IMG/VR virus record: IMGVR_UViG_3300012009_000091
Span: 1-64,000 of that record
Origin: a virus
Reading direction: 5' to 3' (one strand)
DNA length: 64,000 bases
This document shows positions 1 through 64,000 of this stretch, piece after piece (the first letter of the stretch is position 1; every line of letters begins with the position of its first letter). The notes under the pieces were generated by a model. That model worked only from the letters and a program-made list of their open reading frames with translations, had not been told where the DNA came from and ran no database searches. Both the position numbers and the translations under genes were made by a program.

Positions 1-1
1 G

Positions 2-2674
2 GGAATTCGAACAGCTCGGACAGAGGCACAGCGTCGCCGTCTTGAAGATCGTGGATTTGCTAGTTTGACGGAAGGTCAGGTCGATCTGGGAGAGGACAGG
101 GGTTGGATGATGGCGACTGGCCGACAACATTTTGCATTGAGAATGTCCCGCATGGGGATGACTGTTGATCCAGAGACGCTTCAAGTGGCTCGGCCTTCGC
201 AATCATATATGCAGCTATTTGAAGCTACGATGGATGCACCTCGTGGAGAAGACATTCTTACGTTGATGGAGCGTCATGACAATCCATCGAGGGTGTTATC
301 GACAGCTCTGCATCTCCCCGACGACTTCCTGCAGACTGCGTCGGGAAGGGCGACTCTCCAGGAGATGATGCAAAGCGAGCGTCTCCCTGAATCTGTACGT
401 GAAGAAAGATCGTACAGGACCATTCAAGGTGGAATGGCTGCGATGGCTGCGGAGCATGTGACTGGTCTTTTGACTGCAGGAGGGGAGTCTGACATCGGCG
501 AGGACCGAGTTCGTGAGCTTCTCGGGTCTGCTAGAGGTAGAAGGGCCATTCGTATGGTGTCAGCCGCGTCAGAAGCGCGGAGTATGTTCGGGGGATCGAA
601 CTTCTTTGCTCAATCTCAGGGTCAAGAGGCCTTGACCGACGAGCAGATGGAGATACTGGACAATGTGGGTGATGCTCCTCCAGCCTGGCTTCCTTCTCGA
701 GATGAGCGGAGACGTCAGTATCAGGGCGTCCAAAATCTCCGGACGGTGGGAGAGAGGGGGATTCCTAATGCACCGGGAACGATGTTCGAGGCTTGGACTG
801 AAGAGTGGGTAAGAAATGACGTGCCGGTTGTTTCGCAGGACAATGTGAGGGATCGGGAGGCCAGACGTTTCCTTGAAGATGAAGGGGTCCGTTTTCCTGA
901 AGATATTGATCAGCATGAAATCCGGGCATATGGGTATAGGCCGATTGATTTAGAACGTCAAGCAGCTGAAAGAGCTTGGGGTAGTGGAGCGACTGAGCGG
1001 GTTTGGGTTGCTGCAGATCCGGACACGTATGGGAATCAAAATGAGCGTAATATGCTTACTGGTACTACTTCCCGGGAAATGCAGGCCATTTCTATTATGC
1101 AGCGAGGCCAGGAGTTAGGCTATACGCCGGACGAAATGGCTTTTATGGCCTTGGCTGCGAGGATGGATCCTACAGATGAAGAACAGGTCAATCTGTTTCG
1201 GGAAGCTGGCGGGCGTTCTGAAGGTAGGGAGAGGCGTCTTCGTCGAGAATTGGTTACAAGTGGCCGTACAGATGAGCTGACAAACGTGCTGGCGATGGAA
1301 CGGGATTTGCGGAGGGTGGAACGGGAGTACGACATAGATCGTTCAGATCCAGGTACTATAGATACTTTACAGATAAATAACCCGGAGCTTGCAGGCAGAT
1401 ACTCTAGAACTCGGAGAACCGTCCTTGAGACACGGGAGAGGTGGGAAGAGGAGGGTCTAAGCAGGAGTTTGGAATCTGTATCGGAGGAGACGGCCGAAGC
1501 CACTGCCGCGGCATTTGAACGTTTGAATATTCCCGAGGCGGATGCAGAACAGCTCCAACAGTTTTATCAAACTCTCTTAACTTCGGAAGCGGGGCTAAGT
1601 AACAGGGAGATGTCCGCTTTTGCTAATTTGATTGAACAGGCTGGGGGAGAAGTGTCGAGTTTGCCTAGGGTCCTTGAGTATGTGACTGCTACTCAAGTTG
1701 AGGCAGTTCGTGCTGAGCAGTTTGCTGAGACCGCAGAGGCGTTGCGGGCCGAAGGGGCTGAGCGATTATTTCAGAGTGACGATTTCCTCTCTGCTCAAGG
1801 ATACGAAGAGTTCCTTCAAATTCGGGAGGAACAGAGGGATAGGGCCAGCACTCAAGGAAGAGATCCAAGTTCAGTGACCAATGCCGACGTCATGGACGAG
1901 CTGATGGAGAGGGCGCGAAACGAAGGACGGATGGATGGGGTCGACTCCTATTTTGAGACGGGCGCTTCCGGAGCTGCGGAATTGTATATGCGTTTGCAAG
2001 GAACCGGAGATGTTTCTTCGGAAGGTATGGCAGCTCTAGATGCATTGGTGGACCGGGAGAGGCGGGAGAGAATGCAAGCACTGGAAGGTAGGGATCTGGA
2101 TCCCGACCAGCTCGGTGCGGAGATAGATGACATAGAGGAAGAGCTTGCACAGTATCGTAAGGACTTAGCTGCCGACTGGTCCAATGTTAGCTTCGCTGAC
2201 GTCATGTACGGCTCAGGTGCGTCGATGGCTGAAGGGGGGATAAATGACGTAGAGAGGGAAATCCTTTCCATATTGCCTGGTTCCGAACGTGTATTCGGAT
2301 TGCAAGCCACTATGGAAGGCGGTGGGGATGCAGAGCAGCTTCAAACAGTTCTCGCTAGTATGATTGGGGGAGGTGCTGAAAGGCAGCAGCAGTTTGCCGA
2401 GAGTATGGGTGCGGAGAGTATAGAAGATCTTGCTGCTCAATTGCAGGAAGAGGGCGTCGGCGGACAGACGTTCCAGGAGCTTGTCGGCCGAGCGATTGCG
2501 GAGGGTACGCTTTCTACACAATCCATGGAACAGTTCGAGGAACGCTCGATGCAGCAGAAGCGTGATCAGGCTACGATTCGTATGGATGAAAACCTCGATT
2601 CGGTTATCGCTGGATCAGGACGTCGAGCTCTTGTTACGGTGGCGCATGATGATGTCGACGAGCTAGCCGAATGA
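2..2674 (+). CDS. Probable tail tape measure or long helical virion protein, C-terminal part (5'-truncated by window)
   Basis: Frame is open from nt 2 (GIRTARTEAQRRR...) through the TTG at 65. E/A/Q/R-rich, apparently helical, and sits directly upstream of tube-initiator/hub-like genes. Function is inferred from position and composition. Confidence 0.5.
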   Translation, partial: GIRTARTEAQRRRLEDRGFASLTEGQVDLGEDRGWMMATGRQHFALRMSRMGMTVDPETLQVARPSQSYMQLFEATMDAPRGEDILTLMERHDNPSRVLSTALHLPDDFLQTASGRATLQEMMQSERLPESVREERSYRTIQGGMAAMAAEHVTGLLTAGGESDIGEDRVRELLGSARGRRAIRMVSAASEARSMFGGSNFFAQSQGQEALTDEQMEILDNVGDAPPAWLPSRDERRRQYQGVQNLRTVGERGIPNAPGTMFEAWTEEWVRNDVPVVSQDNVRDREARRFLEDEGVRFPEDIDQHEIRAYGYRPIDLERQAAERAWGSGATERVWVAADPDTYGNQNERNMLTGTTSREMQAISIMQRGQELGYTPDEMAFMALAARMDPTDEEQVNLFREAGGRSEGRERRLRRELVTSGRTDELTNVLAMERDLRRVEREYDIDRSDPGTIDTLQINNPELAGRYSRTRRTVLETRERWEEEGLSRSLESVSEETAEATAAAFERLNIPEADAEQLQQFYQTLLTSEAGLSNREMSAFANLIEQAGGEVSSLPRVLEYVTATQVEAVRAEQFAETAEALRAEGAERLFQSDDFLSAQGYEEFLQIREEQRDRASTQGRDPSSVTNADVMDELMERARNEGRMDGVDSYFETGASGAAELYMRLQGTGDVSSEGMAALDALVDRERRERMQALEGRDLDPDQLGAEIDDIEEELAQYRKDLAADWSNVSFADVMYGSGASMAEGGINDVEREILSILPGSERVFGLQATMEGGGDAEQLQTVLASMIGGGAERQQQFAESMGAESIEDLAAQLQEEGVGGQTFQELVGRAIAEGTLSTQSMEQFEERSMQQKRDQATIRMDENLDSVIAGSGRRALVTVAHDDVDELAE

Positions 2675-2686
2675 GTCTGACAGGAA

Positions 2687-2911
2687 ATGCGGATGGCTGA
2701 GTATACTGTATTGGAAACCAAACGACTGCCGTTTACACGCGGCGTCTTTGTGCAGCGGATCTACGATCGTTTGAGTCCTGACTTCGTGGTCCATAACTGG
2801 ACGAGAACCTATGTGAGGGCACTTAAAGCTGGTCGTCCACCGATGTTGACAACGATCAAACGGGCGATGCGGCTTCCGTTGGTTCGCCGTGTCTACCCGT
2901 CCGAGGAATAA
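2687..2911 (+). CDS. Small basic hypothetical protein
   Basis: Fills the gap between two long + strand ORFs; AGGA upstream. Confidence 0.45.
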   Translation: MRMAEYTVLETKRLPFTRGVFVQRIYDRLSPDFVVHNWTRTYVRALKAGRPPMLTTIKRAMRLPLVRRVYPSEE

Positions 2912-2912
2912 T

Positions 2913-3830
2913 ATGCCGTACGTTTTTTTGGATGTTGAGCCGTTTGATCCGGGTTTGACTCGCGCCAACGTGTTCGACCAAAGCAGCATCCCTATTCGTC
3001 GTCCATTCATGGGCCTCTCTATCAACAAGGAGACGCATGCTGCTTTACAGGTGATTAGTCGTTCTTCGACGGCTCGTGCGCATTGGTTTCGTCTGCTTAA
3101 CTCAAGCGACAATCAGGGCGAATCTTTCGGGAGCACGAATTTTATCATCACTACAGTGCGCCATGCTCGGAAAGAGGCGATTCAGCTCGTTCAATCTTTC
3201 TCTAAAACCTTTCTGTATACGTTCGGGGATACGCCTCAGTATCTCAATGTGCAGGGGGTCTTGTTGAAGTCCGAGAATTTTCCGTGGAAGACGGAATGGC
3301 TTCGGAATTACAACGAACGAATGCGGGCGAGTAAAACCGTTCAGTCCCTCGCTAGCGTCTATTTGACCGTTGAAGATGTGATCTATGAAGGCCAGATGTT
3401 AGGGTGTGATGTGGTGGATCAGGCGGACAGTAACAACATGAGTCCGCTGACTTTCTTGATGTATCTTACTAACGTCATCTATACCGATGTTGGGCCTGCC
3501 CGTTTTCCGGGTGAGGAAGGCGGAGAAGATACGACCCGAGCTTCTCGCTCGGAGTATATCCGGCTGCCGTTGTCAGAGAGAACACGAATGATCGCTGCTG
3601 GAATGGATCCGGATGAACAACATACGTACTACATCGACAGTGCGGGTAATCTTTCTTCAGCGTCTATAGAGCGGATCCGGCAGTGGGAGTTGGCTCACCA
3701 GCTTCAATGGTTGAATGACGGGCGATCATTTACAGAAGCCGCCCTACAGATTGAAAGGCTGATCAACAGCCGTGTTGGCGGGTTCGCTGCGCGTCTAGAA
3801 GAATTTGAATCGGAGATGGAAGATCTATGA
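2913..3830 (+). CDS. Putative tail tube initiator / baseplate-associated protein
   Basis: ATG 2913 has a GAGGA SD. Segment YTFGDTPQYLNVQGVL resembles tube-initiator folds; lies between tape measure and hub. Confidence 0.45.
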   Translation: MPYVFLDVEPFDPGLTRANVFDQSSIPIRRPFMGLSINKETHAALQVISRSSTARAHWFRLLNSSDNQGESFGSTNFIITTVRHARKEAIQLVQSFSKTFLYTFGDTPQYLNVQGVLLKSENFPWKTEWLRNYNERMRASKTVQSLASVYLTVEDVIYEGQMLGCDVVDQADSNNMSPLTFLMYLTNVIYTDVGPARFPGEEGGEDTTRASRSEYIRLPLSERTRMIAAGMDPDEQHTYYIDSAGNLSSASIERIRQWELAHQLQWLNDGRSFTEAALQIERLINSRVGGFAARLEEFESEMEDL

Positions 3831-6604
3831 GTTCTGGTGATGTGAACCTCCGAGCGTTCATCGAAGGGGTAGAGATTCCTATTATCAGCTGCCAGGTTTC
3901 TGAACAACTGTGGCAGGTCACATCGGCTAATTTGACGGTTCCCTATCATCGGTTGGGGAAGCAGATCCTCGCCCGGTCGGTGGTGCATGTCTTTGTCAAA
4001 GAACCGACTCCTATCGATTTCAAACGAAAGGAAGCGGTCGAATCTGATCAAGGGGCGGCCGGTACGTTCGATGGAACCAATCCTCTTTGGGGGTTTTTTG
4101 ATACAGAAGACGCTCGTCGGTATCGAACGTTCTTCTGGGGTGAAGTTCAAGGTGACGGAAGTTTCCGAAACCCGGTTTCCGGGCAGTTGACCATCTCTGC
4201 AATCGGTTTCTCGAACTACTTTGATTTCATCCGGCAGTATCAAGCTCTTCGTGGAACTGGCTCTCTGTCCGATGAGGAGCGGCGATTTGCGGGTGTAGAG
4301 GACGCCTTCACCTCCAGTTCAGGTCGTTATGCTTCCCCTGATCGGATTGTAAATATCCTTCGTCAAGCAGAGGGAGACCTGCAAACAGGAATCCGCGATC
4401 TTCTCACGGAATTCGTTGTGCGGACGAATTGGTTTTGGAAGGATCGTTTTGCTCTTCTTCGATTTGAGGATTTGTTCCGGTCCGTCTTGAACGATGACAC
4501 GGCGGAGACTTTGATGGATCTTCGTGTCTTCAAGAAGTTCATCCGTAATACGATTGGTCGCGCGGGACTCCAGATGAATGTGCGAGGTATCCTTCAGACC
4601 CTCGGACAGTTCCTGTTTCATGATCTGATTGAACATGCAGCGCCTACGTATTTTCCTTATGTCTCAGAGGAGATATTCAATACCCTCTCATCCAATGAGT
4701 ATGACGAGACTGAGCCCGTTGTGACTCGTGCGGCTCAAGTTGATCAGATGACCAGTCTTGTTTATAAGCCGGAACTCTGGTGGACGTCCCCTCCTGCTTG
4801 CAACATTCTGTTCCCGTCTCAATACTCTGCAGAATCAATGACGCGGGACAAGATCAGCCAGCCTACGCGCACCGTGCTTAAAATCCGTCCCGGTGTATCT
4901 GGATCGCGGAGGACTATCGCAGATCGGTATTTTGCACCGGACACCACGGCGTTAAACAGCCTAGTCAGTTCGACACCGGAAAGCGAACAACATGTATTTC
5001 TCTTACCTCATGAGAAGTTTCAGGGGATCAATACCAACTTTGTTTTTCTCAACGAGATCGCGCGGCTGACTCGACGCGATTCGGCGCAAGACTATCTTCG
5101 TTCTTACGCCCAGTTCATGCATTGGAAAACCTCGTATCAGGGACGCCAGGTGACGTTTGATAGTCAGAAGATCCTCACTCAGGTTCTAGTGGGCTATCCA
5201 GCTGTGGCTCTTGACCCGTCCTGTGCTCAAGGAGACTGGTCACAAGATCCGAATTTGGCGGAGAAGATTCGATTGCGACGGTTGCTTGCGGCGTTGTATG
5301 CATGTCTCGAAAGATGGGAACGGAGACTTCGACGTCTCCGAGCGGAATTGGCTATCGCTAGAGCGCATCTTCAATATTTGGACTGGTTTCTGTGGGGATA
5401 TCCTAGTAGCGCTCCAAATCGGTCGTCGAGTATTCGTGATCTGCTCGCTCAATCGTGGAATAATAACAACGAGGAGCCTAGGTTTTCTATCAGCAATGCG
5501 ATTCAACGCATGAATCAAAATCGTTGGAGAGCTGTGGGTTGTTGGACCCCTTCTTATGATCCTGAAGCGCTTGAGAGGTTCTTTGGAGAAGCAGGTAGGG
5601 ACATCATTCCTAGCGGTTCGAGGGACTGGATTACGCTAGAACCGAGCGCGTCAAATAGCGGATATGAAGAATATATTGAACATCTCCGCGGCATTCTACT
5701 TGCGTACATTGACCGTCTCTTGCGACAGATTGCGGAGGCTGAGGCGAATATTGAACGTTTGAATGAGGGGATTGCGTGGGTTAATGCCCGGTTGCGAGAG
5801 CTTGGCTGGGACACCGGGCAGCACGAACATGTTTTGTTTTATGTTGTGCAGAAGATCATGCAGGTCAAGAATGACGCCGAAAGTCCTGTAACTCGAACAT
5901 CAATCACCGGGTCTTTTGCGCGAGTACATGATGAAGACATTGATCTCGATGGTGTACGGGGGGACAGTTTTGAGCAAGTCATCAAAACCGGGTCCGGAGG
6001 ATTCTTTTCGGATATGTACGCTCCTGATAAGATTGGTCAGGACTTCTACTACCCTCTCTACGGTGTTGAATCAGTGGTTGATCTAGGGGCGGCTTTAGGT
6101 TCAGAACAGGCGTCAGATGAACCGCCGGAAGCGGAAGCGGATATCGGTGCAGAGGAGCAGCGTTGGCATGATCTCATACTCGAGATTTGTAGAGATCGCT
6201 CGGAGGACACAGAGACGTCCGGATTGACCGTGAAAGAAGCCTTGAGTGCGATAGTTGATACGTACCGGGATCTTGTGACGTCTGGAGCAGACCCGACTCG
6301 ATTTGTGGAAACAGCAACTGCTAGACCAACAGCTACACTCTTTGATATGTTTGGGTCAGGAACTCTGGACCAGGCCTCGCAGGAGGTGTACGGTAATCAC
6401 CAGGGATCTAACAAGCCGTCTGGGGTAGGTTTCCATGAATTTGTCTTCTTACAAGGGAACAATACCGCGGATACGGAGGAAATGTTTGACACCGGTGGAC
6501 TGGAAGGTGGAGAATCAGACCACCTTGATGTAGCCACGGCTCGACGTCAACGGGTTTTGGAGTACGTACGAGCGTTGGAGAACGAGATACAGTCGGGGAA
6601 TTAG
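3827..6604 (+). CDS. Putative baseplate hub protein (gp27/gpD-like N-terminus) with coiled-coil insertion
   Basis: N-terminus LRAFIEGVEIPIISCQV...ANLTVPY...FFWGEV fits the hub pattern; ATGA overlap with the upstream gene. Confidence 0.55.
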   Translation: MSSGDVNLRAFIEGVEIPIISCQVSEQLWQVTSANLTVPYHRLGKQILARSVVHVFVKEPTPIDFKRKEAVESDQGAAGTFDGTNPLWGFFDTEDARRYRTFFWGEVQGDGSFRNPVSGQLTISAIGFSNYFDFIRQYQALRGTGSLSDEERRFAGVEDAFTSSSGRYASPDRIVNILRQAEGDLQTGIRDLLTEFVVRTNWFWKDRFALLRFEDLFRSVLNDDTAETLMDLRVFKKFIRNTIGRAGLQMNVRGILQTLGQFLFHDLIEHAAPTYFPYVSEEIFNTLSSNEYDETEPVVTRAAQVDQMTSLVYKPELWWTSPPACNILFPSQYSAESMTRDKISQPTRTVLKIRPGVSGSRRTIADRYFAPDTTALNSLVSSTPESEQHVFLLPHEKFQGINTNFVFLNEIARLTRRDSAQDYLRSYAQFMHWKTSYQGRQVTFDSQKILTQVLVGYPAVALDPSCAQGDWSQDPNLAEKIRLRRLLAALYACLERWERRLRRLRAELAIARAHLQYLDWFLWGYPSSAPNRSSSIRDLLAQSWNNNNEEPRFSISNAIQRMNQNRWRAVGCWTPSYDPEALERFFGEAGRDIIPSGSRDWITLEPSASNSGYEEYIEHLRGILLAYIDRLLRQIAEAEANIERLNEGIAWVNARLRELGWDTGQHEHVLFYVVQKIMQVKNDAESPVTRTSITGSFARVHDEDIDLDGVRGDSFEQVIKTGSGGFFSDMYAPDKIGQDFYYPLYGVESVVDLGAALGSEQASDEPPEAEADIGAEEQRWHDLILEICRDRSEDTETSGLTVKEALSAIVDTYRDLVTSGADPTRFVETATARPTATLFDMFGSGTLDQASQEVYGNHQGSNKPSGVGFHEFVFLQGNNTADTEEMFDTGGLEGGESDHLDVATARRQRVLEYVRALENEIQSGN

Positions 6605-9172
6605 ATGTCAACCGCCATAGCTATGTATCCATCTGCCATGCGTCAAGTAGGTTTTGACGCTCCGTCTGGAATTCTCAAGATTGCTTCCAACCAGATGCTG
6701 ATTCCCCGTAATCGGGGCATTTTGAACCCAGTCGATCCGGAGCTTGAAAAGATCGCGTTGGGCACGCTCCTCAAAGGGCTTGGTAAAGGGCTTGGTAAAG
6801 GTTTAGGATCTCTAGGTAGAACAGGGGCTCGCGGTTTGGGAATGGCTGCGCGTGCGCCGGGTCGGGCGGCAGGGGCCGGGTTGCGTGGTACTGGAAAGCT
6901 TTTGCAGGGGGCGGGAAAACGCCTGACTTCCAAACCATTACTTGGGCGGTTAGGAGGATCTTTACAGCGTAGTGGGATGAAAACTGAGTTGCTCGGTCAG
7001 CAAATGGGATCCTCGACTGCTAGAGCGGGAGCCAGAGCTGCGAAAAGATGGCAACCTGGTGTTTTAGACCGTTCGGCGGAAAGTGTTCGACGGGCTGTTG
7101 GAGGCCGCGCGAGCAAGGCGATGGGGAAACAGCAGTTCAATCAACTCAACCGATTAAAGCACACGGATCCTAAGACATTCTCGCGTTTGGGGCTAGGCAC
7201 ACGCGTTCGGCACGGTATAGCTCGGCGAGGGCGGACTATGACTGATGTCGCTGATGTTCAGCGGAAAACCCGAGGTTTGGGTCAAGTCGGTGCTGATACC
7301 TCGCGCCGGTCTATGGGTCGTTTGCGAGGGCAGATCGAGCGCGTCCGGAAGTATAGTCCGCGGAAAGCACAAAGACTAGAAAGCAGACTTGGTCGAGCTC
7401 ACGAGTCCCGATTTCGAGCGCAGGCGGCGGCTGGTAAAAACCCGAGCGCCTCTCGGTTCTTTAAGGATCCGACCGGAGCTCAGATTCCGAAAACGCCTCG
7501 TCAAGCCCCGTCTTCGGGATCGGCATCGGCGGCTTATAGTCCAACTCAAACTTCCTCGGCCGCCGGTTCGGCTGCTGGACGTGGACCACGGCCTGTGAAC
7601 CGCTCTCGTCGTATTCGTACCCAACAACCGGGTCGACAGACGGGTCGGACAGTGGCGGAGCAGCACGGTCTTTCGCAGTCACAGTCGGCTCCGATCCGTA
7701 GTGCACGTCAGGGAACGCAACTAGAATGGCGGGATGCATCGGGCAAGATTCAACGCGGGTCACCGGAGAGATTTCGTGCCGACCGGGATTGGGCTAGAGG
7801 GACCGGAGCGGATCTACCGACAGCCAGTCCGGTAACTGGACCGGTAACTGGATCCCATCGCTCGTATGCACCGACTGCGGCGCAGAGAGTGCAACCTGTA
7901 GCGACTGGTGCTACTGGGGCTACTGGTGCGACTGGTACAGTCGTGAAAGGACGATTTCAACCAGGAAGAGGCTTAAGCGGACCTACCCAGCCGGTTATGG
8001 GTAAAACGACGACGACGACTCCAGTGAGTCAAACAGCTACACCGACTTCGGCCTCTTCTAGGCAAGCTCCAACTAGTGGCACTTCGGGCGCTAGTCCCAC
8101 TCAGCAGGCCCCCACTCAGCAGGCCCCCACTCGGGCCCAGCAGGCTCAAACGCAGCGGGCCCAGCGGGTTCATTCCTCGGCACAGCAGCAGCGGGCTCAA
8201 ATCCGAGCGGAACGAGCTGCCCATCGGCGGGCACAGCAACGGCAGCAGGGTCAGCAAGGTCAAACGCCGCAAGGTCAAACGCCGCAAGGTCAACAGGGTC
8301 AACAGGGGACGTCGGGTCAGCAAGGTCAGCAGGGGACGTCGGGTCAACAGGGGACGTCGGGTCAACAGGGTCAGCAAGGTCAAACGTCGCAAGGTCAACA
8401 GGGTCAAACGCCGCAAAGTCAACAGGGTCAAACGCCGCAAGGTCAACAGGGTCAACAGGGGGCGTCGGGGTCTACTGGCGAAGGCGCAGAAGGCCCTAGC
8501 TGGTTCTCTCAGCCGTTATGGGAAGGAGCGCCGGCATGGGCTACAAGAGGCATGGGTCTTGGTGCCGGCGGACTGTACTACATGACGAATAAACAAAGCA
8601 GTCAGCGCAATCACGATGGTCGTGAAGTGTTGGCATCAGTGAATCAACATACAGGACGTGTTGATATGGAAAAGAAAGCATTGAATCTTCGTGGATTGGC
8701 CGCTCCGGCCGCTGCTGGTTTGGGGGGAGCTGGACTGGGCGCGTTGTTGGCAAGTCGGGTCCAATCCGATCGGTATGAGCCGTCTCGTATGCCAATGGGC
8801 GCGGGTGCGGTTTATGGACCTCGATACGCCTTGGAAGAGTTCGTTGATGAAGCGGAGGAAGCCGAGAACGAAGCCGCCTTGCAAGAGGCTTTAGCAGAAC
8901 TTCAAGGGAGTGGCGCTGTGTATGATCCCTACGATGAAATGGTCTACAAAGGAGCCAGTGATCGTGGGCGCCAGCGCGCGCGCGTTTTTACTGATGAATT
9001 GTCCAAGCTCGCCTCGGCGGCGTTGGATACGCTGGTTGAGAGTGAGTTGATTTCCCCACAGGTGGCTGCAGAATTCGGGCAGAGTCATGACGTTAGCAAG
9101 TTGGCCAACGTATTTTATGCGTTTGGGACTGCCGCCGCTGCCGCCGACGCTGCCGCGGAGGACCCTACGTAA
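6605..9172 (+). CDS. Low-complexity cationic G/Q-rich protein with multiple K-x-A motifs; putative head-internal/ejection polyprotein
   Basis: 855 aa with Arg/Gly-rich N-half, GQQ/GQTPQ repeats and glycine zippers. Motifs ELEKIA, MEKKA, FTDELSKLA, VSKLA. Confidence 0.6.
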   Translation: MSTAIAMYPSAMRQVGFDAPSGILKIASNQMLIPRNRGILNPVDPELEKIALGTLLKGLGKGLGKGLGSLGRTGARGLGMAARAPGRAAGAGLRGTGKLLQGAGKRLTSKPLLGRLGGSLQRSGMKTELLGQQMGSSTARAGARAAKRWQPGVLDRSAESVRRAVGGRASKAMGKQQFNQLNRLKHTDPKTFSRLGLGTRVRHGIARRGRTMTDVADVQRKTRGLGQVGADTSRRSMGRLRGQIERVRKYSPRKAQRLESRLGRAHESRFRAQAAAGKNPSASRFFKDPTGAQIPKTPRQAPSSGSASAAYSPTQTSSAAGSAAGRGPRPVNRSRRIRTQQPGRQTGRTVAEQHGLSQSQSAPIRSARQGTQLEWRDASGKIQRGSPERFRADRDWARGTGADLPTASPVTGPVTGSHRSYAPTAAQRVQPVATGATGATGATGTVVKGRFQPGRGLSGPTQPVMGKTTTTTPVSQTATPTSASSRQAPTSGTSGASPTQQAPTQQAPTRAQQAQTQRAQRVHSSAQQQRAQIRAERAAHRRAQQRQQGQQGQTPQGQTPQGQQGQQGTSGQQGQQGTSGQQGTSGQQGQQGQTSQGQQGQTPQSQQGQTPQGQQGQQGASGSTGEGAEGPSWFSQPLWEGAPAWATRGMGLGAGGLYYMTNKQSSQRNHDGREVLASVNQHTGRVDMEKKALNLRGLAAPAAAGLGGAGLGALLASRVQSDRYEPSRMPMGAGAVYGPRYALEEFVDEAEEAENEAALQEALAELQGSGAVYDPYDEMVYKGASDRGRQRARVFTDELSKLASAALDTLVESELISPQVAAEFGQSHDVSKLANVFYAFGTAAAAADAAAEDPT
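8246..8462 (+). repeat. Coding tandem repeat (GGTCAACAG / GGTCAGCAA / GGTCAAACGCCGCAA / GGGACGTCG units) encoding GQQ, GQTPQ, GTS
   Basis: Imperfect 9- and 15-nt tandem units are directly visible. Confidence 0.9.
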
Positions 9173-9204
9173 CCTCCGCGGAAAGCCCACCCGACGGAGG
9201 GGTT
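9153..9204 (+). promoter_or_regulatory. Alternative RNA stems around the stop codon of 6605..9172 and the SD of the next gene
   Basis: CCGCGGAGG (9153-9161) is the perfect reverse complement of CCTCCGCGG (9173-9181). CCTCCG can alternatively pair with CGGAGG (9195-9200). Confidence 0.5.
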
Positions 9205-9207
9205 AAA

Positions 9208-9462
9208 GTGGCAGCAGGTACCGCGTCATGGATTACCAACGCTCTGACTCGGGCCAGACGTGGAGCAGGACATCTTCCTGATATTTGGAGGCACGCAACC
9301 AAAGCGGGAGTACCAGCGGGTCAGCGTTGGGACGCTATCAAGAGGTACGTCCAGAGCCATCCAAGCGGGGCTGGGGATCTGGCGACGTTAGGTGCTATGG
9401 CGGTTCCTATGGGAGTCGGTACCTATGATATTGGATCGTCAGTGCTCGATCAACTAACATGA
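9208..9462 (+). CDS. Small hypothetical protein with hydrophobic Gly-rich C-terminal segment (possibly a frameshift extension of the upstream gene)
   Basis: GTG start with GGAGG SD. The frame is open upstream to at least 9160 and reads VKVA at the start. Confidence 0.55.
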   Translation: MAAGTASWITNALTRARRGAGHLPDIWRHATKAGVPAGQRWDAIKRYVQSHPSGAGDLATLGAMAVPMGVGTYDIGSSVLDQLT

Positions 9463-10178
9463 CACTCAGTCGAGCAGAACGCGATATCGAGATATGGCGC
9501 GCGTGGCGTGCGGATCCTGGTCCACACACAACAGAACCACTGCTCGATTCGATTGAACCCATCGTGGAAAGTACTGTACGCAGTGTTTATGGTCGAGGTT
9601 TGACTGGCGGACGTATGCGTGTTCCGCGGGTGGTTGTGAAAGGGATGGCGAATAACCTTGCCTTAAAGCAACTCGAGACAAATTACAGTCCCGACAAATC
9701 CCAGATCAATACCTACCTGACCAACTGGTTGAGTCGAAAGTTAGCTCCCGAATTAAACACGTATCAAAATATCGTACGTATTCCACACGGGAAAGCTGAG
9801 GATATTAAACCGATTCAGCGTGTTACTAATGAGTTGGAAGAGAAGCTTCAACGGACCCCTTCTGATCAAGATATCGCTGACTACATGAAGTTGCCGGAGA
9901 AACACATACAGGCCGTTCGTCATCAAGCGTCTCAGAAGGATTACATCGCCAGTAAGGCGGAGCTCGAAACTGGATTATTCCAGACGCCGTTTCAGCGCGC
10001 GCTACGGCAGACATACATCGATTTACCGTCTCAGGATCGAGCGCTCTTTGATCTGTGGGTCAAACAAAACAAAAAGCCGGATGAGCTGATGAACTTGCTG
10101 AACGTCAATCGACGACAGTTGTCTGAAAGTCAGTCGAGAATTCGGTCTCATCTCTCCGAGAACTTGGCATTCTCATGA
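9459..10178 (+). CDS. Phage sigma-70-family RNA polymerase sigma factor (group 3 / FliA-SigF-like architecture)
   Basis: Region 2 YSPDKSQINTYLTNWL...IVRIP; region 3 ELEEKLQRTPSDQDIADYM; region 4-like LPSQDRALF...ELMNLLNVNRRQL. Confidence 0.85.
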   Translation: MTLSRAERDIEIWRAWRADPGPHTTEPLLDSIEPIVESTVRSVYGRGLTGGRMRVPRVVVKGMANNLALKQLETNYSPDKSQINTYLTNWLSRKLAPELNTYQNIVRIPHGKAEDIKPIQRVTNELEEKLQRTPSDQDIADYMKLPEKHIQAVRHQASQKDYIASKAELETGLFQTPFQRALRQTYIDLPSQDRALFDLWVKQNKKPDELMNLLNVNRRQLSESQSRIRSHLSENLAFS

Positions 10179-10372
10179 CGGATGAACAAGAACAGTTGCT
10201 TACTGATTTAGAGACTGCGGCGAATGAGTACGCTGAGAGGGAAACGCTCCGACTCCAAAAACGGGCCGCCCTTCTGAGACGTCTAAACACGCGAGTTGAT
10301 GATTTTGTCAACTCGGTGGTGTCTACCCAGGCACGTCTGGTACTCTCAGATATCGACTCTTTGTTGGGGTAG
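10175..10372 (+). CDS. Small helical hypothetical protein
   Basis: ATGA overlap with the sigma gene; fills the gap. Confidence 0.55.
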   Translation: MTDEQEQLLTDLETAANEYAERETLRLQKRAALLRRLNTRVDDFVNSVVSTQARLVLSDIDSLLG

Positions 10373-10375
10373 CAC

Positions 10376-10987
10376 ATGTCCTTGGTTGAAGTCACAGTTC
10401 AAGTCCAGACAGACGATGCTGCTCCTGTGCCCATTGAGGATGCGTATTACACCCTTCAGGATGACGGGCAGACGCAAGTTCTAGAGGAGGGGGCAACAGA
10501 TGCGTCAGGCGAGGCTGGGCCTTTCGCGTTGACCGCTGGCGAGACGTACAAGCTTTTGCTGCGCAAAGACAGGGTGACATTCACCGTACCCGAGTCTTTC
10601 GCAGTCACTGGTCCGCTTCCGGAAACTCAGACTTTCACAGGATCGCCGTTTACCGTTGGTACACCCTCTGATCCGTCTTTATGTCGGGTCTATGGGGATG
10701 TCCGACGATTGGATGTGTTTCCTTGGGAGGGTTGCACGGTCCTGGTTGACAATCTGTATAACAACGCTGTGATTGGCGATTTGTTGATCCTTCATCCCCG
10801 GCTTGAGGCGCAGACGGACTCTTCCGGCGTTTGGTGGATTGATCTGTTGCGTGGTTCGGTAGTGCGCTTCTCGTTTCAATACGCTAGGTTGATTATGCGG
10901 GTGCAGGTACCCGATCAATCATCGATAGATCTGGCTACTCTCTATCAATCGGCAGAATCGGAGATCGGTGAAGTGGTAAGAGGCTGA
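10376..10987 (+). CDS. Beta-sandwich (carboxypeptidase-regulatory/Ig-like) virion protein
   Basis: PIEDA...GATDASGEA...L.AGETY pattern; C-half is paralogous to the N-half of 15278..15931. Confidence 0.55.
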   Translation: MSLVEVTVQVQTDDAAPVPIEDAYYTLQDDGQTQVLEEGATDASGEAGPFALTAGETYKLLLRKDRVTFTVPESFAVTGPLPETQTFTGSPFTVGTPSDPSLCRVYGDVRRLDVFPWEGCTVLVDNLYNNAVIGDLLILHPRLEAQTDSSGVWWIDLLRGSVVRFSFQYARLIMRVQVPDQSSIDLATLYQSAESEIGEVVRG

Positions 10988-10988
10988 T

Positions 10989-13049
10989 ATGACCGAACGA
11001 AGACTCAGATGGCACCAACGATACCCGCGCCTAGCGACCAAAGACGCCTCGGAGGACATCACTCTCGAGTCGGATCGAGATGTGTTTGTTCAAGCGGTCG
11101 GCGAAATCTCTTTGATGACAACGGCTGGATCTGGTTCGGACATTACCCTTAATGCTGCGGGAAAGATCTTCACTGCAGCCAGCGAGAACATTGAGTCATA
11201 CTCAGGTACATATATTTATCTGGAGAGTGGGACGTTCGTTAGTATCCATACAGATACGTATTTTCGGCTCTTCTCTGATGAGTATGTTTATCTGCGCGCG
11301 AAGATGCAAGAAGCTCTTTTAGCTGCTACCTCGTCGGCTGTCCCGCTGACGGGAAATCAAGACGTGATCCTGGCGGCAGATGCCGATATCAGAAAGATTG
11401 CTACAGGTGACGTACTGTCACTTTCTTCGTCTGGAGGCATCTGTTTGAGTACGGACGACACGGTAGCTTCTCCGTATTCTGGATGGACTCCTGTATCGCC
11501 GGGTACTATTGAAATTCAGGCGCATTCCACGGCCCCTGTGAACAACAGGATCTCGTTGAGTTCTAAGCTTGAGGGATCCGCTCTTAGTGCGGAAATTCAT
11601 CTGGCTGCAGATGAAGATATTTCCATTGACTCGAATGGTGCGCTATCCTTGGATACCACGGGAGGGAGCGGCGACGTCACAATCTCCTCAGGCGGTGCGA
11701 TTGATGTGCGAGCACTGCTCTCTACGTTTCATGTGGTCACAGGGGCGGGAGTTCAGATCTCGTCTAAGACAGGCATTGGGCTCCCTGGTGCGGGGATGGG
11801 AAACTATCTCCATTTTTACTCCGACGACAAGACTGGAATCTCCAGTGAAGACGATATCAACCTCCTGACAACTGTCGCGACGGCTGGGATTCGACTGTCG
11901 ACGCAAGCGACTGAAACGTACAATAATCCGACGAATATCACTACCGGGAACATTGAGATTCTCTCTAGTGAGAGTATCGATATCACGGCTGCGGATGACG
12001 TGACCATAACCGGAACAACCGGCAATGGGGGTATGATCTTTACTTCTGGTTGGCTGGTTCTACAGGGCGACTATACGCAGGTAATGGGGCTGGGCGCATC
12101 GGGACTCACTCTTGCGGGTAATACGGGCCCATTGTCCGGATCGGCTGGCACGAATATCACTTTCTCTGCTGACGAGGATATCCGTCTTCGCGCAGAAACC
12201 GGTCATGCATATCTAGCGACTGCTCACAGTCCTACGCCTAGTGACGGTCACATCATCATCACGGCGGATGTTGATGGTCGACTCTTGTGTGATCGACATA
12301 TCATTCTTCAAGGCAATACACCTGTTTATTCCGGAGCAGCGGGTACAGGTGGGATTCTCTTGGATCTCGAGGGTGAGCTAGTTGATTCTGAGTCAGGTGT
12401 GCCTGGGTCGGACTACGAAAACCGGGTGACGTGTTGTGCTCCCGAAGGTTTTCATTCTCGTGTCGGACAAGATGATACCTATACTGACCCTAAGCTCATC
12501 AAGTTGGCTGTAGCTCCCATGTCTGGGTCTCCGTTTGGAGTTGTGTCGTTATCTACTTCGTGGTCTACCGGGTTGGTAGATCTGGAGCCGTCGGCGGCGG
12601 TCATGTACGGCTTGGTTCATCTCCCTTTTGATGTTGAGTTGGTCATGGTCTATGTTCAACTCAGAGGAGATGCGGCAGGAGTTTCGTTTACAATTGGTTT
12701 GATGCGGAAGGATGTGGATTCTGGTGGTGATCCAACTCCAACACAGTTAGTCATTGCCAGCGGTTCTAATTCGGTGAGTACGACTGCGACGTACTTTGCT
12801 TTGCACGGCAATGGGGCTGGATCTACAATCATGACTACTATTGGAAGTAGCCCGCCATCGGATTCTTTTGTAGGCAATCAATCCAACTGGTTTAATGCAG
12901 TCAACAACGAATCGCGAGGTGACGGTTCTGGCGATACGAAATGGGAGGAGCATGGTTTTCTCATTGGCATTCACAACGACGATAGCGTTGATGATCTGCA
13001 CGTTCATGATATTGTCGTTGTGTACCGTGCAAAGGCATCGTATCCATAG
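10989..13049 (+). CDS. Putative beta-helical tail spike/fibre protein
   Basis: Repeated I-x-L-x-A/S-x-x-D-I units typical of triple beta-helix; S/T/G-rich. Confidence 0.55.
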   Translation: MTERRLRWHQRYPRLATKDASEDITLESDRDVFVQAVGEISLMTTAGSGSDITLNAAGKIFTAASENIESYSGTYIYLESGTFVSIHTDTYFRLFSDEYVYLRAKMQEALLAATSSAVPLTGNQDVILAADADIRKIATGDVLSLSSSGGICLSTDDTVASPYSGWTPVSPGTIEIQAHSTAPVNNRISLSSKLEGSALSAEIHLAADEDISIDSNGALSLDTTGGSGDVTISSGGAIDVRALLSTFHVVTGAGVQISSKTGIGLPGAGMGNYLHFYSDDKTGISSEDDINLLTTVATAGIRLSTQATETYNNPTNITTGNIEILSSESIDITAADDVTITGTTGNGGMIFTSGWLVLQGDYTQVMGLGASGLTLAGNTGPLSGSAGTNITFSADEDIRLRAETGHAYLATAHSPTPSDGHIIITADVDGRLLCDRHIILQGNTPVYSGAAGTGGILLDLEGELVDSESGVPGSDYENRVTCCAPEGFHSRVGQDDTYTDPKLIKLAVAPMSGSPFGVVSLSTSWSTGLVDLEPSAAVMYGLVHLPFDVELVMVYVQLRGDAAGVSFTIGLMRKDVDSGGDPTPTQLVIASGSNSVSTTATYFALHGNGAGSTIMTTIGSSPPSDSFVGNQSNWFNAVNNESRGDGSGDTKWEEHGFLIGIHNDDSVDDLHVHDIVVVYRAKASYP

Positions 13050-13057
13050 GAGCTGAC

Positions 13058-13597
13058 ATGCAGGAAGTACGCAAAAACACCGTCAGCGAACTTGTAGTTC
13101 AGCTCCTGGACTACTCTGGTGCTCCTAAGACTGGGGCAGTCAAAGGAGACGTCGATCCTTACTACCGTAAGATGGGTGGTGCGAGTACTCAATTACCAGG
13201 TACGGATTTTGATTGGACAGAAATCGATTCAACCAACATGCCTGGTTTGTATTTGTTCACGTTCAATGCGACAGCGGTCGCTAACAATGTTCTGGATACT
13301 CTTGGACAAACAACCATCGTGCTGAATGATCAGACTGGAGGCGTGTTTTCTCGTCATCAAGAGATCATCATCGTGACCGCCGATTACTCGTGGCTATCTC
13401 TACAGCGCATTTTGGGGCTCAACCTCGAGAACGCGAAGTTGAAGCCTACTGCTGTTAACAGTGCTGGGTTCATGACGACCGGTACTTTGGAAATCTACGA
13501 GGACAACGGGCTAACGACCCTTGTGGCTACCTACAATGTGGCGGTGACATATAGTCCGGCCAACGTTCTTCAGCTGCATCAGGTGACGAAGATATGA
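13058..13597 (+). CDS. Putative virion structural protein
   Basis: SD AGGAG; WTEIDSTNMPGLY segment; located in the structural cluster. Confidence 0.5.
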   Translation: MQEVRKNTVSELVVQLLDYSGAPKTGAVKGDVDPYYRKMGGASTQLPGTDFDWTEIDSTNMPGLYLFTFNATAVANNVLDTLGQTTIVLNDQTGGVFSRHQEIIIVTADYSWLSLQRILGLNLENAKLKPTAVNSAGFMTTGTLEIYEDNGLTTLVATYNVAVTYSPANVLQLHQVTKI

Positions 13598-13857
13598 GTG
13601 TATCTGATCACATTCGTATGGCGGCCAATGGGGCTTGGGGAGACCTTACAGGCGGGATGCTGTCTTCTGGCGGGATGATTGTTGAGATTGGATCTGTATC
13701 TGTATCTACTTCTGGTCTGTTCGCTCGTCCGTATGAGAGGCACCCCATGTCCGCTGTCGATGGGGCTCCCGAGGCGCCAGCACCCGCTAATGTAGACACG
13801 GCTTCTGCTGAACCTAGTGTCAATTCTCGGGCCGGCAAATTCATCGTGAGGAGGTAA
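13594..13857 (+). CDS. Small hypothetical protein
   Basis: ATGA overlap; fills the gap in the operon. Confidence 0.45.
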   Translation: MSVSDHIRMAANGAWGDLTGGMLSSGGMIVEIGSVSVSTSGLFARPYERHPMSAVDGAPEAPAPANVDTASAEPSVNSRAGKFIVRR

Positions 13858-13859
13858 GC

Positions 13860-14762
13860 ATGGCTTCGTATGTAAAACGGGCCATTGTCGATACAGAGGA
13901 TATGTTCTGGAAGATCCAGTATTTCCTCCGTAGTAGCTTATTGGCCAGCTGGGCCTATGTCGACGGTCGATACAACAGCCTGGACGGTGTAGCTGAATCG
14001 ACTTTCGGTGGTGAGACGGCCGGAGGAAGTTTGGCTGACGGTGACTATGTTGTGCTTCATATCCCTGCTACGACTGATTCCGATCGAGGTGTAGTACAGG
14101 TGAAGTTCAACACGACAGGCAGTCGACGGGTTGAGCTGTATGCTCACCCAGGAGGCTGGGATGCAGGCGTGCATGCTCCGAAAGAGCTTACTCAAGTGTT
14201 GGGGGACAGCACCACGATTGCCTGTGGTGATGATGACATCGACGAGATTCATCTCATTGTCGACTCAACTCGAGCGATCATTTGGGGTCGGGTTACTGGC
14301 GGCGTAACGCCCTACTACTTCGGCTATCTCGGGTTCATCCAATCTCACTATGGAGACATCGATTCCACTCCCGATCCGAACCCGCTTCTGGTGACAGGAG
14401 GCAGGAATATTCCTGGTGAACTGGGTTCGGCAGCTCCGATGTACATGCTTACTTCTGATCCAATCTCTGTCGTTACTTACAAAGTCCTTCGGTCCACTGG
14501 GCTATTGGATACTGACGGTGCTGATATGTTGGACACCATGCAGTACAACTACCGAGAAGACCCACCGATCGCGTCGAGAACTTTGATTGCGTGTCTGATC
14601 GGTACTGCTACTGTTCTCCAGAAGGAAATCCGTGGTGAGTTGACCGGGGTGTTCTATTATGGCCCTCATGGTTCCCTGTCTGATGAAACACCTGTAGGCC
14701 GTTCGGATGGGCAATACATGGTGTACAATGACGTTGTGACTGGCCCCATTGCCCCTGCGTGA
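13860..14762 (+). CDS. Putative virion structural protein
   Basis: Strong SD GAGGAGGT; beta-rich; structural operon. Confidence 0.55.
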   Translation: MASYVKRAIVDTEDMFWKIQYFLRSSLLASWAYVDGRYNSLDGVAESTFGGETAGGSLADGDYVVLHIPATTDSDRGVVQVKFNTTGSRRVELYAHPGGWDAGVHAPKELTQVLGDSTTIACGDDDIDEIHLIVDSTRAIIWGRVTGGVTPYYFGYLGFIQSHYGDIDSTPDPNPLLVTGGRNIPGELGSAAPMYMLTSDPISVVTYKVLRSTGLLDTDGADMLDTMQYNYREDPPIASRTLIACLIGTATVLQKEIRGELTGVFYYGPHGSLSDETPVGRSDGQYMVYNDVVTGPIAPA

Positions 14763-14765
14763 CCT

Positions 14766-15278
14766 ATGGTTCGTTTTGTAGTCAAGACTCCGACTGGTGA
14801 TCCGATCCCCGATGTTTCCGTTCGAGTGCTTGACGCCTCTGGCATTCTGGCGGCTTCTGGCACAACAGACGGTTTCGGCTATCTCGATTTAGATCTTGTC
14901 GTTGGATCATATTCTGTCTGGTATTCACGAGGTGGATATGCTCGACCTTCTGCTCCATATAATTTGGAAGTGCCAGCTGACGAAATCATTCTCAGCTCGG
15001 GTTGGCCAGACCCTTTGATTCCAGATCAATCTCTGGTATTGATAGGGTCTGGATTTGAGTCAACTCCGGCAGACAATATTGTGCGTTTCACTACTGAAAT
15101 AGGAACCATCGACAAAGCAGGAGCGGACGTCTCCATGGCCAACGATGTGCTCGTTGTGACTGCCCCTTCGGCTGTAGAGCTTGGGGCTGTTGCAGAGACT
15201 AGTGTGTTGGTGATCAAGTCTAATCCAACGCCGCCGCCAGCTGAGATTGAGAGTAACACCATTACGTTGAACATCTGA
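14766..15278 (+). CDS. Carboxypeptidase-regulatory-like plus IPT/TIG Ig-like domain protein
   Basis: GDPIPDVSV...SGTTDGFG...GSYSV...GY, then LVLIGSGFESTPADNIVRF...LVVTAP (TIG signature). Confidence 0.65.
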   Translation: MVRFVVKTPTGDPIPDVSVRVLDASGILAASGTTDGFGYLDLDLVVGSYSVWYSRGGYARPSAPYNLEVPADEIILSSGWPDPLIPDQSLVLIGSGFESTPADNIVRFTTEIGTIDKAGADVSMANDVLVVTAPSAVELGAVAETSVLVIKSNPTPPPAEIESNTITLNI

Positions 15279-15931
15279 TGCCACAGATAGTAAACTTGAC
15301 ATTGACGCCCTCCACAGAACCGGAGCTGTGTCGTGTTGCTGCCGACTTTCGCTTGCCGGACGGACGTCCCATCAATCGTCTTCATGTTCGGATTTTGACT
15401 TGGCCAGATGACCAGGGTGCGCTTGTAGCGCAGTCTCTTTCTGTCCTAGGGGCAGTAGATTACTACACCGACCGGTATGGACATGTCGAATTTGATTTGG
15501 TTCAAGGCGGCACGTTTGTTATCTGGCTGGGGTTGCAGACGGAGGTTCGGCATAAATTCGTTTGCCCTGACGTTGCTGAAGCGAATTTGTTCGACTACCT
15601 CTATCCGTATCTTGCCAGCATCGAAATGTCCGAGTCTTCTTACGCTATGGAAGTAGGAGAGACAATCGGGTTGTTAGCAACCGGAACGTACAGCGACGGA
15701 TCGACATGTAATGTGACTAGCGCTGTGACGTTTCAGAGTGGGAATTCGAGTATTGCTTCTATCAGCAATGCCAGTGTCACAGGAGAGTCAGTCGGATCTA
15801 CGACTATCAACATTGATTCTGTTCTCGATTCTGCCCTCCCAGAACATGAAGATATGTTGGAGCGCTCCTATGTGCACATTCCTTCTCCTTTCTATGTGAT
15901 TGGTACGAATCGCACTGTTACTGTGTCGTGA
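15278..15931 (+). CDS. Ig-like (Big_2) domain virion protein
   Basis: VGETIGLLATGTYSDGSTCNVT...SGNSSIASI...VTGESVGSTTI is a typical Big_2 signature. Confidence 0.75.
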   Translation: MPQIVNLTLTPSTEPELCRVAADFRLPDGRPINRLHVRILTWPDDQGALVAQSLSVLGAVDYYTDRYGHVEFDLVQGGTFVIWLGLQTEVRHKFVCPDVAEANLFDYLYPYLASIEMSESSYAMEVGETIGLLATGTYSDGSTCNVTSAVTFQSGNSSIASISNASVTGESVGSTTINIDSVLDSALPEHEDMLERSYVHIPSPFYVIGTNRTVTVS

Positions 15932-16401
15932 ATGAAGCCGGGGCTGTCAGCCAGTTTGTCAGGCAACGACTGGAGGGCTACCTGAGGGACCGGCAAAGTG
16001 TGCTTCCTCCCCATACTAAATTGCTCATCCAACTCTTGATTCATGCCATTCGCGAATGGATGGGTGTTCGCGATGAGATATTGAAACCCAGAGACGCCAG
16101 ATGTATGCAGCGGATGGAGATCTACCATCAAGTGCATGACTGGTTCTGGTCGGACTCGGATTTCATTGGTACTGTGTGGGTGGTAACTCGAAAGCGCGGC
16201 AAAGAGAAAACTAGCCGCGCTGGTCTTATCACTTTTGGGGCCATTTGTATGGCTCTAGATGTGAACCCAAAGACGATTCGACGGCTCTTGGAAGCTCGTA
16301 CGTTCGGAGATATAGAGGACATCTACTATGGAGTTTTCGGTACAGAGCATCGAACAGGAGCTACGGACTCTGCTTCGTGGTGGGATCCGGACAGCCTTTG
16401 A
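15928..16401 (+). CDS. Hypothetical protein, possible small DNA-binding regulator
   Basis: LLIHAIREW...DWFWSD...TFGAICMALDVNPKTIRRLL; HTH-like C-terminal segment. Confidence 0.5.
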   Translation: MNEAGAVSQFVRQRLEGYLRDRQSVLPPHTKLLIQLLIHAIREWMGVRDEILKPRDARCMQRMEIYHQVHDWFWSDSDFIGTVWVVTRKRGKEKTSRAGLITFGAICMALDVNPKTIRRLLEARTFGDIEDIYYGVFGTEHRTGATDSASWWDPDSL

Positions 16402-19261
16402 TCAGAATGGTCTGGTCAATGTCGACGAAAAGGTGGCATCCATCTTCGAGCAGCTCGCATTGATCATGCTGCTCAATCCCGAGAGTATCTACACGCTCTT
16501 TGGTAAGTATGTATCTTTTCACATTGATGCCCTCAATAACCTTCTGGAAGAAATTCGCCTCTTTTATCATGAACGGTACCTTGCTGGGTTGCCTGCTCAA
16601 ACGGATGGATCTTCGCTGTCGATTGATGCGGTGGTGGGCGCTGAACGGTCGTTCTTTGTGTATAACCAAGCGGTGGCAGGAACCGCCCCCTCTTCACGAG
16701 ATGTCGAGACGTCTCAACAGGCCATTCAAACGTGCATAGATGAGCTTCTCCCAAATGTGAATGCTCTTACAAAAAGACAAGCACGTTCGACTTTAATTGC
16801 CGCCCTGAATAGCTTGGAGACCTTCTATGAGAGAGTTTCGTGGCAAGACCTCGAGGCCTACGTGGAAAAGTTCGATCGGAGCGCGTTGAGCTCTGCTACA
16901 TTCTATTCACTCGCGGCACGGATTCGACATCGACTCCAGAAGACGTCGTTCGATCTCTATTATCGTCGTGAGGACGCCCGGGTTGCAATCAGCGATCAGG
17001 TTCTGGTAGTTATGGCGACGGCCAAACGTATACTGGAACTTCTGACGGATTTTCCCGATGTAGACGGATCTGTAGTCGTCCCTCCGTTTGAGGATATGGT
17101 TCTTGTTGACGACGATTTGATCGTTAGAGGGATAAGTGGCCAAACTCACCCTCTCCTTCTTGTGTTAGATGGTACACCGTCGGCTTTGTTGAAAGTCACC
17201 GCACAGCCGCTTTCAGCATCTGATCCATATACCCGTCGTGTGGGTGTTACTCTTCCTGTTCAAGCAGCGCTCTCGTTCTCTGTTGAGGTGGTTGAAGAAC
17301 CCCTTATTTCCAGTACTTTTGAGTCTGTTCCAGATCAAAAATTGGCGGGCTCGGGAGCGACACCTATCGCGCCGTTTCCCACGGGTGGGGTTTACGGGCC
17401 GCATCTTCAACATGTCGGTGCATCCTTCTTGGCAAATGGAGTTGAGAGTGGGGATCGACTCTACCAATCTGCTGCTGGAGCGACTTATAACGGGTATTGG
17501 GAGACCGTCCTTAGTCTTCCATCATCTAACCCGCATGAGCTGTTGGATATTGTGGATGACCACTTCGAAGATGGTACGTCGGTGACGTACTATATCTATG
17601 CAGAGGCCACTAATATTCTCCGTGATACTGAGGCGAATTTTGGTTTCTCCCTTTTAGGTGCTCGTATAGATGTGGCTGGAGGAACTACTTATGTGCGCCG
17701 TGTTCTCAGTGAAACTGAGCTCGAGCTGGGAGATGCTATTCTCCCTCTTCGCTTTGTCAACGGGGTGTCTACGCCGTCTGGATTGGATGCGTCCGGTCAG
17801 AAGTACGCGTATGCGGTTTATGAGAGTCCAACGAGTTTGGGACGCACTGTCCAAACGACAGAGATCAATTTTTTCACGTATCACGTTCCACCTCGAACCT
17901 TGTTTCGTTTGAATGACGGCTCATCTAACTATCGCGTGTCTGTGTCCACGATTGTGGACGATCGTGAGCTGAGAATCCGCGAAGCAGTTCCACCAGGAAC
18001 CTATACGGCTTTACTGCTACATCAGATCTTGCCGGGTGACGTGTTGTTGGTAGATAGACGGCGCTATCGCATCACAGATGTTTTAGCTCAAGATCTGATT
18101 GCTGTTTCGCCAGGTGTTCCGTCTGGTCTTGCTAATGCCCGCGCTCGCGTTTTGCCGGCAGGCATCGGTATGAGTACGAAGCAGTTTCATGATCCGGCAG
18201 CGACATTCATCTCGGACGGAGTACACGCGGGCCATCTGTTGATCGTATCTGTCGAAAGTAGCCAGATGAAGTTGGGGATCACCGCTGTAGTATCCGAGAC
18301 TACATTGATTCTTCGCCAGCCGATCCCAGCGGATGAAAAGGATCTCGAGTATACGATTGTTTCGGAAGATGATGACAATACGGAGTGGATATCGACTACC
18401 TCGACTTCTTTGGCACCCGCCGCTGCTGATGATGTTCTAGCAGTCAACGGGCTGCGTCCGTCCATCGTCAAGGGGTTTCAATCCAGTGATACCCTGATCG
18501 CTCGTCCTGGTTTTCCGCTGATTACGGACGCTTCTCCAGCACTCATTGCGCGTGGGGGCGTGTCTGGGTACGCACACTATGCGTTGGTGCAAGAACGTCT
18601 CTTTGGTTCCGGAGCCCCGTCTTGGCCAACTTTGGAAAACTTTCGCTTGCAACTCAGCGATGTGTTGTACAATCTTGATGACACCGGCGTGTTATTGCTG
18701 ACAGACACCATGACCTTGCAGGATCTTAAAGAGGGGACGACTGTCACGTCGTGGATTCGCCCATCCACTTGGGATTTGTCGGGGATTCGTTTTGGGGACA
18801 TGTTGTACTTCGAGATTTTGGATGGATCGGGCGACGTTGTTCCGTTCACTCGATACATTCGGGATTGGTCGTCTTCTGATAGGTTGATCACATTCTTTCC
18901 TCCAGTTGATTTCGGACAACTTTCTACAAGAGAGGCAAGTGTACAAAGGCGACGGTCTGCCGTTTCTAACGCGTTTTATGAACTCCATATGGTTGAGGTG
19001 GCGGCAGAGAACGTTCGAGAGATTCTATTGGGTTTGGTTTCTCCGACAGTGCCACCTCTCGAGTCGTTTTTAGGTTATCTCGAGGAGCATGGCCTTCAAC
19101 GGGCACGAGACCTCTTGTTAGCTGCAGACATAGAGACACTCGCCCAATCGACTGGTCAAGGCCTGTCATATGCTGGTAGGTTAGAAGAGCTGATCGAACA
19201 GGGCGTCGGCCTTCTAGGCTCCGAAGAAGACTCGCTGTTGGATTCAGACGAATCTTGGTAG
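16328..19261 (+). CDS. Large virion/baseplate protein with internal beta-barrel repeats
   Basis: Helical termini; repeats ASFLANGVESGDRL, ATFISDGVHAGHLL, ILPGDVLL, GIRFGDML. Confidence 0.55.
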   Translation: MEFSVQSIEQELRTLLRGGIRTAFDQNGLVNVDEKVASIFEQLALIMLLNPESIYTLFGKYVSFHIDALNNLLEEIRLFYHERYLAGLPAQTDGSSLSIDAVVGAERSFFVYNQAVAGTAPSSRDVETSQQAIQTCIDELLPNVNALTKRQARSTLIAALNSLETFYERVSWQDLEAYVEKFDRSALSSATFYSLAARIRHRLQKTSFDLYYRREDARVAISDQVLVVMATAKRILELLTDFPDVDGSVVVPPFEDMVLVDDDLIVRGISGQTHPLLLVLDGTPSALLKVTAQPLSASDPYTRRVGVTLPVQAALSFSVEVVEEPLISSTFESVPDQKLAGSGATPIAPFPTGGVYGPHLQHVGASFLANGVESGDRLYQSAAGATYNGYWETVLSLPSSNPHELLDIVDDHFEDGTSVTYYIYAEATNILRDTEANFGFSLLGARIDVAGGTTYVRRVLSETELELGDAILPLRFVNGVSTPSGLDASGQKYAYAVYESPTSLGRTVQTTEINFFTYHVPPRTLFRLNDGSSNYRVSVSTIVDDRELRIREAVPPGTYTALLLHQILPGDVLLVDRRRYRITDVLAQDLIAVSPGVPSGLANARARVLPAGIGMSTKQFHDPAATFISDGVHAGHLLIVSVESSQMKLGITAVVSETTLILRQPIPADEKDLEYTIVSEDDDNTEWISTTSTSLAPAAADDVLAVNGLRPSIVKGFQSSDTLIARPGFPLITDASPALIARGGVSGYAHYALVQERLFGSGAPSWPTLENFRLQLSDVLYNLDDTGVLLLTDTMTLQDLKEGTTVTSWIRPSTWDLSGIRFGDMLYFEILDGSGDVVPFTRYIRDWSSSDRLITFFPPVDFGQLSTREASVQRRRSAVSNAFYELHMVEVAAENVREILLGLVSPTVPPLESFLGYLEEHGLQRARDLLLAADIETLAQSTGQGLSYAGRLEELIEQGVGLLGSEEDSLLDSDESW

Positions 19262-19270
19262 GAGAGCCGT

Positions 19271-19567
19271 ATGTCTGACTCTGAAGAGGCTCAAAGAATC
19301 GCGTCGCGCCAGCATTTGCGAGAGAGACTCGCGCGGGGCTACTCGTTCGTACAATCGACACATGTAACAGAGACCATTGCCGGCTTGACCTTAGATGACG
19401 TTCGGCAGATGGAGCTGGAGCAAATTGAAGGGCCAGCGGATCCCGAATTTCCGAGATCGATCTATATAAACCGCCGTTTATCCAAATTACAGCGGATAGA
19501 AGAAGTTCGGCTAGGAGTGGTGTCAGCTGTTCACGCATTGCTCCATAACGAAGACTTGATCGCATGA
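19271..19567 (+). CDS. Small hypothetical protein
   Basis: SD AGGAG; ATGA overlap with the next gene. Confidence 0.55.
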   Translation: MSDSEEAQRIASRQHLRERLARGYSFVQSTHVTETIAGLTLDDVRQMELEQIEGPADPEFPRSIYINRRLSKLQRIEEVRLGVVSAVHALLHNEDLIA

Positions 19568-20223
19568 AAGATATCCAGGTATTCAAAGCGGTGGACGTGA
19601 TTAAGGGACAGATCATTACTGACGACCTGGTGGCCGGAGTCCGAACTGTTTCATTGAAGCTGAAACAGTTGGCTGCATACGTAGCTGAGGTCACTGTGAA
19701 CGGTTATCAATCTTCTTCGTTTACTCCGACTGAATCACACGCACTCGAAGTTGTGCTGCCTTCCCTCTTGAACTCTTATGCAGTCGAAAACCTCGAGTTT
19801 AGTATTCTGAGCAATGAATACTCGAACCGCGCTGAGGTTCATGAGATTCTCTATGATATTGGACGCCATTCGAAGGTAATCGGGGGGAATGATTACCTGA
19901 TTCAACGATGGATTCGCTTTCTTTTGATGTCTCCTGGAACAGATAAGAAGGATGAGGATGCGGGAGTCGGGTTGCTCCAGTTTGCCGGAGCAGTAACTTC
20001 CGCCAATCTATCGGAGGTTCGGACGATTATTGCGCGTATGCATCACGATTGTAAGTCGCAGATTTTGTCTCGACAAATACGATCCATCGCCAAGAAACCC
20101 TCTGAGACTCTCCGAGATGCACGCCTGTTGAGTGTGTCGTTGAATCAGAATAGTCAGTTAGTGATCCGTTCGACCCTGGTGGACGGCAACAATCGAGCAC
20201 TGAACGCTGAGGTAAGTATCTGA
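19564..20223 (+). CDS. Baseplate wedge gp25-like protein
   Basis: C-half YLIQRWIRFLLMSPGTD...GVGL...PSETLRDARL matches the gp25/gpW pattern; immediately precedes baseplate J. Confidence 0.65.
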   Translation: MKDIQVFKAVDVIKGQIITDDLVAGVRTVSLKLKQLAAYVAEVTVNGYQSSSFTPTESHALEVVLPSLLNSYAVENLEFSILSNEYSNRAEVHEILYDIGRHSKVIGGNDYLIQRWIRFLLMSPGTDKKDEDAGVGLLQFAGAVTSANLSEVRTIIARMHHDCKSQILSRQIRSIAKKPSETLRDARLLSVSLNQNSQLVIRSTLVDGNNRALNAEVSI

Positions 20224-22868
20224 TGGCCTCCGGAATCCACGAGTCATTCGCGCAGTTTCTAATCGAGAAGATGCAAGAGTGGGATCCCAATCTTGATATT
20301 TCGAAGGGGTCGCAGTTCTATCAGCAGGTGATTGCTCCCGCTTTGCTTCGGCTGGGTCCAGATCCGACACATACAGATGCAGAACAGGTCATTATTGACC
20401 GTGTGCAGTCGCATGATCCAGAGATCACGATTGAACAGGGGAGTGGTGTTCGTGATATCCTTATTACGCCTCTTGATGCAGTTCTGGAACCTTTACGACG
20501 TTTTGCTCGGACACTGGTACTTCGCGGTAGCTGGCTGAATGTAGATAGCTTGACCGAAGAAGAAGTGGATGATTTGGCGGCCAGAATTTTTCTGACGCGG
20601 GACATGGGAGAATATGCGACGGGCTCGCTTCGATTGAAGTTTGCGTCTCCTCGTTCTGTGACTGTGACAACGACTAACATCTCATATGCTGGATCGCTTC
20701 GATTCATCCCCAGTTCTGCACAGTCGATTTCTATCAGCGAGATGGCGTCTAATCGAGCGGGTGCTTACTATTACTTCGATGTGAATCTGATCGCTGAAAA
20801 TGCCGGAGATGCTTACAACGTGGAAGCGGGTTCTATTACTTCCATGGACGGGGTCCCAGGTCTTTTGAGCGTGGAACAGCGTTTTGATTTCTCGAAGGGG
20901 CGTGCGAAGCAGACCAATGCCGAACTGAGAGATGCCGCTGAGATCGCTATTGCCGTCCGAAATTTGGTGACAGAGAGGAGTTTGCGAACGGTTCTTCCTC
21001 AGCAGTTTCCGGCAGCCATCGTTCAGGAGGTGGTGGGGCGGAATAGTGCATTGATGGAGAGGGATCTGGTTCGAGGGCCGACGCAAGTAGCAGGAATCCC
21101 GCAAGGGATTATCGGGCCAGAAGCACCGGACCTTGTTCTTTCGGACAAGTTGCACATCGGCGGATTCACGGATATTTGGATTCGTCCTTCTGCTTCCTCA
21201 AGCTCGATTCAAGAGACTGTGGATGTTGAAAACCTGACTGACGAAGGGGTGTTGGTTTTCCATTCGATGACGGGAGCTGTCAACGGTGGGACACCTGAAG
21301 TACTGAATGATGTACGAGGCTTCTTTACAGAAGAGGACGGAGGCTTTCTGCCAGTTCAAGCAGGAGACTTCGCCATCGTTGAAGGCCTCCTTACCAGCGG
21401 CCACCATACGGAGTTTACAGTAGACTCGGGCGGCGTGGCAGACAAGAGTCTGACCATGTCTTCGAATATCTCCATCACGAGCCTATCCAATCGATCTTAT
21501 GAGATTCGGCGTCGGATAGATGGGTGGATTCATATCAGCTTAGACACGTTGGTGGCTGAACAAGACGGATCCGCTCTTTCGGATGGCAACGGGGATCCGT
21601 ATCTTCCAGTCCCTGGCAAACTCTTGTCGTCCGAGGGGATTGTGTCGGATCAGAATATTGGGCTCAATAACGTTTCTCTACCGCTATTCTACATTGAGCA
21701 AATTGAGATCCTCGATGCGATCACCAAACAGCCCACCGGAGAGCTAGTTCCAGAAGCAGATCCTGTTGTTCACTACCTCATGGATCGTGTTTCCTCCTCC
21801 AAGGTTTGGATTCGGACGATTTATCGCCTTCCGACACGCTATTCCCCTGGAGCTGGAACTAAGTTCTACACACTCGATGCAACGACCTATTATGAGGGAG
21901 CGGAGCAAACGGGAACCGGAACCGTTTCGGGCGTTGACACGGTTTCTACGACTGTCGACTATGCAACGGCTTACGCTTCTGAATATGCCAGTCGACAAAT
22001 TCAAGTTGGCGATCTGTTGATCTTCAACGATGGCGGTACTCTCTATTCTCACCACATCACGGAGGTTAATGTTGGTGGGGATCCTTTGGAGTATCGTGTG
22101 GACGGTTCTCTTCCTGTTCCTACTACTGGTGGAACAGTTACGTTCGTTCAAGCGACTACTGCCGCGCTCATGACGTTGCAGAATGACATGGATCTATACT
22201 ATTTCGACTTTATCGCGGAGCGTGTGACGGGTAGTCGTCAAGAGATTGGTACCACGGTTTCGACACCAACCGGTGGGGTCATTGCGCAAGGTTGGCGTGT
22301 TATTCCGCGGCTTGAAGGATACAGCTTTTCGACCTTGGAAGAGCCTATCCTGCAAATTTCAGAACTGGTTAATGATACGGTAGATCTGACAACCGGCGCT
22401 CGGCATATTCGTTTGACGTACCGAACAACTCCGCTCGTTGCTGAGATCCAAGCTTTCCTTGATGAGGATGAAGAGCGTGTTCCATCGGCTCATCTTTTGG
22501 CGCGTCGAACTATTCCGGCGCGTGTTCACATTGCGATGCACTACACTCCGGGTACAGTGACTAATCAACCCGCGGTATCTGTCGCTCGCACAGCGTTGGA
22601 AGAGTTCATAGAGGAGGGTAGCCACGCCTTGAATGCGACCAATCTTTCCAATGTGCTCGAAGATTTAGGAGCGTCCAAAGTAGTCTACCCGTTTTCTGTC
22701 GTGGTGGAGTATGCGGGGAAGTCTCGATCGGGCAAGTATGGATATGGAAAGTTCATGAGCTTTCATGGATATGACGGTGCCGTTCTTCCTTTGGCTGTCG
22801 ATTCGATTGTGGGATGGTATAGTGTGGCTGACTATACACCCGGTTCTGTGGAGCCGATCAATTCATGA
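20223..22868 (+). CDS. Baseplate J-like (gp6-like) wedge protein
   Basis: TRDMGEYATGSLRL...AENAGDAYNVEAGSIT...FSKGRAKQTNAELR, the Baseplate_J signature. Confidence 0.8.
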   Translation: MASGIHESFAQFLIEKMQEWDPNLDISKGSQFYQQVIAPALLRLGPDPTHTDAEQVIIDRVQSHDPEITIEQGSGVRDILITPLDAVLEPLRRFARTLVLRGSWLNVDSLTEEEVDDLAARIFLTRDMGEYATGSLRLKFASPRSVTVTTTNISYAGSLRFIPSSAQSISISEMASNRAGAYYYFDVNLIAENAGDAYNVEAGSITSMDGVPGLLSVEQRFDFSKGRAKQTNAELRDAAEIAIAVRNLVTERSLRTVLPQQFPAAIVQEVVGRNSALMERDLVRGPTQVAGIPQGIIGPEAPDLVLSDKLHIGGFTDIWIRPSASSSSIQETVDVENLTDEGVLVFHSMTGAVNGGTPEVLNDVRGFFTEEDGGFLPVQAGDFAIVEGLLTSGHHTEFTVDSGGVADKSLTMSSNISITSLSNRSYEIRRRIDGWIHISLDTLVAEQDGSALSDGNGDPYLPVPGKLLSSEGIVSDQNIGLNNVSLPLFYIEQIEILDAITKQPTGELVPEADPVVHYLMDRVSSSKVWIRTIYRLPTRYSPGAGTKFYTLDATTYYEGAEQTGTGTVSGVDTVSTTVDYATAYASEYASRQIQVGDLLIFNDGGTLYSHHITEVNVGGDPLEYRVDGSLPVPTTGGTVTFVQATTAALMTLQNDMDLYYFDFIAERVTGSRQEIGTTVSTPTGGVIAQGWRVIPRLEGYSFSTLEEPILQISELVNDTVDLTTGARHIRLTYRTTPLVAEIQAFLDEDEERVPSAHLLARRTIPARVHIAMHYTPGTVTNQPAVSVARTALEEFIEEGSHALNATNLSNVLEDLGASKVVYPFSVVVEYAGKSRSGKYGYGKFMSFHGYDGAVLPLAVDSIVGWYSVADYTPGSVEPINS

Positions 22869-25800
22869 TTTTTGATTCTACATACGTTGATGAGAACGGA
22901 CTGGCGCTGTTGTTATCGGACAACGTCTTAGATGTTCTCGTTGTTGATCTCATCGGTTCAAGCTTTTGGTCTCCCGACTCTGCGTTCAATGGATACGGAG
23001 CAGACGGCAATAAGTATCTTGCCGGCGAAGCTACTGTAGATCGAGCCAGTTGGGCGTCTGAAGTGCAGAGTGCGCATAGAGGTCCTCACAATCGGTTCCC
23101 GCAGAAGTTCATCGTGGTGCTAACGGATCGCGAAGTCTCTTTGATCGATGCTTCTGACTATTCTCTCTTCTTGCGCGTGGTAGCGTCAGAAGTCCCGTCT
23201 TTTGCCGCACCGGCTGAGAACGGTATCTTCTTGGAATGGGTCGCCGACGAAGCGGTCTCTTCGGCTGGGTCAGCGCTTGGATTCATTGGGAACACTTTTT
23301 ATCGATTAGGATGGGGTGCTGGTCGTCTCTCAATCGTGACTGATTCTGGTACTCGAGTTATCGACTTCAAAGCGGATCAGTGTTTCCTGTTCCACGATGC
23401 GGGACATTACCGAGCCAATCTTTCGTATCAGAAAGGTGTCGCCTTCCGAAATGGATCTCACTATTTTTCGACCTCCAATCAGCCTGACCCCATTGGGGTG
23501 ACCGACAGTCTTTGTACTGCATCGATTGTCATTGGCACGTCTGTGTATTTTGTTTTCGGCACTGCAGCCCCGGGTGGATCGCCGGGAGGAGTTGTTGTTT
23601 ATCGATGGACGGGCCCGTCTGAGATCGGCGGGGAGCTGGTCATCGACTTGACGGTGGACATTGTCGACCGCCTGACGTCTTTGAGCGGGACTCCTCTGGA
23701 TGTGTTGATTACTACTGAATGCGTGCTTTATCTGTTGCTCAGGTACAACGATGGGGTTCAGGATCGTTTGCGGGTCGTTCGGAGTATTTCTGAATGGCAG
23801 ACGCCGTCTGGGGGCGGTTTTAGTGAAGGGTCGCCGATTGATCTTCCCGTCCAGGCTGGAGGGGCAGGTCGACTTGAGATTCGTGGATCTGATCTCTTGA
23901 TAGCCGGAGAATCAGGGGTCTGGTCTATTGATATAGACACGTTCCAGTCACCTGAGTATACATACGGGAGTACCAGTTCGACAGTTGAACCGCTTGCGCC
24001 AAAGTACGATCTGTTGGTGTCAGATGCTCAACCAATTCTGGACTTGCAGGTTGATCGAACTACAGGTCACTTGGGGGTGGTCCACGGAGACTATCTCGAG
24101 ATCATTGATGTAGGTCGTCAAACCATTTCGGCTCGCTATACGCAGGCATCGGATACTCCAATCCCGTCCGCTCCTGTCACGTTGACTACGTTTTTGAGTT
24201 TTGCTATCGGCGGCAGCGATGGGTTGGGTATCATTACCACCGCTGCAGTGTCGGTGTCTGAATACGATCCTGTGGTCCGGGGACAAGATGAACTAGATGG
24301 GCGTCTGTTCTATGAGATCCTTCCAGATACTTTTTCGCTTTTGGCGGACTACGACCTTCTTCCACGAATTTGGGAAGGGTACGTTCAGTTGGGTGCAGAC
24401 CTCTTCCAATCTTTGTTGAGTGCCGACGCATCTCGCAGCTTGTTGGATGTGCCGATCGATTATCAGCAGAAGTATCAGCACTTCGACTTGGATTTCCCGA
24501 AGACATTTCTGGCGGATCCGGGCTTGTCTTTCTATGGACTCGGTTACCGCGCCTTCCAAGTGGATACTACAAATCAAGTTTTGGACTGTTGCTGGACGAC
24601 AAAGTTGGATACCGAGAAGTCGTATTGGCTCTTACGCTCGCAGTTAGATTACCGGTCGTCTCTTCGGTGGTCTTGGACAGCGTCATATTCTCAGTTCGAC
24701 GAAGGCAGTTATGGTCTGCTTGGCTATCTCTCAACTGATGCTTCCGCCATTGAAAATAGCCTACTGGTTGGCGTGGGAAACAGTGGAAGAGTTGGTATTC
24801 TCCACGTCTCTCCTACTGGAGCACCGAACTTTGTGGAGACCCCGCCTGTTGTGTCTGTGGATACGGAAGTCGAGATCGAGGTGACGTATGATTCGTCTAC
24901 TTCGACTGTCGCTGTGACTGTTACAGAAGCCGATAGTGGGGTTGAAGTCCTGTCTGCATACACGTATGCTCTCCTCAGTGGGCCGAGCAGTGAGGATTTC
25001 TACTCCGACAGCTTTGGATTTGTGAATCTGAATGTATCGCGAACGGACTTGACTACATCCCCGACGTTCACCCCTAAAGTCGGGCAAATGGTTTTGGGGA
25101 CTGTGTCTGCTGTTTCATTTTTGGACGCGTCTTTGCCGGCTGACATTCAAGCGATACCCTTTCTACAGGATTCATGGAGGGAACCGTCTGTGTTTTGGAC
25201 GGAGTCTGTCGACTATTCGCACTACTACGACGAAGAGGCTGGTTGGTCCTTCATCGCGTTCCAGGAGCAGCCAGAGGCCTTTCTGCTGGCCGAGTATGTC
25301 AGCTACAACCAAAGCCTCATCAAGAACAACTTCGGCCTGGATGTTGACTTCTCAGGCCCAAATACGGTGACGTACAAGAGCCAGGTTCAAGCCCTTCACA
25401 GTATCTACTGGAAAGGGCCAACTATTCGAGGCATCCAACTTGGCATTCAAGTTCTCCTTGGATTACCCTTTGTGGAAGAGGCAGGAGAAGTCACGATTGT
25501 CAATCCTTCCTACTCAGGCGATTTCGGGGAGATCGTGATTATTGGTGTGTCTGGAGCTCGAGCGTATCGCTACAGTTTGGCTGTCTCTCCGCTTGTGACA
25601 GTGGGAGACACTGTCGAGCAGTTTCAGCCGCTCACAGATGGAGTCGAAGTTCGGGATTGGGTTAATAGTCCAGATTGGTTCCTCCCGTTTTTAGGGGATT
25701 CCAGTTCATCTAGTAGTGACCATTTTGCGACAGCGTTGAATTACCGTGAGCCGACACAGGTTGTAGACAGCGAACTCCAGAAGTATCACATGTTTGCTGT

Positions 25801-26221
25801 GGTTGTGTTGAATGATATTTTTTCGGTCGCGCAGTTACCGGCAATCCAAGGGTTCCTCGATGCGATTCGTCAAACATGGAAGGCGATTGTCCTGACTGTT
25901 GTTGCGTCGATTGAAGATGATGTGAGTATTGACGATGAACTTGAGTTGCTCATGGGCGCCAACATTTTTGATCATGGTGGCGGTTCATTGGTCACGCATC
26001 CTAAGTATGACGACATCTCCGGCCCATCGTCTTATGCGTATCACTACGACGGGGTACCCTCTCCTTTGATCTACTACGACATGTTTCATGATCTGTTCCC
26101 TGATGACCCCATCGAGGTTATATTGGAGAAAGTCGCCGGCGCTCCCGAAACAATCTACGTGAATGGCGTGGCGACTTTGGTTACTTTAGGGGATCCTCCT
26201 ATAACGGAGAATATTCCATGA
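22865..26221 (+). CDS. Baseplate wedge protein (gpI/gp7-like core) with N-terminal beta-propeller-like region
   Basis: YKSQVQALHSIYWKGPTIRGIQLGIQVLLG motif and FLDAIRQTW; follows baseplate J. Confidence 0.6.
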   Translation: MIFDSTYVDENGLALLLSDNVLDVLVVDLIGSSFWSPDSAFNGYGADGNKYLAGEATVDRASWASEVQSAHRGPHNRFPQKFIVVLTDREVSLIDASDYSLFLRVVASEVPSFAAPAENGIFLEWVADEAVSSAGSALGFIGNTFYRLGWGAGRLSIVTDSGTRVIDFKADQCFLFHDAGHYRANLSYQKGVAFRNGSHYFSTSNQPDPIGVTDSLCTASIVIGTSVYFVFGTAAPGGSPGGVVVYRWTGPSEIGGELVIDLTVDIVDRLTSLSGTPLDVLITTECVLYLLLRYNDGVQDRLRVVRSISEWQTPSGGGFSEGSPIDLPVQAGGAGRLEIRGSDLLIAGESGVWSIDIDTFQSPEYTYGSTSSTVEPLAPKYDLLVSDAQPILDLQVDRTTGHLGVVHGDYLEIIDVGRQTISARYTQASDTPIPSAPVTLTTFLSFAIGGSDGLGIITTAAVSVSEYDPVVRGQDELDGRLFYEILPDTFSLLADYDLLPRIWEGYVQLGADLFQSLLSADASRSLLDVPIDYQQKYQHFDLDFPKTFLADPGLSFYGLGYRAFQVDTTNQVLDCCWTTKLDTEKSYWLLRSQLDYRSSLRWSWTASYSQFDEGSYGLLGYLSTDASAIENSLLVGVGNSGRVGILHVSPTGAPNFVETPPVVSVDTEVEIEVTYDSSTSTVAVTVTEADSGVEVLSAYTYALLSGPSSEDFYSDSFGFVNLNVSRTDLTTSPTFTPKVGQMVLGTVSAVSFLDASLPADIQAIPFLQDSWREPSVFWTESVDYSHYYDEEAGWSFIAFQEQPEAFLLAEYVSYNQSLIKNNFGLDVDFSGPNTVTYKSQVQALHSIYWKGPTIRGIQLGIQVLLGLPFVEEAGEVTIVNPSYSGDFGEIVIIGVSGARAYRYSLAVSPLVTVGDTVEQFQPLTDGVEVRDWVNSPDWFLPFLGDSSSSSSDHFATALNYREPTQVVDSELQKYHMFAVVVLNDIFSVAQLPAIQGFLDAIRQTWKAIVLTVVASIEDDVSIDDELELLMGANIFDHGGGSLVTHPKYDDISGPSSYAYHYDGVPSPLIYYDMFHDLFPDDPIEVILEKVAGAPETIYVNGVATLVTLGDPPITENIP

Positions 26222-26430
26222 GAAGCCGCATTCTTCGATCTGTTCGTCGCTGGCTTCGTGGTTGTCTACGGGCAATACATGGCCTCAACGACTCAGCGTA
26301 TGGTAAGATTCCAGCTGGAGCGGGACCGGGAGAGAAGTTCTCGATTGATCTACGTCCGGTTGAGGGGCCAGGACGGAGAATCGAATTCGGGACCGAACGG
26401 CCCACCAAGATTACGAGGATGGAAGAATGA
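26218..26430 (+). CDS. Small basic hypothetical protein
   Basis: ATGA overlaps on both sides. Confidence 0.4.
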   Translation: MRSRILRSVRRWLRGCLRAIHGLNDSAYGKIPAGAGPGEKFSIDLRPVEGPGRRIEFGTERPTKITRMEE

Positions 26431-27137
26431 TCCAGCGGCTTCATGCACTACAACAGAGACTTCAGCGATTCCTGTTCAAACGCTTCCTGTACGATCCTCG
26501 TGACTTCTATATTCAAGGGCATGTGGGGATCATCAAGAGGTACTCTGACATCTATCCCAACTCCAAGCTGCGCGGGGATGTGTATCGCTACTATGATCTT
26601 GGTCATAACTTGGTAGTCAATCGCGGTCGACACATGTCTGCAGGTTTGTGGGCAGGGTCGGATGGCCCGGCTCCGTCCTTTCCCTTTACTCAGGGATTCA
26701 ACGAACTTAACGGTCCGAACTTTGGATGGGTGATCCGCGGTATGGCTCTGGGTGAAGGTACGACCCCAGAGGCAGATGAGGATGATTCTCTGGAAACCCC
26801 ACACATTAATCCAGACATCGGCGTAGCTCCAGGGACAGAGTACCATGCGCTCGACAGCGTGACGTTTGAGCCGTGGTCAACCCCGTCCCCGTCAACTTCT
26901 GTGATCTTCACAAAGACATTCGGCATCAACGAGCCGTTGGGATCTGGAGTCACTGCTGAGGTCTATGAATTTGGGCTCTATACGGCGGCGCCCGACCCTG
27001 GAGGAGCAGCCGGTCCGCCTGAAACGAATCCACCTGGACCTCCAGGAGGTCCGTTTCTGGTTGCCAGGAAGACCCATGGGCTCATCACGAAGAGTCCGAA
27101 CTTCACCCTGCAGGTGAACTGGACGATAGAGTTCTGA
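26427..27137 (+). CDS. Tail collar / fibre-attachment protein
   Basis: HNLVVNRGR...MALGEG...EFGLY...LVARKT...ITKSPNFTLQVNWTIEF, a tail-collar signature. Confidence 0.75.
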   Translation: MIQRLHALQQRLQRFLFKRFLYDPRDFYIQGHVGIIKRYSDIYPNSKLRGDVYRYYDLGHNLVVNRGRHMSAGLWAGSDGPAPSFPFTQGFNELNGPNFGWVIRGMALGEGTTPEADEDDSLETPHINPDIGVAPGTEYHALDSVTFEPWSTPSPSTSVIFTKTFGINEPLGSGVTAEVYEFGLYTAAPDPGGAAGPPETNPPGPPGGPFLVARKTHGLITKSPNFTLQVNWTIEF

Positions 27138-27138
27138 T

Positions 27139-29589
27139 ATGGCATTCAAAGATTCAGCACAAGCGGCAGCAGATCATAATATTCAATCGGGGGATCCCGT
27201 TGCGCAAGCAGTGGCGAATGAGCCCCATGAACAGTCATACAAGAATTCAGACTGGTTGTGCTCCATTGCGAATGCGGATCGGAATCTAACGCTCCAGGGT
27301 GGTGGAACGATCATCTGGAACAAGAACACGGCCCTACTTTCTTTTTCTTCTGATGTGACTATCCAGTTTCCGAATGAAGTTGTCTCGGCCGGTGTTGGCG
27401 GTGCTAAGTCCCATACGATTTCTCTGGGTGGTCAGTTGCTGTCTTTCGGCGCATCTGGCCGTATCGCTGCGATCAAAGTATCGCGGACGTCTACTGGGGT
27501 TTCTTACGCTCATACAGCGGTCCAGATCTACAACTCTATTTCAGCCTATGAGTCTGCTATTAGTGCTGGAGCCTTGGCGACTGATCGGTTTGGATGGATT
27601 CTGATCGCGATCCGTATCGCTTCGCCGGCCCCCGCTGGAGATAATGATCATGTCGTTTTGTGGGATAATCGTCGCGTTCGGCATCATGATGGCACTAACA
27701 ATGTCTACGGGCAGATTGAAGGAGCAGGGTCCGTAGAGTCGCAGTATGCTCAGCAATCTGAACACCATCTTCTTCGCTGGCGAGACAATCAGAATCGTAA
27801 TGAGTTCTTGGTGCAAGGTGGTGTTCTGTCCTGGGCTGGAAGAGCTACGGGACTATCCATTTCGACGCATCTGCACATTTTGTGTCCAGGCTTCGCTCCA
27901 GGAGATCCCTTGACTGTCCGGGTGGCCGGGCCTACTACACTGCCTGCTATCGATAACGATCTGTGTTACTACATGGACATTGATCGGACGGTTGGAGGAC
28001 CGCAGACGCCCGCCGTTAATGTGGGTATGTTTGAGCTCTTGGTCCGCGATACAGACGATCGCATCGTTCTCGGTGTTTGCAGGTCGGGTCGTTTGTATTT
28101 GATGGATGGGACAGTCCTGGATTCAGGCGCGACGATGACGCTTGGCGGGCTGGCTCAAGGCGTTCGATGGATTCTGCACGGGCCAGGGGACGGGGCTGCT
28201 CTCTACGATCTTCAAAATCCTCCGACTGGAACCTATGTTCGACCTGCCGGATCTACGCCTTCTTACGTTACTGGCGGCGCTGAGCTCATGGTGTTTGTCA
28301 ATGGCGTTCGACAAGCAGAGTCGTTGTTTCTCAGTGGTGGGGCCGGGAATGGGGACTATCAAGAGGAATCGTCGACGCCGGGATTGGATGCGACAACGAT
28401 CACATGGGAGTCTGGTAATATTCCCGAATCCCATCATGACATTACGATCTTTGTTGGTATGGCAGTGCCTAATCAAGGCGTAGTTCCTACGTTAGAAGCT
28501 GCTGATTCATCTGGAACATCGAGTGGTGAGGTACAGCTAGCGGATACAGCTCAGTTGCGTCAGGATGCGAATGTGACGGTGGAGTTGGGTACAGGCATCG
28601 ACGCAGGGATGCCTTGGATGAGCTTTAGCGCTGGTGAATACATTCAAGGACCTGTGCGCGGCTGGACATCTAATGCAGGCGCCACTGAGCGTGGGTTGAA
28701 TGTCTATTCACAACGGCCTTACTTGATGTTCGGCCAGACAGGCAATCTCTATGTTAGCCCAGGTGAGATTCCTCTGCCGACAGACCCCACACGCATCTCT
28801 TTTCTAGTGCATCGACGGCATCAACCTCTGGCCATTGTACCGAATGATAGACCTTCAGGTGACCCAGCGCCGACATCTTGGCCTGCACTGATGTACGTGT
28901 ATCTTCAGCCTGCTGGTGCGACGATGGGTTCGGCCTTTGATGCCGTAATTTCGTCTCTGAGTCCGTACCAAATGGTCGACTCCGATTTGAAGTGGGGTGA
29001 GAATCCTAACGATATTGGCGGCATCTTCATAGGGTCTGTGTTGGCCAACGGAGCAGCCAATACCATCTCGGATTTTATCCCGTTTGACCGATATGGGAAT
29101 GCAACTCACTATCGGTCGGGATCGATCCCTGCACTGACAGCGGTGGGTCTGCCTGGAGATGCGACACAAAATCAAGTGGTCGTGGATCTGAGTAATTACG
29201 TACCGATCACAGCGCATGCAGCTCTGCTACAAGTTGAGTTCCAGCTTCAGGTTGTCAACTATGTGGCTGCCGGCGGTAACGTAGTCACTGGTATCAATGT
29301 GTATACTGCAGAGGCGACTGTCCCCGGTACGTGGCCGGCAGATGTGAGCGGCGATTATGATGTCCAGTTTTTGTTTTCGCCGTTTATGGCGGCTCCTGCT
29401 ATTGCTGGAACGTACATTCAGAGCTTCGGGCCATTCTGGGTGGCCGTAAATGATCAAGATGCGTCTGGTGTCCCCTTGAGTCCAGCGAGTACCCGTCTTT
29501 ATGTCGGCCCCTTCTGTGATCAGATTCGGGTTCGTGTGTTGGGGTATATGGAACACGCCACGGGTATTTATCGCCACAACCGACCCTGA
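27139..29589 (+). CDS. Tail fibre protein
   Basis: Follows the collar gene; GG-x-x-x-W N-terminal modules and an LMVFVNGVRQ...DYQE module. Confidence 0.6.
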   Translation: MAFKDSAQAAADHNIQSGDPVAQAVANEPHEQSYKNSDWLCSIANADRNLTLQGGGTIIWNKNTALLSFSSDVTIQFPNEVVSAGVGGAKSHTISLGGQLLSFGASGRIAAIKVSRTSTGVSYAHTAVQIYNSISAYESAISAGALATDRFGWILIAIRIASPAPAGDNDHVVLWDNRRVRHHDGTNNVYGQIEGAGSVESQYAQQSEHHLLRWRDNQNRNEFLVQGGVLSWAGRATGLSISTHLHILCPGFAPGDPLTVRVAGPTTLPAIDNDLCYYMDIDRTVGGPQTPAVNVGMFELLVRDTDDRIVLGVCRSGRLYLMDGTVLDSGATMTLGGLAQGVRWILHGPGDGAALYDLQNPPTGTYVRPAGSTPSYVTGGAELMVFVNGVRQAESLFLSGGAGNGDYQEESSTPGLDATTITWESGNIPESHHDITIFVGMAVPNQGVVPTLEAADSSGTSSGEVQLADTAQLRQDANVTVELGTGIDAGMPWMSFSAGEYIQGPVRGWTSNAGATERGLNVYSQRPYLMFGQTGNLYVSPGEIPLPTDPTRISFLVHRRHQPLAIVPNDRPSGDPAPTSWPALMYVYLQPAGATMGSAFDAVISSLSPYQMVDSDLKWGENPNDIGGIFIGSVLANGAANTISDFIPFDRYGNATHYRSGSIPALTAVGLPGDATQNQVVVDLSNYVPITAHAALLQVEFQLQVVNYVAAGGNVVTGINVYTAEATVPGTWPADVSGDYDVQFLFSPFMAAPAIAGTYIQSFGPFWVAVNDQDASGVPLSPASTRLYVGPFCDQIRVRVLGYMEHATGIYRHNRP

Positions 29590-29597
29590 GGTAAGCA

Positions 29598-31334
29598 ATG
29601 TCCACCAGACTAGCGAGGTTTCAGACTGACCATCAATCACAACCGTTTGCGATGGCGGTCTATGAGGCGCGGCGAGGCGCTGCCCGCTTGACCAGCGGAG
29701 GGGTCCTGACATGGGACTCGACAACCGGTACCTTCACGTGGACCTACGATATCATAGTTGAGTTTCCTACCTTGGCCGCTAACGTGATCATTCCGGCAGG
29801 TTCTGAAACTGGTATCACTGTAGGGCAGTCGTTGTATTTCGCTCTTCCCTATCTGCAAGCAGATGATGTGTCTCCCACGGGTGCTTGGAATTTATCTCTC
29901 GGCGACTACACGCTGACCGCTCCAGAAATTCTTATCGGGGCTCCTGCTCCAGAGAATGAACAGCTGTTCATTGTTGCCACGCACGGGGTAGACGGGCAGC
30001 TGTATTGTCGACATCATTTAGTTCTGACAGACGGAGTTCCTTCTGGTTTTGGTAATGGCGGGCTGGGCTCGAGTCGATACATTGTGACGTCGGATGGCAC
30101 CGCTGGACAGGTTTCGGATATGGGGTTCGACTACCTTCCAGACCGAAGACATATCGACGTCTATCTCAACGGTCAGTTGTTGACTCCGGGAGTATCCGGC
30201 GGAGGGACTGGGTATCGAGATTCAGATATTTCGGGGGAAGCTGATTACTACGAGATCCAAGGTGCGGGCACGTTGCCGTGGTATCGTGGTATTTACATCC
30301 AGAAGACAGTCGCTTCTGGCGAAGAGATCATCATCATTCTCAATGTGGGTGGACAAGGGCCACAAGGCCCTCCCGGTCCGTTGGGAGGGTTAGATGACAG
30401 CTACAATGCCGGGAATGAGATCGACATTCATGATCTCGGTTCAGACCTGCGCCCGATCGTCCTTAACGAGGGGACGCCGGGAGCTAAGATCACTGGTTCT
30501 CCGTTGGAGCTAGACAGTTATCGAGTACCCCTTCTTCAGTGTCAGCGGACCCCTGATCATCCGAATTCAAATTACCGCGATAAGACGGCGTTAGCCTTGA
30601 TGGCGTCTGGTGATGTGGGCGCTGGTGGACTGTTTCTTTACAACTTGAAGAACTATTCGACGCTGGACAATGAGCTCGACGGTACTGGAATAGCTCCTGC
30701 AGATGGGGTTTATTTCATTGGACAAGGATTTGGATCCGGCTCGGCTATTCCGGAAGAGAAGCTTGTCGTCTCGTTCGCTCGTCGGTCCGACATCGATGCT
30801 GGGAAACGCGAAGCGCAATACTTGCCGCAGATTCGGCAGGACGAATCTTTCGCTCCTCATATGGATACAGGAGTTTTCTACGGTCAATTGGCTGTAAATG
30901 AGCACGGTGAGATCGCAACAGGATGGGGGAGGGACTTTCTCAGATGGCATACTATGACGTTCACTCTTCCCTCTTTTCCCGTTGGAGAAACAGGTGATTC
31001 CCTTGCTTTAGATCCGATCCCGCTTAATACGGATGTTGTCGAGCCCACCGCTGAATTCTTGGGTGGGATTTGTGCTGCTCCACATCGCGATGATGTGAAC
31101 AAGGAAGTGTTCTTTCATGTCAATCCATCGAATGTGTACGCAGGGGACAATCCGTTTGAGATCGAGTTGGCGATGACCAAGGTCGGTGGCGAGTGGAATA
31201 TCTTGATTACATACGGGCGAGATATGGAAACGACGACGATCAAAGTGACTATATTTTTCTCTGCCGAGTATGCAGTCGGGGCCTCTGCGCCGGATGAAGG
31301 CGACTTTTCAGATCTAACCAGTTACTTGCCGTAG
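29598..31334 (+). CDS. Tail fibre protein with short collagen-like segment
   Basis: SGGVLTWD module, IDVYLNGQLL...DYYE module, GQGPQGPPGP. Confidence 0.6.
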   Translation: MSTRLARFQTDHQSQPFAMAVYEARRGAARLTSGGVLTWDSTTGTFTWTYDIIVEFPTLAANVIIPAGSETGITVGQSLYFALPYLQADDVSPTGAWNLSLGDYTLTAPEILIGAPAPENEQLFIVATHGVDGQLYCRHHLVLTDGVPSGFGNGGLGSSRYIVTSDGTAGQVSDMGFDYLPDRRHIDVYLNGQLLTPGVSGGGTGYRDSDISGEADYYEIQGAGTLPWYRGIYIQKTVASGEEIIIILNVGGQGPQGPPGPLGGLDDSYNAGNEIDIHDLGSDLRPIVLNEGTPGAKITGSPLELDSYRVPLLQCQRTPDHPNSNYRDKTALALMASGDVGAGGLFLYNLKNYSTLDNELDGTGIAPADGVYFIGQGFGSGSAIPEEKLVVSFARRSDIDAGKREAQYLPQIRQDESFAPHMDTGVFYGQLAVNEHGEIATGWGRDFLRWHTMTFTLPSFPVGETGDSLALDPIPLNTDVVEPTAEFLGGICAAPHRDDVNKEVFFHVNPSNVYAGDNPFEIELAMTKVGGEWNILITYGRDMETTTIKVTIFFSAEYAVGASAPDEGDFSDLTSYLP

Positions 31335-31344
31335 GAGTGGTTAC

Positions 31345-31674
31345 ATGTATTACGTATTCCGTAAGACAGACGGATGGATTCTACAGCAAGTTGCTACGCC
31401 TCCGGTGGTAGGCAAAGCGCCTCATCTTGATATTCTGGAGGTGGACCATGAAACTATTCCGTCTCAGGAATTGAAGTGGTTCCGTGTGGAGAACGGCAAG
31501 GTTGTGCGCCATTCTACAGCAGGACAGGCCGTGCGTTCGTCAGAGAAAAAGGCAGCGAGGCGAGAGAAGATTCGGGAATTCTGGCAGTTGCTAGCTCAGG
31601 AGCAGGCGACGGTGAGCGATATGCAGAACGCGCTCCGGCTTCTCGCCGCTATCTTGAATGTTCCCAGACGCTAA
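31345..31674 (+). CDS. Putative tail fibre assembly/chaperone protein
   Basis: SD AGGAG; last gene after the fibres; WFRVENGKVV plus a helical C-terminus. Confidence 0.5.
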   Translation: MYYVFRKTDGWILQQVATPPVVGKAPHLDILEVDHETIPSQELKWFRVENGKVVRHSTAGQAVRSSEKKAARREKIREFWQLLAQEQATVSDMQNALRLLAAILNVPRR

Positions 31675-31698
31675 GAGGAAGGGCGATTCCCTTCCTCT
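31674..31698. terminator. Hairpin between convergent gene blocks, possible bidirectional terminator
   Basis: AGAGGAAGGG-cgatt-CCCTTCCTCT, a perfect 10-bp stem. The U-tract is weak. Confidence 0.55.
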
Positions 31699-31704
31699 CG
31701 CTTT

Positions 31705-32796
31705 CTATTGGCGGTTCTGGACCGTGTCGATGATCAATTGAGCGATCACAATTCGGTCTTGCTCAGGCCGCACTTCTCCTGCTCCGACGGCTGCTGCCAC
31801 CTGTACCAACTTGGACCGTGGGAACTTCTTCGCGTTGGCCAGATCTCCCAACCGAATTGTGGTGACTTCTTCGTCGATGGTGACTTGGAATTCATCCACG
31901 GCTGAAGCAGGGTTGCGTTTCGACCGTCTCTTCGTAGTAGCACTTTCATCTTTCTTGGCTGCCTCCTGGGGAGAGTCGACTTTTTCCTTGTTAGAAGGAG
32001 GCGACTCGGGCTTCTTTGATTTCTTGACGCTCTCTTCGGTTTCTTTGGTTCGCAAGATTACGGCGTTCTGTAAGTGGTCCAAAGCCTCCTGCAAAACAGT
32101 CGGACACTCCTCCTCTGAGAGCGGCGGATCTTCACCCTTGACAGCGGCGTCTGTTGATCCAATGAGGAGGAGGATGGCTTTGTGGATGTCCAGAAGGGTC
32201 TTATGTTGGGCGGCCAAGACTTGGACCATTTGCCGCAGATCTTCGATGGAGCTGTCAACTCCGTCGAACCGCTTCCCGATATGTTTTGCTACGGGGGTCA
32301 GTACCTCGAACAGGGTTTCTTGAACTTCTTTTTTGGTCAAGTGAGTCACAGGTTCTCCTCCGGAGACGGTCATTGTGACTGTGGAGGGTTTTGTCTCTTC
32401 CGGCTCTTTTTCTACCGGTTTGTTCTCCACCTTCTCTACCTTCTCCGTTTTTGTCTTCTCCGGCGCTTCTTCGACTTTCTCTTCCTCTTTCGGTGTATCG
32501 TTGACTTCTGCGTCTTTGATGTCCGGACGAGGTGCTGTGTTCTTCAACGTAGTACTGCCGGCATGCCCCTCCTCTTGGTATTTCTCCCAGATGAAGTCGA
32601 TGCACTGTTCTGGCTTACGCAGATCCCCGGTGAATGGGCCACTAGAAGGGTACCCGGGAGGTGCTTTGGATTTGCCACGGGGGACATCCCATCTTTCCTC
32701 GATGTATTTCATCAAGGGGACGCGATTGATCTGGCGCAATTCTGGTCGCGTGTAACAGAATTGTGGGTCAAGAGATGTTACTTGTTGAGTAGCCAT
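31705..32796 (-). CDS. Hypothetical protein with K/E-rich disordered linkers and coiled coil
   Basis: ATG 32796 with GGAGG SD (MATQQV). Confidence 0.7.
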   Translation of the reverse strand: MATQQVTSLDPQFCYTRPELRQINRVPLMKYIEERWDVPRGKSKAPPGYPSSGPFTGDLRKPEQCIDFIWEKYQEEGHAGSTTLKNTAPRPDIKDAEVNDTPKEEEKVEEAPEKTKTEKVEKVENKPVEKEPEETKPSTVTMTVSGGEPVTHLTKKEVQETLFEVLTPVAKHIGKRFDGVDSSIEDLRQMVQVLAAQHKTLLDIHKAILLLIGSTDAAVKGEDPPLSEEECPTVLQEALDHLQNAVILRTKETEESVKKSKKPESPPSNKEKVDSPQEAAKKDESATTKRRSKRNPASAVDEFQVTIDEEVTTIRLGDLANAKKFPRSKLVQVAAAVGAGEVRPEQDRIVIAQLIIDTVQNRQ

Positions 32797-33104
32797 TGGT
32801 CCTCCACTGGAAGATAGCCTCCTCTTTTCATGGTTCTGTGCTGGAGCAGGAAGCAATGCGCCAGCACACCAAATGGACACGCAATACAATCCAGTTCACC
32901 TGGATGTTGCGCTTTGATCCGGTCCCAATGATCTTCGATCCAATCAAACATCAGGACACGGAGTTCACGTTCCGGGTCTTCACCGCCCATCCCTTCGCCG
33001 GTTTTCAGACAGCGTAGAGCCTCACGAGCGGTCGCCGCGGAGGAGATCTGCAATCCTTGCAGCCGAGCTGTGTGGATCAGATCCCGTCTGTTCAGTCGCT
33101 TCAT
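32778..33104 (-). CDS. Hypothetical protein with C-terminal Cys/His cluster (CIAC...HC)
   Basis: ATG 33104 with AGGAGG SD (MKRLNRR). Confidence 0.6.
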   Translation of the reverse strand: MKRLNRRDLIHTARLQGLQISSAATAREALRCLKTGEGMGGEDPERELRVLMFDWIEDHWDRIKAQHPGELDCIACPFGVLAHCFLLQHRTMKRGGYLPVEDQWLLNK

Positions 33105-33594
33105 AGTCCTCCTGTGTAACCGGATTTTCATTCTCCGGCAAGAGTTGAATACGTACTTCGACGCGCGGGTCACTGGCGTCTTCTTTCTTGTCCAGTGTCC
33201 ATGGGAAGAAGTTGCTATCGTCGATGCCCAACAGGTCCTCGAGGCAATCTGAGAACAGCTTGATGAAGTTCTGGACATCCTCCCGTCGGTAGATGGATGT
33301 CCATTTGGCCCGACGTTTGGGTCCCGGATCTTTCTTCAGCAGGCGGGGCAGCCAAAACAAAGCCGTGACCGAATAGTGTGCGTCGATCCTTTTGAAATCG
33401 TCGGTCAACTTTAGGAGGTCAACGTTACGTGGATCTTCAAGTACGGTCTGAGTAAAGGCTGTCTCATACTTGCGTGCCTCCGACGTTTTCAGAATCGTAG
33501 CAATCTGTTTCCCGTTAATCTCTTGAATGGCCGGCTTGTAGAGCTTGTTTGAGCTCGGCGGCAATGGACAAACAAATGTGAGTTCATGATCCAC
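33022..33594 (-). CDS. rusA: RusA-like Holliday junction resolvase
   Basis: PLPPSSN, REDVQNFIKLFSDCL, GIDDS, PRVEVRI motifs. Confidence 0.75.
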   Translation of the reverse strand: MDHELTFVCPLPPSSNKLYKPAIQEINGKQIATILKTSEARKYETAFTQTVLEDPRNVDLLKLTDDFKRIDAHYSVTALFWLPRLLKKDPGPKRRAKWTSIYRREDVQNFIKLFSDCLEDLLGIDDSNFFPWTLDKKEDASDPRVEVRIQLLPENENPVTQEDYEATEQTGSDPHSSAARIADLLRGDRS

Positions 33595-34288
33595 GGCGTA
33601 ATTTCCGTCTGTCTGCGGGGCTTATACTTCTTCTCTCGCGCCCGGGGGCCGCTCCTAGTCCAGGACTGTCGGAGTCGCGAGCCATGCGTTGTCGGTTCAA
33701 GCTCTCGACGATGTCTTTGCGACCGGACACAATGGCAGAGGCGTAGTCGTAGGTAGTGTCTCCTATCAACACTCGTTCTTCTGCCTCCTCGACTCGAGGA
33801 TCTGTTTCCGCTGCTTGTTTTCGGGCCGCGTCGGTGTACTTTTTGTCTGTTGATGGGTCGATTTCTCCCTTTAGTGTCGCCAAGATCATCTTCTTGGTCT
33901 GTTTCAGGTTGGCTCTTGCGATGTCTCGATCTGCTTGGAGATCAGCCAGTTTGTCTCGATATGCCGCCAGTTCTGCATGGAAGAATTGACTTAGACCTCG
34001 AAGAGTTTCGTCATCTAGTTTGTCTGCGTTTGCTGGCGGAACGAGGGAGAGTTCTTCTTCGGGGATATTCTCACCCAGATCGCTCAGGTAGTACTTACGG
34101 CCTTCCCACTCAACCTGGATGTGGGCTTTCAAGTACTCGGGTATGTCTGGCATGGCCAATCCCCGTAGTCGTTTACTGGCCAGAAGTGCGTGGACTCGGG
34201 CCTTGAGTTCGTCTACACCCGCGCTCGCTCTTGAAATGTCGTCGGCGAGCGGCACTTGGAATCGTCGTATTTGGAAGTTGTCGCTCAC
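33584..34288 (-). CDS. Coiled-coil protein, possible UvsY-like recombination mediator
   Basis: Helical; KYTDAARKQAAETDPRV resembles the UvsY core; sits in the recombination cluster. Weak inference. Confidence 0.4.
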   Translation of the reverse strand: MSDNFQIRRFQVPLADDISRASAGVDELKARVHALLASKRLRGLAMPDIPEYLKAHIQVEWEGRKYYLSDLGENIPEEELSLVPPANADKLDDETLRGLSQFFHAELAAYRDKLADLQADRDIARANLKQTKKMILATLKGEIDPSTDKKYTDAARKQAAETDPRVEEAEERVLIGDTTYDYASAIVSGRKDIVESLNRQRMARDSDSPGLGAAPGRERRSISPADRRKLRRGS

Positions 34289-35058
34289 CAGACGTCCTCC
34301 TTACAAGGTTGAGCGTACGGGCACCGGTAGCACCAGCTCCCCTCGCTCTTTTCGGGGGCTTCTCCCAGTTCATCGATCGGAGCGGTCACTCGGTTTCGGA
34401 TGCGGTCTTCGAAGTATGTCCAGCGAGCCTCCTCGAATGTAGCGACTATTGGTTCCACGTCGGCTTTCTCGAGTTCCCCCTGAATATACTCTTCAGAGAC
34501 GTAATCAGCGGGCAACATGATTTGGGTTTCGAGGTCATTCAACGCGTCCATATTGATGTACAGATACGTACAAGCTTCCCACCCGAAGCCTTTGAACAGG
34601 AACAGCCCTTGATCCAGGTGTTGCCGTGTTGGCTTTCCGGATCGTACGACGGCGTCGAACACTCGAGCAGAGGCGGTTTTGATCTCTAGTCCAAAGCGTT
34701 TGTCCAGAATGCCATCTGCGAACATCCGCAGGTACAGATCTGGAATTCGAGCTTCGGACTCGACGGACACCCTGTTGCCTCCGTAGATGTCAACTATATA
34801 GTTCTGGTACAGCTTATGGATTGCGCTGCCTGCATCCATTCGCCGACGCATAGCGGGTTCGATTTTGGGTGTCCCCGGCATACCGACTAGTTTGTATCCC
34901 AGAAACAGGTCACACCTCGGCCCCTGTTCTGTGGACAGAATGAGTGACGGCGACAGGTTAGCAGAGCCTGTATAGATCTTTTCTGCCGGTTTGTTCTTCT
35001 CAAGATGGTACTTGAGAATCTTTCGTTTGAGATCCCACGGATCTCGGATGTGTATCAT
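34285..35058 (-). CDS. Cas4-like PD-(D/E)XK exonuclease
   Basis: SPS...RC, GSAIH, ADGIL, LEIKT, Q, and C-terminal CYRCPYAQPC (1+3 Cys, Fe-S type). ATG 35058 with GGAGG. Confidence 0.8.
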   Translation of the reverse strand: MIHIRDPWDLKRKILKYHLEKNKPAEKIYTGSANLSPSLILSTEQGPRCDLFLGYKLVGMPGTPKIEPAMRRRMDAGSAIHKLYQNYIVDIYGGNRVSVESEARIPDLYLRMFADGILDKRFGLEIKTASARVFDAVVRSGKPTRQHLDQGLFLFKGFGWEACTYLYINMDALNDLETQIMLPADYVSEEYIQGELEKADVEPIVATFEEARWTYFEDRIRNRVTAPIDELGEAPEKSEGSWCYRCPYAQPCKEDVW

Positions 35059-35567
35059 TGGTCCTCCTTGTATGTGGCGACAAACCGTTCCCACGTTGTC
35101 AATAGAAGAAACCCTAAAGGGGTATCAAGCAGTAGGCTCTCCTCAGGTTCTAGGATGCGGACAAGTCCGCTATGGATACGGAAGCTTTTCCGTCCCTTGT
35201 TTAGCTGGAGGGGTACGAGATCTAGTGAAGGTTTTCCGCTGATCTCTTCCCAATCAGATGGCATGAGGACGGCTACCGGTTCTTGCCGTTCGACTGTGAT
35301 TCGGAAGACGGGGATCTTTCCTCCTTTAGCTTGTGCCCCGTCTTTCAGTTTTTGCCAATCGATTTTGGTCAAGTAGAAATGGCCCGTTCTATACTTGTCC
35401 TCTATCAGCAAGTCGTCACAGTAAACATCCCCAAACCATCCGCGTGCAGCCCCGCTATTAGGGGTAGTTTGCCCGTTTAGGTCGGCGGCTGCACGCTTCT
35501 CGGAATGGAGAGATCTACGCTTCCTCTCCTTCTGGGATTTCTTCCTCTTTTCCCACATTGAGCGCAT
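35055..35567 (-). CDS. Hjc-like PD-(D/E)XK endonuclease / resolvase
   Basis: EKRAA...TPNSGA...GDV...LIEDKY pattern of phage Holliday junction resolvases. Confidence 0.7.
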   Translation of the reverse strand: MRSMWEKRKKSQKERKRRSLHSEKRAAADLNGQTTPNSGAARGWFGDVYCDDLLIEDKYRTGHFYLTKIDWQKLKDGAQAKGGKIPVFRITVERQEPVAVLMPSDWEEISGKPSLDLVPLQLNKGRKSFRIHSGLVRILEPEESLLLDTPLGFLLLTTWERFVATYKEDQ

Positions 35568-36825
35568 TCAGTACCTTCTCACGAAGCGCGTGATCATTTC
35601 GAAGCCGTGCATCTACATGGTTCCTTTTGCCAGGGATGACGACCATCTCGTCGGTTCCTGGGACGGTCAGGTGGTACTCAGATCCTCTTCTGACCAAGAA
35701 TTTCTGTTTCACCAGCTCAGCGCGCAATGTGCCGCTCTCATCAATGGTTCCTATCGGCACGGTGAGCTCTTTTCCGTCGTAGTGATTGTGGTGATAAAAT
35801 CGGAATTCACACATCTCGCCTGTGGCGATCCCATATTTCCCTTTGTTGATGTATACGCGGTGCATATCAGACGTGGGAACGTGGGATGGGTTGCGGTCGT
35901 CTTTCGGGCCTATATATGTGCGTTCGTCCTTTTTCCCTTTCTCCACTTCAATGGTCACTGCTGAGTAGTACTGAACAGATTGACCACCACTGATTGATTT
36001 GTGGCTGACGGAATATGAAGATGTGTGAGCCATTCGAAATTGAGATACCCAGAAGAATGTCGTCTCTCGAAGTTTGTCCTCCTCTTCCATTTCTTCAAAA
36101 GGAGCCATCATGATTGCGTTCTGATTACGGTAGTGGGCGCTGAGAAGTAGTGCGCGCCCTTCGCCTCCTCTACCTTTACCAAACTCTCCAATGCCGCCTT
36201 CATCTACAGCGTCCCGTTCAGCGGCAGATGACATAGCGTCGATTGAGTTGAGAATTACGATTTGATAGATCCCGCTCTCCGCGAAGAGGCGCATGTAATC
36301 GAGTGCCGCTTCGGTCGTATCTGGCGTAACGACGTCGACTTCGCCAATCTGACACGATTTCATGGATTTCTTCTCAGCGGCCGTGAACTTTTTCTGTTCA
36401 ATCTCCTCTAGAATGTTGAGCTCTTCTGAGCTGTAGTTCACCTGCACACCGACATTGCGGGCGTGCTGCTTGTCCCATCCACCCTGTTCTAGGTAGATAA
36501 TGCCGACTGCGGATTCGTCTCCGTATCGTCTCTGGTTCTCTCGGATAGCGAGGTTCAAGAGGAGGTCTTTGCCAGAGCCTGGTTTTCCCACTAGTACAAC
36601 ATTGCATCCATGGGGGTAACCGCCGTTGGTGATCCGATCCAGTCCTATGACTCCGGTACTGCGTCTACGTAGGTAGACATTGGTGAGGTCTGATGCAGGG
36701 GTGAATACTGATCCGTCCAAATGCTTACGGGCATTTCGGATAAGTTCTTGTCGTTTTTTCCTTCTCCAGGCTAGACGGTCAGTCTTGTTGGCCTTCGATG
36801 TCTTCTTCGTTTTCTTCGTAGTCAT
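35515..36825 (-). CDS. recA: RecA/UvsX-like recombinase with non-canonical Walker motifs
   Basis: STGVIGLD...GGYPHG...GKPGSGKD; ILNSI; SQFR; SGGQSVQYYSAVTIEV; KGK. Confidence 0.85.
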   Translation of the reverse strand: MTTKKTKKTSKANKTDRLAWRRKKRQELIRNARKHLDGSVFTPASDLTNVYLRRRSTGVIGLDRITNGGYPHGCNVVLVGKPGSGKDLLLNLAIRENQRRYGDESAVGIIYLEQGGWDKQHARNVGVQVNYSSEELNILEEIEQKKFTAAEKKSMKSCQIGEVDVVTPDTTEAALDYMRLFAESGIYQIVILNSIDAMSSAAERDAVDEGGIGEFGKGRGGEGRALLLSAHYRNQNAIMMAPFEEMEEEDKLRETTFFWVSQFRMAHTSSYSVSHKSISGGQSVQYYSAVTIEVEKGKKDERTYIGPKDDRNPSHVPTSDMHRVYINKGKYGIATGEMCEFRFYHHNHYDGKELTVPIGTIDESGTLRAELVKQKFLVRRGSEYHLTVPGTDEMVVIPGKRNHVDARLRNDHALREKVLNALNVGKEEEIPEGEEA

Positions 36826-36964
36826 GGTCCTCCCATGGTTCTGTGCCGCATCGCGGACACCAGGTGACGGGGCCGTGGTGTTGTACTTCGGCTCCGCACG
36901 AACAGGTACCGCTTGGGGCTGCTGTCTTCTTGGTGACTTTTTGTTCTACTCCATACTTGTCCAT
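36779..36964 (-). CDS. Small zinc-ribbon protein
   Basis: MDKYGV...CSCG...WCPRCGTEPWE followed by an acidic tail. Confidence 0.6.
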   Translation of the reverse strand: MDKYGVEQKVTKKTAAPSGTCSCGAEVQHHGPVTWCPRCGTEPWEDHDYEENEEDIEGQQD

Positions 36965-36971
36965 GATGCAC

Positions 36972-38927
36972 CTATGGTTTTGCGTTTGCCCATTCCCTGG
37001 CCCAGCCACCGTCTGATTCAATGGGGACATCGAATGGCAGGCCTGGCCAGCCAATGGGATTATCCATAATTTGACCATAGCGTGCATCCGCTTCTTCTGC
37101 ATATTTTTCTGGACACTCAGCAGCCAGCTCGTCATGCACTTGAAGGACGGTCCGTACGCCCATTCTACGGAGTTCCTCGTCTTCTTCGATTTGAATCATC
37201 GCCAGTGTGATGAGATCGGCTGCTGTACCCTGAATCGGCGTGTTTATGGATTGCCTCTCTGCTCGAAGTCTTGAGGACCAGTTTGAATCGTAGATCCCGC
37301 CCGGACGACGCTTGCGCCCCAAAATGGTTGTGATGAATCCGTTCTGGAATACTTCTCGTTTGTACCGTTCAATACCCTCTTGGATACCTGGACGGACTTG
37401 GAAATAGAGTTCGATGAGTTGTTCGCCTTCGGTGCGTGTGGTGGCGATACCTGTCTCTTGTGAGATCTGCGAGGCGAGTTTGGCGGGCCCTACGCCATAG
37501 TTGATGCCAAAGCCTGTCCGTTTGGCTGCCGTTCGGCAGTTCACTAGGTAGTTCTGGTGCTGCGTAGGATTGTCAGCTTTCTTAGCTTCGATGATCTCCT
37601 CATAGTCGAGATTATACATCATAGAGGCAGTGAGGGCGTGTAAATCACGGCCCGCGAAGATGTCTTCGATCATCCCTTCATCACCGAATAATGCGGCGGC
37701 GATGCGCATTTCAAGACCGCTGTAATCTCGACAAAGGAGCACATGATTCTCAGGTGCAATGAATGCCCGTCGAATGCGTTTCCCTTCTTCACTTCTCGCA
37801 GGGATATTCTGTAGATTGGGACTGCTCATACGCAGACGACCACTGACTGTGGTATGTAGCAGAGAACCGTGGACTCGGCTATCCGCTTGTACTGCTTTTT
37901 GAAGACCTACAATGTACGTGGAGTGTAGCTTCTTTAGATCGCGGTATATGAGGATATCGGTTGCGACTTGGTGACCGTCGGCTTGGATGTCTTCCAGTAC
38001 TTCTCTCTTCACTGAGTAAGCGCCTTTGGCTGTTCGTATTGTTCCTTTGAGTCCGAGGTCTTCAAATAGCAGTTTGCGTATTTGTGCGTCACTGCCTGGA
38101 TTGACCGGGCTGTTGGTGGACTCGCAGATCCGTTGGGTAATTTCCACCAACCTCCGCTTCATGGGAGCGTCCTGAGATTCGAGATAGCCGACATCGACGA
38201 GTACACCTCTCTGTGCGTACTTTTGGAGTACGGTATTCAAGGGCATGTCAAACACTTGATGGAGGTCCCAGTAATTGTGCGGAGGATCGGGCAGGTATTC
38301 TTCAGGTGTATTCCATTCCTCGTCCTCAAGGATTTCCCGGAAGTACTCGTAGAGTTCCAAAGTGGCCCAGGCATCGAGAGTGGCATACTCCACCGCTCGT
38401 GGACGACGTTCTGGGTCGTCGAAGACCTCTTTGACTTTGTCTCGAACTTTCCCCCCTGGCTTGATGTCAAAGACTTTTGTGAATGCTAGTAGGTTGAGGT
38501 GAAGAATGTTTTTGGCCAAGGTTTTTAGATCGTGTCGTTCCTCTTCATCTATCAAGTGGTGCATCTTCATGGTGTCCGCGATCACATTGTTGACCTGGAT
38601 CTGGTGACGCTTCATGACTCGATAGTCGTACGGGGCGTTGTGGGCGATTTTGCTACAGTTTGTCGATTCAAACCATGGTTGAAGCAAATCGAAGAACTGG
38701 TATTGCTGTGGGTGTATGACCGGGACCACAAGACGTCGACTTCCATGCACAGGAGACCGATAGGCGAGAGCGATGAGGTAACAAACAACCGCCCACTCGA
38801 GCCCACTGGTCTCTGTGTCATAGGCCACAGGGCCGGGGGACGACATCATGTCGTCCACCAGCGCCTGTACGCCTTCAGGAGTGTCGACAATCTCCGGTTC
38901 CGGTAAGTCTAACCGGAATCGTGGCAT
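36972..38927 (-). CDS. polA: Family A DNA polymerase (3'-5' exonuclease plus polymerase, no 5'-3' exonuclease)
   Basis: ExoI DTET, ExoII HNAPYD, ExoIII YATLD; SGRL..SSPNLQNIP; motif A DYSGLEMR, motif B RTAAKRTGFGINYG, motif C VHDE. Confidence 0.95.
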   Translation of the reverse strand: MPRFRLDLPEPEIVDTPEGVQALVDDMMSSPGPVAYDTETSGLEWAVVCYLIALAYRSPVHGSRRLVVPVIHPQQYQFFDLLQPWFESTNCSKIAHNAPYDYRVMKRHQIQVNNVIADTMKMHHLIDEEERHDLKTLAKNILHLNLLAFTKVFDIKPGGKVRDKVKEVFDDPERRPRAVEYATLDAWATLELYEYFREILEDEEWNTPEEYLPDPPHNYWDLHQVFDMPLNTVLQKYAQRGVLVDVGYLESQDAPMKRRLVEITQRICESTNSPVNPGSDAQIRKLLFEDLGLKGTIRTAKGAYSVKREVLEDIQADGHQVATDILIYRDLKKLHSTYIVGLQKAVQADSRVHGSLLHTTVSGRLRMSSPNLQNIPARSEEGKRIRRAFIAPENHVLLCRDYSGLEMRIAAALFGDEGMIEDIFAGRDLHALTASMMYNLDYEEIIEAKKADNPTQHQNYLVNCRTAAKRTGFGINYGVGPAKLASQISQETGIATTRTEGEQLIELYFQVRPGIQEGIERYKREVFQNGFITTILGRKRRPGGIYDSNWSSRLRAERQSINTPIQGTAADLITLAMIQIEEDEELRRMGVRTVLQVHDELAAECPEKYAEEADARYGQIMDNPIGWPGLPFDVPIESDGGWAREWANAKP

Positions 38928-38935
38928 GTCTTCTC

Positions 38936-40093
38936 CTACTGATTACGCCGACTACGACGGCGCTTGCTCCGAGGATCTTCCTTCGGAGCATTGTTGTTTT
39001 GTGAGTTGGTGTATTCTTTCCCGTAAGCCCTAGCGGCCGAGTCGAATGGGAATGCCATTCCTAGTTCTTTTGCTTGGTCTTCCAAGGAGAGGATGCGGAG
39101 CGAGCTAGTGAAGTCCCTGCCTTCCGCGAAAGCGTCCCAGGCTCCTTGAGGGACTTCGTAGTTCACCCAATCTTGCCAGGAGATGCGGTCGTCCCGAGTC
39201 CAGATGTAGACCGTGTCTTGTGCTTCCCCCGTCCGGTTGACCAGGGCGGGTTTCATGAAGGGAGAGCATGGGGTAGCGCCTGGGCAGGCGGTTTCTCCGT
39301 TCTCCACATGGTTGAGACAGGAATATTCCGGCTTCAGAATGTAGCCAGGGTGGTCATTTGCCACCTTGTCCTGGTTCCAGCACCCGCCTTCGTCTTCGTC
39401 TAAGCAGGGGTGTAGCTCATTCAGGATGTTGTCCCGAATCTGTTGGGCGGTTCCTTCCGCGTCCAGATCGTCAACGTCGAAGACGACGGCTCCGCATTCC
39501 GGACACACGGCCTGCTCGACGGTGCAGAGAGACAGATCCGGATTGTTCGTTTTGGCGACGCAGGTACACACGTCCTCGAGGGTGCCGACGTACTTCATGA
39601 AGTTCATCCAATGGGTGATGCCCATCCGAAAATCACGAGCGCCGCCGATGATCGCCCCGTCCGGTGCTTTGGTTCCTGTCCGTCTGGGTTGCCAGATGGT
39701 GTACCGTTCTCGGCCATTGCGACCTGTTTCGATGACGTAGTGGTTCGGGTCCCAAACGCCGAGGAAAACGTATTCTATCTCTTGGATTTGGTACTTTCGA
39801 TCGTTCCACTTGGTTCCAGCTTCCGCCTCACGGCCCGCACAGAAAACGCAGTGACCGTCGAAACCGTCAACTTCGGCGGTACATCGGAAGAGGGATCGTC
39901 CTGTCACTTTCGACTTGTGAGCGACCAGCATCTCGAGCTGCTGATTACCTTCAGCATCTTCCATGGGAATGAAGGGCGCAGTCACGCCATTCGGAACCGC
40001 GATAGGCCACTTTCGCAGGGACTGTAGTGCGTAGTCTTTGTTACGTGCTTTGCCACGGAGTGCGCTTCGTTTTCTCATCTCTGCGATACTCAT
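38936..40093 (-). CDS. Cys-rich putative single-stranded DNA-binding protein
   Basis: Lies between primase and polymerase. H...C...CxxC cluster and RTGEAQDTVY segment are reminiscent of gp32-like SSBs; extra Cys clusters. Confidence 0.5.
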   Translation of the reverse strand: MSIAEMRKRSALRGKARNKDYALQSLRKWPIAVPNGVTAPFIPMEDAEGNQQLEMLVAHKSKVTGRSLFRCTAEVDGFDGHCVFCAGREAEAGTKWNDRKYQIQEIEYVFLGVWDPNHYVIETGRNGRERYTIWQPRRTGTKAPDGAIIGGARDFRMGITHWMNFMKYVGTLEDVCTCVAKTNNPDLSLCTVEQAVCPECGAVVFDVDDLDAEGTAQQIRDNILNELHPCLDEDEGGCWNQDKVANDHPGYILKPEYSCLNHVENGETACPGATPCSPFMKPALVNRTGEAQDTVYIWTRDDRISWQDWVNYEVPQGAWDAFAEGRDFTSSLRILSLEDQAKELGMAFPFDSAARAYGKEYTNSQNNNAPKEDPRSKRRRSRRNQ

Positions 40094-41060
40094 GTTGTTT
40101 TCTCCATTCGAGAAATGTTTGAGGTTTGCGGACTAGACGTGTGATCTCTCTGAGATCTGATACATCACTGATGTCCTTTACCTCTTTTGTTAGGACGACT
40201 TTCGGATGAGTAAACCGAAGAAGTCGCCGGCCCAATTTGTCGACAGCTTGCTGTCCCGGTTTATCATTGTCTAGAGCAATAATGAACCGACACTTAGTTC
40301 GGTAGTGCAGCCGTCTGAGGATGTCTACTTGTTGGCGGGTGAATTGAACTCCCAAAAGCCCTACTCCAACGATCCCAGCTTGATGCAGTCTCATTACTTC
40401 CTTGAACCCTTCACAGATCAGCACAGATTCTCGTGCGTTGACAGTGTACGCTCGTTGGATGTTGTAGATCAGCTGAGCCCGTTTTGGGGTGTAGTCTTCT
40501 GGAGCTAGGTTGTATAGGTCCTCCTCTCGATAGATTTTGTATTTCGGAATGACGTTCGGATATGGGGTCCTCCCTGATATGGCCATGAGTTGATTGTATT
40601 GGTTTCGGATGGGAAATGTGATTCGTCCAATGCCTGTATCGTAACCGATTTCAAAGGCGTAGAGGAGTTCTTCCGGCCATCCGTCATTCAGCATGGTCTT
40701 CGGACATTTGTGAAACAAAGCGAGGGTTTCTTCCGGAAGAATGGAGTCGGCATTCCGCTGTCCGACCGGTGTGATCTGCTTGCGTTTAGCTGGACGTCTT
40801 GGCCTTTTGGCTCCTTGTAGAAGCTGTTTGACTTGTTCCTGACTGTATCCCAAGCGGAGCAGTAAAGAATCGATCCAACCACCGCCACACCCAGACCAGC
40901 ACACCCACGTCCCCATATTGAGGCTCATTCCAAAACTGGGATTACGATCTGGATGGAGGGGACAACACGCACGTATACGCGGGTGCCCGTCACCTCCTAT
41001 GTAGTGATTAACTCTCTCCAGCTGGTCGACTACTAGTTGTACTGCAGTCTCTAAGCTCAT
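40041..41060 (-). CDS. dnaG: DnaG-type primase (CHC2 zinc finger plus TOPRIM)
   Basis: CPLHPDRNPSF...CWSGC; RITFPI...SGR; ICEG; ALDNDKPG; KD. Confidence 0.9.
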   Translation of the reverse strand: MSLETAVQLVVDQLERVNHYIGGDGHPRIRACCPLHPDRNPSFGMSLNMGTWVCWSGCGGGWIDSLLLRLGYSQEQVKQLLQGAKRPRRPAKRKQITPVGQRNADSILPEETLALFHKCPKTMLNDGWPEELLYAFEIGYDTGIGRITFPIRNQYNQLMAISGRTPYPNVIPKYKIYREEDLYNLAPEDYTPKRAQLIYNIQRAYTVNARESVLICEGFKEVMRLHQAGIVGVGLLGVQFTRQQVDILRRLHYRTKCRFIIALDNDKPGQQAVDKLGRRLLRFTHPKVVLTKEVKDISDVSDLREITRLVRKPQTFLEWRKQHEYRRDEKTKRTPWQST

Positions 41061-41061
41061 G

Positions 41062-42357
41062 TCAGTCCCTCTCGTAGAGCTTATCTTGTGGTTTTTTCCG
41101 TCGTCTTCTCCTTGGACTAGTGTCTGATGATGACTTCTGAATTCTCGGGTCGTCGTAAGGAATCTCTGCTAAATTGGTGCAGGGTTCCCACGCTGTGTAC
41201 CAGTCGTCGACGTCTGCTTCTCTGGCAGCACGTACCTCAAATTTTCGGTAGCCTTGCTTCTTATATAGTTCGACGTAGATCACGGCGTCCACTACTTGTC
41301 CGATTTGGCTGGACTCGCCGACCTCTTTCTCTGTGTTTGCTTGTGTAGAAAGGATGATCGGTATGTCTTGTTTGCGGGAGAACTTTTTCAACCGTTTGCA
41401 GATGGCGCCCAATAGATGGCGTAATTCTTTATATCCGCTGAACCCGTCCATGTAGATATATTGCATCTGATCAATCAAGACTATGTCTGGTGTCACCTCT
41501 TCGATGATCCCCTCAACAGAGTCGACGGACATGGTTGCTTCATCATCTCCGCTGTCGTAGATGATGAAGTTCTTCATTTCCGAGAATGATGTAATAACCT
41601 GCAAGAGTTTAAGTCGGTTTTGTTCTGCCGCTGGACTGTCACCGAGGAACAGTTCGCGAGTTCGAAATTCTCGGTAGGGGAACTGTCCTCGAATGGCGTG
41701 GGTACGATCGGTAAGAGTTGAAGCTCGCATTTCCGCAGGTGAGATGAGGAGTACGCGGTATCCTTTCCATGACATGTATTCTGCGATCTCGAGTAGAGCG
41801 AATGTCTTGCCTTGCTTTTTCAAACCGTAGAAGACAAAGACTTCTCCGCCGTGAATGCCGAGAGTGGCATGTTGTAGTGTTTTCCATGGAAGAGGTATGG
41901 ACGTTTCCATTGCGTCTAGAGAAATGCGGCGCTCGAACTCTGCGTCCGCATGAGATCCGACAGTATACAGAGGGGTCTTTCCAAATTTCGCACTCAAAGC
42001 ACTGAACTCACGCGCAAGTTTGCGCGCAGCCTCTTGTGGTGTGTATTGCATCAGCAAGTCTTCTGAGCGCAACTGTAGATCTCGATACCCGATTTCGGTT
42101 AGTTCGGCGGCGACGTGCTCACAGAGAATATCAATGTGCGTGTCGACATGATCTACTAGTTCAACATTAGGCAGGCTGCGCAACAGCGCCTGACGAGACG
42201 GTATTTCTCCTGTTGTTTGGTAGCAATAGGAAATGTACTCGAGTGCATCTTGTGCATCTGGATCAGTGAGTGCCTGCGGCGCGATGTGGTACGTACGTAG
42301 GGTACGAAGATCTCCTGTATCGATGACCCTGGTGATGAGGGCCATTTGATGACTCAT
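41062..42357 (-). CDS. dnaB: DnaB-like replicative helicase
   Basis: Walker A GLKKQGKT, EM, Walker B VLIDQ, LKKFS...IPIILSTQAN, SSQIGQVVD. Confidence 0.85.
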   Translation of the reverse strand: MSHQMALITRVIDTGDLRTLRTYHIAPQALTDPDAQDALEYISYCYQTTGEIPSRQALLRSLPNVELVDHVDTHIDILCEHVAAELTEIGYRDLQLRSEDLLMQYTPQEAARKLAREFSALSAKFGKTPLYTVGSHADAEFERRISLDAMETSIPLPWKTLQHATLGIHGGEVFVFYGLKKQGKTFALLEIAEYMSWKGYRVLLISPAEMRASTLTDRTHAIRGQFPYREFRTRELFLGDSPAAEQNRLKLLQVITSFSEMKNFIIYDSGDDEATMSVDSVEGIIEEVTPDIVLIDQMQYIYMDGFSGYKELRHLLGAICKRLKKFSRKQDIPIILSTQANTEKEVGESSQIGQVVDAVIYVELYKKQGYRKFEVRAAREADVDDWYTAWEPCTNLAEIPYDDPRIQKSSSDTSPRRRRRKKPQDKLYERD

Positions 42358-42403
42358 TCAACCCTCCGTATTGGATCATGTAAGGTACTCCGATCAGGCC
42401 TTT

Positions 42404-42700
42404 TCAAGAGTCCATGGTGATGCGGGGAGATTTGTTCTTGGGTGCCTCTTGTCCACTTTCGCCGAGTGTATTCTCCACGTCTCGCTGTACCGACTGTACG
42501 AGCTCTTTCATCTTGGCCGCTGTTTCTGGAGACCATGTTACCACCACCATCGCATCCATGAGCGCGTTGAACTCGACATCAGCCGTCGAGATCTTCACCT
42601 CCGGGATACGTACATCTACTGGCTGATCGTCCCAGTCAAATGCCGCGGTGACTCTGAAGTCGACGGATGGGATATATTTGACCTTACTACTCTTCAACAT
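42404..42700 (-). CDS. Hypothetical protein
   Basis: ATG 42700 with GGAGG SD. Confidence 0.6.
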   Translation of the reverse strand: MLKSSKVKYIPSVDFRVTAAFDWDDQPVDVRIPEVKISTADVEFNALMDAMVVVTWSPETAAKMKELVQSVQRDVENTLGESGQEAPKNKSPRITMDS

Positions 42701-43067
42701 CTTGATCCTCCATGAATGGGAAACCGCGCCGTTCGGGACGTCCATATTCTGGGATCCACCCATCTTCTAGGGCTTCTATCCAATCCAACGCCCGGTCGGC
42801 ACACAACTCGGCTAGCATACTATGAGGACCTCCGTCAAAGAAGTCTTCATCGTTGACTGCCAGTTTGGCGGACATTTCGACTGTCACCGATTGGTAGTCT
42901 CCGGTTGCCGTGAACCGAACAGTCGCGCCGATCTCATTGTTGCGGTCGGTCTTTCGCGCTATCTTATGTAGATTATCCAATCCAGGATAGTCTACTTCAG
43001 CCACTCTCGTGCCTGTGTTTCGATCTTTGAGTTCGATTCGTCCAGACCAGTAGTTTCTTCTTGTCAT
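42687..43067 (-). CDS. Hypothetical protein
   Basis: GGAG SD; TGATG coupling to the upstream gene. Confidence 0.6.
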   Translation of the reverse strand: MTRRNYWSGRIELKDRNTGTRVAEVDYPGLDNLHKIARKTDRNNEIGATVRFTATGDYQSVTVEMSAKLAVNDEDFFDGGPHSMLAELCADRALDWIEALEDGWIPEYGRPERRGFPFMEDQDVEE

Positions 43068-43621
43068 CAATTGTCTCCTGTCGGTTTGAATGATGCTCGC
43101 CGTGTATTCGGTTCGCGGGTGACGATCCCTGCGTCTATGAGTGCTTCTTCGTCGATCTCTCCGGCCTTGACGAGCTTCTTCCAGACGCCGCGATCGACTT
43201 TTATTTCACGTCGGAGAAGGGGCTTTCCTTTGTGTTCCATTTTGAGATCTACATGTTGCTCGAGTTTTTCCAGATCGAATGTGTAGCCGTATCCTCCAGA
43301 CGTACTTTTGCACTTCCATCCCTTGTATTCGATTGCCCTTTGTGTTTTGCGGGCGAGTTCATGGCCCCGAGCTACGAGTGTGTTTCGTCGACTGAGCAAA
43401 GTCGATTCTTGTTCTTCCCAGCTCGTAGGCGCGGGAGTGTTGGTTGAGAGGTCCTCTACTTGCTCGAGGAGATCGGGATGCTGCTTCAGCGTCTCGTAGA
43501 GCAGATGGGCCTGGTTTTTTTCCTGCTGAAGGATCGATAATTTGCCGTCTATTATGTGGATGTTGTCGATGATGCGACGTACAGATCCGGTGCCACGATC
43601 CATTTTCATCGTTGTCTTCAT
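43067..43621 (-). CDS. Hypothetical coiled-coil protein
   Basis: ATG 43621 with AGGAG SD. Confidence 0.6.
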   Translation of the reverse strand: MKTTMKMDRGTGSVRRIIDNIHIIDGKLSILQQEKNQAHLLYETLKQHPDLLEQVEDLSTNTPAPTSWEEQESTLLSRRNTLVARGHELARKTQRAIEYKGWKCKSTSGGYGYTFDLEKLEQHVDLKMEHKGKPLLRREIKVDRGVWKKLVKAGEIDEEALIDAGIVTREPNTRRASFKPTGDN

Positions 43622-43629
43622 GGGGTCTC

Positions 43630-44382
43630 CTATACGACGTACTTGGCGACATCTTTGATGTAGCTGCTGATTTGACTGCCGGTGTATTGCGCCTGGATGT
43701 AATCCACGACCGCTTGGGCTCGAACCAGACTCCACACAAATTGGTAGTAGGGGTGCGTACCTTGAGCCAGTTTGTGGCCATTGGTGATCGATGGGTAGTC
43801 GTCAGTACGGCTGTCCAGTTTGCGGTTCACGTAGGACGGGTGCCATGTGATCATCGCTTCATATGTCAAGTTTCCCTTTACGCGACTAGGAATGGTAAAC
43901 GCGGCCACTTCTCCTCTTACACTGCCGATCGACACATTACCTAGAAGCGCTTTGGCCGCGTGGGTGCCCATAGCAATAATGAGAAGAGGGTCTACGTGGT
44001 AGATTTCTTCGTATAGTCGAGGTCGGCATGCTTTTACTTCGGCATCTGTTGGGGCGATGCTTTTTTTCCAATTGTCGTGATCGCACGGTCGACACATCAC
44101 CGCGTTGGTGATCCGAATGGAGCTTCTATCGATGTCGATAATGCTCAATACATCGTCGAGTAGCTCCCCTGATTGACCGGTAAATGGCATGCCAGTTTTC
44201 TCATCATGTCGTCCTGGGGCTTCCCCGATGATCATGATGTCGGCATTCAAATCACCTGCCCCCCAAACTGGAGGGCCTCTCCGTCTGGCCGCAATTTCGC
44301 AACGTTCACACTCTTCGTTCCAGCCCTCCTCATCCATCCAGGACTCGAACCGGTTGGGGTCCAGAATTCCTATGTTTTCCAT
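43630..44382 (-). CDS. udg: Uracil-DNA glycosylase family 4 (Fe-S)
   Basis: CERC, IGEAPG..D...G.PF.G.SG, TNAVMCRP, EVKAC, HPSY. Confidence 0.92.
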   Translation of the reverse strand: MENIGILDPNRFESWMDEEGWNEECERCEIAARRRGPPVWGAGDLNADIMIIGEAPGRHDEKTGMPFTGQSGELLDDVLSIIDIDRSSIRITNAVMCRPCDHDNWKKSIAPTDAEVKACRPRLYEEIYHVDPLLIIAMGTHAAKALLGNVSIGSVRGEVAAFTIPSRVKGNLTYEAMITWHPSYVNRKLDSRTDDYPSITNGHKLAQGTHPYYQFVWSLVRAQAVVDYIQAQYTGSQISSYIKDVAKYVV

Positions 44383-45722
44383 GTGGTCCTCCTGATTTGA
44401 TATGCATAGCGAATACAGTTCCGTTCAAACCCACGAAAGGTGCGATTGAGCAGCGGAACGTCTGTGGGGTTGTAGGCGAAAACCATGGGTTGTTTCTTGT
44501 CAGGGTGCTCTCTGACGATTCTTCCTAGTCCTTGGATGAATCGCCGTGTCCCAGACCACGGCAGACAGATGTGTAGCGTGTCCAACTCCGGTTTATCGAG
44601 CCCTTCTGTTGCAATCGACGCGCTGGCGAGAATCGTGTCACATGTTGTGAGGATGTCTTGCCGTTTCTTTGCGTCCGTATCGCCGACGAGGACTTTTGAG
44701 TTCGGTATACGGTTGGACAAGAGACGCAACTGTTCGATTCGATCACTCAAGATTAATTGAAGTCGTCCGTTTTTTTGATTCTCTACAATGTAGTGGGTGA
44801 TAGCGTCGTTGATGCGGCTGGCCGCCACTTCGTTAATGGTGCGCGCACGTTCAGAATCTACACCAGCGTCGAAGGCAAAGATCCGCCGCTTCGCCAATGC
44901 GGATAATTGCGCTTCGACATCTACGATAGTGACCATCGGGTCTAGATCCGTCTCTTCACTTCGATAGATGACGCGGCCGATATGGTTCAAGAAAACTCTT
45001 TCTCGACCGGCCATCGCCACTGTTGCGCTGAGACCAACTCGAACACCGTTGCAGATTGGAAGGGCATGTCGAAATGATCGGCCTTGATAGTGGTGAACCT
45101 CATCGTAAATGGCCAATCCGAATTGCCCGCTGAGGTGTAGGCTTTTATCTCGATTGCGGGATAAAGATTGAGCCATACCGACTACCAGATCTTTTCCTTG
45201 CCAGGTCCACTTCCCTCGCTCCCCACCGATGCTCCCGATCTTCTCTTCTGGAAGCCCCATGAGTTGGACAGCCCCTTTTATCCATTGCGATTGGATAATG
45301 GCTGTGTTTACCACTACGAGTGTTGGAACTGCGTAGTGTTGCATGAGTTGATATCCAACGGCCGTCTTTCCTGTGCCTGGCGGTAACTCGATGATACCTC
45401 CTCCAGCTTCGAGGAGACAGTCAATTGCCTCGGCTTGTACGCGCTGAGCCCGCACTGATTTGGCGCCTTGTGGGCTTACGGAGCGCGTACAAGCCGCAAA
45501 GGCCACGGGGACTGGCGGATCCAGTCGATCTACTGGCAGACTGAGCTGCGCCATTGTTTCGTCTGTCAGTAACTCACGAGGTACTGCCCACACATCCCCC
45601 AGATCCCGGAATTCTTGAATGACCGTGTTGTCTGGATAAACACACGCTGCTTTGCGTTTCAAGAAGTGCGGATTGAGGGATCCTTTGGGAAAGTAGGCCC
45701 ATGACCCTTTGATGACCTTCAT
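44370..45722 (-). CDS. Superfamily 2 DNA helicase (UvsW/XPB-like)
   Basis: PPGTGKT, DEVHH, GLSAT, EGLD.PEL, QGLGRIVR. Confidence 0.9.
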   Translation of the reverse strand: MKVIKGSWAYFPKGSLNPHFLKRKAACVYPDNTVIQEFRDLGDVWAVPRELLTDETMAQLSLPVDRLDPPVPVAFAACTRSVSPQGAKSVRAQRVQAEAIDCLLEAGGGIIELPPGTGKTAVGYQLMQHYAVPTLVVVNTAIIQSQWIKGAVQLMGLPEEKIGSIGGERGKWTWQGKDLVVGMAQSLSRNRDKSLHLSGQFGLAIYDEVHHYQGRSFRHALPICNGVRVGLSATVAMAGRERVFLNHIGRVIYRSEETDLDPMVTIVDVEAQLSALAKRRIFAFDAGVDSERARTINEVAASRINDAITHYIVENQKNGRLQLILSDRIEQLRLLSNRIPNSKVLVGDTDAKKRQDILTTCDTILASASIATEGLDKPELDTLHICLPWSGTRRFIQGLGRIVREHPDKKQPMVFAYNPTDVPLLNRTFRGFERNCIRYAYQIRRTTWKT

Positions 45723-46219
45723 TTGATGTCCTTCTTAGTGAGCCAGTCATTTGTCAGTACCATCAAGCCGACTCCGTATGCTCCGTTCAGGAGCGCTTTT
45801 GTTTTATCGGCGATCCGGGCTTCCATCGGTCGTTTGCGCTCCGCGGGTTTCGACCGGCCGGTGAACAGTGTACTACTGATGTCCAGCAGAGTCTCGCGGT
45901 TCACCATTCGCTGGACCCGCCTTCTTCTTTTCTGATACTCGAACTCTTCGGCGTCCAGTTCATCCACCTCTTCTTCTTCGTCCTCCTCGTCCTCCTCGTC
46001 CTTCGCGTCCACAAGGACGTCTCCGTATTCTTCTTCCAGTAGGGCAAGCTCTTCCTCTAACTCGCGTTCCTTTTTTCTTTTGCGCCTTCGCCTGTGTGCT
46101 AGAGTCTCTCGAACAGATCGTCGATGTCGTTTTCGGCGACGTCTCTTCTGGGGACTTTCTTCGTTTTCGTCAAGGGCATCTGTGTCGTCTCCATACTTCG
46201 ACGTGTACCAGTCATTCAT
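45719..46219 (-). CDS. Charge-segregated (Arg runs plus D/E tract) hypothetical protein
   Basis: GGAGG SD; first gene of the replication block. Confidence 0.65.
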   Translation of the reverse strand: MNDWYTSKYGDDTDALDENEESPQKRRRRKRHRRSVRETLAHRRRRKRKKERELEEELALLEEEYGDVLVDAKDEEDEEDEEEEVDELDAEEFEYQKRRRRVQRMVNRETLLDISSTLFTGRSKPAERKRPMEARIADKTKALLNGAYGVGLMVLTNDWLTKKDIK

Positions 46220-46271
46220 AGCGTCGTAACCTCCGGTTTAGGTGCTGCCACTTATACGGAGTGTCCACTCG

Positions 46272-46300
46272 TTGACGCCCCTGATTTCTCAGGGTAAGCT
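46272..46300 (+). promoter_or_regulatory. Sigma70-like promoter TTGACG-N17-TAAGCT with an inverted repeat in the spacer
   Basis: Lies in the divergent intergenic region; spacer contains CCCTGA-tttc-TCAGGG. Confidence 0.6.
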
Positions 46301-46325
46301 GGGGATCGAATAACGGAGGATAGTC

Positions 46326-47429
46326 ATGCTTCAAGTAGATCCTTACGACGATAATCGAGAGCGGTTGAATCAACTTCCAGTCGAACTACGTGATGAATTG
46401 CTCAAAACAGGAGCAGATTTGACGTCGACACTCAATTCTCTTCCAGATGTTGACTTTGCTTTGGTCGTAGTGGCTCCCGGTGAGGACAATCGGATTCATA
46501 AGTTTCGGAAGTTTGCGTGTGTGGATGAGGGAAACACAGCCCAGTCCGTGTGGTACTTTTTACAGACGCGCAATCATCTGCCGGATGAGATGCGGAAGGT
46601 GGCTGCACAAAATCTTTTGCGAAGTGCGCGGGATTTTGAGCTCACCCCACCGCCCGATTTGGTGCTGTTGGCCGAAGAGGAAGATCCTTTGCCCGTCACC
46701 AATGTTGTTATCTCCTCTATGGACAAGATCGCGTCGTTTCTTCCTCCGCCAGAAACGGTGGAAAAGATCGCGTCCGAACCTGTTCCTGTGATCAACTGCA
46801 AAGAAGATGTCTTCGACGCTCTTGCTTACTACCACGACAACGCCTTTGCTTTGGATGGGTGGGAAAAGCAAGCACTGGCCCGTCTGCTCGTTCCAGCGGC
46901 CGAAAGATTCGAGGTATCTGTGCCGACGGAGATCGAAAAGCGCGCGGCAGATACCTATGCCGCGGATCTGGTGGAAGCCGTTGTGTGTCGTCAGGTTATG
47001 TTGGCTCCTGAGGATGACTCAGAAGAGTCTTTCCAGAAGGTCGCTCATGTGAACGGCCAGTATCAAAGTCTACTGTGGAGCCGAGCTGATATGGGCCCTA
47101 CCGAATTCGCGCATGAACTTGATCGGATCGACAGTCTGGCTCAACTAGACGGATTTGTTCCAGATGCGGTGTATTCGACCTTCGGGAAGGTTGCGCAAAC
47201 TCAGCCAGATCCTATTTTTGATAACGGGGTCAACAAGCTTTATGAGGACGAGCTCGTCTGGTTTTGTCAGAGCTATCCCAAGATGGTGGAAAACCAATTC
47301 GGAGAGGAGCTTGCAACCGCCATTCTGAAGAAGCCCGTTGTGATTTTTCAATCCCTACCGAAGCCAGTTCAGGTCGCGTTAGCTCGTCTGATTGCTCAGA
47401 AGAAGTCTGAGTACGGGGTTCAACTGTGA
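46326..47429 (+). CDS. K-x-A-motif-rich protein, putative prohead core/scaffold
   Basis: GGAGG SD. Motifs RKVA, DKIA, EKIA, EKQA, EKRA, QKVA, GKVA; two genes upstream of the portal-like gene. Confidence 0.6.
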   Translation: MLQVDPYDDNRERLNQLPVELRDELLKTGADLTSTLNSLPDVDFALVVVAPGEDNRIHKFRKFACVDEGNTAQSVWYFLQTRNHLPDEMRKVAAQNLLRSARDFELTPPPDLVLLAEEEDPLPVTNVVISSMDKIASFLPPPETVEKIASEPVPVINCKEDVFDALAYYHDNAFALDGWEKQALARLLVPAAERFEVSVPTEIEKRAADTYAADLVEAVVCRQVMLAPEDDSEESFQKVAHVNGQYQSLLWSRADMGPTEFAHELDRIDSLAQLDGFVPDAVYSTFGKVAQTQPDPIFDNGVNKLYEDELVWFCQSYPKMVENQFGEELATAILKKPVVIFQSLPKPVQVALARLIAQKKSEYGVQL

Positions 47430-48235
47430 CGAAGGACGCCAAACCGGAAGTTCGTGTTCTGACGATCCACGGCTGGTTGGACGATCTGGATACTCTTTTC
47501 CAGGATGTCCCCGAAGGGACAGTAGATGATTTTGAGATCGACGAAGATCCTGATGAGGATCTCGATCCAGGCGTGCCCGAAGTAGTCACTACAACGTTTA
47601 CGTTGACAGATCTAGAACCGACCACCCTTCTTTTTATTCTCCGACATCAATTCGGAAAAGATTGGTGGCAGCAAGATCGAGAAGCTCTGTTTGAGCTACT
47701 ACGCACTATCGGGCAGACGGTGGATGAGCCTGACAAAGACGCTATTCGTGCGCTGCAACTTCTTCATGTGGATGAGGCGTTTTGGACAGAGTGGGAAGTA
47801 TTTAACTGGATCACGCAGGGGCTGACCGACGGACAAGTCGATTTCACCAATCTGCCTGTTCTCTCGCTGAAAGACATCATGCGATCGATGTTGATGGCCA
47901 TGATCGTAGCACAGAGTCAAAAGGTAGAAGCACATTACAGCGAGGAGACTCTCTCGTACATTGCTGCAACGTGCGTGGAGCACGGTCTTTGGGCTTTGCC
48001 CTTCCCTATGGATGTGGCACAATCCCGCATTCAGCAGATCTTGAAGTGGCGGGGAGCGTCGGATCTGCCTATTGGTCACGTGAAGCAGCTCGTCAAAGAG
48101 AGTGCGACTCCTACGCCCGTAGACGAAGTGTCTACGCAAGCGTACCGATTCCGACTCCTCTTGGATTTTGCCATTCAAGGTCTGAAAGAGACGAAGTCGG
48201 AAATTGACGCTTACAGAGACGCAGTCAAGGAATAG
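47426..48235 (+). CDS. Hypothetical helical protein (head module)
   Basis: GTGA overlap; lies between the K-x-A protein and the portal-like gene. Confidence 0.65.
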   Translation: MTKDAKPEVRVLTIHGWLDDLDTLFQDVPEGTVDDFEIDEDPDEDLDPGVPEVVTTTFTLTDLEPTTLLFILRHQFGKDWWQQDREALFELLRTIGQTVDEPDKDAIRALQLLHVDEAFWTEWEVFNWITQGLTDGQVDFTNLPVLSLKDIMRSMLMAMIVAQSQKVEAHYSEETLSYIAATCVEHGLWALPFPMDVAQSRIQQILKWRGASDLPIGHVKQLVKESATPTPVDEVSTQAYRFRLLLDFAIQGLKETKSEIDAYRDAVKE

Positions 48236-48238
48236 AAT

Positions 48239-50236
48239 ATGTTCGGATCTTCGGCCAGTCTTTCCTCTCCGATGACCCAGCGGCATAATACACGCGGCTC
48301 TGGGCGAATCGGGATTAACTACCCGAACCCCTTCTTTGATTTGTCGCAGATTTACCTACCCCAGAACATGCGCTCGTTGTTCAAGTGGTGTAGATACTAT
48401 GCACTCACGTACGGGCCCATTTTCGCGTTTGTCACCAAGATGGCCTCGTACGCATTGACTCGGTTAGTATGGGGAAGTGATGCCCAGGCAGACCCTGAAA
48501 GGAGGGCTAATCAGAATCTAGCGACGCAGTGGAAAGATTTCTTTGAAGATACGCTGCAGATCTACAAGGCGTGTTATCGAGGTGGGCTGCATTACTGGAC
48601 GTACGGTAATTGGTACTTGTCTATTCACTATCCGTTTGATCGGTGGCTCGCCTGTCCTTCATGTAAACATGAGATGCTGGCGAGAAGATTCCCCAAGAAG
48701 GGGTATCGGTGGCATAGTTACAAGTTCCACGGTAGGTGTACAGCATGCGGATCTGATGTGACTTTCAAAGTCAAGGATGTGCCAGTCCGTTCAAGCAAAC
48801 GCATCAAGCTCAAGCTGTGGAATCCCGAACGTGTGTATCCAGTCGTCAATGAAGCGACGGACGATGTGGAATACTACTATAAGCCGACTCAACAGCTCAT
48901 CAAACGTATCGATCGAGGCGATCGGAAAGTCGTAGAAACTACGCCTTGGCCTTTTATTCAAGCGGCTAAGAAAAATAAAGACGGGTTGGTCAAGTTCAAC
49001 AATCGGAACTTCTTGCACATCTCCGCTCCATCACCCGACGGAAACGAGACGGGGATGGGGCACCCGCCGATACTAGCGGCCATCAAGGATGTGTTTCACT
49101 TACAGTTGATGAAGAGGGCACAGGAGGCTAATGCTGTAGAGCGGACTATTCCTCTTACCGTAGTGCACCCTCTCCCGATGGGAGATGATACGATCAATCC
49201 TCTTCAGTCCACGAATTTAGTCAACTTGATGGACTTCCTCAAAGATGAGGTGGCGATCGCGCGCCGAGATCCCAACTACATTCCATTTTCTCCTCTTCCT
49301 GTCGGCACGTCGCATATCTGGGGAGAAGGGAAGAATCTCCTCCTCGTCCCGGAGATTCGTGGGTGGACCGAGTTGATTGCAGCTGATCTCGCGGTGCCCA
49401 TTGAGTTTATGTTTGGCGGGATGCAATGGTCAGGGTCCAACGTCAGCTTGCGTATGCTCGAGAATCAGATCCTGACTTTCACGACTGGGTACAAGCAGGT
49501 CACTAGGTTCGTCACCAAAGCTGTGGCTAGATTCTTATGGTGGCCTGAGTGTCCGCATGACTGGACTCCGTTCAAAATGGCCGATGACATACAGCTCAAG
49601 CAGCACATGTTGATGTTGTCGCAGCTGAACAAGATTGGTGATTCTACTCTACTCTCTCACTTCGGGAAGAACCCTGTCGATGAAAAAGCCGACATCGAAG
49701 CTAGCATGAAGCAAGCGAATCGCATCGCAAAAGATCAGTTGCTTGCTCAAGCGGAGGCTCAGGTTGAGGCCATGGAGATGCAGCAGAATGCTCAGATGGA
49801 GATGCAGCAACAGCAGAGTACGGGACTTCCTACCGAAACCAGTCAGGCTGCGGCGGGAGCGCCACCTCCTGTGCAAGAGGAGGAATCACAAGAGGAGTTT
49901 GCATATCGTATGGCGGAGCAGCTTGTGAATCAGTCTGAAGATGTGATCCAGCAGACGTTACAACAGGTGTCTGCTCAGTCTCCAGAATTAGCTCAGTTCA
50001 TCTATCAGTTGATTCAACAGCTTCGCGCGGAGACGCAGCAGCCTGTGCAATATGGTCAGCAGCCTGCCCAACAGCCTGCCCAACAGCCTGCTATGGGCGG
50101 ATACAATCAAGCTCAGGTTGTTAGCGGTCCAGAAGGCCAGCTACATCAACAATATGCAGCATCGACTCGACAGATGATGCAGCCTCAACCGCAGATGCGT
50201 CCTCCACAGCGGGGACCTGCTAGTACAGCAATCTGA
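48239..50236 (+). CDS. Putative portal protein with zinc-ribbon insertion and Gln-rich tail
   Basis: YWTYGNWY, KLWNPERV, FLHI...GMGHPPI, ADLAVPIEF..G pattern typical of portal folds; CPSC...CTAC insertion. Confidence 0.6.
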   Translation: MFGSSASLSSPMTQRHNTRGSGRIGINYPNPFFDLSQIYLPQNMRSLFKWCRYYALTYGPIFAFVTKMASYALTRLVWGSDAQADPERRANQNLATQWKDFFEDTLQIYKACYRGGLHYWTYGNWYLSIHYPFDRWLACPSCKHEMLARRFPKKGYRWHSYKFHGRCTACGSDVTFKVKDVPVRSSKRIKLKLWNPERVYPVVNEATDDVEYYYKPTQQLIKRIDRGDRKVVETTPWPFIQAAKKNKDGLVKFNNRNFLHISAPSPDGNETGMGHPPILAAIKDVFHLQLMKRAQEANAVERTIPLTVVHPLPMGDDTINPLQSTNLVNLMDFLKDEVAIARRDPNYIPFSPLPVGTSHIWGEGKNLLLVPEIRGWTELIAADLAVPIEFMFGGMQWSGSNVSLRMLENQILTFTTGYKQVTRFVTKAVARFLWWPECPHDWTPFKMADDIQLKQHMLMLSQLNKIGDSTLLSHFGKNPVDEKADIEASMKQANRIAKDQLLAQAEAQVEAMEMQQNAQMEMQQQQSTGLPTETSQAAAGAPPPVQEEESQEEFAYRMAEQLVNQSEDVIQQTLQQVSAQSPELAQFIYQLIQQLRAETQQPVQYGQQPAQQPAQQPAMGGYNQAQVVSGPEGQLHQQYAASTRQMMQPQPQMRPPQRGPASTAI

Positions 50237-53200
50237 TGCAAGAGATATATAATTTCGATCAAATCAAAGAATCGGTTCAGGAGGCTCTCGGCCAGATTTT
50301 TCCTGTCGCTGGAAGAAACTTGGTTGTCGATCTCAATTCTCTTGATATACGAGATCGGAAGAATCCCGCATCGGTTCATGAGCAGTACGGAGCGTTGACG
50401 TCAGGTCGTTCGTGGACCATCCCGGTCTATGCCAACGTTACGCTTCGCGGCCCGGACGGGGAGTTGGATCGAGGACGGGTTAAAGTACTTGAACTTCCGA
50501 AACTGACCGAGAGAAATACGTTTATCGTCGATGGGAACGAACGTCAGTTGCACAGTGTGCTTCGACGGAAATCCGGAGTGTACACGCGACATGATGAAGT
50601 GGGGGACCTTGTTTCCGAGTTCAATTTGGATAACGGTCTGCATGAGGGAGGAAAGACTGACCGAGGTCGGAAGTTCGCCATACATTTCGACAACACGACC
50701 AACCAGTTCTACACACGTTTAGGTGGAAAGAAGAAAATCAATGCCTACACGCTTCTCGAGTCTCTGGGTCACGATATGGAGGGTCTCCGACAGCGCTTTG
50801 GGGATGAGATCCATTCGAAGAATCTCAAACGGACGTCGAAGAAGATCAAGCAAGATGTTTCGAAGATCTATGACACGATCTACGGATCGAAGGCCAAATC
50901 AGGATTGACTTCAGACCAGATGCGGCAACAGATCCAAGAGGCTTTCCGTAGAACGAAAGTAGATCCGGATACGACTAAAGTTACCCTTGGTACGCCAGCC
51001 GATTCCATTGACTCTAACATCCTCGTGAGAAGCATGGACAAGTTGTTGAACATCTCTCGCGGTCAGGAGAAGGAAGATGATCGTGAGAGTTTGGTGTTCA
51101 AGAAGGTCGTGTTCCCCCCGCAATTGATTGCGGAACGTGTGTCGCATCACCGCAACATCGAGCAGATTCGAGGGAAGATTCGGGCCAAGCTCAATGTCCG
51201 CGGTCGTGGTCGGAAATCACCTGAGCGAGTTGGCGAAGCTGTACCTACGCGCTTGTTGGATAAACCTTTACATGATCTCTTCGCTGAGTCGACCGAATCC
51301 GATCTGGTTGATCAACCTAACCCTGTAGGGATTGCGTCGGGCTACAATCGGATCAGCATGTTGGGTACAGGTGCAATTCGGTCTCTTGATCAGATCCCAT
51401 CAAGTGCTCCTCTGATTTCTCCGTCTCACTTAGGATATATTGATCCGCTACATACTCCAGAGTCGCATAAGGCCGGCGTGTCTGTACATCTCCCGATGAA
51501 CACCAAGATGGGAGAGGACAAACGCCTCGTTTCTCGTATGTTGACTCCGGATGGAGAGGAGAAGTGGGTAGCCGCGGAAGACGCTGCTCAAGCGGTGGTT
51601 GCTGCTCCTGATAGTTACGATATGCGTAGCGGTCGTCCTGTGCCCCGCGGTAAGACTGTTCAAGTTCAGCGAAATGGAGAGATTGAAGACGTCGATCCGA
51701 CTGAAGTAGATTACATCATCCCTCATGCGCGTGATGTGTTCGATGTTGCTACGAACTTGGTGCCTTATCTTCAGAACAACCAAGGGAATCGCGCGATGAT
51801 GGCCGGAAAACATGCTACTCAGGCGCTTCCCTTGAAATACAGAGATACTCCTCCAATTCAAACAGGAATCGAAGGAGATTTAGGCGAGACTGCCGGTGCA
51901 CGGAGGTCGCCTGTTTCAGGGCGTGTTTCTGATATCACTGAAGTGGATGGCGCGTATGAAATCCGCATCCAAGAATCAGGAAAGACCCGTCCGACCATCG
52001 TTCGTGCGTATCGCAACTATCCCATGGCGAAAGGCGTGGTGATGGATTCAGACTTGAAGGTCCAACCAGGGGACTCAGTCAAAACGGGTGATCTTCTAGC
52101 GGATTCGTCTTTCACCAAGGATGGTATGCTGTCTATGGGGACGCCTCTTCGTACAGCTTACATGCCTTGGTATGGCAGGAACTTTGAGGATGGGGTCGTC
52201 ATTTCGGATCGGGCCGCAGACCAGCTCACGTCTCTTCATCTCCATGAAAAGTCAAAGTATGAACCTGAGGCTATCAGTGATAAAACTCGGTTTCTGGATT
52301 GGTATCGGGCTCGATTTCAATCGCAAGATGAGATCAATGCTCTTGATGGAAGTGGTGTGATTCAGAAAGGGCAGACTGTCCAACCTGGTCAGATCCTGAT
52401 GGCTCGACTCAAACAGGTCGAGCGAGATAGTGAGGAAGCTAGACTTCGCAAACGGATGAAGCTAACGCCGTTTGATCCAGTCGTCATGACCTGGGATAAG
52501 GAGGTGCCGGGGACAGTCACTGATGTTCGGAAGAACCGAGACGGTACTGTCCGCGTCTTTGTGAAGACCGAAGAGAAGATGCGGGAAGGAGACAAGCTGG
52601 TCAGCCGCAATGCAAATAAAGGGATTGTGGTGAAGATCCTACCTGACGCAGAGATGCCACAAACAAAAGACGGGAAGCAAGTGGATGTTCTCTTGTCACC
52701 ATTAGGTATTCCTAGTCGCATTAATCTAGGACAAGTACTTGAGACGGCGGCGTCCAAAGTCGTAGAGAAAACAGGGAAACCGATCAATCTGTCGGATCAG
52801 ATGTTTGGCCCCAATAGCGATATTAAACATGTCCAACGATTACTGAAAGACGCTAAAATCACTGATACAGAAGAGCTGGTCGATCCTACTCGAGGGAACA
52901 AATCATTCGGGAAGGTTTTTACTGGTCCACAGTATTTCTATAAGTTGGAACATCAAGTCGCAAAGAAAGAGCGCTCTCGAGGACAAGGAAAATATGATCG
53001 ATGGGATGTGCCTGCAGGGGGAGATGGAGGCGCGCAGACCATCGGAGAGTTAGGCACGTACGCCATGTTGTCTCATGGGGCGGTTGAGAATCTACGGGAC
53101 ATGCAGCTCTACAAATCTCAGAAGAATGATGAGCTCTGGGATGCTTTGATCCACGGCCAACCTATCCCGCCTCCTAAACACATTACGCCCAATGTGCGCT

Positions 53201-56200
53201 TCGAGTCTTTATTGCGTACTGCTGGGGTGAAGTTGAAGAAAGGGGATACACTCAGTTTGATCCCACAGACCGACGAGCAGACCGAAAAGCTGGCTCGGGG
53301 ACGTCCTCCGCTGGAGGACGCCGGACGGATGTATGCGTTTCAACGAGATCGGGTTGTGGAAGAGCCTGAAGGCCTGTTTGATCCTGTCAAGACTGGTGGG
53401 TCAGAGGGAGATAGGTGGAGTTACTTTCGGCTTCCGGAACCGATTCCCAATCCAATGTTTGCTCCGGCTATTTCGTCTTTGACGGGTTGGTCTGAGTCTA
53501 CACTCAAACGGGTGGTCGAGGGTAAACAGGAATATGGGGGTTTGATCGGTGGACCGGCGGTCGCGAAGCGCCTTGAGGAGGTAGATCTGGATGCGGAAGA
53601 AGCGAAGCTTCGGGAGCAAGCCCAGAGTGTACAAGGAAGAAAACGCCTCAACATGGAGAACAAAGCCAAGGAGTTGAGTCGGATCTATCGGAGACTTCGG
53701 TATGTAACGGCTTTGAAAGGTCGGGATCTTCGTCCTGAGAAAGTGTATATGATGCAGAATGTTCCTGTTCTGCCGCCAAAGTTGCGTCCTGTTATCGCTC
53801 TTAGTAGTGGGGAGCGGTCGGCTGACGACATGAACAACCTTTATCGAGATCTTGCGCTGGTTTCGAATACTATGAAGGAGAGTCAAGAGCGGGGGGTCTC
53901 TCCTAAGCACCTGCAGCCTTTGCGTGGCGCCTTGTATGATGGCCTCTCTGCTTTGATCTCTGCTAAGAGTGGGGATCGCCCGTTGAGTGGGGCATACAGA
54001 GGGGTCATTGGTTCTATCTCCGGTAAACGCCCTGTAGAGGAGGGAAAAGGCGAAGTAGGGCAGGCCAAAGGCGGATTATTTCAAGATCAAATCACGCGTC
54101 GTCGACAGGATTTCTCAGCTCGGACGACGATCACGGTTGAACCTCGACTCGAGATTGATCAGATTGGTATGCCCTTCAAAATGGCGTACGAGATTTATTC
54201 TCCGTGGGCACAAAAGCGGTTGCGGGAAAAGTATGGGTACGCTACTCGAGACGCGCGTAAGTACTATGAAGAGAAGGGCCCTGATGATCCGCGTGTACGG
54301 GACGTTCTCTCTGATGCGGTAGCCGAGCGGCCTTCACTTGTCAAACGGGATCCCGCTTTGCACAAATTCAACGTGATGGCTTTCAATCCAGTTCTGGTGG
54401 AAGGCAGTGCATTACAAATCCACCCGTTGGTGACCGGAGGATTCAATGCGGACTTTGATGGCGATACGATGTCCGTATACGTGCCTGTGAAAGAGGAGGC
54501 GGTTGAAGAGTCTTATAAGATGTTGCCTTCTAACAACATCTACAATCCGACAAACGGCAAGTTGATGTACGCCCCGAGTCAAGAAATGGTTTGGGGCTTA
54601 CACAGTCTCACTAGCGTAGGAAAGAAGACCAATTGGAAGTTTGGATCTCGCAAAGCAGCGGAAAGCGCGTTGAATCGTGGGGATGTTCACCAAACAGATC
54701 GCATCAAAATAGGCACGCGTGAGACAACTTTAGGGTGGGAAAAAATCAACGACATTCTCCCCGGCCGGTTTCGTTTCAAAGGGTCTTTGGACAATCGAAA
54801 GCCACTTGACAAGCATCGAATTTCTGACTTGTTGAGTAAGGTCGCTGCAAAGGAACCTGAAACATTCGCCCCACTGGTAAACACTCTCAAGGATGTCGGT
54901 AATCAAAACGCTACAGAAGATGCGTCGTCTTTTTCTCTGAAAGACTTTGATGTGGTAGGTCAGGAGTTCCGAGATCGCACTTTTCGGGAAGCCGAAGAAA
55001 AGGCATCTCGAAGTAAAGATCCACTTGGCGTGCTGTCTGATGCGCTCAAGAAAGTTGATCGACACACTCTTGAAGTGCTGAGTTCGCAAAAGAAGCCGAA
55101 TGCGATCTTTCAAATCGTCACGTCGGGATCGAAGGCCAGTTGGCCTCAGCTCAAGCAAATTGTCAGTGCTCCTGCATTGGTGTACGACACTCAAAATCGA
55201 ATTGTCCCGCGATTGATCAAAAAGTCGTACAGTGAAGGTTTACCGTTGATGGATTATTGGACGGGTCTCCACGGAGCCCGAAAAGGGGCTATCAATAAGT
55301 CCATCTCGACGTCCCGTCCCGGATATCTTGGGAAACAGGTGATGCGGTCTGTGATTGATCAGGTTGTTGTGGAAGATGATTGCGGAACGCGACAAGGTCG
55401 ATCGATGTCGCCGGATGATCCAGAAGCGGTTAATCGGTATTTGGCGTCCGGTATTCGAGTTCAGGGCGGGAAGCGAGATCGGAATTTCAATCGTAATTCG
55501 GTGGTAACGCCGAACATAGTGTCCTCTCTTCGTGCCCACAAGACCCCTTCGATACATGTACGATCTCCCATGCGATGCGAAAGTACGGACGGTGTGTGCG
55601 CTAAGTGTATGGGGTTGGACGAGGAAGGACGGGATTATGCCGTTGGAACGAATGTCGGTGTTCAGGCCGCTCAAGGAGTAGGGGAGCCGTCGACGCAGTT
55701 GTCATTGAATGTATTTCATACCGGTGGGGTGGTAGAGGATCCCAATATTCCTGTTGAGAGCGATCGTCTGCAGCGTGCTGAACACTTGTTGCGGCTTACT
55801 CAACGAATCCCCAATAGTGCTGTGCTCTCTCCGAGATCTGGAAAGATCGAAGGAGTACGAGAAGCTCCTCAGGGAGGACATGAGGTTAAGATCGATGGAA
55901 AAGAGATCTACATTCCCCATGAGAAGAAGTTGTTCGGCAGTATCAAACCGGGTCAGGAGATAGGCAAAGGCGATCCGATGACAGCGGGGCCCATCCATCC
56001 GCTCGAGGTATTGAAGTACAAAGGTACGTATGCCGCGCAGGATACTCTCGCGGATCAATTGTACGACCTCTATAAGGGTGCTCGTGGCACCAAGAAGAAA
56101 CACTTTGAGGTGATCGTACGAGGGATGTCCAAGAACACACAGGTATTGGATCCAAAGGACTCTGAGTGGGAGTCTGGACAAGTGACGTCATTGACGAAAG

Positions 56201-56478
56201 TTAAGAAACATAATCGAGAAGCAGGGAAAGACCAGCGGGTCAAACATCTGCCTATCATGCGTGGAATTGGGACGTCTCCCCTGTTGTCTGAAGATTGGAT
56301 AGCTCGGCTCAATGGAGAGCGACTTCGGAGTACTATCGTAGGGGCGGCCACTCAAGGTTGGGAATCTCAGGCGCACAGTACTCACCCTATCCCCGCGATG
56401 ACTTTTTTGAATGAAGAAGAGCTGTCGGAAGAGTCAGGCTTTGGGCGGCCTATCCAACCGATACGATCTCCGTATTAG
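50236..56478 (+). CDS. rpoBC: Fused beta-beta' multisubunit-type DNA-directed RNA polymerase (single polypeptide)
   Basis: Beta motifs: FIVDGNER, TPE, NRAMM, GRNFEDG, GDKLVSRNANKG, PLGIPSRINLGQ, YKLEH, GAQTIGELG. Beta' motifs: PVLPPKLRP, RQDFSAR, RDPALH, NADFDGD (54445-54465), HGARKG, DDCGT, RSPMRC..VCAKC, GEPSTQLSLNVFHTGG. Confidence 0.95.
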   Translation: MQEIYNFDQIKESVQEALGQIFPVAGRNLVVDLNSLDIRDRKNPASVHEQYGALTSGRSWTIPVYANVTLRGPDGELDRGRVKVLELPKLTERNTFIVDGNERQLHSVLRRKSGVYTRHDEVGDLVSEFNLDNGLHEGGKTDRGRKFAIHFDNTTNQFYTRLGGKKKINAYTLLESLGHDMEGLRQRFGDEIHSKNLKRTSKKIKQDVSKIYDTIYGSKAKSGLTSDQMRQQIQEAFRRTKVDPDTTKVTLGTPADSIDSNILVRSMDKLLNISRGQEKEDDRESLVFKKVVFPPQLIAERVSHHRNIEQIRGKIRAKLNVRGRGRKSPERVGEAVPTRLLDKPLHDLFAESTESDLVDQPNPVGIASGYNRISMLGTGAIRSLDQIPSSAPLISPSHLGYIDPLHTPESHKAGVSVHLPMNTKMGEDKRLVSRMLTPDGEEKWVAAEDAAQAVVAAPDSYDMRSGRPVPRGKTVQVQRNGEIEDVDPTEVDYIIPHARDVFDVATNLVPYLQNNQGNRAMMAGKHATQALPLKYRDTPPIQTGIEGDLGETAGARRSPVSGRVSDITEVDGAYEIRIQESGKTRPTIVRAYRNYPMAKGVVMDSDLKVQPGDSVKTGDLLADSSFTKDGMLSMGTPLRTAYMPWYGRNFEDGVVISDRAADQLTSLHLHEKSKYEPEAISDKTRFLDWYRARFQSQDEINALDGSGVIQKGQTVQPGQILMARLKQVERDSEEARLRKRMKLTPFDPVVMTWDKEVPGTVTDVRKNRDGTVRVFVKTEEKMREGDKLVSRNANKGIVVKILPDAEMPQTKDGKQVDVLLSPLGIPSRINLGQVLETAASKVVEKTGKPINLSDQMFGPNSDIKHVQRLLKDAKITDTEELVDPTRGNKSFGKVFTGPQYFYKLEHQVAKKERSRGQGKYDRWDVPAGGDGGAQTIGELGTYAMLSHGAVENLRDMQLYKSQKNDELWDALIHGQPIPPPKHITPNVRFESLLRTAGVKLKKGDTLSLIPQTDEQTEKLARGRPPLEDAGRMYAFQRDRVVEEPEGLFDPVKTGGSEGDRWSYFRLPEPIPNPMFAPAISSLTGWSESTLKRVVEGKQEYGGLIGGPAVAKRLEEVDLDAEEAKLREQAQSVQGRKRLNMENKAKELSRIYRRLRYVTALKGRDLRPEKVYMMQNVPVLPPKLRPVIALSSGERSADDMNNLYRDLALVSNTMKESQERGVSPKHLQPLRGALYDGLSALISAKSGDRPLSGAYRGVIGSISGKRPVEEGKGEVGQAKGGLFQDQITRRRQDFSARTTITVEPRLEIDQIGMPFKMAYEIYSPWAQKRLREKYGYATRDARKYYEEKGPDDPRVRDVLSDAVAERPSLVKRDPALHKFNVMAFNPVLVEGSALQIHPLVTGGFNADFDGDTMSVYVPVKEEAVEESYKMLPSNNIYNPTNGKLMYAPSQEMVWGLHSLTSVGKKTNWKFGSRKAAESALNRGDVHQTDRIKIGTRETTLGWEKINDILPGRFRFKGSLDNRKPLDKHRISDLLSKVAAKEPETFAPLVNTLKDVGNQNATEDASSFSLKDFDVVGQEFRDRTFREAEEKASRSKDPLGVLSDALKKVDRHTLEVLSSQKKPNAIFQIVTSGSKASWPQLKQIVSAPALVYDTQNRIVPRLIKKSYSEGLPLMDYWTGLHGARKGAINKSISTSRPGYLGKQVMRSVIDQVVVEDDCGTRQGRSMSPDDPEAVNRYLASGIRVQGGKRDRNFNRNSVVTPNIVSSLRAHKTPSIHVRSPMRCESTDGVCAKCMGLDEEGRDYAVGTNVGVQAAQGVGEPSTQLSLNVFHTGGVVEDPNIPVESDRLQRAEHLLRLTQRIPNSAVLSPRSGKIEGVREAPQGGHEVKIDGKEIYIPHEKKLFGSIKPGQEIGKGDPMTAGPIHPLEVLKYKGTYAAQDTLADQLYDLYKGARGTKKKHFEVIVRGMSKNTQVLDPKDSEWESGQVTSLTKVKKHNREAGKDQRVKHLPIMRGIGTSPLLSEDWIARLNGERLRSTIVGAATQGWESQAHSTHPIPAMTFLNEEELSEESGFGRPIQPIRSPY

Positions 56479-56487
56479 AGGACCACC

Positions 56488-58185
56488 GTGCCACAATCGA
56501 GAATACAGCAGCGTGATCGAACGTCGAGACGACAGCCTCCTGCAGCTATCTCTAAGGGCCGGATTCGAGATGTGCATCCTAGATATTGGACGGTAGATGT
56601 GGAGCTCGAGAATGGCGCATTCATCGAGAGCGCACCTGTGGTCTCTCCGTATTTTCACCAGGAAAATGGAGAAGGGTTCAGCGCTCTTCCGGAAATAGGG
56701 GCTCACTGTCTTCTCCTTACTGGTACCGCAGAGGGGTATGAACCGGCGGTGTTAGCGTTCACGCCGCTTCGATCCACGGAGTATCAAGAATCTGAGGAAC
56801 CAGAAGAAGATCATAGTGCTGGGCGAGGTCCTGCTGTCCCTGGGGATATTTACATCCACGGCCGAGATGAGAATTTCGTACGGCTTCGACGTGGGGGAGT
56901 TGTAGAGATCGGGGCGGATGAAGGCACTCGCTCTTGGTACATTCCATTTGGCAATCTCATTCGGCATATCTGCGCTAACTATGAGCTGTCTGTCAGCGGT
57001 TCGGTGGCGCGGATCAATACCCTCGATTCGCCGGAGATCCCGGAAGAGGGGCCGACCCCTCTTCAACTCGATCTGAGATTGCAAGAGTACGTCGAGAAAG
57101 CCCCTCTCATCGACTTGAAAATGGGACACGTGGTGGATGACGAGGGGAGGTCCTTGGCGGCCAATCAGGGGGATATCGTTGCGCGTATGTTGGTGTTTGA
57201 TCAAACAACCGCAGATGCTGCTCAGCGGGATGGCATTGATCCTAGTCCGGATCAAGCCGCTGTGGCGATTCGTTTTGATAAGAACGGAAATGCTGAGCAG
57301 ATCATGTCGGGTCAGTGGCTCGTGCAAGCAGCTGGTCGCCGTCTGTACCTGACCGATTCCGATGTTCAATTAGTCCGAGGAAATCGACGTGAGGAGATCA
57401 CGGGAAATGCAGACCGTCATATCGGAGGCGATGTTATCGATCGTGCTGATGGTTCGCGGGTGATTCAATCACGAGGCCCCTTGACGATCAGTTGTGAACA
57501 ATTACAGATCGAAGAACAGCGAGCGCGACAGACTTCGATGGCCGGGAATCGAGGTACTATTGTAGGTGGGAATTCGGAAGATCAGGTCGCGGGTGATCGA
57601 ACTACTGGATCGGGTGGTGGGGTCAACGATACGTGTTTGGGGAATCGAGCTGTTACTACTGGTGGGAAGGTCATCGAGACAGTGTTGCATGCAGCAGAAC
57701 CGACTAGCATGTTGCAGGGTGCTGTAGCACATCTACTCGACGTCCTGGACGGCACGATTCGTCAAAAAGCGCGGCTGGGAAATATAGAGCTCGAGGTTGG
57801 TCCTCTCGGCTCTCCGATTTGTAAAATTACAGTACACAACAACCCCACACAACCTACAGAGATAGGACGTGTTTCTATTACCTGGGCGAACCCTGCTATG
57901 AAGTTGATTATCGACGGGTTGACGGGAGCGGCCACATTTACGAATATGATAGGGGAGTGGACACTGGGTGCTGACGGTCGGCAGTATGTCGGCCCTCGTG
58001 GTGGAAGCGGGCCTGGTGCAGGGAATGTCGTGACGACGAATACACATCCGTTCTGTTACGTAACCGGCGCGCCCATTATTGGGTGTTCAGGCTCTACTGC
58101 TGCTGGGGTTCCGGCGCCAGGTCCAGCTGCTCCGGTAGTAGGGCCAGCGGATAACATTCCTGATCCTGACATACCGAGGCCGTGA
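56488..58185 (+). CDS. Baseplate central spike (gp5/gpV/VgrG-like)
   Basis: N-terminal OB-fold (GRIRDV...VDV...LPEIGAHC), V/I-x-G-N/D beta-helix repeats, C-terminal THPFCYVTGAP. Confidence 0.75.
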   Translation: MPQSRIQQRDRTSRRQPPAAISKGRIRDVHPRYWTVDVELENGAFIESAPVVSPYFHQENGEGFSALPEIGAHCLLLTGTAEGYEPAVLAFTPLRSTEYQESEEPEEDHSAGRGPAVPGDIYIHGRDENFVRLRRGGVVEIGADEGTRSWYIPFGNLIRHICANYELSVSGSVARINTLDSPEIPEEGPTPLQLDLRLQEYVEKAPLIDLKMGHVVDDEGRSLAANQGDIVARMLVFDQTTADAAQRDGIDPSPDQAAVAIRFDKNGNAEQIMSGQWLVQAAGRRLYLTDSDVQLVRGNRREEITGNADRHIGGDVIDRADGSRVIQSRGPLTISCEQLQIEEQRARQTSMAGNRGTIVGGNSEDQVAGDRTTGSGGGVNDTCLGNRAVTTGGKVIETVLHAAEPTSMLQGAVAHLLDVLDGTIRQKARLGNIELEVGPLGSPICKITVHNNPTQPTEIGRVSITWANPAMKLIIDGLTGAATFTNMIGEWTLGADGRQYVGPRGGSGPGAGNVVTTNTHPFCYVTGAPIIGCSGSTAAGVPAPGPAAPVVGPADNIPDPDIPRP

Positions 58186-58201
58186 TGGGCTGGCTCCAAA
58201 T

Positions 58202-58683
58202 TGTGAAAAAACGTGGAGCGAGAACGGACAATGAGTAACACAGTTTTACAGGCTTTTGTAACTGCTTTTGAGAAATGTGCAGTTGATCCTGAATCTGCGT
58301 TGGCTGGAGGAGGCGTCGGCACTTTGGTCGGAGGGGCGGGTGGTGCGACCATTGCGGATCGGGCAATGAAGGCGTATATGGCGCGGAAGTACGGGTTGAA
58401 TAAAATCAATCCTGCGTACTTAAAGCACTTGCGAGGGCGGGCTCGTGGGGCGGGAGCTTTGGGAGCCGCTATTCCACTCGGTCTTGCAGGTGCATTAGCG
58501 GGAGGTATGATAGGGGGGTGAGAAAACGGTCAGCAGTGTGAAGACACGTAGAGTGAGAATGGACAATGAATAACACAGTTTTACAGGCTTTCGTGACTGC
58601 TTTCGAGAAGTGCGCAGCTGATCCTGAATCTGCTTTGGCTGCCGAAAGCGTCGGTGCTTTGGTTGGAGGGGGTGAGAAAACGG
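58202..58683 (+). repeat. Imperfect direct repeat (about 135 nt, offset 335 nt) covering upstream region and leader of two small genes
   Basis: TGTGAA..ACGT.GAG.GAGAA.GGACAATGA.TAACACAGTTTTACAGGCTTT...GATCCTGAATCTGC.TTGGCT at 58202 and 58537. Confidence 0.9.
58231..58521 (+). CDS. Small glycine-zipper protein with AFEKCA leader
   Basis: MSNTVLQAFVTAFEKCA followed by two GxxxG segments. Confidence 0.7.
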   Translation: MSNTVLQAFVTAFEKCAVDPESALAGGGVGTLVGGAGGATIADRAMKAYMARKYGLNKINPAYLKHLRGRARGAGALGAAIPLGLAGALAGGMIGG

Positions 58684-58991
58684 CCGGTAGGCGGCGGAGG
58701 CTCCTTCTCGGGTTGGGCGGTTTAGGTGCGTTGACAGGTGGAGGGTTGTTAGGTCTGCAAGCATTGGGGACAAAAAGCGGGGACTGGGAGGACTACTTGA
58801 TTCCAAATCCGCAGGCTATAGCTGCGGGAGGGGAGCGTGTAGGCCAGTTGTCTGGGCAGTTGGCCGCTCATTTTGCCCGTCAAAGACCGACTACTATAAG
58901 CGATATGCGCGAAAGCAGTAGAAAGTGGAGGGGCCGACTCGATGGTATCAGTGACCGCATGTCCAATGCCGTTTTAGACTATGATTTGTGA
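58566..58991 (+). CDS. Small glycine-zipper protein with AFEKCA leader and second EKTA motif
   Basis: Paralogous leader; RRRRLLLGLGGLGALTGGGLLG after EKTA. Confidence 0.7.
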   Translation: MNNTVLQAFVTAFEKCAADPESALAAESVGALVGGGEKTAGRRRRLLLGLGGLGALTGGGLLGLQALGTKSGDWEDYLIPNPQAIAAGGERVGQLSGQLAAHFARQRPTTISDMRESSRKWRGRLDGISDRMSNAVLDYDL

Positions 58992-59686
58992 TAATGCTGG
59001 TTGTGTCCACCATGGCGACTTACATGTTTGACGCATGTGTCGTAGCCTTCCCGGAAATGGCGACTTTCTATCGAGCTAATGCATATAGCGTTCCTATCGT
59101 TTCTGCGCATCGTCCAATCGAAGAGATTTGTTCGGCGATTGCGAGTGCAGTAGTTGACCTTCTCCCCACTTCAATGACCTTTGTAGGGGTCGGTCCAGGC
59201 GCTAATGCATCGCCGGGTCCATTTCCTGTAACCCCCGCTGATTTCTCTGTGGCTGGGCCTGCGGCTAAAACCGACGCTGTACAGGACACGCAGACGGCAC
59301 TTGGCTGGGTTGGAAAGAGTGGTCCATCTTTGATCGAGGTATTGATGCGTGCCATGATGGACTACATCACGCTCAATCTTACGCTCTCAACGTCCACAGG
59401 ATTGACTGACGCAGGTTCGGGAGGGACTATGAGTATTTCAGCGGGATCGCTTCCTTCTGGAAGTGCGATCTCCGCCGCTGCTCTTGCTATTTTGTCTGAC
59501 GCGGGGCAGTTTTATAAGAATGACAATCCGTCTTTAGGGTTGGCCCCTTCGTTGGTAAACATGATCGACGCGTATTGTTCTGGGGTTCCTGGCGTGTGTG
59601 CTGCATTGGGTGGCGTGGTCACCATCTCGCCAATTGGTCCTGCTACGGCCACAACTATGTCCATCGCCGCAGGATCGGTATCATGA
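58988..59686 (+). CDS. Ala/Gly/Ser-rich putative virion protein
   Basis: Long ORF in the structural cluster; start uncertain (58988 or 59012). Confidence 0.55.
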   Translation: MIMLVVSTMATYMFDACVVAFPEMATFYRANAYSVPIVSAHRPIEEICSAIASAVVDLLPTSMTFVGVGPGANASPGPFPVTPADFSVAGPAAKTDAVQDTQTALGWVGKSGPSLIEVLMRAMMDYITLNLTLSTSTGLTDAGSGGTMSISAGSLPSGSAISAAALAILSDAGQFYKNDNPSLGLAPSLVNMIDAYCSGVPGVCAALGGVVTISPIGPATATTMSIAAGSVS

Positions 59687-60051
59687 CAGAGTGGACATCT
59701 GTCGACCGCTGTCAGATAGAGGTCGTTCTGGACAAGACGTGTTCGCTGTTGTACTCCATAGTGACGAAGGCTATGCAGGCGGAAGGAATCCGTACAGCGA
59801 ATTTATTGAGGGCCGTAGATGAGCATGTCAGAGTGGAAACAGACCAAACTGTTCAGTCCAGACGCCTCGAGGTTCTTGCTCGAACTATCGAGCGGGACCT
59901 CATCTTACGTAAGGGAGGGGAGTCGATGGCTGGACAATTTAGCGGATTTAGCTGGTCCGCTTCGGGCCATCGTCGAAGCTCTCAATCTGGCCAGCCCCTC
60001 GATTGGTATACTGAATGCTGCTGCAGCAGCGATTCAGGCGCTGATCAATGA
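59683..60051 (+). CDS. Possible small helical protein overlapping the next gene
   Basis: ATGA overlap with the upstream gene and fills 59686-59819, but overlaps the downstream ORF by about 230 nt. Confidence 0.3.
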   Translation: MTEWTSVDRCQIEVVLDKTCSLLYSIVTKAMQAEGIRTANLLRAVDEHVRVETDQTVQSRRLEVLARTIERDLILRKGGESMAGQFSGFSWSASGHRRSSQSGQPLDWYTECCCSSDSGADQ

Positions 60052-63000
60052 TTTCTTAGAGTCCGGCGCCTACCTCATCATCCACCACAATTTCCAATCT
60101 GTACTCGATTACTTCGGGATTGCCAATGTACACGGAGATGCTGAGGCAGTTAGCAATCTCGATCCAGTGCCGACAGGTCTAGGGCCAGACGCCTCCTGGG
60201 GCGATCAATGGTTGACAGTAGACGAGCTCGACTTTTTCGAGGGGACACATTTCCAAGATGTTCAAGGATTTGAAGAGTGGGTTCGAGACATTCTCAATGC
60301 GTTCCATGATCCGCTGGATCCACGTCGACCTCGTATTGACGCTGACGGACAGATCGGTGGGTTTTTGTTCTTGACCGGCGCTCCAGACCTTCTCTCGTTT
60401 GCGCCGCTCATTGAATCCGTTGCTACTTTGTTTGAGCTTAGAGAGATTCGTTTGTTGTGGGAAGGTCTCAAGAGATTAGAATCGATTGATCTCACTGATC
60501 TAGCTCGTTTGCGCTCTGCTGGTATGTTTTCTTTCGTGCAAGACAGTGCCTTTCAAGGACGAGGTCAAGCTCCTGATTTTATGAGTTTCAAAGTTGGGGA
60601 TTTGATTCCGCAGATCGGCTCAGTACTGGTTTCTTTTGATGCGCTAGCTGACATCCTCCAAGCATCCGATACTGTCGGTAATGTCGTGCAAGCTTTGCTT
60701 ACGATCATTGAACATAAGCTGCGACGACTCAGCGAAGCTGTTGAGAAAGTCGCAGGCCTTACGGATTGGCTTGGGCGTTTTTCTCAAGCGGCGAGTACGT
60801 GGAGTGTTCTTCCTTTGGAAGTCGAGAGTGGTGGAGTTTCCAATCTAGCCACGCGCATTCAACAGTCTATTAACCGGCCGCCATTCGGGGCAGGTTCCCT
60901 ATTGTTTGGCGGTGGGGTATTTGTCACGCGTCCGGAAATCTATGATCTTCTGGAAAGTCTCTTTGAATTCACTGAAGATCCTCGAGCACACACGACACTC
61001 AATCTTACGCCGTTTGATCGGTTGGCCGGTATGGATGTGTCTGAAGCAGTCATTCCGTCGGAAGATTGGGCAGCTTGGAGTGGGACTGAGTTGTCCATGA
61101 GTAGGATAGCTCGAGGTGTGTACAATCGTCAGGGGTTTCTGAACTCAACATCGCGAGGAGTTGCATTGACACCGACAGAAGGCCTATCTCCAGGTCTTCT
61201 CGGCGGTCTCGGTGGAGGAGAGGATGAAGCGGGTGCAGGAGGCGGTAGGCCCGGCATCGCACCTGGCGGGCGTGGAGACACTTTGAACCCCAGTAGTGGC
61301 GGTAGTGGTCGTCCAGGCGTCTCTCGACCTGGTAGCGAAGAAGGTGAATCTATCGGAGGGATCGGTTCTACTGTAGGAGGGATGACTCTCCAGCGCGCCT
61401 CTTGGGGCGCCCACAAAATCGAAGTCACTGATGTACGTATGGGTACAGAAGAAGGCCGAGCTGTGATTTCAGAAACGGGTCGACGAACCTACTTTGTGAA
61501 TCATGCAGCACATGATGTGCCTCGATCAGAACCTTTCGCATTGAGCGGGTCCGGGGTACTCCCTACAGGGCTTCTTTTGGAAGGAGCTGTTAATAACCAG
61601 TTCTGGGATTCTGATCGTTTGAGTCAGACTACGTTAGGATCTTCACTCATCTCGAGAGAGCTGGTTTTGAATGGAGCGCCAACAACGGATCTCAGTAGAT
61701 TCCGAGATGATGCAGGTCCAGTGGCTAAGTTGACTGCTGAACAGGAGATCGTCTCTTGGTTGTACACAGGGTTGACGGGTAGTGTAGATCATTCGGGGTG
61801 TGCTATCTCGAACGTCAACCAGTCTGATGGAAGTCCACTGATACTTGACTCGTCTTTCATTGGGAAGAGGGTGTATGGCCGGCAGCGAACGAATATTCTG
61901 GCAGTTGAGCGGTGGACCCCATTCATCACTAAGATCATTGATGTGGATCCGGCAACACGTACGATCTTTATTGCTCCATCGGTGTTTACCGAGCCTCTAG
62001 CGCTGAACATGATGATCGAAACGTTCAGCATTACGGAGCTGGATAGCGGGCCCTATTACACTTATGTGGAGCAGCTCATTGATTCCTTCGATACAGGTCT
62101 GGGTACGTTTTCTGTATTCGCTCGTGCAGAGAATGCCTATTCGTCTTGGAATACGGTTTGTCTGGGGTTGACTGGGGACCTTCTTGGGCCCGGGTATTTC
62201 GTTGAGCAAAGTTTGGAGCTGCCGTTACTGCGTACGCTGATCGAGCCTAGCAACGGATTTCAGATAGAAGATGGCGTATTGATCGCAGACCCCGGTTCGC
62301 CCGAAATCCCTGAAGGCTCTCTAGTTGAGCTCTATACCACTTCCGATCAGATCACGGTTTTCTATGTTGCGGAGGTTGAGGAAGATGCCACCAGTGTTCG
62401 CATCACTTTAGAGACGGCGGCAGGAGATCCACTTGAGTTTTTGGATCACACCATAGATTCTGTTCTGATTCGCGATGTGTCTGGTACTTATCAAGGATTC
62501 TTGCGAGCGTCGCTTGAATTGCCTGTTCGGCATACATCTCGTTGCGCCATCGTACCGCCACTGACTGATACACCTATGTTGACCCTGGCTCATCAACAGG
62601 TGCAGGACATTGAAGCAGGTGTGGTAGAGCTAGATGAGACGGTCACTTCTCTGACATATGATGCCGCTCTTGGTGGGGTATCATACCGACTAGAGTTGGG
62701 TGTTGGTCTGGAAGGACGCGCTGCAATTCGCCTATCCGCTTCTGCCCACGCTTTGTATGTTGGTCGTTTGATTCAGGTGGACTATCGGATGGATTTTCGC
62801 AGTGGATACGCTCGAATCTATCCCAACAAGTTTCAATATCCTGGAGTGATCTACGCTTGGAGAGCCCAGTGGGAGCAAGGGCCGCTTTCAAGTCCCGTAC
62901 CCACAGCTCCCTCCAGCTCTAGACGAAGAGAGCCAGATAAGCTGTTTGCCGAGGGAGGCGTATTTCGGATCCCCGTTGATGCGGAAGCTCAAGTCACTGC

Positions 63001-63412
63001 GGTGTACTCTCCTACGAATCGACAGCCGGATGTGTTAATCGACGGCCTCCGTCGGATTCTTTTTTATGGAACATCACATTTTGTGGTCTCTCTCGTGGGG
63101 AATGCGACTGACTGTTCACTACGAGTGAGTGTCGGCAGTGTCGACTTTGATTCCACTGGATTCACTTTCGCCGCTGAGGATCAGATTGAACTGGTCGTTG
63201 GTGTGACTTATGGCCTGGCTGATGTAAAGTATAAAGTGACGATCAACGACTCGGTCGAGATCGACGAGACGAAAAACTTCGCGGTTTCTGTACCGTACAT
63301 TGACGACTTGGTGACTCCTGGTGCTAGAATATATGTCGGATCAGATCCAAATGGGGGGCACTCATGTCTCGGTCGGATCATCAATCTGAAAGTAGAGGAT
63401 GAAATCACATGA
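59819..63412 (+). CDS. Large virion protein: helical N-domain, Gly-rich linker, tail-fibre/carbohydrate-binding-like C-region
   Basis: GLLLEGAVNNQF and AQWEQGPLSSPVPT...RREPD resemble the GLLIE..TN and QLE.G..TSYIPT..R.AD motifs of phage fibre domains. Confidence 0.6.
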   Translation: MSMSEWKQTKLFSPDASRFLLELSSGTSSYVREGSRWLDNLADLAGPLRAIVEALNLASPSIGILNAAAAAIQALINDFLESGAYLIIHHNFQSVLDYFGIANVHGDAEAVSNLDPVPTGLGPDASWGDQWLTVDELDFFEGTHFQDVQGFEEWVRDILNAFHDPLDPRRPRIDADGQIGGFLFLTGAPDLLSFAPLIESVATLFELREIRLLWEGLKRLESIDLTDLARLRSAGMFSFVQDSAFQGRGQAPDFMSFKVGDLIPQIGSVLVSFDALADILQASDTVGNVVQALLTIIEHKLRRLSEAVEKVAGLTDWLGRFSQAASTWSVLPLEVESGGVSNLATRIQQSINRPPFGAGSLLFGGGVFVTRPEIYDLLESLFEFTEDPRAHTTLNLTPFDRLAGMDVSEAVIPSEDWAAWSGTELSMSRIARGVYNRQGFLNSTSRGVALTPTEGLSPGLLGGLGGGEDEAGAGGGRPGIAPGGRGDTLNPSSGGSGRPGVSRPGSEEGESIGGIGSTVGGMTLQRASWGAHKIEVTDVRMGTEEGRAVISETGRRTYFVNHAAHDVPRSEPFALSGSGVLPTGLLLEGAVNNQFWDSDRLSQTTLGSSLISRELVLNGAPTTDLSRFRDDAGPVAKLTAEQEIVSWLYTGLTGSVDHSGCAISNVNQSDGSPLILDSSFIGKRVYGRQRTNILAVERWTPFITKIIDVDPATRTIFIAPSVFTEPLALNMMIETFSITELDSGPYYTYVEQLIDSFDTGLGTFSVFARAENAYSSWNTVCLGLTGDLLGPGYFVEQSLELPLLRTLIEPSNGFQIEDGVLIADPGSPEIPEGSLVELYTTSDQITVFYVAEVEEDATSVRITLETAAGDPLEFLDHTIDSVLIRDVSGTYQGFLRASLELPVRHTSRCAIVPPLTDTPMLTLAHQQVQDIEAGVVELDETVTSLTYDAALGGVSYRLELGVGLEGRAAIRLSASAHALYVGRLIQVDYRMDFRSGYARIYPNKFQYPGVIYAWRAQWEQGPLSSPVPTAPSSSRRREPDKLFAEGGVFRIPVDAEAQVTAVYSPTNRQPDVLIDGLRRILFYGTSHFVVSLVGNATDCSLRVSVGSVDFDSTGFTFAAEDQIELVVGVTYGLADVKYKVTINDSVEIDETKNFAVSVPYIDDLVTPGARIYVGSDPNGGHSCLGRIINLKVEDEIT

Positions 63413-64000
63413 TCACCAGCTTGTTCACCCAGCCTGAGAAACTAGCCGCCGGAGCGTCGAGCTCCATCAAGACTCGAGTGGAAGGGCCGCCGGAGACCTG
63501 GGCCGAACAGGCTATGTCAGATCTCTACGAGGAGCACCCGTACGTCGCGGAGTATCAACCAACCATTGATGTGGTACGCATGGATCCGGACCGCGGATAC
63601 ATGGTGGCGTTCATCAGCATTGAAGGGAACAACAAGAAAATCAATATTCCTGTAATCGTACAGGACCATGAGTTGCTTCCCTACGCCACGTTTGCGTCCG
63701 GCGATCAGATCTTTCCTCTTACGGAGGATCGTTTGGCGTCGGAGTTGCTAGATTATGTAGCGGAGCGAGGGGTCGACATGACTGACCGGGAACTGGAACA
63801 GATGCTCCAGTTTCAAGAGCTCGAGCCGCCGGATAGCACAACTTGGGGTGGGAATCGGACTGTTCTTAGCAAACTCAGCTGGGCGCATATGGACGACTTT
63901 CATGACTTCATGGAGAAGTCCAACAGCGCTGTCTATTCGACGGTGAGAGAGCGTGTTCAGCAGCTTGAGAAGAAAGCGAAACCTCTGTCAAACGGCATCA
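63409..64000 (+). CDS. K-x-A-motif protein, putative head protein (3'-truncated by window)
   Basis: ATGA overlap; open to the window end. Reads MITSLFTQPEKLAAG...LSKLS...LEKKA. Confidence 0.7.
   Translation, partial: MITSLFTQPEKLAAGASSSIKTRVEGPPETWAEQAMSDLYEEHPYVAEYQPTIDVVRMDPDRGYMVAFISIEGNNKKINIPVIVQDHELLPYATFASGDQIFPLTEDRLASELLDYVAERGVDMTDRELEQMLQFQELEPPDSTTWGGNRTVLSKLSWAHMDDFHDFMEKSNSAVYSTVRERVQQLEKKAKPLSNGI

Follow-up and report, generated by a model that had tools for sequence, protein, structure and literature searches.

The first 64 kb of a complete, uncultured 167-kb phage (64,000 nucleotides, the whole stretch analysed and referred to hereafter as the window) raise the question of why a sequence as short as Lys-x-Ala (K-x-A) should recur in proteins that otherwise appear unrelated. 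A first-pass annotation had proposed that an (E/S)-K-x-A motif marks proteins for capsid loading and head processing, and the strings on which it relied are all present (proteins are named here by their start coordinate): LKIAS (aa 24–28), ELEKIA (46–51), MEKKA (688–692), YKGAS (781–785), FTDELSKLAS (794–803) and VSKLA (830–834) in the 6605 protein, VKVA at 9202, AFVTAFEKCA in both 58231 and 58566, EKTA at aa 37–40 of the latter, and PEKLA and LEKKA in 63409. The 46326 protein is motif-dense as described, with eight K-x-A rather than the seven copies originally counted. Roughly one in three of these instances looks like a chance occurrence.

Table 1. Features in the window and, beyond it, in the head module; PWM, score with the position matrix described in the text.
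Feature	Coordinates	Strand	Remarks
Gly/Arg/Gln-rich low-complexity protein, 855 aa, glycine-zipper segments	6605..9172	+	predicted substrate or cargo
K-I-A site, aa 25–27 of 6605 protein	6677..6685	+	PWM 1.8; leader-end site at same position in relatives
K-I-A site, aa 49–51 (PELEKIA-LG) of 6605 protein	6749..6757	+	PWM 4.0; matches relatives' second site PGLEKVA
Leader-type helix RVFTDELSKLA ending K-L-A, aa 793–803, near 6605 C-terminus	8981..9013	+	PWM 5.1
Mostly helical head-module protein, 367 aa, eight K-x-A	46326..47429	+	scaffold- or core-like
Two K-I-A sites in disordered linker of 46326 protein (MDKIA-S, aa 134–136; VEKIA-S, aa 147–149)	46725..46772	+	PWM 3.1, 4.8
Probable portal protein	48239..50236	+	not motif-rich; G003 ortholog has weak PHROG portal matches, E 0.002
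Fused beta-beta' RNA polymerase	50236..56478	+	K-x-A 9 vs 9.3 expected
96-aa protein: 17-aa leader MSNTVLQAFVTAFEKCA (58231–58281), then basic glycine-zipper body	58231..58521	+	
141-aa paralog of 58231: same leader (58566–58616), then Arg run and glycine zipper	58566..58991	+	
Second site EKTA-G of 58566 protein	58677–58685	+	PWM of the protein's two sites 2.3 and 1.1
Start of head-module protein, 635 aa	63409..64000	+	runs to genome 65316
N-terminal site PEKLA-AG of 63409 protein	63439–63447	+	
Candidate prohead protease with intein at Ser motif	genome 72650–75340		beyond window
Major capsid protein	genome 78374–79450		site aa 29–31
Further motif-rich proteins	genome 70439, 75337, 75593, 76410, 80655, 81180, 83410, 89294		beyond window

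Expectations for K-x-A were calculated protein by protein, so that composition is accounted for. On this basis [ES]K.A occurs 22 times in the window against 7.7 expected (Poisson p 2e-5), well in excess of chance, and K.A ranks first among 400 gapped residue pairs across the whole proteome (229 against 166 expected). Comparison of the head module with other proteins, as the first-pass annotation had recommended, reveals that the excess is confined to the + strand head module at 46–90 kb (93 against 51.4, p 1e-7); the remaining genome has none (112 against 97.7). Only the gap-1 pair is over-represented in the source phage, KA and K..A not being so, and an unbiased scan of all three-residue gapped patterns ranked M.K.A, EK.A, L.K.A, K.AA and K.AS highest, and did so only for the head module. 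A position matrix (PWM) trained on distant relatives alone finds 20 sites of at least 3 bits in the 13.1k residues of the 46–90 kb module, against 2 in the other 29.9k (Fisher p 5e-9). Sites taken at a low score threshold show no significant N-terminal enrichment (14 of 71 within the first 41 residues, against 16% expected). As a control, the same pair statistic applied to proven T4 substrates ranks L.E first and I.E third, recovering the known gp21 motif.

The fuller form of the motif is acidic-acidic-[L/M/F]-[E/Q/V]-K-[T/V/I/L]-A-[S/A]-A, in which position −2 (hydrophobic) and positions +3 and +4 (Ser/Ala) are the informative flanks. The “(E/S)” prefix first suggested is not the determinant: Glu at −1 is common yet replaceable, and Ser is depleted there in relatives (45 against 79.8 expected). 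Across related IMG/VR phages (loci within 10 kb either side of the major capsid protein gene), K.A is the top gapped pair in 31 of 47 and among the top five in 41. In aligned columns K.A pairs are retained at three times the rate of other pairs (p 2e-4), and synonymous codons vary at the sites, implying that the signal acts at the protein level. We found no description of a K-x-A head-protease motif in the literature.

Such a pattern could in principle carry no signal and arise simply from composition, helical periodicity and paralogy among head proteins that are helical and rich in Glu/Lys/Ala; many sites do fall within predicted helices of proteins of this kind, 58231 and 58566 are paralogs, and T4 gp21 substrates themselves show a mild K.A excess (11 against 5.7). 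We regard this as distinctly improbable, given that the per-protein expectations already absorb composition, that the gap-1 pair alone is enriched, and that the flanks are specific. Moreover, unrelated folds carry fixed sites in their disordered N-termini, the pattern turns up again among phages with capsid proteins just 23–45% identical, and helical proteins outside the head module of the same genome lack it in both PWM and pattern scans.

The protease and capsid genes, which the first-pass annotation had advised locating, were both found beyond the window (Table 1; we denote the source phage G000, and G001, G003, G004 and L084 are other phage genomes compared with it). The product of the former is likely a head-maturation serine protease with the fold of T4 gp21 and herpesvirus assemblin, as judged from a predicted structure. 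When the AF2 model of the N-terminal 300 aa of the G003 ortholog (pLDDT 77) was compared exhaustively with the PDB, the best match was T4 gp21 (5jbl, Z 9.5, rmsd 2.7 Å over 130 residues), followed by the protease of VZV (1vzv, Z 6.9), with the next unrelated match at 5.5 and the proteases of HCMV and KSHV at 4.6 and 3.7; the top three Foldseek matches are also to 5jbl, weakly so (E 0.03). The HH-N-KD and VSMG motifs are invariant in the family, H117/H118 and S174 (of VSMG) being unchanged in 25 orthologs, and the His and Ser lie 56 residues apart (55 in T4). Inteins have repeatedly inserted directly after VSMG. At the sequence level, Pfam PF03420 (Peptidase_S77) gave no match in G000, G001, G003 or G004 at E ≤ 10, an intein-free ortholog has no Pfam match, and hhalign against T4 gp21 paired fPDVSM with IPGVSS at a non-significant probability of 0.2; the catalytic assignment thus rests on fold and invariance, and a shared fold outside Peptidase_S77 points to a separate sequence family. 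PDB sequence searches (with 71541, 72650, 48239 and the protease profile) returned intein matches or noise only, and Pfam and PHROGs searches were uninformative for most head proteins. The product of 47426–48235, also considered as a protease, has no conserved catalytic residues in a five-way alignment and looks helical, and its Atlas search was empty.

The candidate protease is universal in the phage family and sits in the head module beside scaffold and capsid genes. The gene order (TerL, 70439, 71541, protease, 75337, the two scaffold-like genes 75593 and 76410, capsid protein) is identical in G001–G004 and in Salmonella phage Arash (OQ632216; PMC10585845), a myovirus in culture described as an “orphan”, whose capsid protein is 23% identical. 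The protease's own disordered N-terminus carries a conserved FEK[V/T]AS, and at the N-terminus of the capsid protein K-x-[A/S] stands exactly 9 residues ahead of an [IV]RD[KR]LRE anchor in 40 of 40 distinct sequences. Since the motif is head-module-specific, family-wide and found at the capsid propeptide position, with a gp21-fold gene nearby, we favour the reading, at a probability of roughly 60%, that the phage's own gp21-fold head-maturation protease recognises and cuts K-x-A, as sequence comparison and modelling together suggest. Counting against cleavage is the observation that, in the capsid protein of most relatives, the Ala is followed by Glu or Gln rather than Ser or Ala.

Another enzyme might instead cut these sites, either a host protease, as handles the short N-terminal leaders of staphylococcal phage 80alpha, or a further phage-encoded protease, the M48-like HExxH protein of relatives being one candidate (in G003_72338 an HEIGH motif accompanies a weak Peptidase_M48 match, E 0.005, below the curated cutoff). 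We consider this very unlikely, for the M48-like gene has no detected ortholog in G000 and the motif stays constant across what are probably diverse hosts, whereas the gp21-fold protease is family-universal, lies beside the putative substrates and itself bears the motif.

Under the gp21-fold protease reading, we infer the cutting at K-x-A, the scissile bond and the loading of the capsid as successive parts of one pathway. The protease, the scaffold-like/core proteins (46326, 63409, 70439, 75593, 76410, 80655 and 81180) and the capsid protein would join the prohead, and the protease would then cleave K-x-A, probably after Ala if the P3-x-P1 motifs of T4 and SPN3US, and likewise the Ala↓Ser of assemblin, are a guide. 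Cleavage would trim both the capsid protein and the protease by a propeptide of ~30 residues, and would chop multi-site proteins to small pieces.

One candidate for such a multi-site substrate within the window is the 46326 protein, whose eight K-x-A compare with 1.8 expected; its orthologs have 11–14, and several sites occupy common alignment columns. Its AF2 model (m96ffb18241c6) shows a helical protein interrupted by disorder over aa 119–151 (pLDDT below 50), and a fold search with it matched only uncharacterised phage proteins. Scaffold-like proteins in general carry one site per ~23 residues (e.g., 12 in the 282 residues of G003_127355). Orthologs of 63409 have 5–8 sites scoring 2 or more, and four of five have K-x-A at aa 14–20, the closest relative, L084, lacking it; by eye, the N-terminal region of 63409 resembles gp218 of Arash, an abundant virion protein. 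The RNA polymerase was rejected as a substrate, its junction EKLA (beta/beta', aa 1018) being absent in all relatives and its sites showing no excess. RNA polymerase subunits are virion-associated in phiKZ-like phages. They are likewise virion-associated by mass spectrometry in Arash, where the portal Gp204 stands two gene numbers ahead of RNA polymerase beta Gp206 (PMC10585845), a placement that also speaks for 48239 as the probable portal.

K-x-A with its amphipathic helix could alternatively be an uncut docking or assembly motif, contacting scaffold, capsid interior or portal and recruiting proteins to the prohead. The conserved (A/S)F-x-DEL-x-KIA does resemble a binding helix, some copies are internal or C-terminal (6605, aa 793–803; genome 75337, aa 57–72; and 80655), and the motif-rich gp220–gp225 of Arash are still found in virion preparations at 80–100% coverage, although that preparation held 116 identified proteins and so says little on processing. 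Docking would not be expected to need a site every ~23 residues in scaffold-like proteins, sites in disordered linkers, or a propeptide position in both the capsid protein and the gp21-fold protease, and the same statistic picks out the true T4 cleavage motif; we therefore judge it unlikely.

The helix nonetheless bears on how far the original proposal holds. Its core, that K-x-A is a head-processing and leader signal distinct from Glu-ending motifs, stands up to the comparative evidence; the proposal as a whole is partly supported, and the internal and C-terminal helices leave a simple N-terminal leader picture incomplete. Small glycine-zipper proteins carry the helix in its conserved form, ending in K-x-A, as do enzymes of relatives; leaders are present in G000 on 58231, 58566, 83410 and 89294, and twelve proteins with differing bodies bear them in G001, G003 and G004. 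Leader ends, capsid and protease N-termini and scaffold-like proteins have Phi-x-K-x-A-[S/A] in common. The 58231 and 58566 leaders carry a variant, QAFVTAFEKCA, and score weakly against an HMM of relatives' leaders (E 12–19); the 58231 body has 8 zipper patterns against 0.5 expected. Leader-bearing proteins of relatives include InPase, Peptidase_C92 and DUF5661 domains, and among the PHROG families that they match are some named virion structural protein, minor head protein and DarB-like antirestriction. A leader on sigma was ruled out: an NP-EEFL...K-x-A stretch opens the sigma-like proteins of relatives, but G000 9459 and Arash gp10 lack it.

The 6605 protein, with 15 zipper patterns against 4.1 expected, is the positional counterpart of relatives' leader-bearing Gly-rich and enzyme proteins: its N-terminal site pair (GILKIA, PELEKIA-L) matches the paired sites of G003_75082 and G004_23089 (...ELQKIA..PGLEKVA-L/M), and its C-terminal helix is found by the leader HMM built from relatives alone (E 0.003). 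MEKKA and YKGAS of this protein have no support from score or conservation, nor has VKVA at 9202, which lies at or beside a start codon. The first-pass annotation had itself cautioned that K-x-A such as the EKVA of baseplate proteins may arise by chance, and the tail-fibre EKVA (22865 protein, aa 1089) is indeed not conserved.

The basic, GxxxG-rich, membrane-like bodies of the small proteins, and a leader copy at genome 116208 (minus strand) outside virion modules, might suggest an export or membrane-insertion signal of holin, spanin or bacteriocin type, unrelated to the capsid. We find this scarcely plausible: the leader lacks a hydrophobic core, being acidic and amphipathic, the same motif closes propeptide-like N-termini of the capsid protein and protease, and relatives carry the same leader on soluble enzymes with polyvalent-protein domains.

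The leader helix is most likely, by analogy, a propeptide or capsid-loading tag removed inside the head, its capsid-targeting role resting on likeness to T4. As (A/S)F-x-DEL-x-KIA or QAFVTAFEKCA it would head the basic glycine-zipper proteins 58231, 58566, 6605, 83410 and 89294, and in relatives the polyvalent-domain enzymes, and would load each into the capsid and/or be cleaved off within the head.

Among known systems T4 offers the closest parallel, gp21 being the best structural match to the candidate protease, with similar His-to-Ser spacing. Both motifs span three residues with the middle position free, and both scaffolds (gp22 in T4, where gp23/gp24 have propeptides) are studded with sites. 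In T4, short N-terminal leaders ending in the motif likewise stand on otherwise unrelated small proteins, as the capsid-targeting sequences of the internal proteins IPI–III and Alt. In contrast to T4, the motif here is K-x-A(S/A) rather than (L/I)-x-E; the protease falls outside PF03420 by sequence and has a ~300-residue extension bearing its own sites and, in this genome, an intein; the leader is an amphipathic helix of 12–16 residues, sometimes internal; and cargo is mostly glycine-zipper proteins. Herpesvirus assemblin (VZV, HCMV, KSHV) has the same fold in the model comparison, where it is the second-best match, and cuts (V/L/I)-x-Ala↓Ser, a site reminiscent of the Ala-Ser/Ala pair that closes the present motif at its 3' end; however, a conserved Lys two before the Ala is not in the assemblin consensus, assemblin acts at few sites, and we know of no leader-tagged cargo for it. 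The phiKZ gp175 and SPN3US gp245 systems similarly involve large myovirus heads, many processed proteins and protease self-processing, with short and multi-site propeptides (20–24-residue and multi-site propeptides are documented for gp245; PMC10052503) and Ser preferred at P1' (PMC10052503, PMC5694885), but these enzymes recognise A/S/G-x-E, Glu being the P1 residue, no relation can be detected by sequence, and their capsid protein is of another lineage.

Arash gp222 shares the protease signature NAMGAGEYYGSN-N-G, gene order is similar, and K.A is the top pair of its head block (50 against 23.8), with sites confined to gp220–gp226; it differs in that RNA polymerase beta and beta' are separate genes and in that canonical AF-DEL-KIA leaders were not found on its tail, hub or sigma proteins. 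The Arash paper mentions neither protease nor processing, its supplement being a gene table (PMC10585845). Arash is cultured, has both motif and protease, and virion mass-spectrometry data exist, making the prediction directly testable there.

A broader reading, which we put forward tentatively, extends to a clade of 145–195-kb myoviruses (almost entirely uncultured), to Arash and perhaps to Bixzunavirus mycobacteriophages. In these phages a gp21-fold protease would cut after Ala at K-x-A↓S/A, and a transferable tag, AF-x-DEL-x-KIA, would load a changeable capsid arsenal for injection, which might comprise glycine-zipper peptides active on membranes, enzymes acting on the cell wall and on nucleotides and, in certain members, a sigma factor for the phage's own RNA polymerase. 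If confirmed, Lys-x-Ala would constitute a new specificity class among phage head-maturation proteases, lying between the T4/phiKZ enzymes, which cut at Glu, and the herpesvirus assemblins, which cut at Ala, with the fold in common. It would also supply a simple sequence rule for telling, in a very large and otherwise unannotated phage family, which proteins become part of the capsid, are processed there or are delivered from it, and the short leader might perhaps be reused to load foreign proteins into capsids.

Lysine and alanine separated by one residue (K-x-A, or K.A) form the top-ranking of all 400 gap-1 residue pairs in the whole proteome of the source genome (229 seen vs 166 expected), a complete 167,069-bp genome with direct terminal repeats from an uncultured phage, whose first 64 kb make up the window. 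The excess is confined to the plus-strand module between 46 and 90 kb (93 vs 51.4, rank 1; 112 vs 97.7 outside it), a block that from 46.3 kb onward contains many proteins without annotation. Every K-x-A string quoted in the first-pass annotation is found in the sequence, and the form it proposed, [ES]K.A, occurs 22 times in the window against 7.7 expected from per-protein composition (Poisson p = 2e-5). Its "(E/S)" prefix is half right: the motif logo reads acidic-acidic-[L/M/F/I]-[E, also Q/V/D/T]-K-[T/V/I/L]-A-[S/A]-[A], so that Glu stands at -1, where Ser is depleted. A less likely view is that K-x-A is a helical or compositional by-product; KA and K..A show no enrichment in the same residue-pair count. 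Enumerating every three-residue pattern within five positions, a proteome-wide scan that had been suggested, places M.K.A, EK.A, L.K.A, K.AA, K.AS and F.K.A in the lead in the head module; outside it none of them ranks highly. Codon choice at K-x-A sites varies freely among synonyms, and the signal therefore acts at the protein level.

As a control, the same gapped-pair statistic was applied to the proven substrates of the T4 prohead protease gp21 (gp22, gp21 and the gp23 and gp24 propeptides), whose established motif is (L/I)-x-E. L.E ranks first, I.E third and K.A twelfth; since the known motif comes out on top, the statistic can recover a head-protease motif. A position matrix trained on distant relatives only, then run on the source genome, returns 20 sites of at least 3 bits in the 13.1k residues of the head module, three in the tail block, including two within the protein starting at 6605, and two in the other 29.9k residues (Fisher p = 5e-9). 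VKVA at 9202, a tail-fibre EKVA and a polymerase EKLA, which neither conservation nor position backs, are regarded as chance occurrences, and MEKKA and YKGAS, both from the 6605 protein, fall short of the score threshold. Residues ~430-620 of the 6605 protein (window 7900-8470) are an extended run of repeats rich in Gln, Gly, Thr and Ser (QGQQGQ, TPQGQ) with weak PHROG tail-fibre matches, probably reflecting low complexity.

Features of the source genome and of related phage genomes and loci (G- and L-numbers)
Feature	Position	Strand	Remarks
Tail, hub, baseplate and fibre proteins	0-31 kb		
Sigma-like protein	9459-10178		In tail/hub/baseplate/fibre region; orthologs G001:66384-67154, G002:158693-159496, G003:70058-70819, G004:26952-27722
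VgrG-like DUF2345 protein	10989		In tail/hub/baseplate/fibre region
Replication block	31.7-46.2 kb	-	
Head-module block	46.3 kb to about 90 kb	+	
Multi-site families	46326, 63409, 70439		Also the protease, the scaffold-like pair preceding the capsid gene, proteins after it
Probable portal	48239	+	
Fused beta-beta' RNA polymerase	50236-56478	+	
Large terminase	67363	+ (block)	
Protease candidate	72650-75340		Hint/LAGLIDADG intein; beyond the window
Major capsid protein	78374	+ (block)	
Small protein outside virion modules	116208-116444	-	N-terminal helix ending LEK-x-A, then glycine zipper
Small protein outside virion modules	160842-161150	+	N-terminal helix ending LEK-x-A
InPase (PF18823) / Peptidase_C92 / DUF5661 leader proteins	G003:75855-76874, G004:21272-23089		Syntenic with window 6605-9172
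I3 gp103	L133 4111-8337		1,408 aa; just upstream of capsid gene; 18 K-x-A vs 8.1 expected

IMG/VR contains 258 relatives of the capsid protein, most of them on contigs of 145-195 kb, and within +/-10 kb of the capsid gene K.A ranks first in 31 of 47 loci and among the top five in 41. Four whole relative genomes (G001-G004), with capsid proteins 41-43% identical to that of the source genome, all encode a fused polymerase and conserve the gene order. The multi-site proteins belong to the same syntenic families in each, one scaffold-like protein carrying 12 sites in 282 residues, and in the alignable families K.A pairs are column-conserved three times as often as other pairs (p = 2e-4). At the capsid-protein N-terminus, K-x-[A/S] lies exactly nine residues ahead of an [IV]RD[KR]LRE anchor in all 40 distinct sequences. 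A less probable alternative to cleavage is that K-x-A is a docking motif and stays uncut. The terminase, probable portal and DNA polymerase of G002 (31351-34455, 53310-56636 and 68748-72563) exceed their counterparts elsewhere by 400-600 residues, which suggests further inteins.

The bias recurs in cultured phages. Salmonella phage Arash, whose capsid protein is 23% identical to that of the source genome, has K.A as the top pair of its head block (50 vs 23.8), and matrix matches occur only in gp220 (8), gp221, gp222 (residue 30; this protein bears the protease signature), gp223 (6), gp225 (5) and the capsid protein (GLVKEA at residue 27). Virion mass spectrometry detected the motif-bearing Arash proteins together with the RNA polymerase beta, beta' and sigma subunits, in a paper that makes no mention of a protease or processing and gives no peptide list (PMC10585845). 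The polymerase is a single chain of 2,077-2,492 aa throughout the family of the source phage (also in G002-G005 and L084); Arash encodes beta and beta' separately, their products among the most abundant in virion mass spectrometry (PMC10585845), which hints that the polymerase of this phage family may be virion-associated. Mycobacteriophage I3 shows a weaker K.A bias driven by gp103, and the motif may extend to Bixzunavirus; the gp103 N-terminus is also reminiscent of the protease family.

Intein-free orthologs of the protease candidate are about 570 residues long, and in their alignment HH-N-KD and VSMG motifs are invariant. The intein of the source genome sits right behind the serine motif (LSMG|C...HN|C), and at least eight relatives have inteins directly after VSMG (L026, L040, L048, L053, L076, L082 and others); the shared point marks a recurrent homing site. 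The first 300 residues were modelled with AlphaFold (pLDDT 77), and comparing the model with 48,161 PDB representatives gives T4 gp21 as the best match (5jbl; Z 9.5, rmsd 2.7 Å over 130 residues), followed by the Varicella-zoster protease (Z 6.9) and, further down, other assemblins; the top three Foldseek matches are likewise gp21. Pfam S77 gives no sequence-level match, and an hhalign comparison with gp21 is not significant and pairs the two serine motifs, the His-to-Ser spacing being 56 residues here and 55 in gp21. Cleavage of K-x-A by another protease is a less likely alternative. A conserved FEK[V/T]AS lies at residues 27-33, within the disordered N-terminus of the candidate itself. The first-pass annotation had proposed checking the propeptide end for K-x-A once the capsid and prohead protease genes were located; the motif is present in both N-termini.

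A helix ending in K-x-A, with the consensus (A/S)F-[L/S/T]-DEL-x-KIA, opens twelve proteins across G001, G003 and G004, which continue either as glycine-zipper proteins or as enzymes bearing InPase (PF18823), Peptidase_C92 and DUF5661 domains. Several of these genes sit between the hub and sigma-like genes, the position of 6605, whose N-terminus (GILKIA... PELEKIA-LG) matches the relatives' paired sites (...ELQKIA... PGLEKVA-L/M). Their leader HMM recovers 75337 (ESFLDELDKIA, E 5e-7) and the C-terminal RVFTDELSKLA of 6605 (E 0.003), also picking up 80655 and 46326; the leaders of 58231 and 58566 (QAFVTAFEKCA) are a divergent, weakly scoring variant. The earlier description of the following segments as basic and glycine-zipper-like is borne out by strong enrichment in GxxxG-type zippers and basic residues. 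It is unlikely that the helix is an export leader. PHROG families matched by the leader proteins include minor head protein, virion structural protein and DarB-like antirestriction. The relatives' sigma-like proteins also begin with a leader-like NP-x-EEFL...K-x-A stretch, absent from the window's copy and from Arash gp10. G003:72338-73486, with two glycine-rich membrane-like stretches, a HEIGH motif and a weak Peptidase_M48 match (E 0.005, below cutoff), may on these sequence features be a second protease in the relatives; no ortholog was detected in the source genome.

The data are most simply explained if K-x-A marks cleavage by a divergent head protease of gp21 fold, which would cut at this site with Ala at P1. 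Herpesvirus assemblin prefers Ala|Ser, which resembles the Ala at P1 here. The P3-x-P1 layout also describes the motifs of T4 (L/I-x-E) and SPN3US (A-x-E, followed by Ser at P1'; PMC10052503); in this phage Lys would take the P3 place and Ala the P1 place. Multi-site proteins would then be scaffold or core components that are degraded, the capsid protein and the protease would each lose about 30 residues, and glycine-zipper proteins and enzymes would be cargo whose leader helix acts as a propeptide and probably also as a tag for loading.

What the first reader, a model, noticed from the sequence alone, without database searches (positions are those of the whole stretch)
50236..56478. Phage-encoded single-chain fused beta-beta' bacterial-type RNA polymerase
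Seen: one uninterrupted 2080-aa ORF carries the ordered conserved motifs of both RpoB and RpoC, including catalytic NADFDGD, bridge helix (HGARKG...PGYL) and trigger loop (GEPSTQLSLNVFH). The junction near 53200-53300 is nearly linker-free: FESLLRTAGVKL (beta C-terminus) runs into DTLSLIPQTDEQ (beta' N-terminus). Known: cellular beta+beta' total about 2700 aa in E. coli, fusions occur in Helicobacter and Wolbachia, and phiKZ/AR9 phage RNAPs are split into several highly divergent subunits. Inference: this is a compact, clearly bacterial-derived RNAP captured and fused by a phage. No alpha or omega gene is seen in this window.
Basis: partly seen in the sequence, partly recalled or inferred. Interest (0 to 1): 0.85.

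Follow-up and report, generated by a model that had tools for sequence, protein, structure and literature searches.

The report
Single-chain phage RNA polymerase with own sigma
A 167-kb phage encodes both large subunits of a bacterial-type RNA polymerase as one 2080-residue protein. It sits in the virion gene block and the phage also encodes its own sigma factor, so the enzyme is probably carried in the phage particle; this is the ancestral form of a large, barely studied phage lineage.

Summary
Window 50236-56478 (+) is one open 2080-aa frame, colinear with bacterial beta followed by beta'. All catalytic residues are intact.

It is not an artefact or a cellular locus. The genome is a complete 167-kb phage with terminal repeats, and more than 120 protein clusters of about 2030-2110 aa share the same conserved junction.

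The "captured and fused by this phage" reading is not supported. In my tree the fused phage clade lies outside 24 bacteria from at least 10 phyla, and outside the published mReC clade. The two-gene form in Salmonella phage Arash and Vibrio phage D69 is nested inside the fused clade, so it is derived.

New here:
- The window encodes a sigma-70-family protein at 9459-10178. It is present in 5 of 5 complete relatives and is modelled onto the enzyme's clamp helices.
- No alpha or omega gene was found, and there is only one RNAP per genome.
- The gene is translationally coupled to the portal gene and is followed by a probable central-spike gene.
- In Arash, the RNAP and sigma homologues are among the most abundant proteins found in purified virions.

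The most likely role is a virion-packaged, sigma-dependent RNAP. The scan's first readers noted a similar 2112-aa ORF in another genome.

The parts
50236..56478 (+). Single-chain beta-beta' RNA polymerase gene (2080 aa, P0001)
   Evidence: ORF and translation. Pfam Rpb2_3/_6 and Rpb1_1/_2/_3/_5 in order. PDB beta' chains match at E 1.8e-107. Family profile matches bacterial beta and beta' end to end.
50236..53244 (+). beta module (aa 1-1003). Compared with E. coli it lacks the first 29 aa, SI1 (~229-361), SI2 (937-1038) and 1125-1178.
   Evidence: MAFFT mapping to Salmonella RpoB; HMM domain table.
51277..51492 (+). Equivalent of the rifampicin pocket (aa 348-419). The position of E. coli H526 is Gly369 in all 11 family members aligned.
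   Evidence: Rifampicin insensitivity is inferred only.
52588..52623 (+). beta active-site motif GDKLVSRNANKG, holding K787 and K795 (= E. coli K1065 and K1073)
   Evidence: invariant in the family.
53200..53280 (+). beta/beta' junction: the beta C-terminus (...GVKLKKG, ending at residue 1003) runs directly into beta' at its residue ~18 (DTLSLIPQTDEQ)
   Evidence: G1003 and P1010 are invariant and T1012 nearly invariant in 34 homologues. The alignment runs straight through the junction in Arash gp206.
53245..56475 (+). beta' module (aa 1004-2080). It lacks the N-terminal zinc-binding domain (E. coli 64-88, four Cys), residues 127-161, SI3 (958-1132) and the last 23 aa.
53809..53931 (+). beta' clamp helices (aa ~1192-1232), the predicted docking site of the phage sigma factor
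   Evidence: Alignment to E. coli beta' ~258-300; interface residues in the complex model.
54445..54465 (+). Catalytic NADFDGD (D1406, D1408, D1410)
   Evidence: invariant.
55270..55329 (+). Bridge-helix region (HGARKG...PGYL)
55381..55608 (+). Second zinc site retained: C1716, C1781, C1788, C1791 (= E. coli C814, C888, C895, C898)
   Evidence: all four invariant.
55681..55719 (+). Trigger loop GEPSTQLSLNVFH, with H1828 (= E. coli H936). No SI3 insertion follows.
9459..10178 (+). Phage sigma-70-family factor (P0126, 239 aa), the likely specificity subunit of the RNAP
   Evidence: Pfam Sigma70_r3 at 27.6 bits, above the 25.3 cut-off. Family profile hits SigA structures at E 2e-16 from late region 2 through region 4. 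Homologue of Arash gp10. Present in 5 of 5 complete relatives. Complex model score 0.78, best control 0.00.
48239..50236 (+). Portal protein gene. Its TGA stop overlaps the RNAP ATG by one base (TGATG).
   Evidence: 28-30% identity to the Arash gp204 and D69 portal homologues, E 4e-75 and 3e-85. Model pLDDT 75.5; top Foldseek hits are all portals. Overlap read.
56488..58185 (+). Probable central spike / baseplate hub gene, starting 9 nt after the RNAP stop
   Evidence: PHROG 430, E 4.9e-5. Weak PDB hit to a baseplate central spike, E 0.12. Low-confidence model (pLDDT 54.5) whose best fold hits are the phi812 baseplate and the R2 pyocin and P2 gpV spikes, E 1e-4 to 1e-3. Found downstream of the RNAP in 22 related loci.
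46326..48235 (+). Two conserved genes of unknown function (367 and 269 aa) at the head of the portal-RNAP-spike block
   Evidence: Syntenic homologues upstream of the portal in many related loci. No Pfam or PHROG hit.

Best explanation
The ORF encodes an intact bacterial-type RNA polymerase core in which beta is joined head-to-tail to beta' in a single 2080-residue chain. It has been stripped of the lineage-specific inserts and of the beta' N-terminal zinc domain.

This is the ancestral architecture of a large lineage of ~150-200-kb contractile-tailed phages. Each of these phages carries a single RNAP gene and a single sigma-70-family gene. In this window the sigma gene is at 9459-10178.

Proposed mechanism:
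1. The RNAP is made late, from the portal-RNAP-spike operon.
2. It is packed into the capsid, probably together with the phage sigma.
3. It is ejected with the DNA and starts sigma-dependent transcription of phage genes without needing the host RNAP.
4. As the genome's only RNAP, newly made copies may also serve later transcription.

Shown: identity, intact active site, conserved fusion, synteny, sigma co-occurrence.
Inferred: sigma binding (model only), packaging (from the Arash proteome and gene position), independence from alpha and omega (no genes found), rifampicin insensitivity (pocket substitutions).
For: Identity and integrity:
- Pfam domains in order.
- PDB beta' match at E 1.8e-107.
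- Profile match to beta 50-1338 and beta' 166-1347.
- Conserved residues: D1406/1408/1410, R1371, H1828, K787/K795, R519, E651/D652 and the four Cys of the second zinc site.

The fusion is real and old:
- The best 120 listed protein clusters are all fused. Most are ~2030-2110 aa at 98-100% coverage; the longer ones carry intein or homing-endonuclease domains.
- Junction residues are invariant.
- In a 63-row tree, the fused plus two-chain forms make one clade (SH-aLRT 99), with the two-chain forms nested inside (98).

Sigma partner:
- Evidence: - Complex model ipSAE 0.78 against a best control of 0.00 (mark reached by 58 of 80 solved complexes and 2 of 110 mismatched pairs). The runs share at least 72% of contacts and the partner's pLDDT is at least 73.
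- The interface is clamp helices 1192-1232 with sigma residues 54-73. This is a textbook pair, so the pass may only reflect likeness to solved holoenzymes.

Late, structural context:
- The portal TGA overlaps the RNAP ATG, and the spike gene starts 9 nt after the RNAP stop.
- No excess of promoter-like or terminator-like sites in the block.
- A portal lies upstream of the RNAP in 37 of 50 family loci.

Packaging in a relative (PMC10585845), from Arash virions:
- gp206 (beta + beta' N-part): 100% coverage, 128 peptides, 3516 spectra, the highest of any protein.
- gp216 (beta' C-part): 1210 spectra.
- gp10 (sigma): 100% coverage, 467 spectra.
- Portal: 877 spectra.

One RNAP per genome here and in 5 relatives.
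Against: - No virion data exist for this phage. Arash is only 26-30% identical.
- The Arash preparation was a sucrose gradient in which 116 of 252 proteins were detected, so carry-over of abundant cytoplasmic proteins is possible.
- Sigma binding rests on a structure model of a pair that resembles solved complexes.
- Absence of alpha and omega is a negative result from Pfam HMMs. A divergent assembly factor, or use of host alpha, is not excluded.
- The GTATAAG motif upstream of non-structural genes looks like a -10 element. The host holoenzyme could read it equally well.
Confidence: 0.6

Rival explanations
1. The RNAP is not packaged in the virion. Host RNAP transcribes the early genes from -10-like GTATAAG promoters. 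The phage RNAP with the phage sigma then takes over middle or late transcription. Its detection in Arash virions is contamination by an abundant intracellular protein.
For: - GTATAAG occurs 32 times in the genome. In 21 cases a Shine-Dalgarno-like sequence follows within 10-45 nt, which ranks first of 210 letter permutations (mean 4.3).
- All 32 sites lie in non-structural regions, and the motif resembles TATAAT.
- 116 of 252 Arash proteins were called 'virion' proteins, including ribonucleotide reductases.
Against: - The RNAP gene is translationally coupled to the portal gene inside a structural operon with no internal promoter signal. That is an odd place for an enzyme that would have to act before late genes are expressed.
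- In Arash the RNAP has the most spectra of any protein and 100% coverage, and sigma also has 100% coverage.
- The sigma-70 contact residues of the clamp helices and flap tip are replaced. This fits a private sigma, but says nothing about timing.
Confidence: 0.27
2. This is a recent capture: the phage, or a near ancestor, took rpoB-rpoC from a bacterial host and fused them.
For: - Gene order is beta then beta', as in the bacterial rpoBC operon.
- The best PDB and Pfam matches are bacterial.
- Natural fusions exist in bacteria. I found one in a Paceibacterota MAG: locus L130, one 2284-codon frame.
Against: - The 80 best bacterial loci, out of 595 matched, are only 27-32% identical (best segment) and come from many phyla, with no favoured donor.
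- Bacteria form one clade (SH-aLRT 99) that excludes every phage sequence.
- Divergence within the phage clade, about 26-30% identity to Arash and D69, is as deep as divergence from bacteria.
- The junction is conserved across the whole clade.
Confidence: 0.05
3. It is an assembly artefact, or a cellular rpoBC locus binned by mistake as viral.
For: None found.
Against: - The record is 167,069 bp with direct terminal repeats and is rated 100% complete.
- It carries a portal, a TerL homologue, a family-A DNA polymerase and helicases.
- No ribosomal-protein genes flank the ORF.
- The same fused frame is seen in dozens of independent contigs from many samples.
Confidence: 0.01

Closest known systems
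Salmonella phage Arash gp206 + gp216 (with gp10 sigma), and the Vibrio phages D69, D148 and D181
   Same: - Same clade in the tree.
- Same beta/beta' junction.
- Same portal-then-RNAP order.
- Same sigma-like gene in a structural block.
- In Arash these proteins were detected abundantly in virions.
   Different: - In those phages beta' is cut after its catalytic barrel, at query residue ~1495. The result is a ~1525-aa beta+beta'N protein and a ~606-aa beta'C protein, separated by inserted genes (homing endonucleases in D148 and D181). Here the chain is uninterrupted.
- Identity is only 26-30%.
- The Arash paper annotates the two proteins simply as 'beta' and 'beta'' and does not mention the fusion.
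mReC phages (Weinheimer and Aylward 2020, PMC7481178)
   Same: Tailed phages with recognisable, deeply branching beta and beta' homologues that group with neither the bacteria nor the archaea/eukaryote side.
   Different: - Every mReC entry I read has separate beta (~1000-1490 aa) and beta' (~890-1340 aa) proteins. At least one contig is listed with two paralogous sets.
- In my loci L050-L065 the beta' gene lies upstream of beta.
- They form a separate clade, SH-aLRT 99.
- No fused entry appears in the part of their tables I could read, and the paper uses 'fused' only for crAssphage.
phiKZ / AR9 jumbo-phage virion and non-virion RNAPs
   Same: Phage-encoded two-barrel RNAPs without alpha or omega, one of which is packaged and ejected (established knowledge; reviews PMC7598289 and PMC7824862).
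   Different: - Those enzymes are split into 4-5 very divergent polypeptides.
- They come as two enzymes per genome.
- They have no sigma factor.
- Here there is one chain, one enzyme, clear similarity to bacterial subunits, and a sigma-70-family partner.
Bacterial beta::beta' fusions (Helicobacter, Wolbachia; also a Paceibacterota MAG seen here)
   Same: The beta C-terminus is joined to the beta' N-terminus in one polypeptide. This is tolerated because the two ends are neighbours in the clamp (established knowledge). L130 shows one 2284-codon frame.
   Different: - The cellular fusions keep alpha2 and omega and the zinc-binding domain, and they sit in rpoBC operons.
- The phage protein lacks the beta' zinc-binding domain and is about 200 aa shorter than the most compact bacterial beta+beta' in my sample (2284-2298 codons).
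crAss-like gp66, YonO and P23-45 TMP-fused single-chain RNAPs
   Same: Single-polypeptide two-barrel RNAPs of phages. gp66 and the P23-45 enzyme are carried in the virion (abstracts).
   Different: Those are so divergent that beta and beta' homology is hard to detect by sequence. P0001 matches all the standard beta and beta' Pfam domains. I did not compare them directly.

Membership tests
Bacterial-type multisubunit RNAP catalytic core (beta + beta') | beta double-psi barrel with two catalytic lysines, and the beta' NADFDGD aspartate triad | tested here: met
   K787/K795 and D1406/D1408/D1410 align to E. coli K1065/K1073 and D460/462/464. All are invariant in the family.
Bacterial-type multisubunit RNAP catalytic core (beta + beta') | Bridge helix, trigger loop with catalytic His, second zinc site, and colinear domain order | tested here: met
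   H1828 = H936; C1716/1781/1788/1791 = C814/888/895/898. Pfam domain order. Profile match to beta 50-1338 and beta' 166-1347.
Bacterial-type multisubunit RNAP catalytic core (beta + beta') | beta' N-terminal zinc-binding domain (four Cys) | tested here: not met
   The segment matching E. coli 64-88 is deleted, and the family has no Cys there.
Bacterial RNAP holoenzyme (alpha2-beta-beta'-omega-sigma) | alpha and omega subunit genes | tested here: not met
   Six-frame HMM searches of the complete genome: PF01000, PF01193 and PF01192 gave no hit at E<=10. PF03118 gave only two sub-threshold hits, E 0.03-0.04. Use of host alpha cannot be excluded.
Bacterial RNAP holoenzyme (alpha2-beta-beta'-omega-sigma) | A sigma-70-family initiation factor that binds the beta' clamp helices | tested here: inconclusive
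   A sigma gene is present. The complex model supports binding, 0.78 against a best control of 0.00, but this is a model of a textbook pair. There is no biochemical test.
Sigma-70 family (for P0126, window 9459-10178) | Regions 2, 3 and 4 | tested here: met
   Sigma70_r3 scores above the Pfam cut-off for P0126 and matches 10 of 11 family members. The family profile aligns to SigA at positions 65-231, from late region 2 through region 4, E 2e-16. Pfam r2 and r4 models are matched only weakly (E 0.004-0.007), and only by other family members, not by P0126 itself.
mReC clade (Weinheimer and Aylward 2020) | Separate beta and beta' genes, and membership of the mReC RNAP clade | tested here: not met
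   This is a single fused gene. mReC-type loci form their own clade (SH-aLRT 99), apart from the fused clade.
Arash/D69-type phage RNAP lineage | Conserved beta-beta' junction, portal-adjacent gene, co-encoded sigma-like protein, shared clade | tested here: met
Arash/D69-type phage RNAP lineage | Presence of the RNAP and sigma in purified virions | not testable with these tools
   Known only for Arash, by mass spectrometry (PMC10585845).
phiKZ/AR9-type phage RNAPs | Four or five split subunits, two enzymes per genome, no sigma | tested here: not met
   One chain, one RNAP gene per genome, and a sigma gene present. The family's features are taken from PMC7824862.

The most novel reading that the evidence does not exclude
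A self-sufficient, single-polypeptide bacterial-type RNAP core assembles without alpha or omega. It is loaded into the capsid with its own sigma-70-family factor and ejected through the tail. It then carries out promoter-specific, rifampicin-insensitive transcription of the whole phage programme. This would be a third solution to phage transcriptional autonomy, besides the T7/N4 single-subunit enzymes and the fragmented phiKZ-type enzymes. It would also be the smallest natural sigma-dependent RNAP.
Probability: 0.35. Interest if true: 0.85.

Novelty: new variant of a known kind. Interest (0 to 1): 0.68.

Why it matters
Phage RNAPs related to the cellular enzyme are known mainly as the heavily fragmented, sigma-less phiKZ/AR9 enzymes, or as barely recognisable single chains such as crAss gp66 and YonO.

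This lineage keeps a clearly bacterial-like enzyme but compresses it into one chain of about 2050 aa. It drops alpha, omega and the zinc-binding domain, and it keeps a sigma factor.

If the enzyme works alone, it would be:
- a minimal model for how the two large subunits assemble;
- a way to study how sigma-dependent initiation works on a stripped-down core;
- a compact, probably rifampicin-insensitive, orthogonal transcription module.

The lineage is common in marine, sediment and other metagenomes, and it has cultured members on Salmonella and Vibrio, so the ideas can be tested directly.

The tree also bears on the published claim that phage RNAPs branch deeply. The fused clade is a second deep phage lineage beside mReC.

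Tried and rejected
- **Phage database, DNA level.** Megablast of the gene against 50,697 phage records found nothing. There are only distant relatives at protein level.
- **Sigma search.** A first six-frame search with Sigma70_r2 found nothing. This was misleading: the sigma gene emerged only through homology to Arash gp10 and the r3 model.
- **mReC membership.** I first assumed the ORF belonged to the mReC clade. Their supplementary tables list only two-gene forms, and my tree separates the clades.
- **Portal and spike by sequence alone.** The portal had no Pfam, PHROG or PDB sequence hit. The spike had only a weak PHROG 430 hit (E 4.9e-5) and a weak PDB hit (E 0.12). The portal was settled by a structure model. 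The spike model is poor (pLDDT 54.5), so that assignment stays tentative.
- **Other Arash neighbours.** Homologues of the proteins encoded around the Arash RNAP, including helicase gp217, were not found in this genome at E<=1e-3; only the portal matched.
- **Literature.** Searches for a described phage beta-beta' fusion of this type found none. The library does not hold most subscription journals, so this is not proof of absence.
- **Late promoter.** I did not find a shared motif upstream of the structural blocks by eye.
- **Close relatives in bacterial genomes.** The 80 best of 595 matches were all ordinary rpoB/rpoC loci, with no prophage copy.

Full report
**1. Observation.**
Window 50236-56478 (+) is one uninterrupted frame of 2080 codons. 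Pfam places Rpb2 domains 3 and 6 at residues 358-921, then Rpb1 domains 1, 2, 3, 5 at residues 1119-1834. The two best PHROG families are of unknown function; weaker hits are to phage 'RNA polymerase beta subunit' families.

**2. What kind of enzyme.**
I built a profile from 34 full-length homologues (A1). It matches Salmonella RpoB (E. coli numbering) at 50-229, 421-932, 1048-1135 and 1178-1338, and RpoC at 166-950 and 1135-1347.

A MAFFT alignment shows which segments are missing:
- From beta: the first 29 residues, SI1 (about 229-361), SI2 (937-1038) and 1125-1178.
- From beta': the first 17 residues, the zinc-binding domain (64-88), residues 127-161, SI3 (958-1132) and the last 23 residues.

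The beta C-terminus abuts beta' residue 18 at phage residues 1003/1004.

All catalytic residues and the second zinc site are kept. The residues that E. coli uses to hold sigma-70 (beta' R275, E295, A302) are replaced, as are the hydrophobic residues of the flap tip. The rifampicin-pocket histidine (H526) is glycine in all 11 family members aligned.

At 2080 aa the protein is about 200 residues shorter than the most compact bacterial beta plus beta' among the 80 bacterial loci I fetched (2284-2298 codons).

**3. Not an artefact, not cellular.**
The genome is an IMG/VR record of 167,069 bp with direct terminal repeats, rated 100% complete. It carries:
- a portal. The model has pLDDT 75.5 and its top Foldseek hits are all portals: lambda at E 2e-8, then T4, phi812 and others;
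- a TerL homologue;
- a family-A DNA polymerase and helicases.

The protein database returned 120 listed clusters, all fused. Most are about 2030-2110 aa at 34-61% identity and 98-100% coverage, on contigs up to 200 kb. Some are longer forms of about 2400-2830 aa carrying intein or homing-endonuclease Pfam domains. Junction residues G1003 and P1010 are invariant, and T1012 is nearly so.

**4. Architectures and history.**
In 78 IMG/VR loci plus two cultured phages I found four forms:
- (a) Single chains of about 2020-2330 codons.
- (b) Single chains of 2400-3000 codons with inserted elements.
- (c) Two-gene forms cut at query residue ~1495: beta+beta'N of about 1450-1550 aa and beta'C of about 600-670 aa. 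These include Salmonella phage Arash (gp206 and gp216) and Vibrio phage D69.
- (d) A more distant type with separate beta' and beta genes, beta' upstream.

Type (d) is the published mReC clade. Contig Ga0180432_10000070 (149,482 bp) in the paper's table matches my locus L056 in sample number and length. Every mReC entry I read has separate beta and beta' proteins, and this contig is listed with two sets. The paper uses the word 'fused' only for crAssphage.

I built a tree of 63 concatenated sequences (1833 columns, LG+G4, quick search, SH-aLRT support, NCLDV beta' as outgroup). It gives:
- Bacteria (24 rows, at least 10 phyla) as one clade, support 99.
- mReC as one clade, support 99.
- Fused plus two-chain forms as one clade, support 99, with the two-chain forms nested inside, support 98.
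- The order of the three clades unresolved.

So the fusion is ancestral in this lineage. The Arash-type split is secondary, probably caused by inserted genes. Homing endonucleases lie under the match in D148 and D181.

A recent capture from a bacterium is not supported. The best bacterial matches are 27-32% identical (best segment) and spread over many phyla.

Caveats: the tree search was short, the model was site-homogeneous, the branches are long, and the outgroup covers beta' only.

**5.
Arash gp10, annotated as a sigma factor, has a homologue at window 9459-10178 (tblastn E 2e-11). The evidence that this 239-aa protein (P0126) is a sigma factor:
- It passes the Pfam Sigma70_r3 cut-off (27.6 against 25.3 bits).
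- A profile of 11 family members matches SigA, RpoS and FliA structures, best E 2e-16. The best alignment spans the end of region 2 through the region-4 helix-turn-helix.
- The gene is present in 5 of 5 complete related genomes.
- It has no paralogue in this genome.

A complex model of P0001 residues 930-1500 with P0126 scored 0.78 against a best control of 0.00. That mark was reached by 58 of 80 solved complexes and 2 of 110 mismatched pairs. The runs share at least 72% of contacts, and the partner's pLDDT is at least 73. The interface joins the clamp helices (1192-1232) to sigma residues 54-73. This is the textbook sigma region 2 / clamp-helix contact. The pass therefore shows likeness to solved holoenzymes, not proof that this pair binds.

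**6. Other subunits and copy number.**
No alpha N-terminal domain or omega was found by six-frame HMM search. Only two sub-threshold helix-hairpin-helix hits to the alpha C-terminal domain model appeared. This genome and five complete relatives each have a single beta' catalytic domain gene. mReC and phiKZ-type phages differ in carrying two enzymes.

**7. Genomic context and likely role.**
- The portal TGA overlaps the RNAP ATG (TGATG at 50234-50238).
- The next gene starts 9 nt after the RNAP stop.
- Promoter-like and terminator-like sites are not enriched in the block.
- That next gene is probably the central spike: PHROG 430 at E 4.9e-5, and fold hits to the phi812 baseplate and the R2 pyocin and P2 gpV spikes from a low-confidence model.
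- A portal homologue lies upstream of the RNAP on the same strand in 37 of 50 family loci. The spike homologue lies downstream in 22.

The sigma gene also sits in a structural block, syntenic with Arash gp8-gp13.

In sucrose-gradient-purified Arash virions (PMC10585845):
- gp206 was the most-detected protein, with 3516 spectra, 128 peptides and 100% coverage.
- gp216 gave 1210 spectra.
- gp10 (sigma) gave 467 spectra at 100% coverage.
- The portal gave 877 spectra.

The authors themselves note that carry-over is possible, and 116 of 252 proteins were detected.

Late-operon position, portal coupling and the proteome of a relative together make a virion-packaged, ejected RNAP-sigma pair the best explanation. 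I put this at about 0.6. The main rival, at about 0.27, is a non-packaged middle or late enzyme.

**8. Promoter lead.**
Another first-reader note proposed GTATAAG as a promoter. I find 32 copies in the genome. In 21 of them a Shine-Dalgarno-like sequence follows within 10-45 nt. This ranks first of the 210 permutations of the same letters (mean 4.3). None heads a gene in the two large structural blocks, and there is no conserved -35 element. Which polymerase reads the motif is unknown.

**9. Novelty.**
The components are known: phage two-barrel RNAPs, virion RNAPs, bacterial beta::beta' fusions, phage sigma factors. The lineage has been touched twice in print. The Arash proteome paper labels the proteins 'beta' and 'beta'', and the mReC paper covers a sister clade.

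I found no description of this fused, sigma-partnered, single-enzyme architecture, within the limits of the library. I therefore class it as a new variant of a known kind.

The scan's first readers noted a similar 2112-aa ORF in another genome.

Noticed in passing
window 9459-10178 (+): A sigma-70-family gene lies inside a structural gene block. It is a homologue of Arash gp10 and is conserved in all five complete relatives checked. It became part of the main finding.
   Followed up: yes
whole genome; window copies at 33621 (-) and 46251 (-): GTATAAG occurs 32 times. In 21 cases a Shine-Dalgarno-like sequence follows within 10-45 nt, which ranks first of 210 permutations. All copies lie in non-structural regions and there is no shared -35 element. 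It is a candidate promoter, but the polymerase that reads it is unknown.
   Followed up: partly
L130 (Candidatus Paceibacterota MAG, DATJQA010000074.1), match at 502-6810: A candidate-phyla-radiation bacterium appears to carry rpoB and rpoC as one open frame of 2284 codons. This would be a natural cellular beta::beta' fusion outside Helicobacter and Wolbachia.
   Followed up: no
L022:10001-16009 and L042:10001-16000: Two low-GC (34-36%) relatives have RNAP genes that align end to end but contain 5 and 3 in-frame TGA codons, and no TAA or TAG. This suggests phages that read TGA as an amino acid.
   Followed up: partly
L015, L019, L026, L035, L043, L061; proteins P0005, P0041, P0094, P0104, P0112 and others: Many relatives carry 300-900-codon insertions inside the RNAP frame. 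The database records intein, LAGLIDADG or Hom_end Pfam domains for several of these long forms. In D148 and D181, homing-endonuclease genes sit in the gap of the split gene.
   Followed up: partly
L050-L065 (IMG/VR mReC-type contigs): mReC-type phages have the beta' gene upstream of beta. According to the published tables, at least one contig carries two paralogous RNAP sets, whereas the fused lineage has one RNAP per genome.
   Followed up: partly
window 10989-13049 (+): A 686-aa protein has a DUF2345 match (E 6e-9), a domain found at the C-terminus of VgrG-type spikes. It may be a second spike-like or needle protein in the block downstream of the sigma gene.
   Followed up: no
genome 132755-133015 (outside the window): A 664-codon frame gives two sub-threshold hits to the RNAP alpha C-terminal domain model (E 0.03-0.04). 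This is most likely a generic helix-hairpin-helix motif, not an alpha subunit.
   Followed up: no
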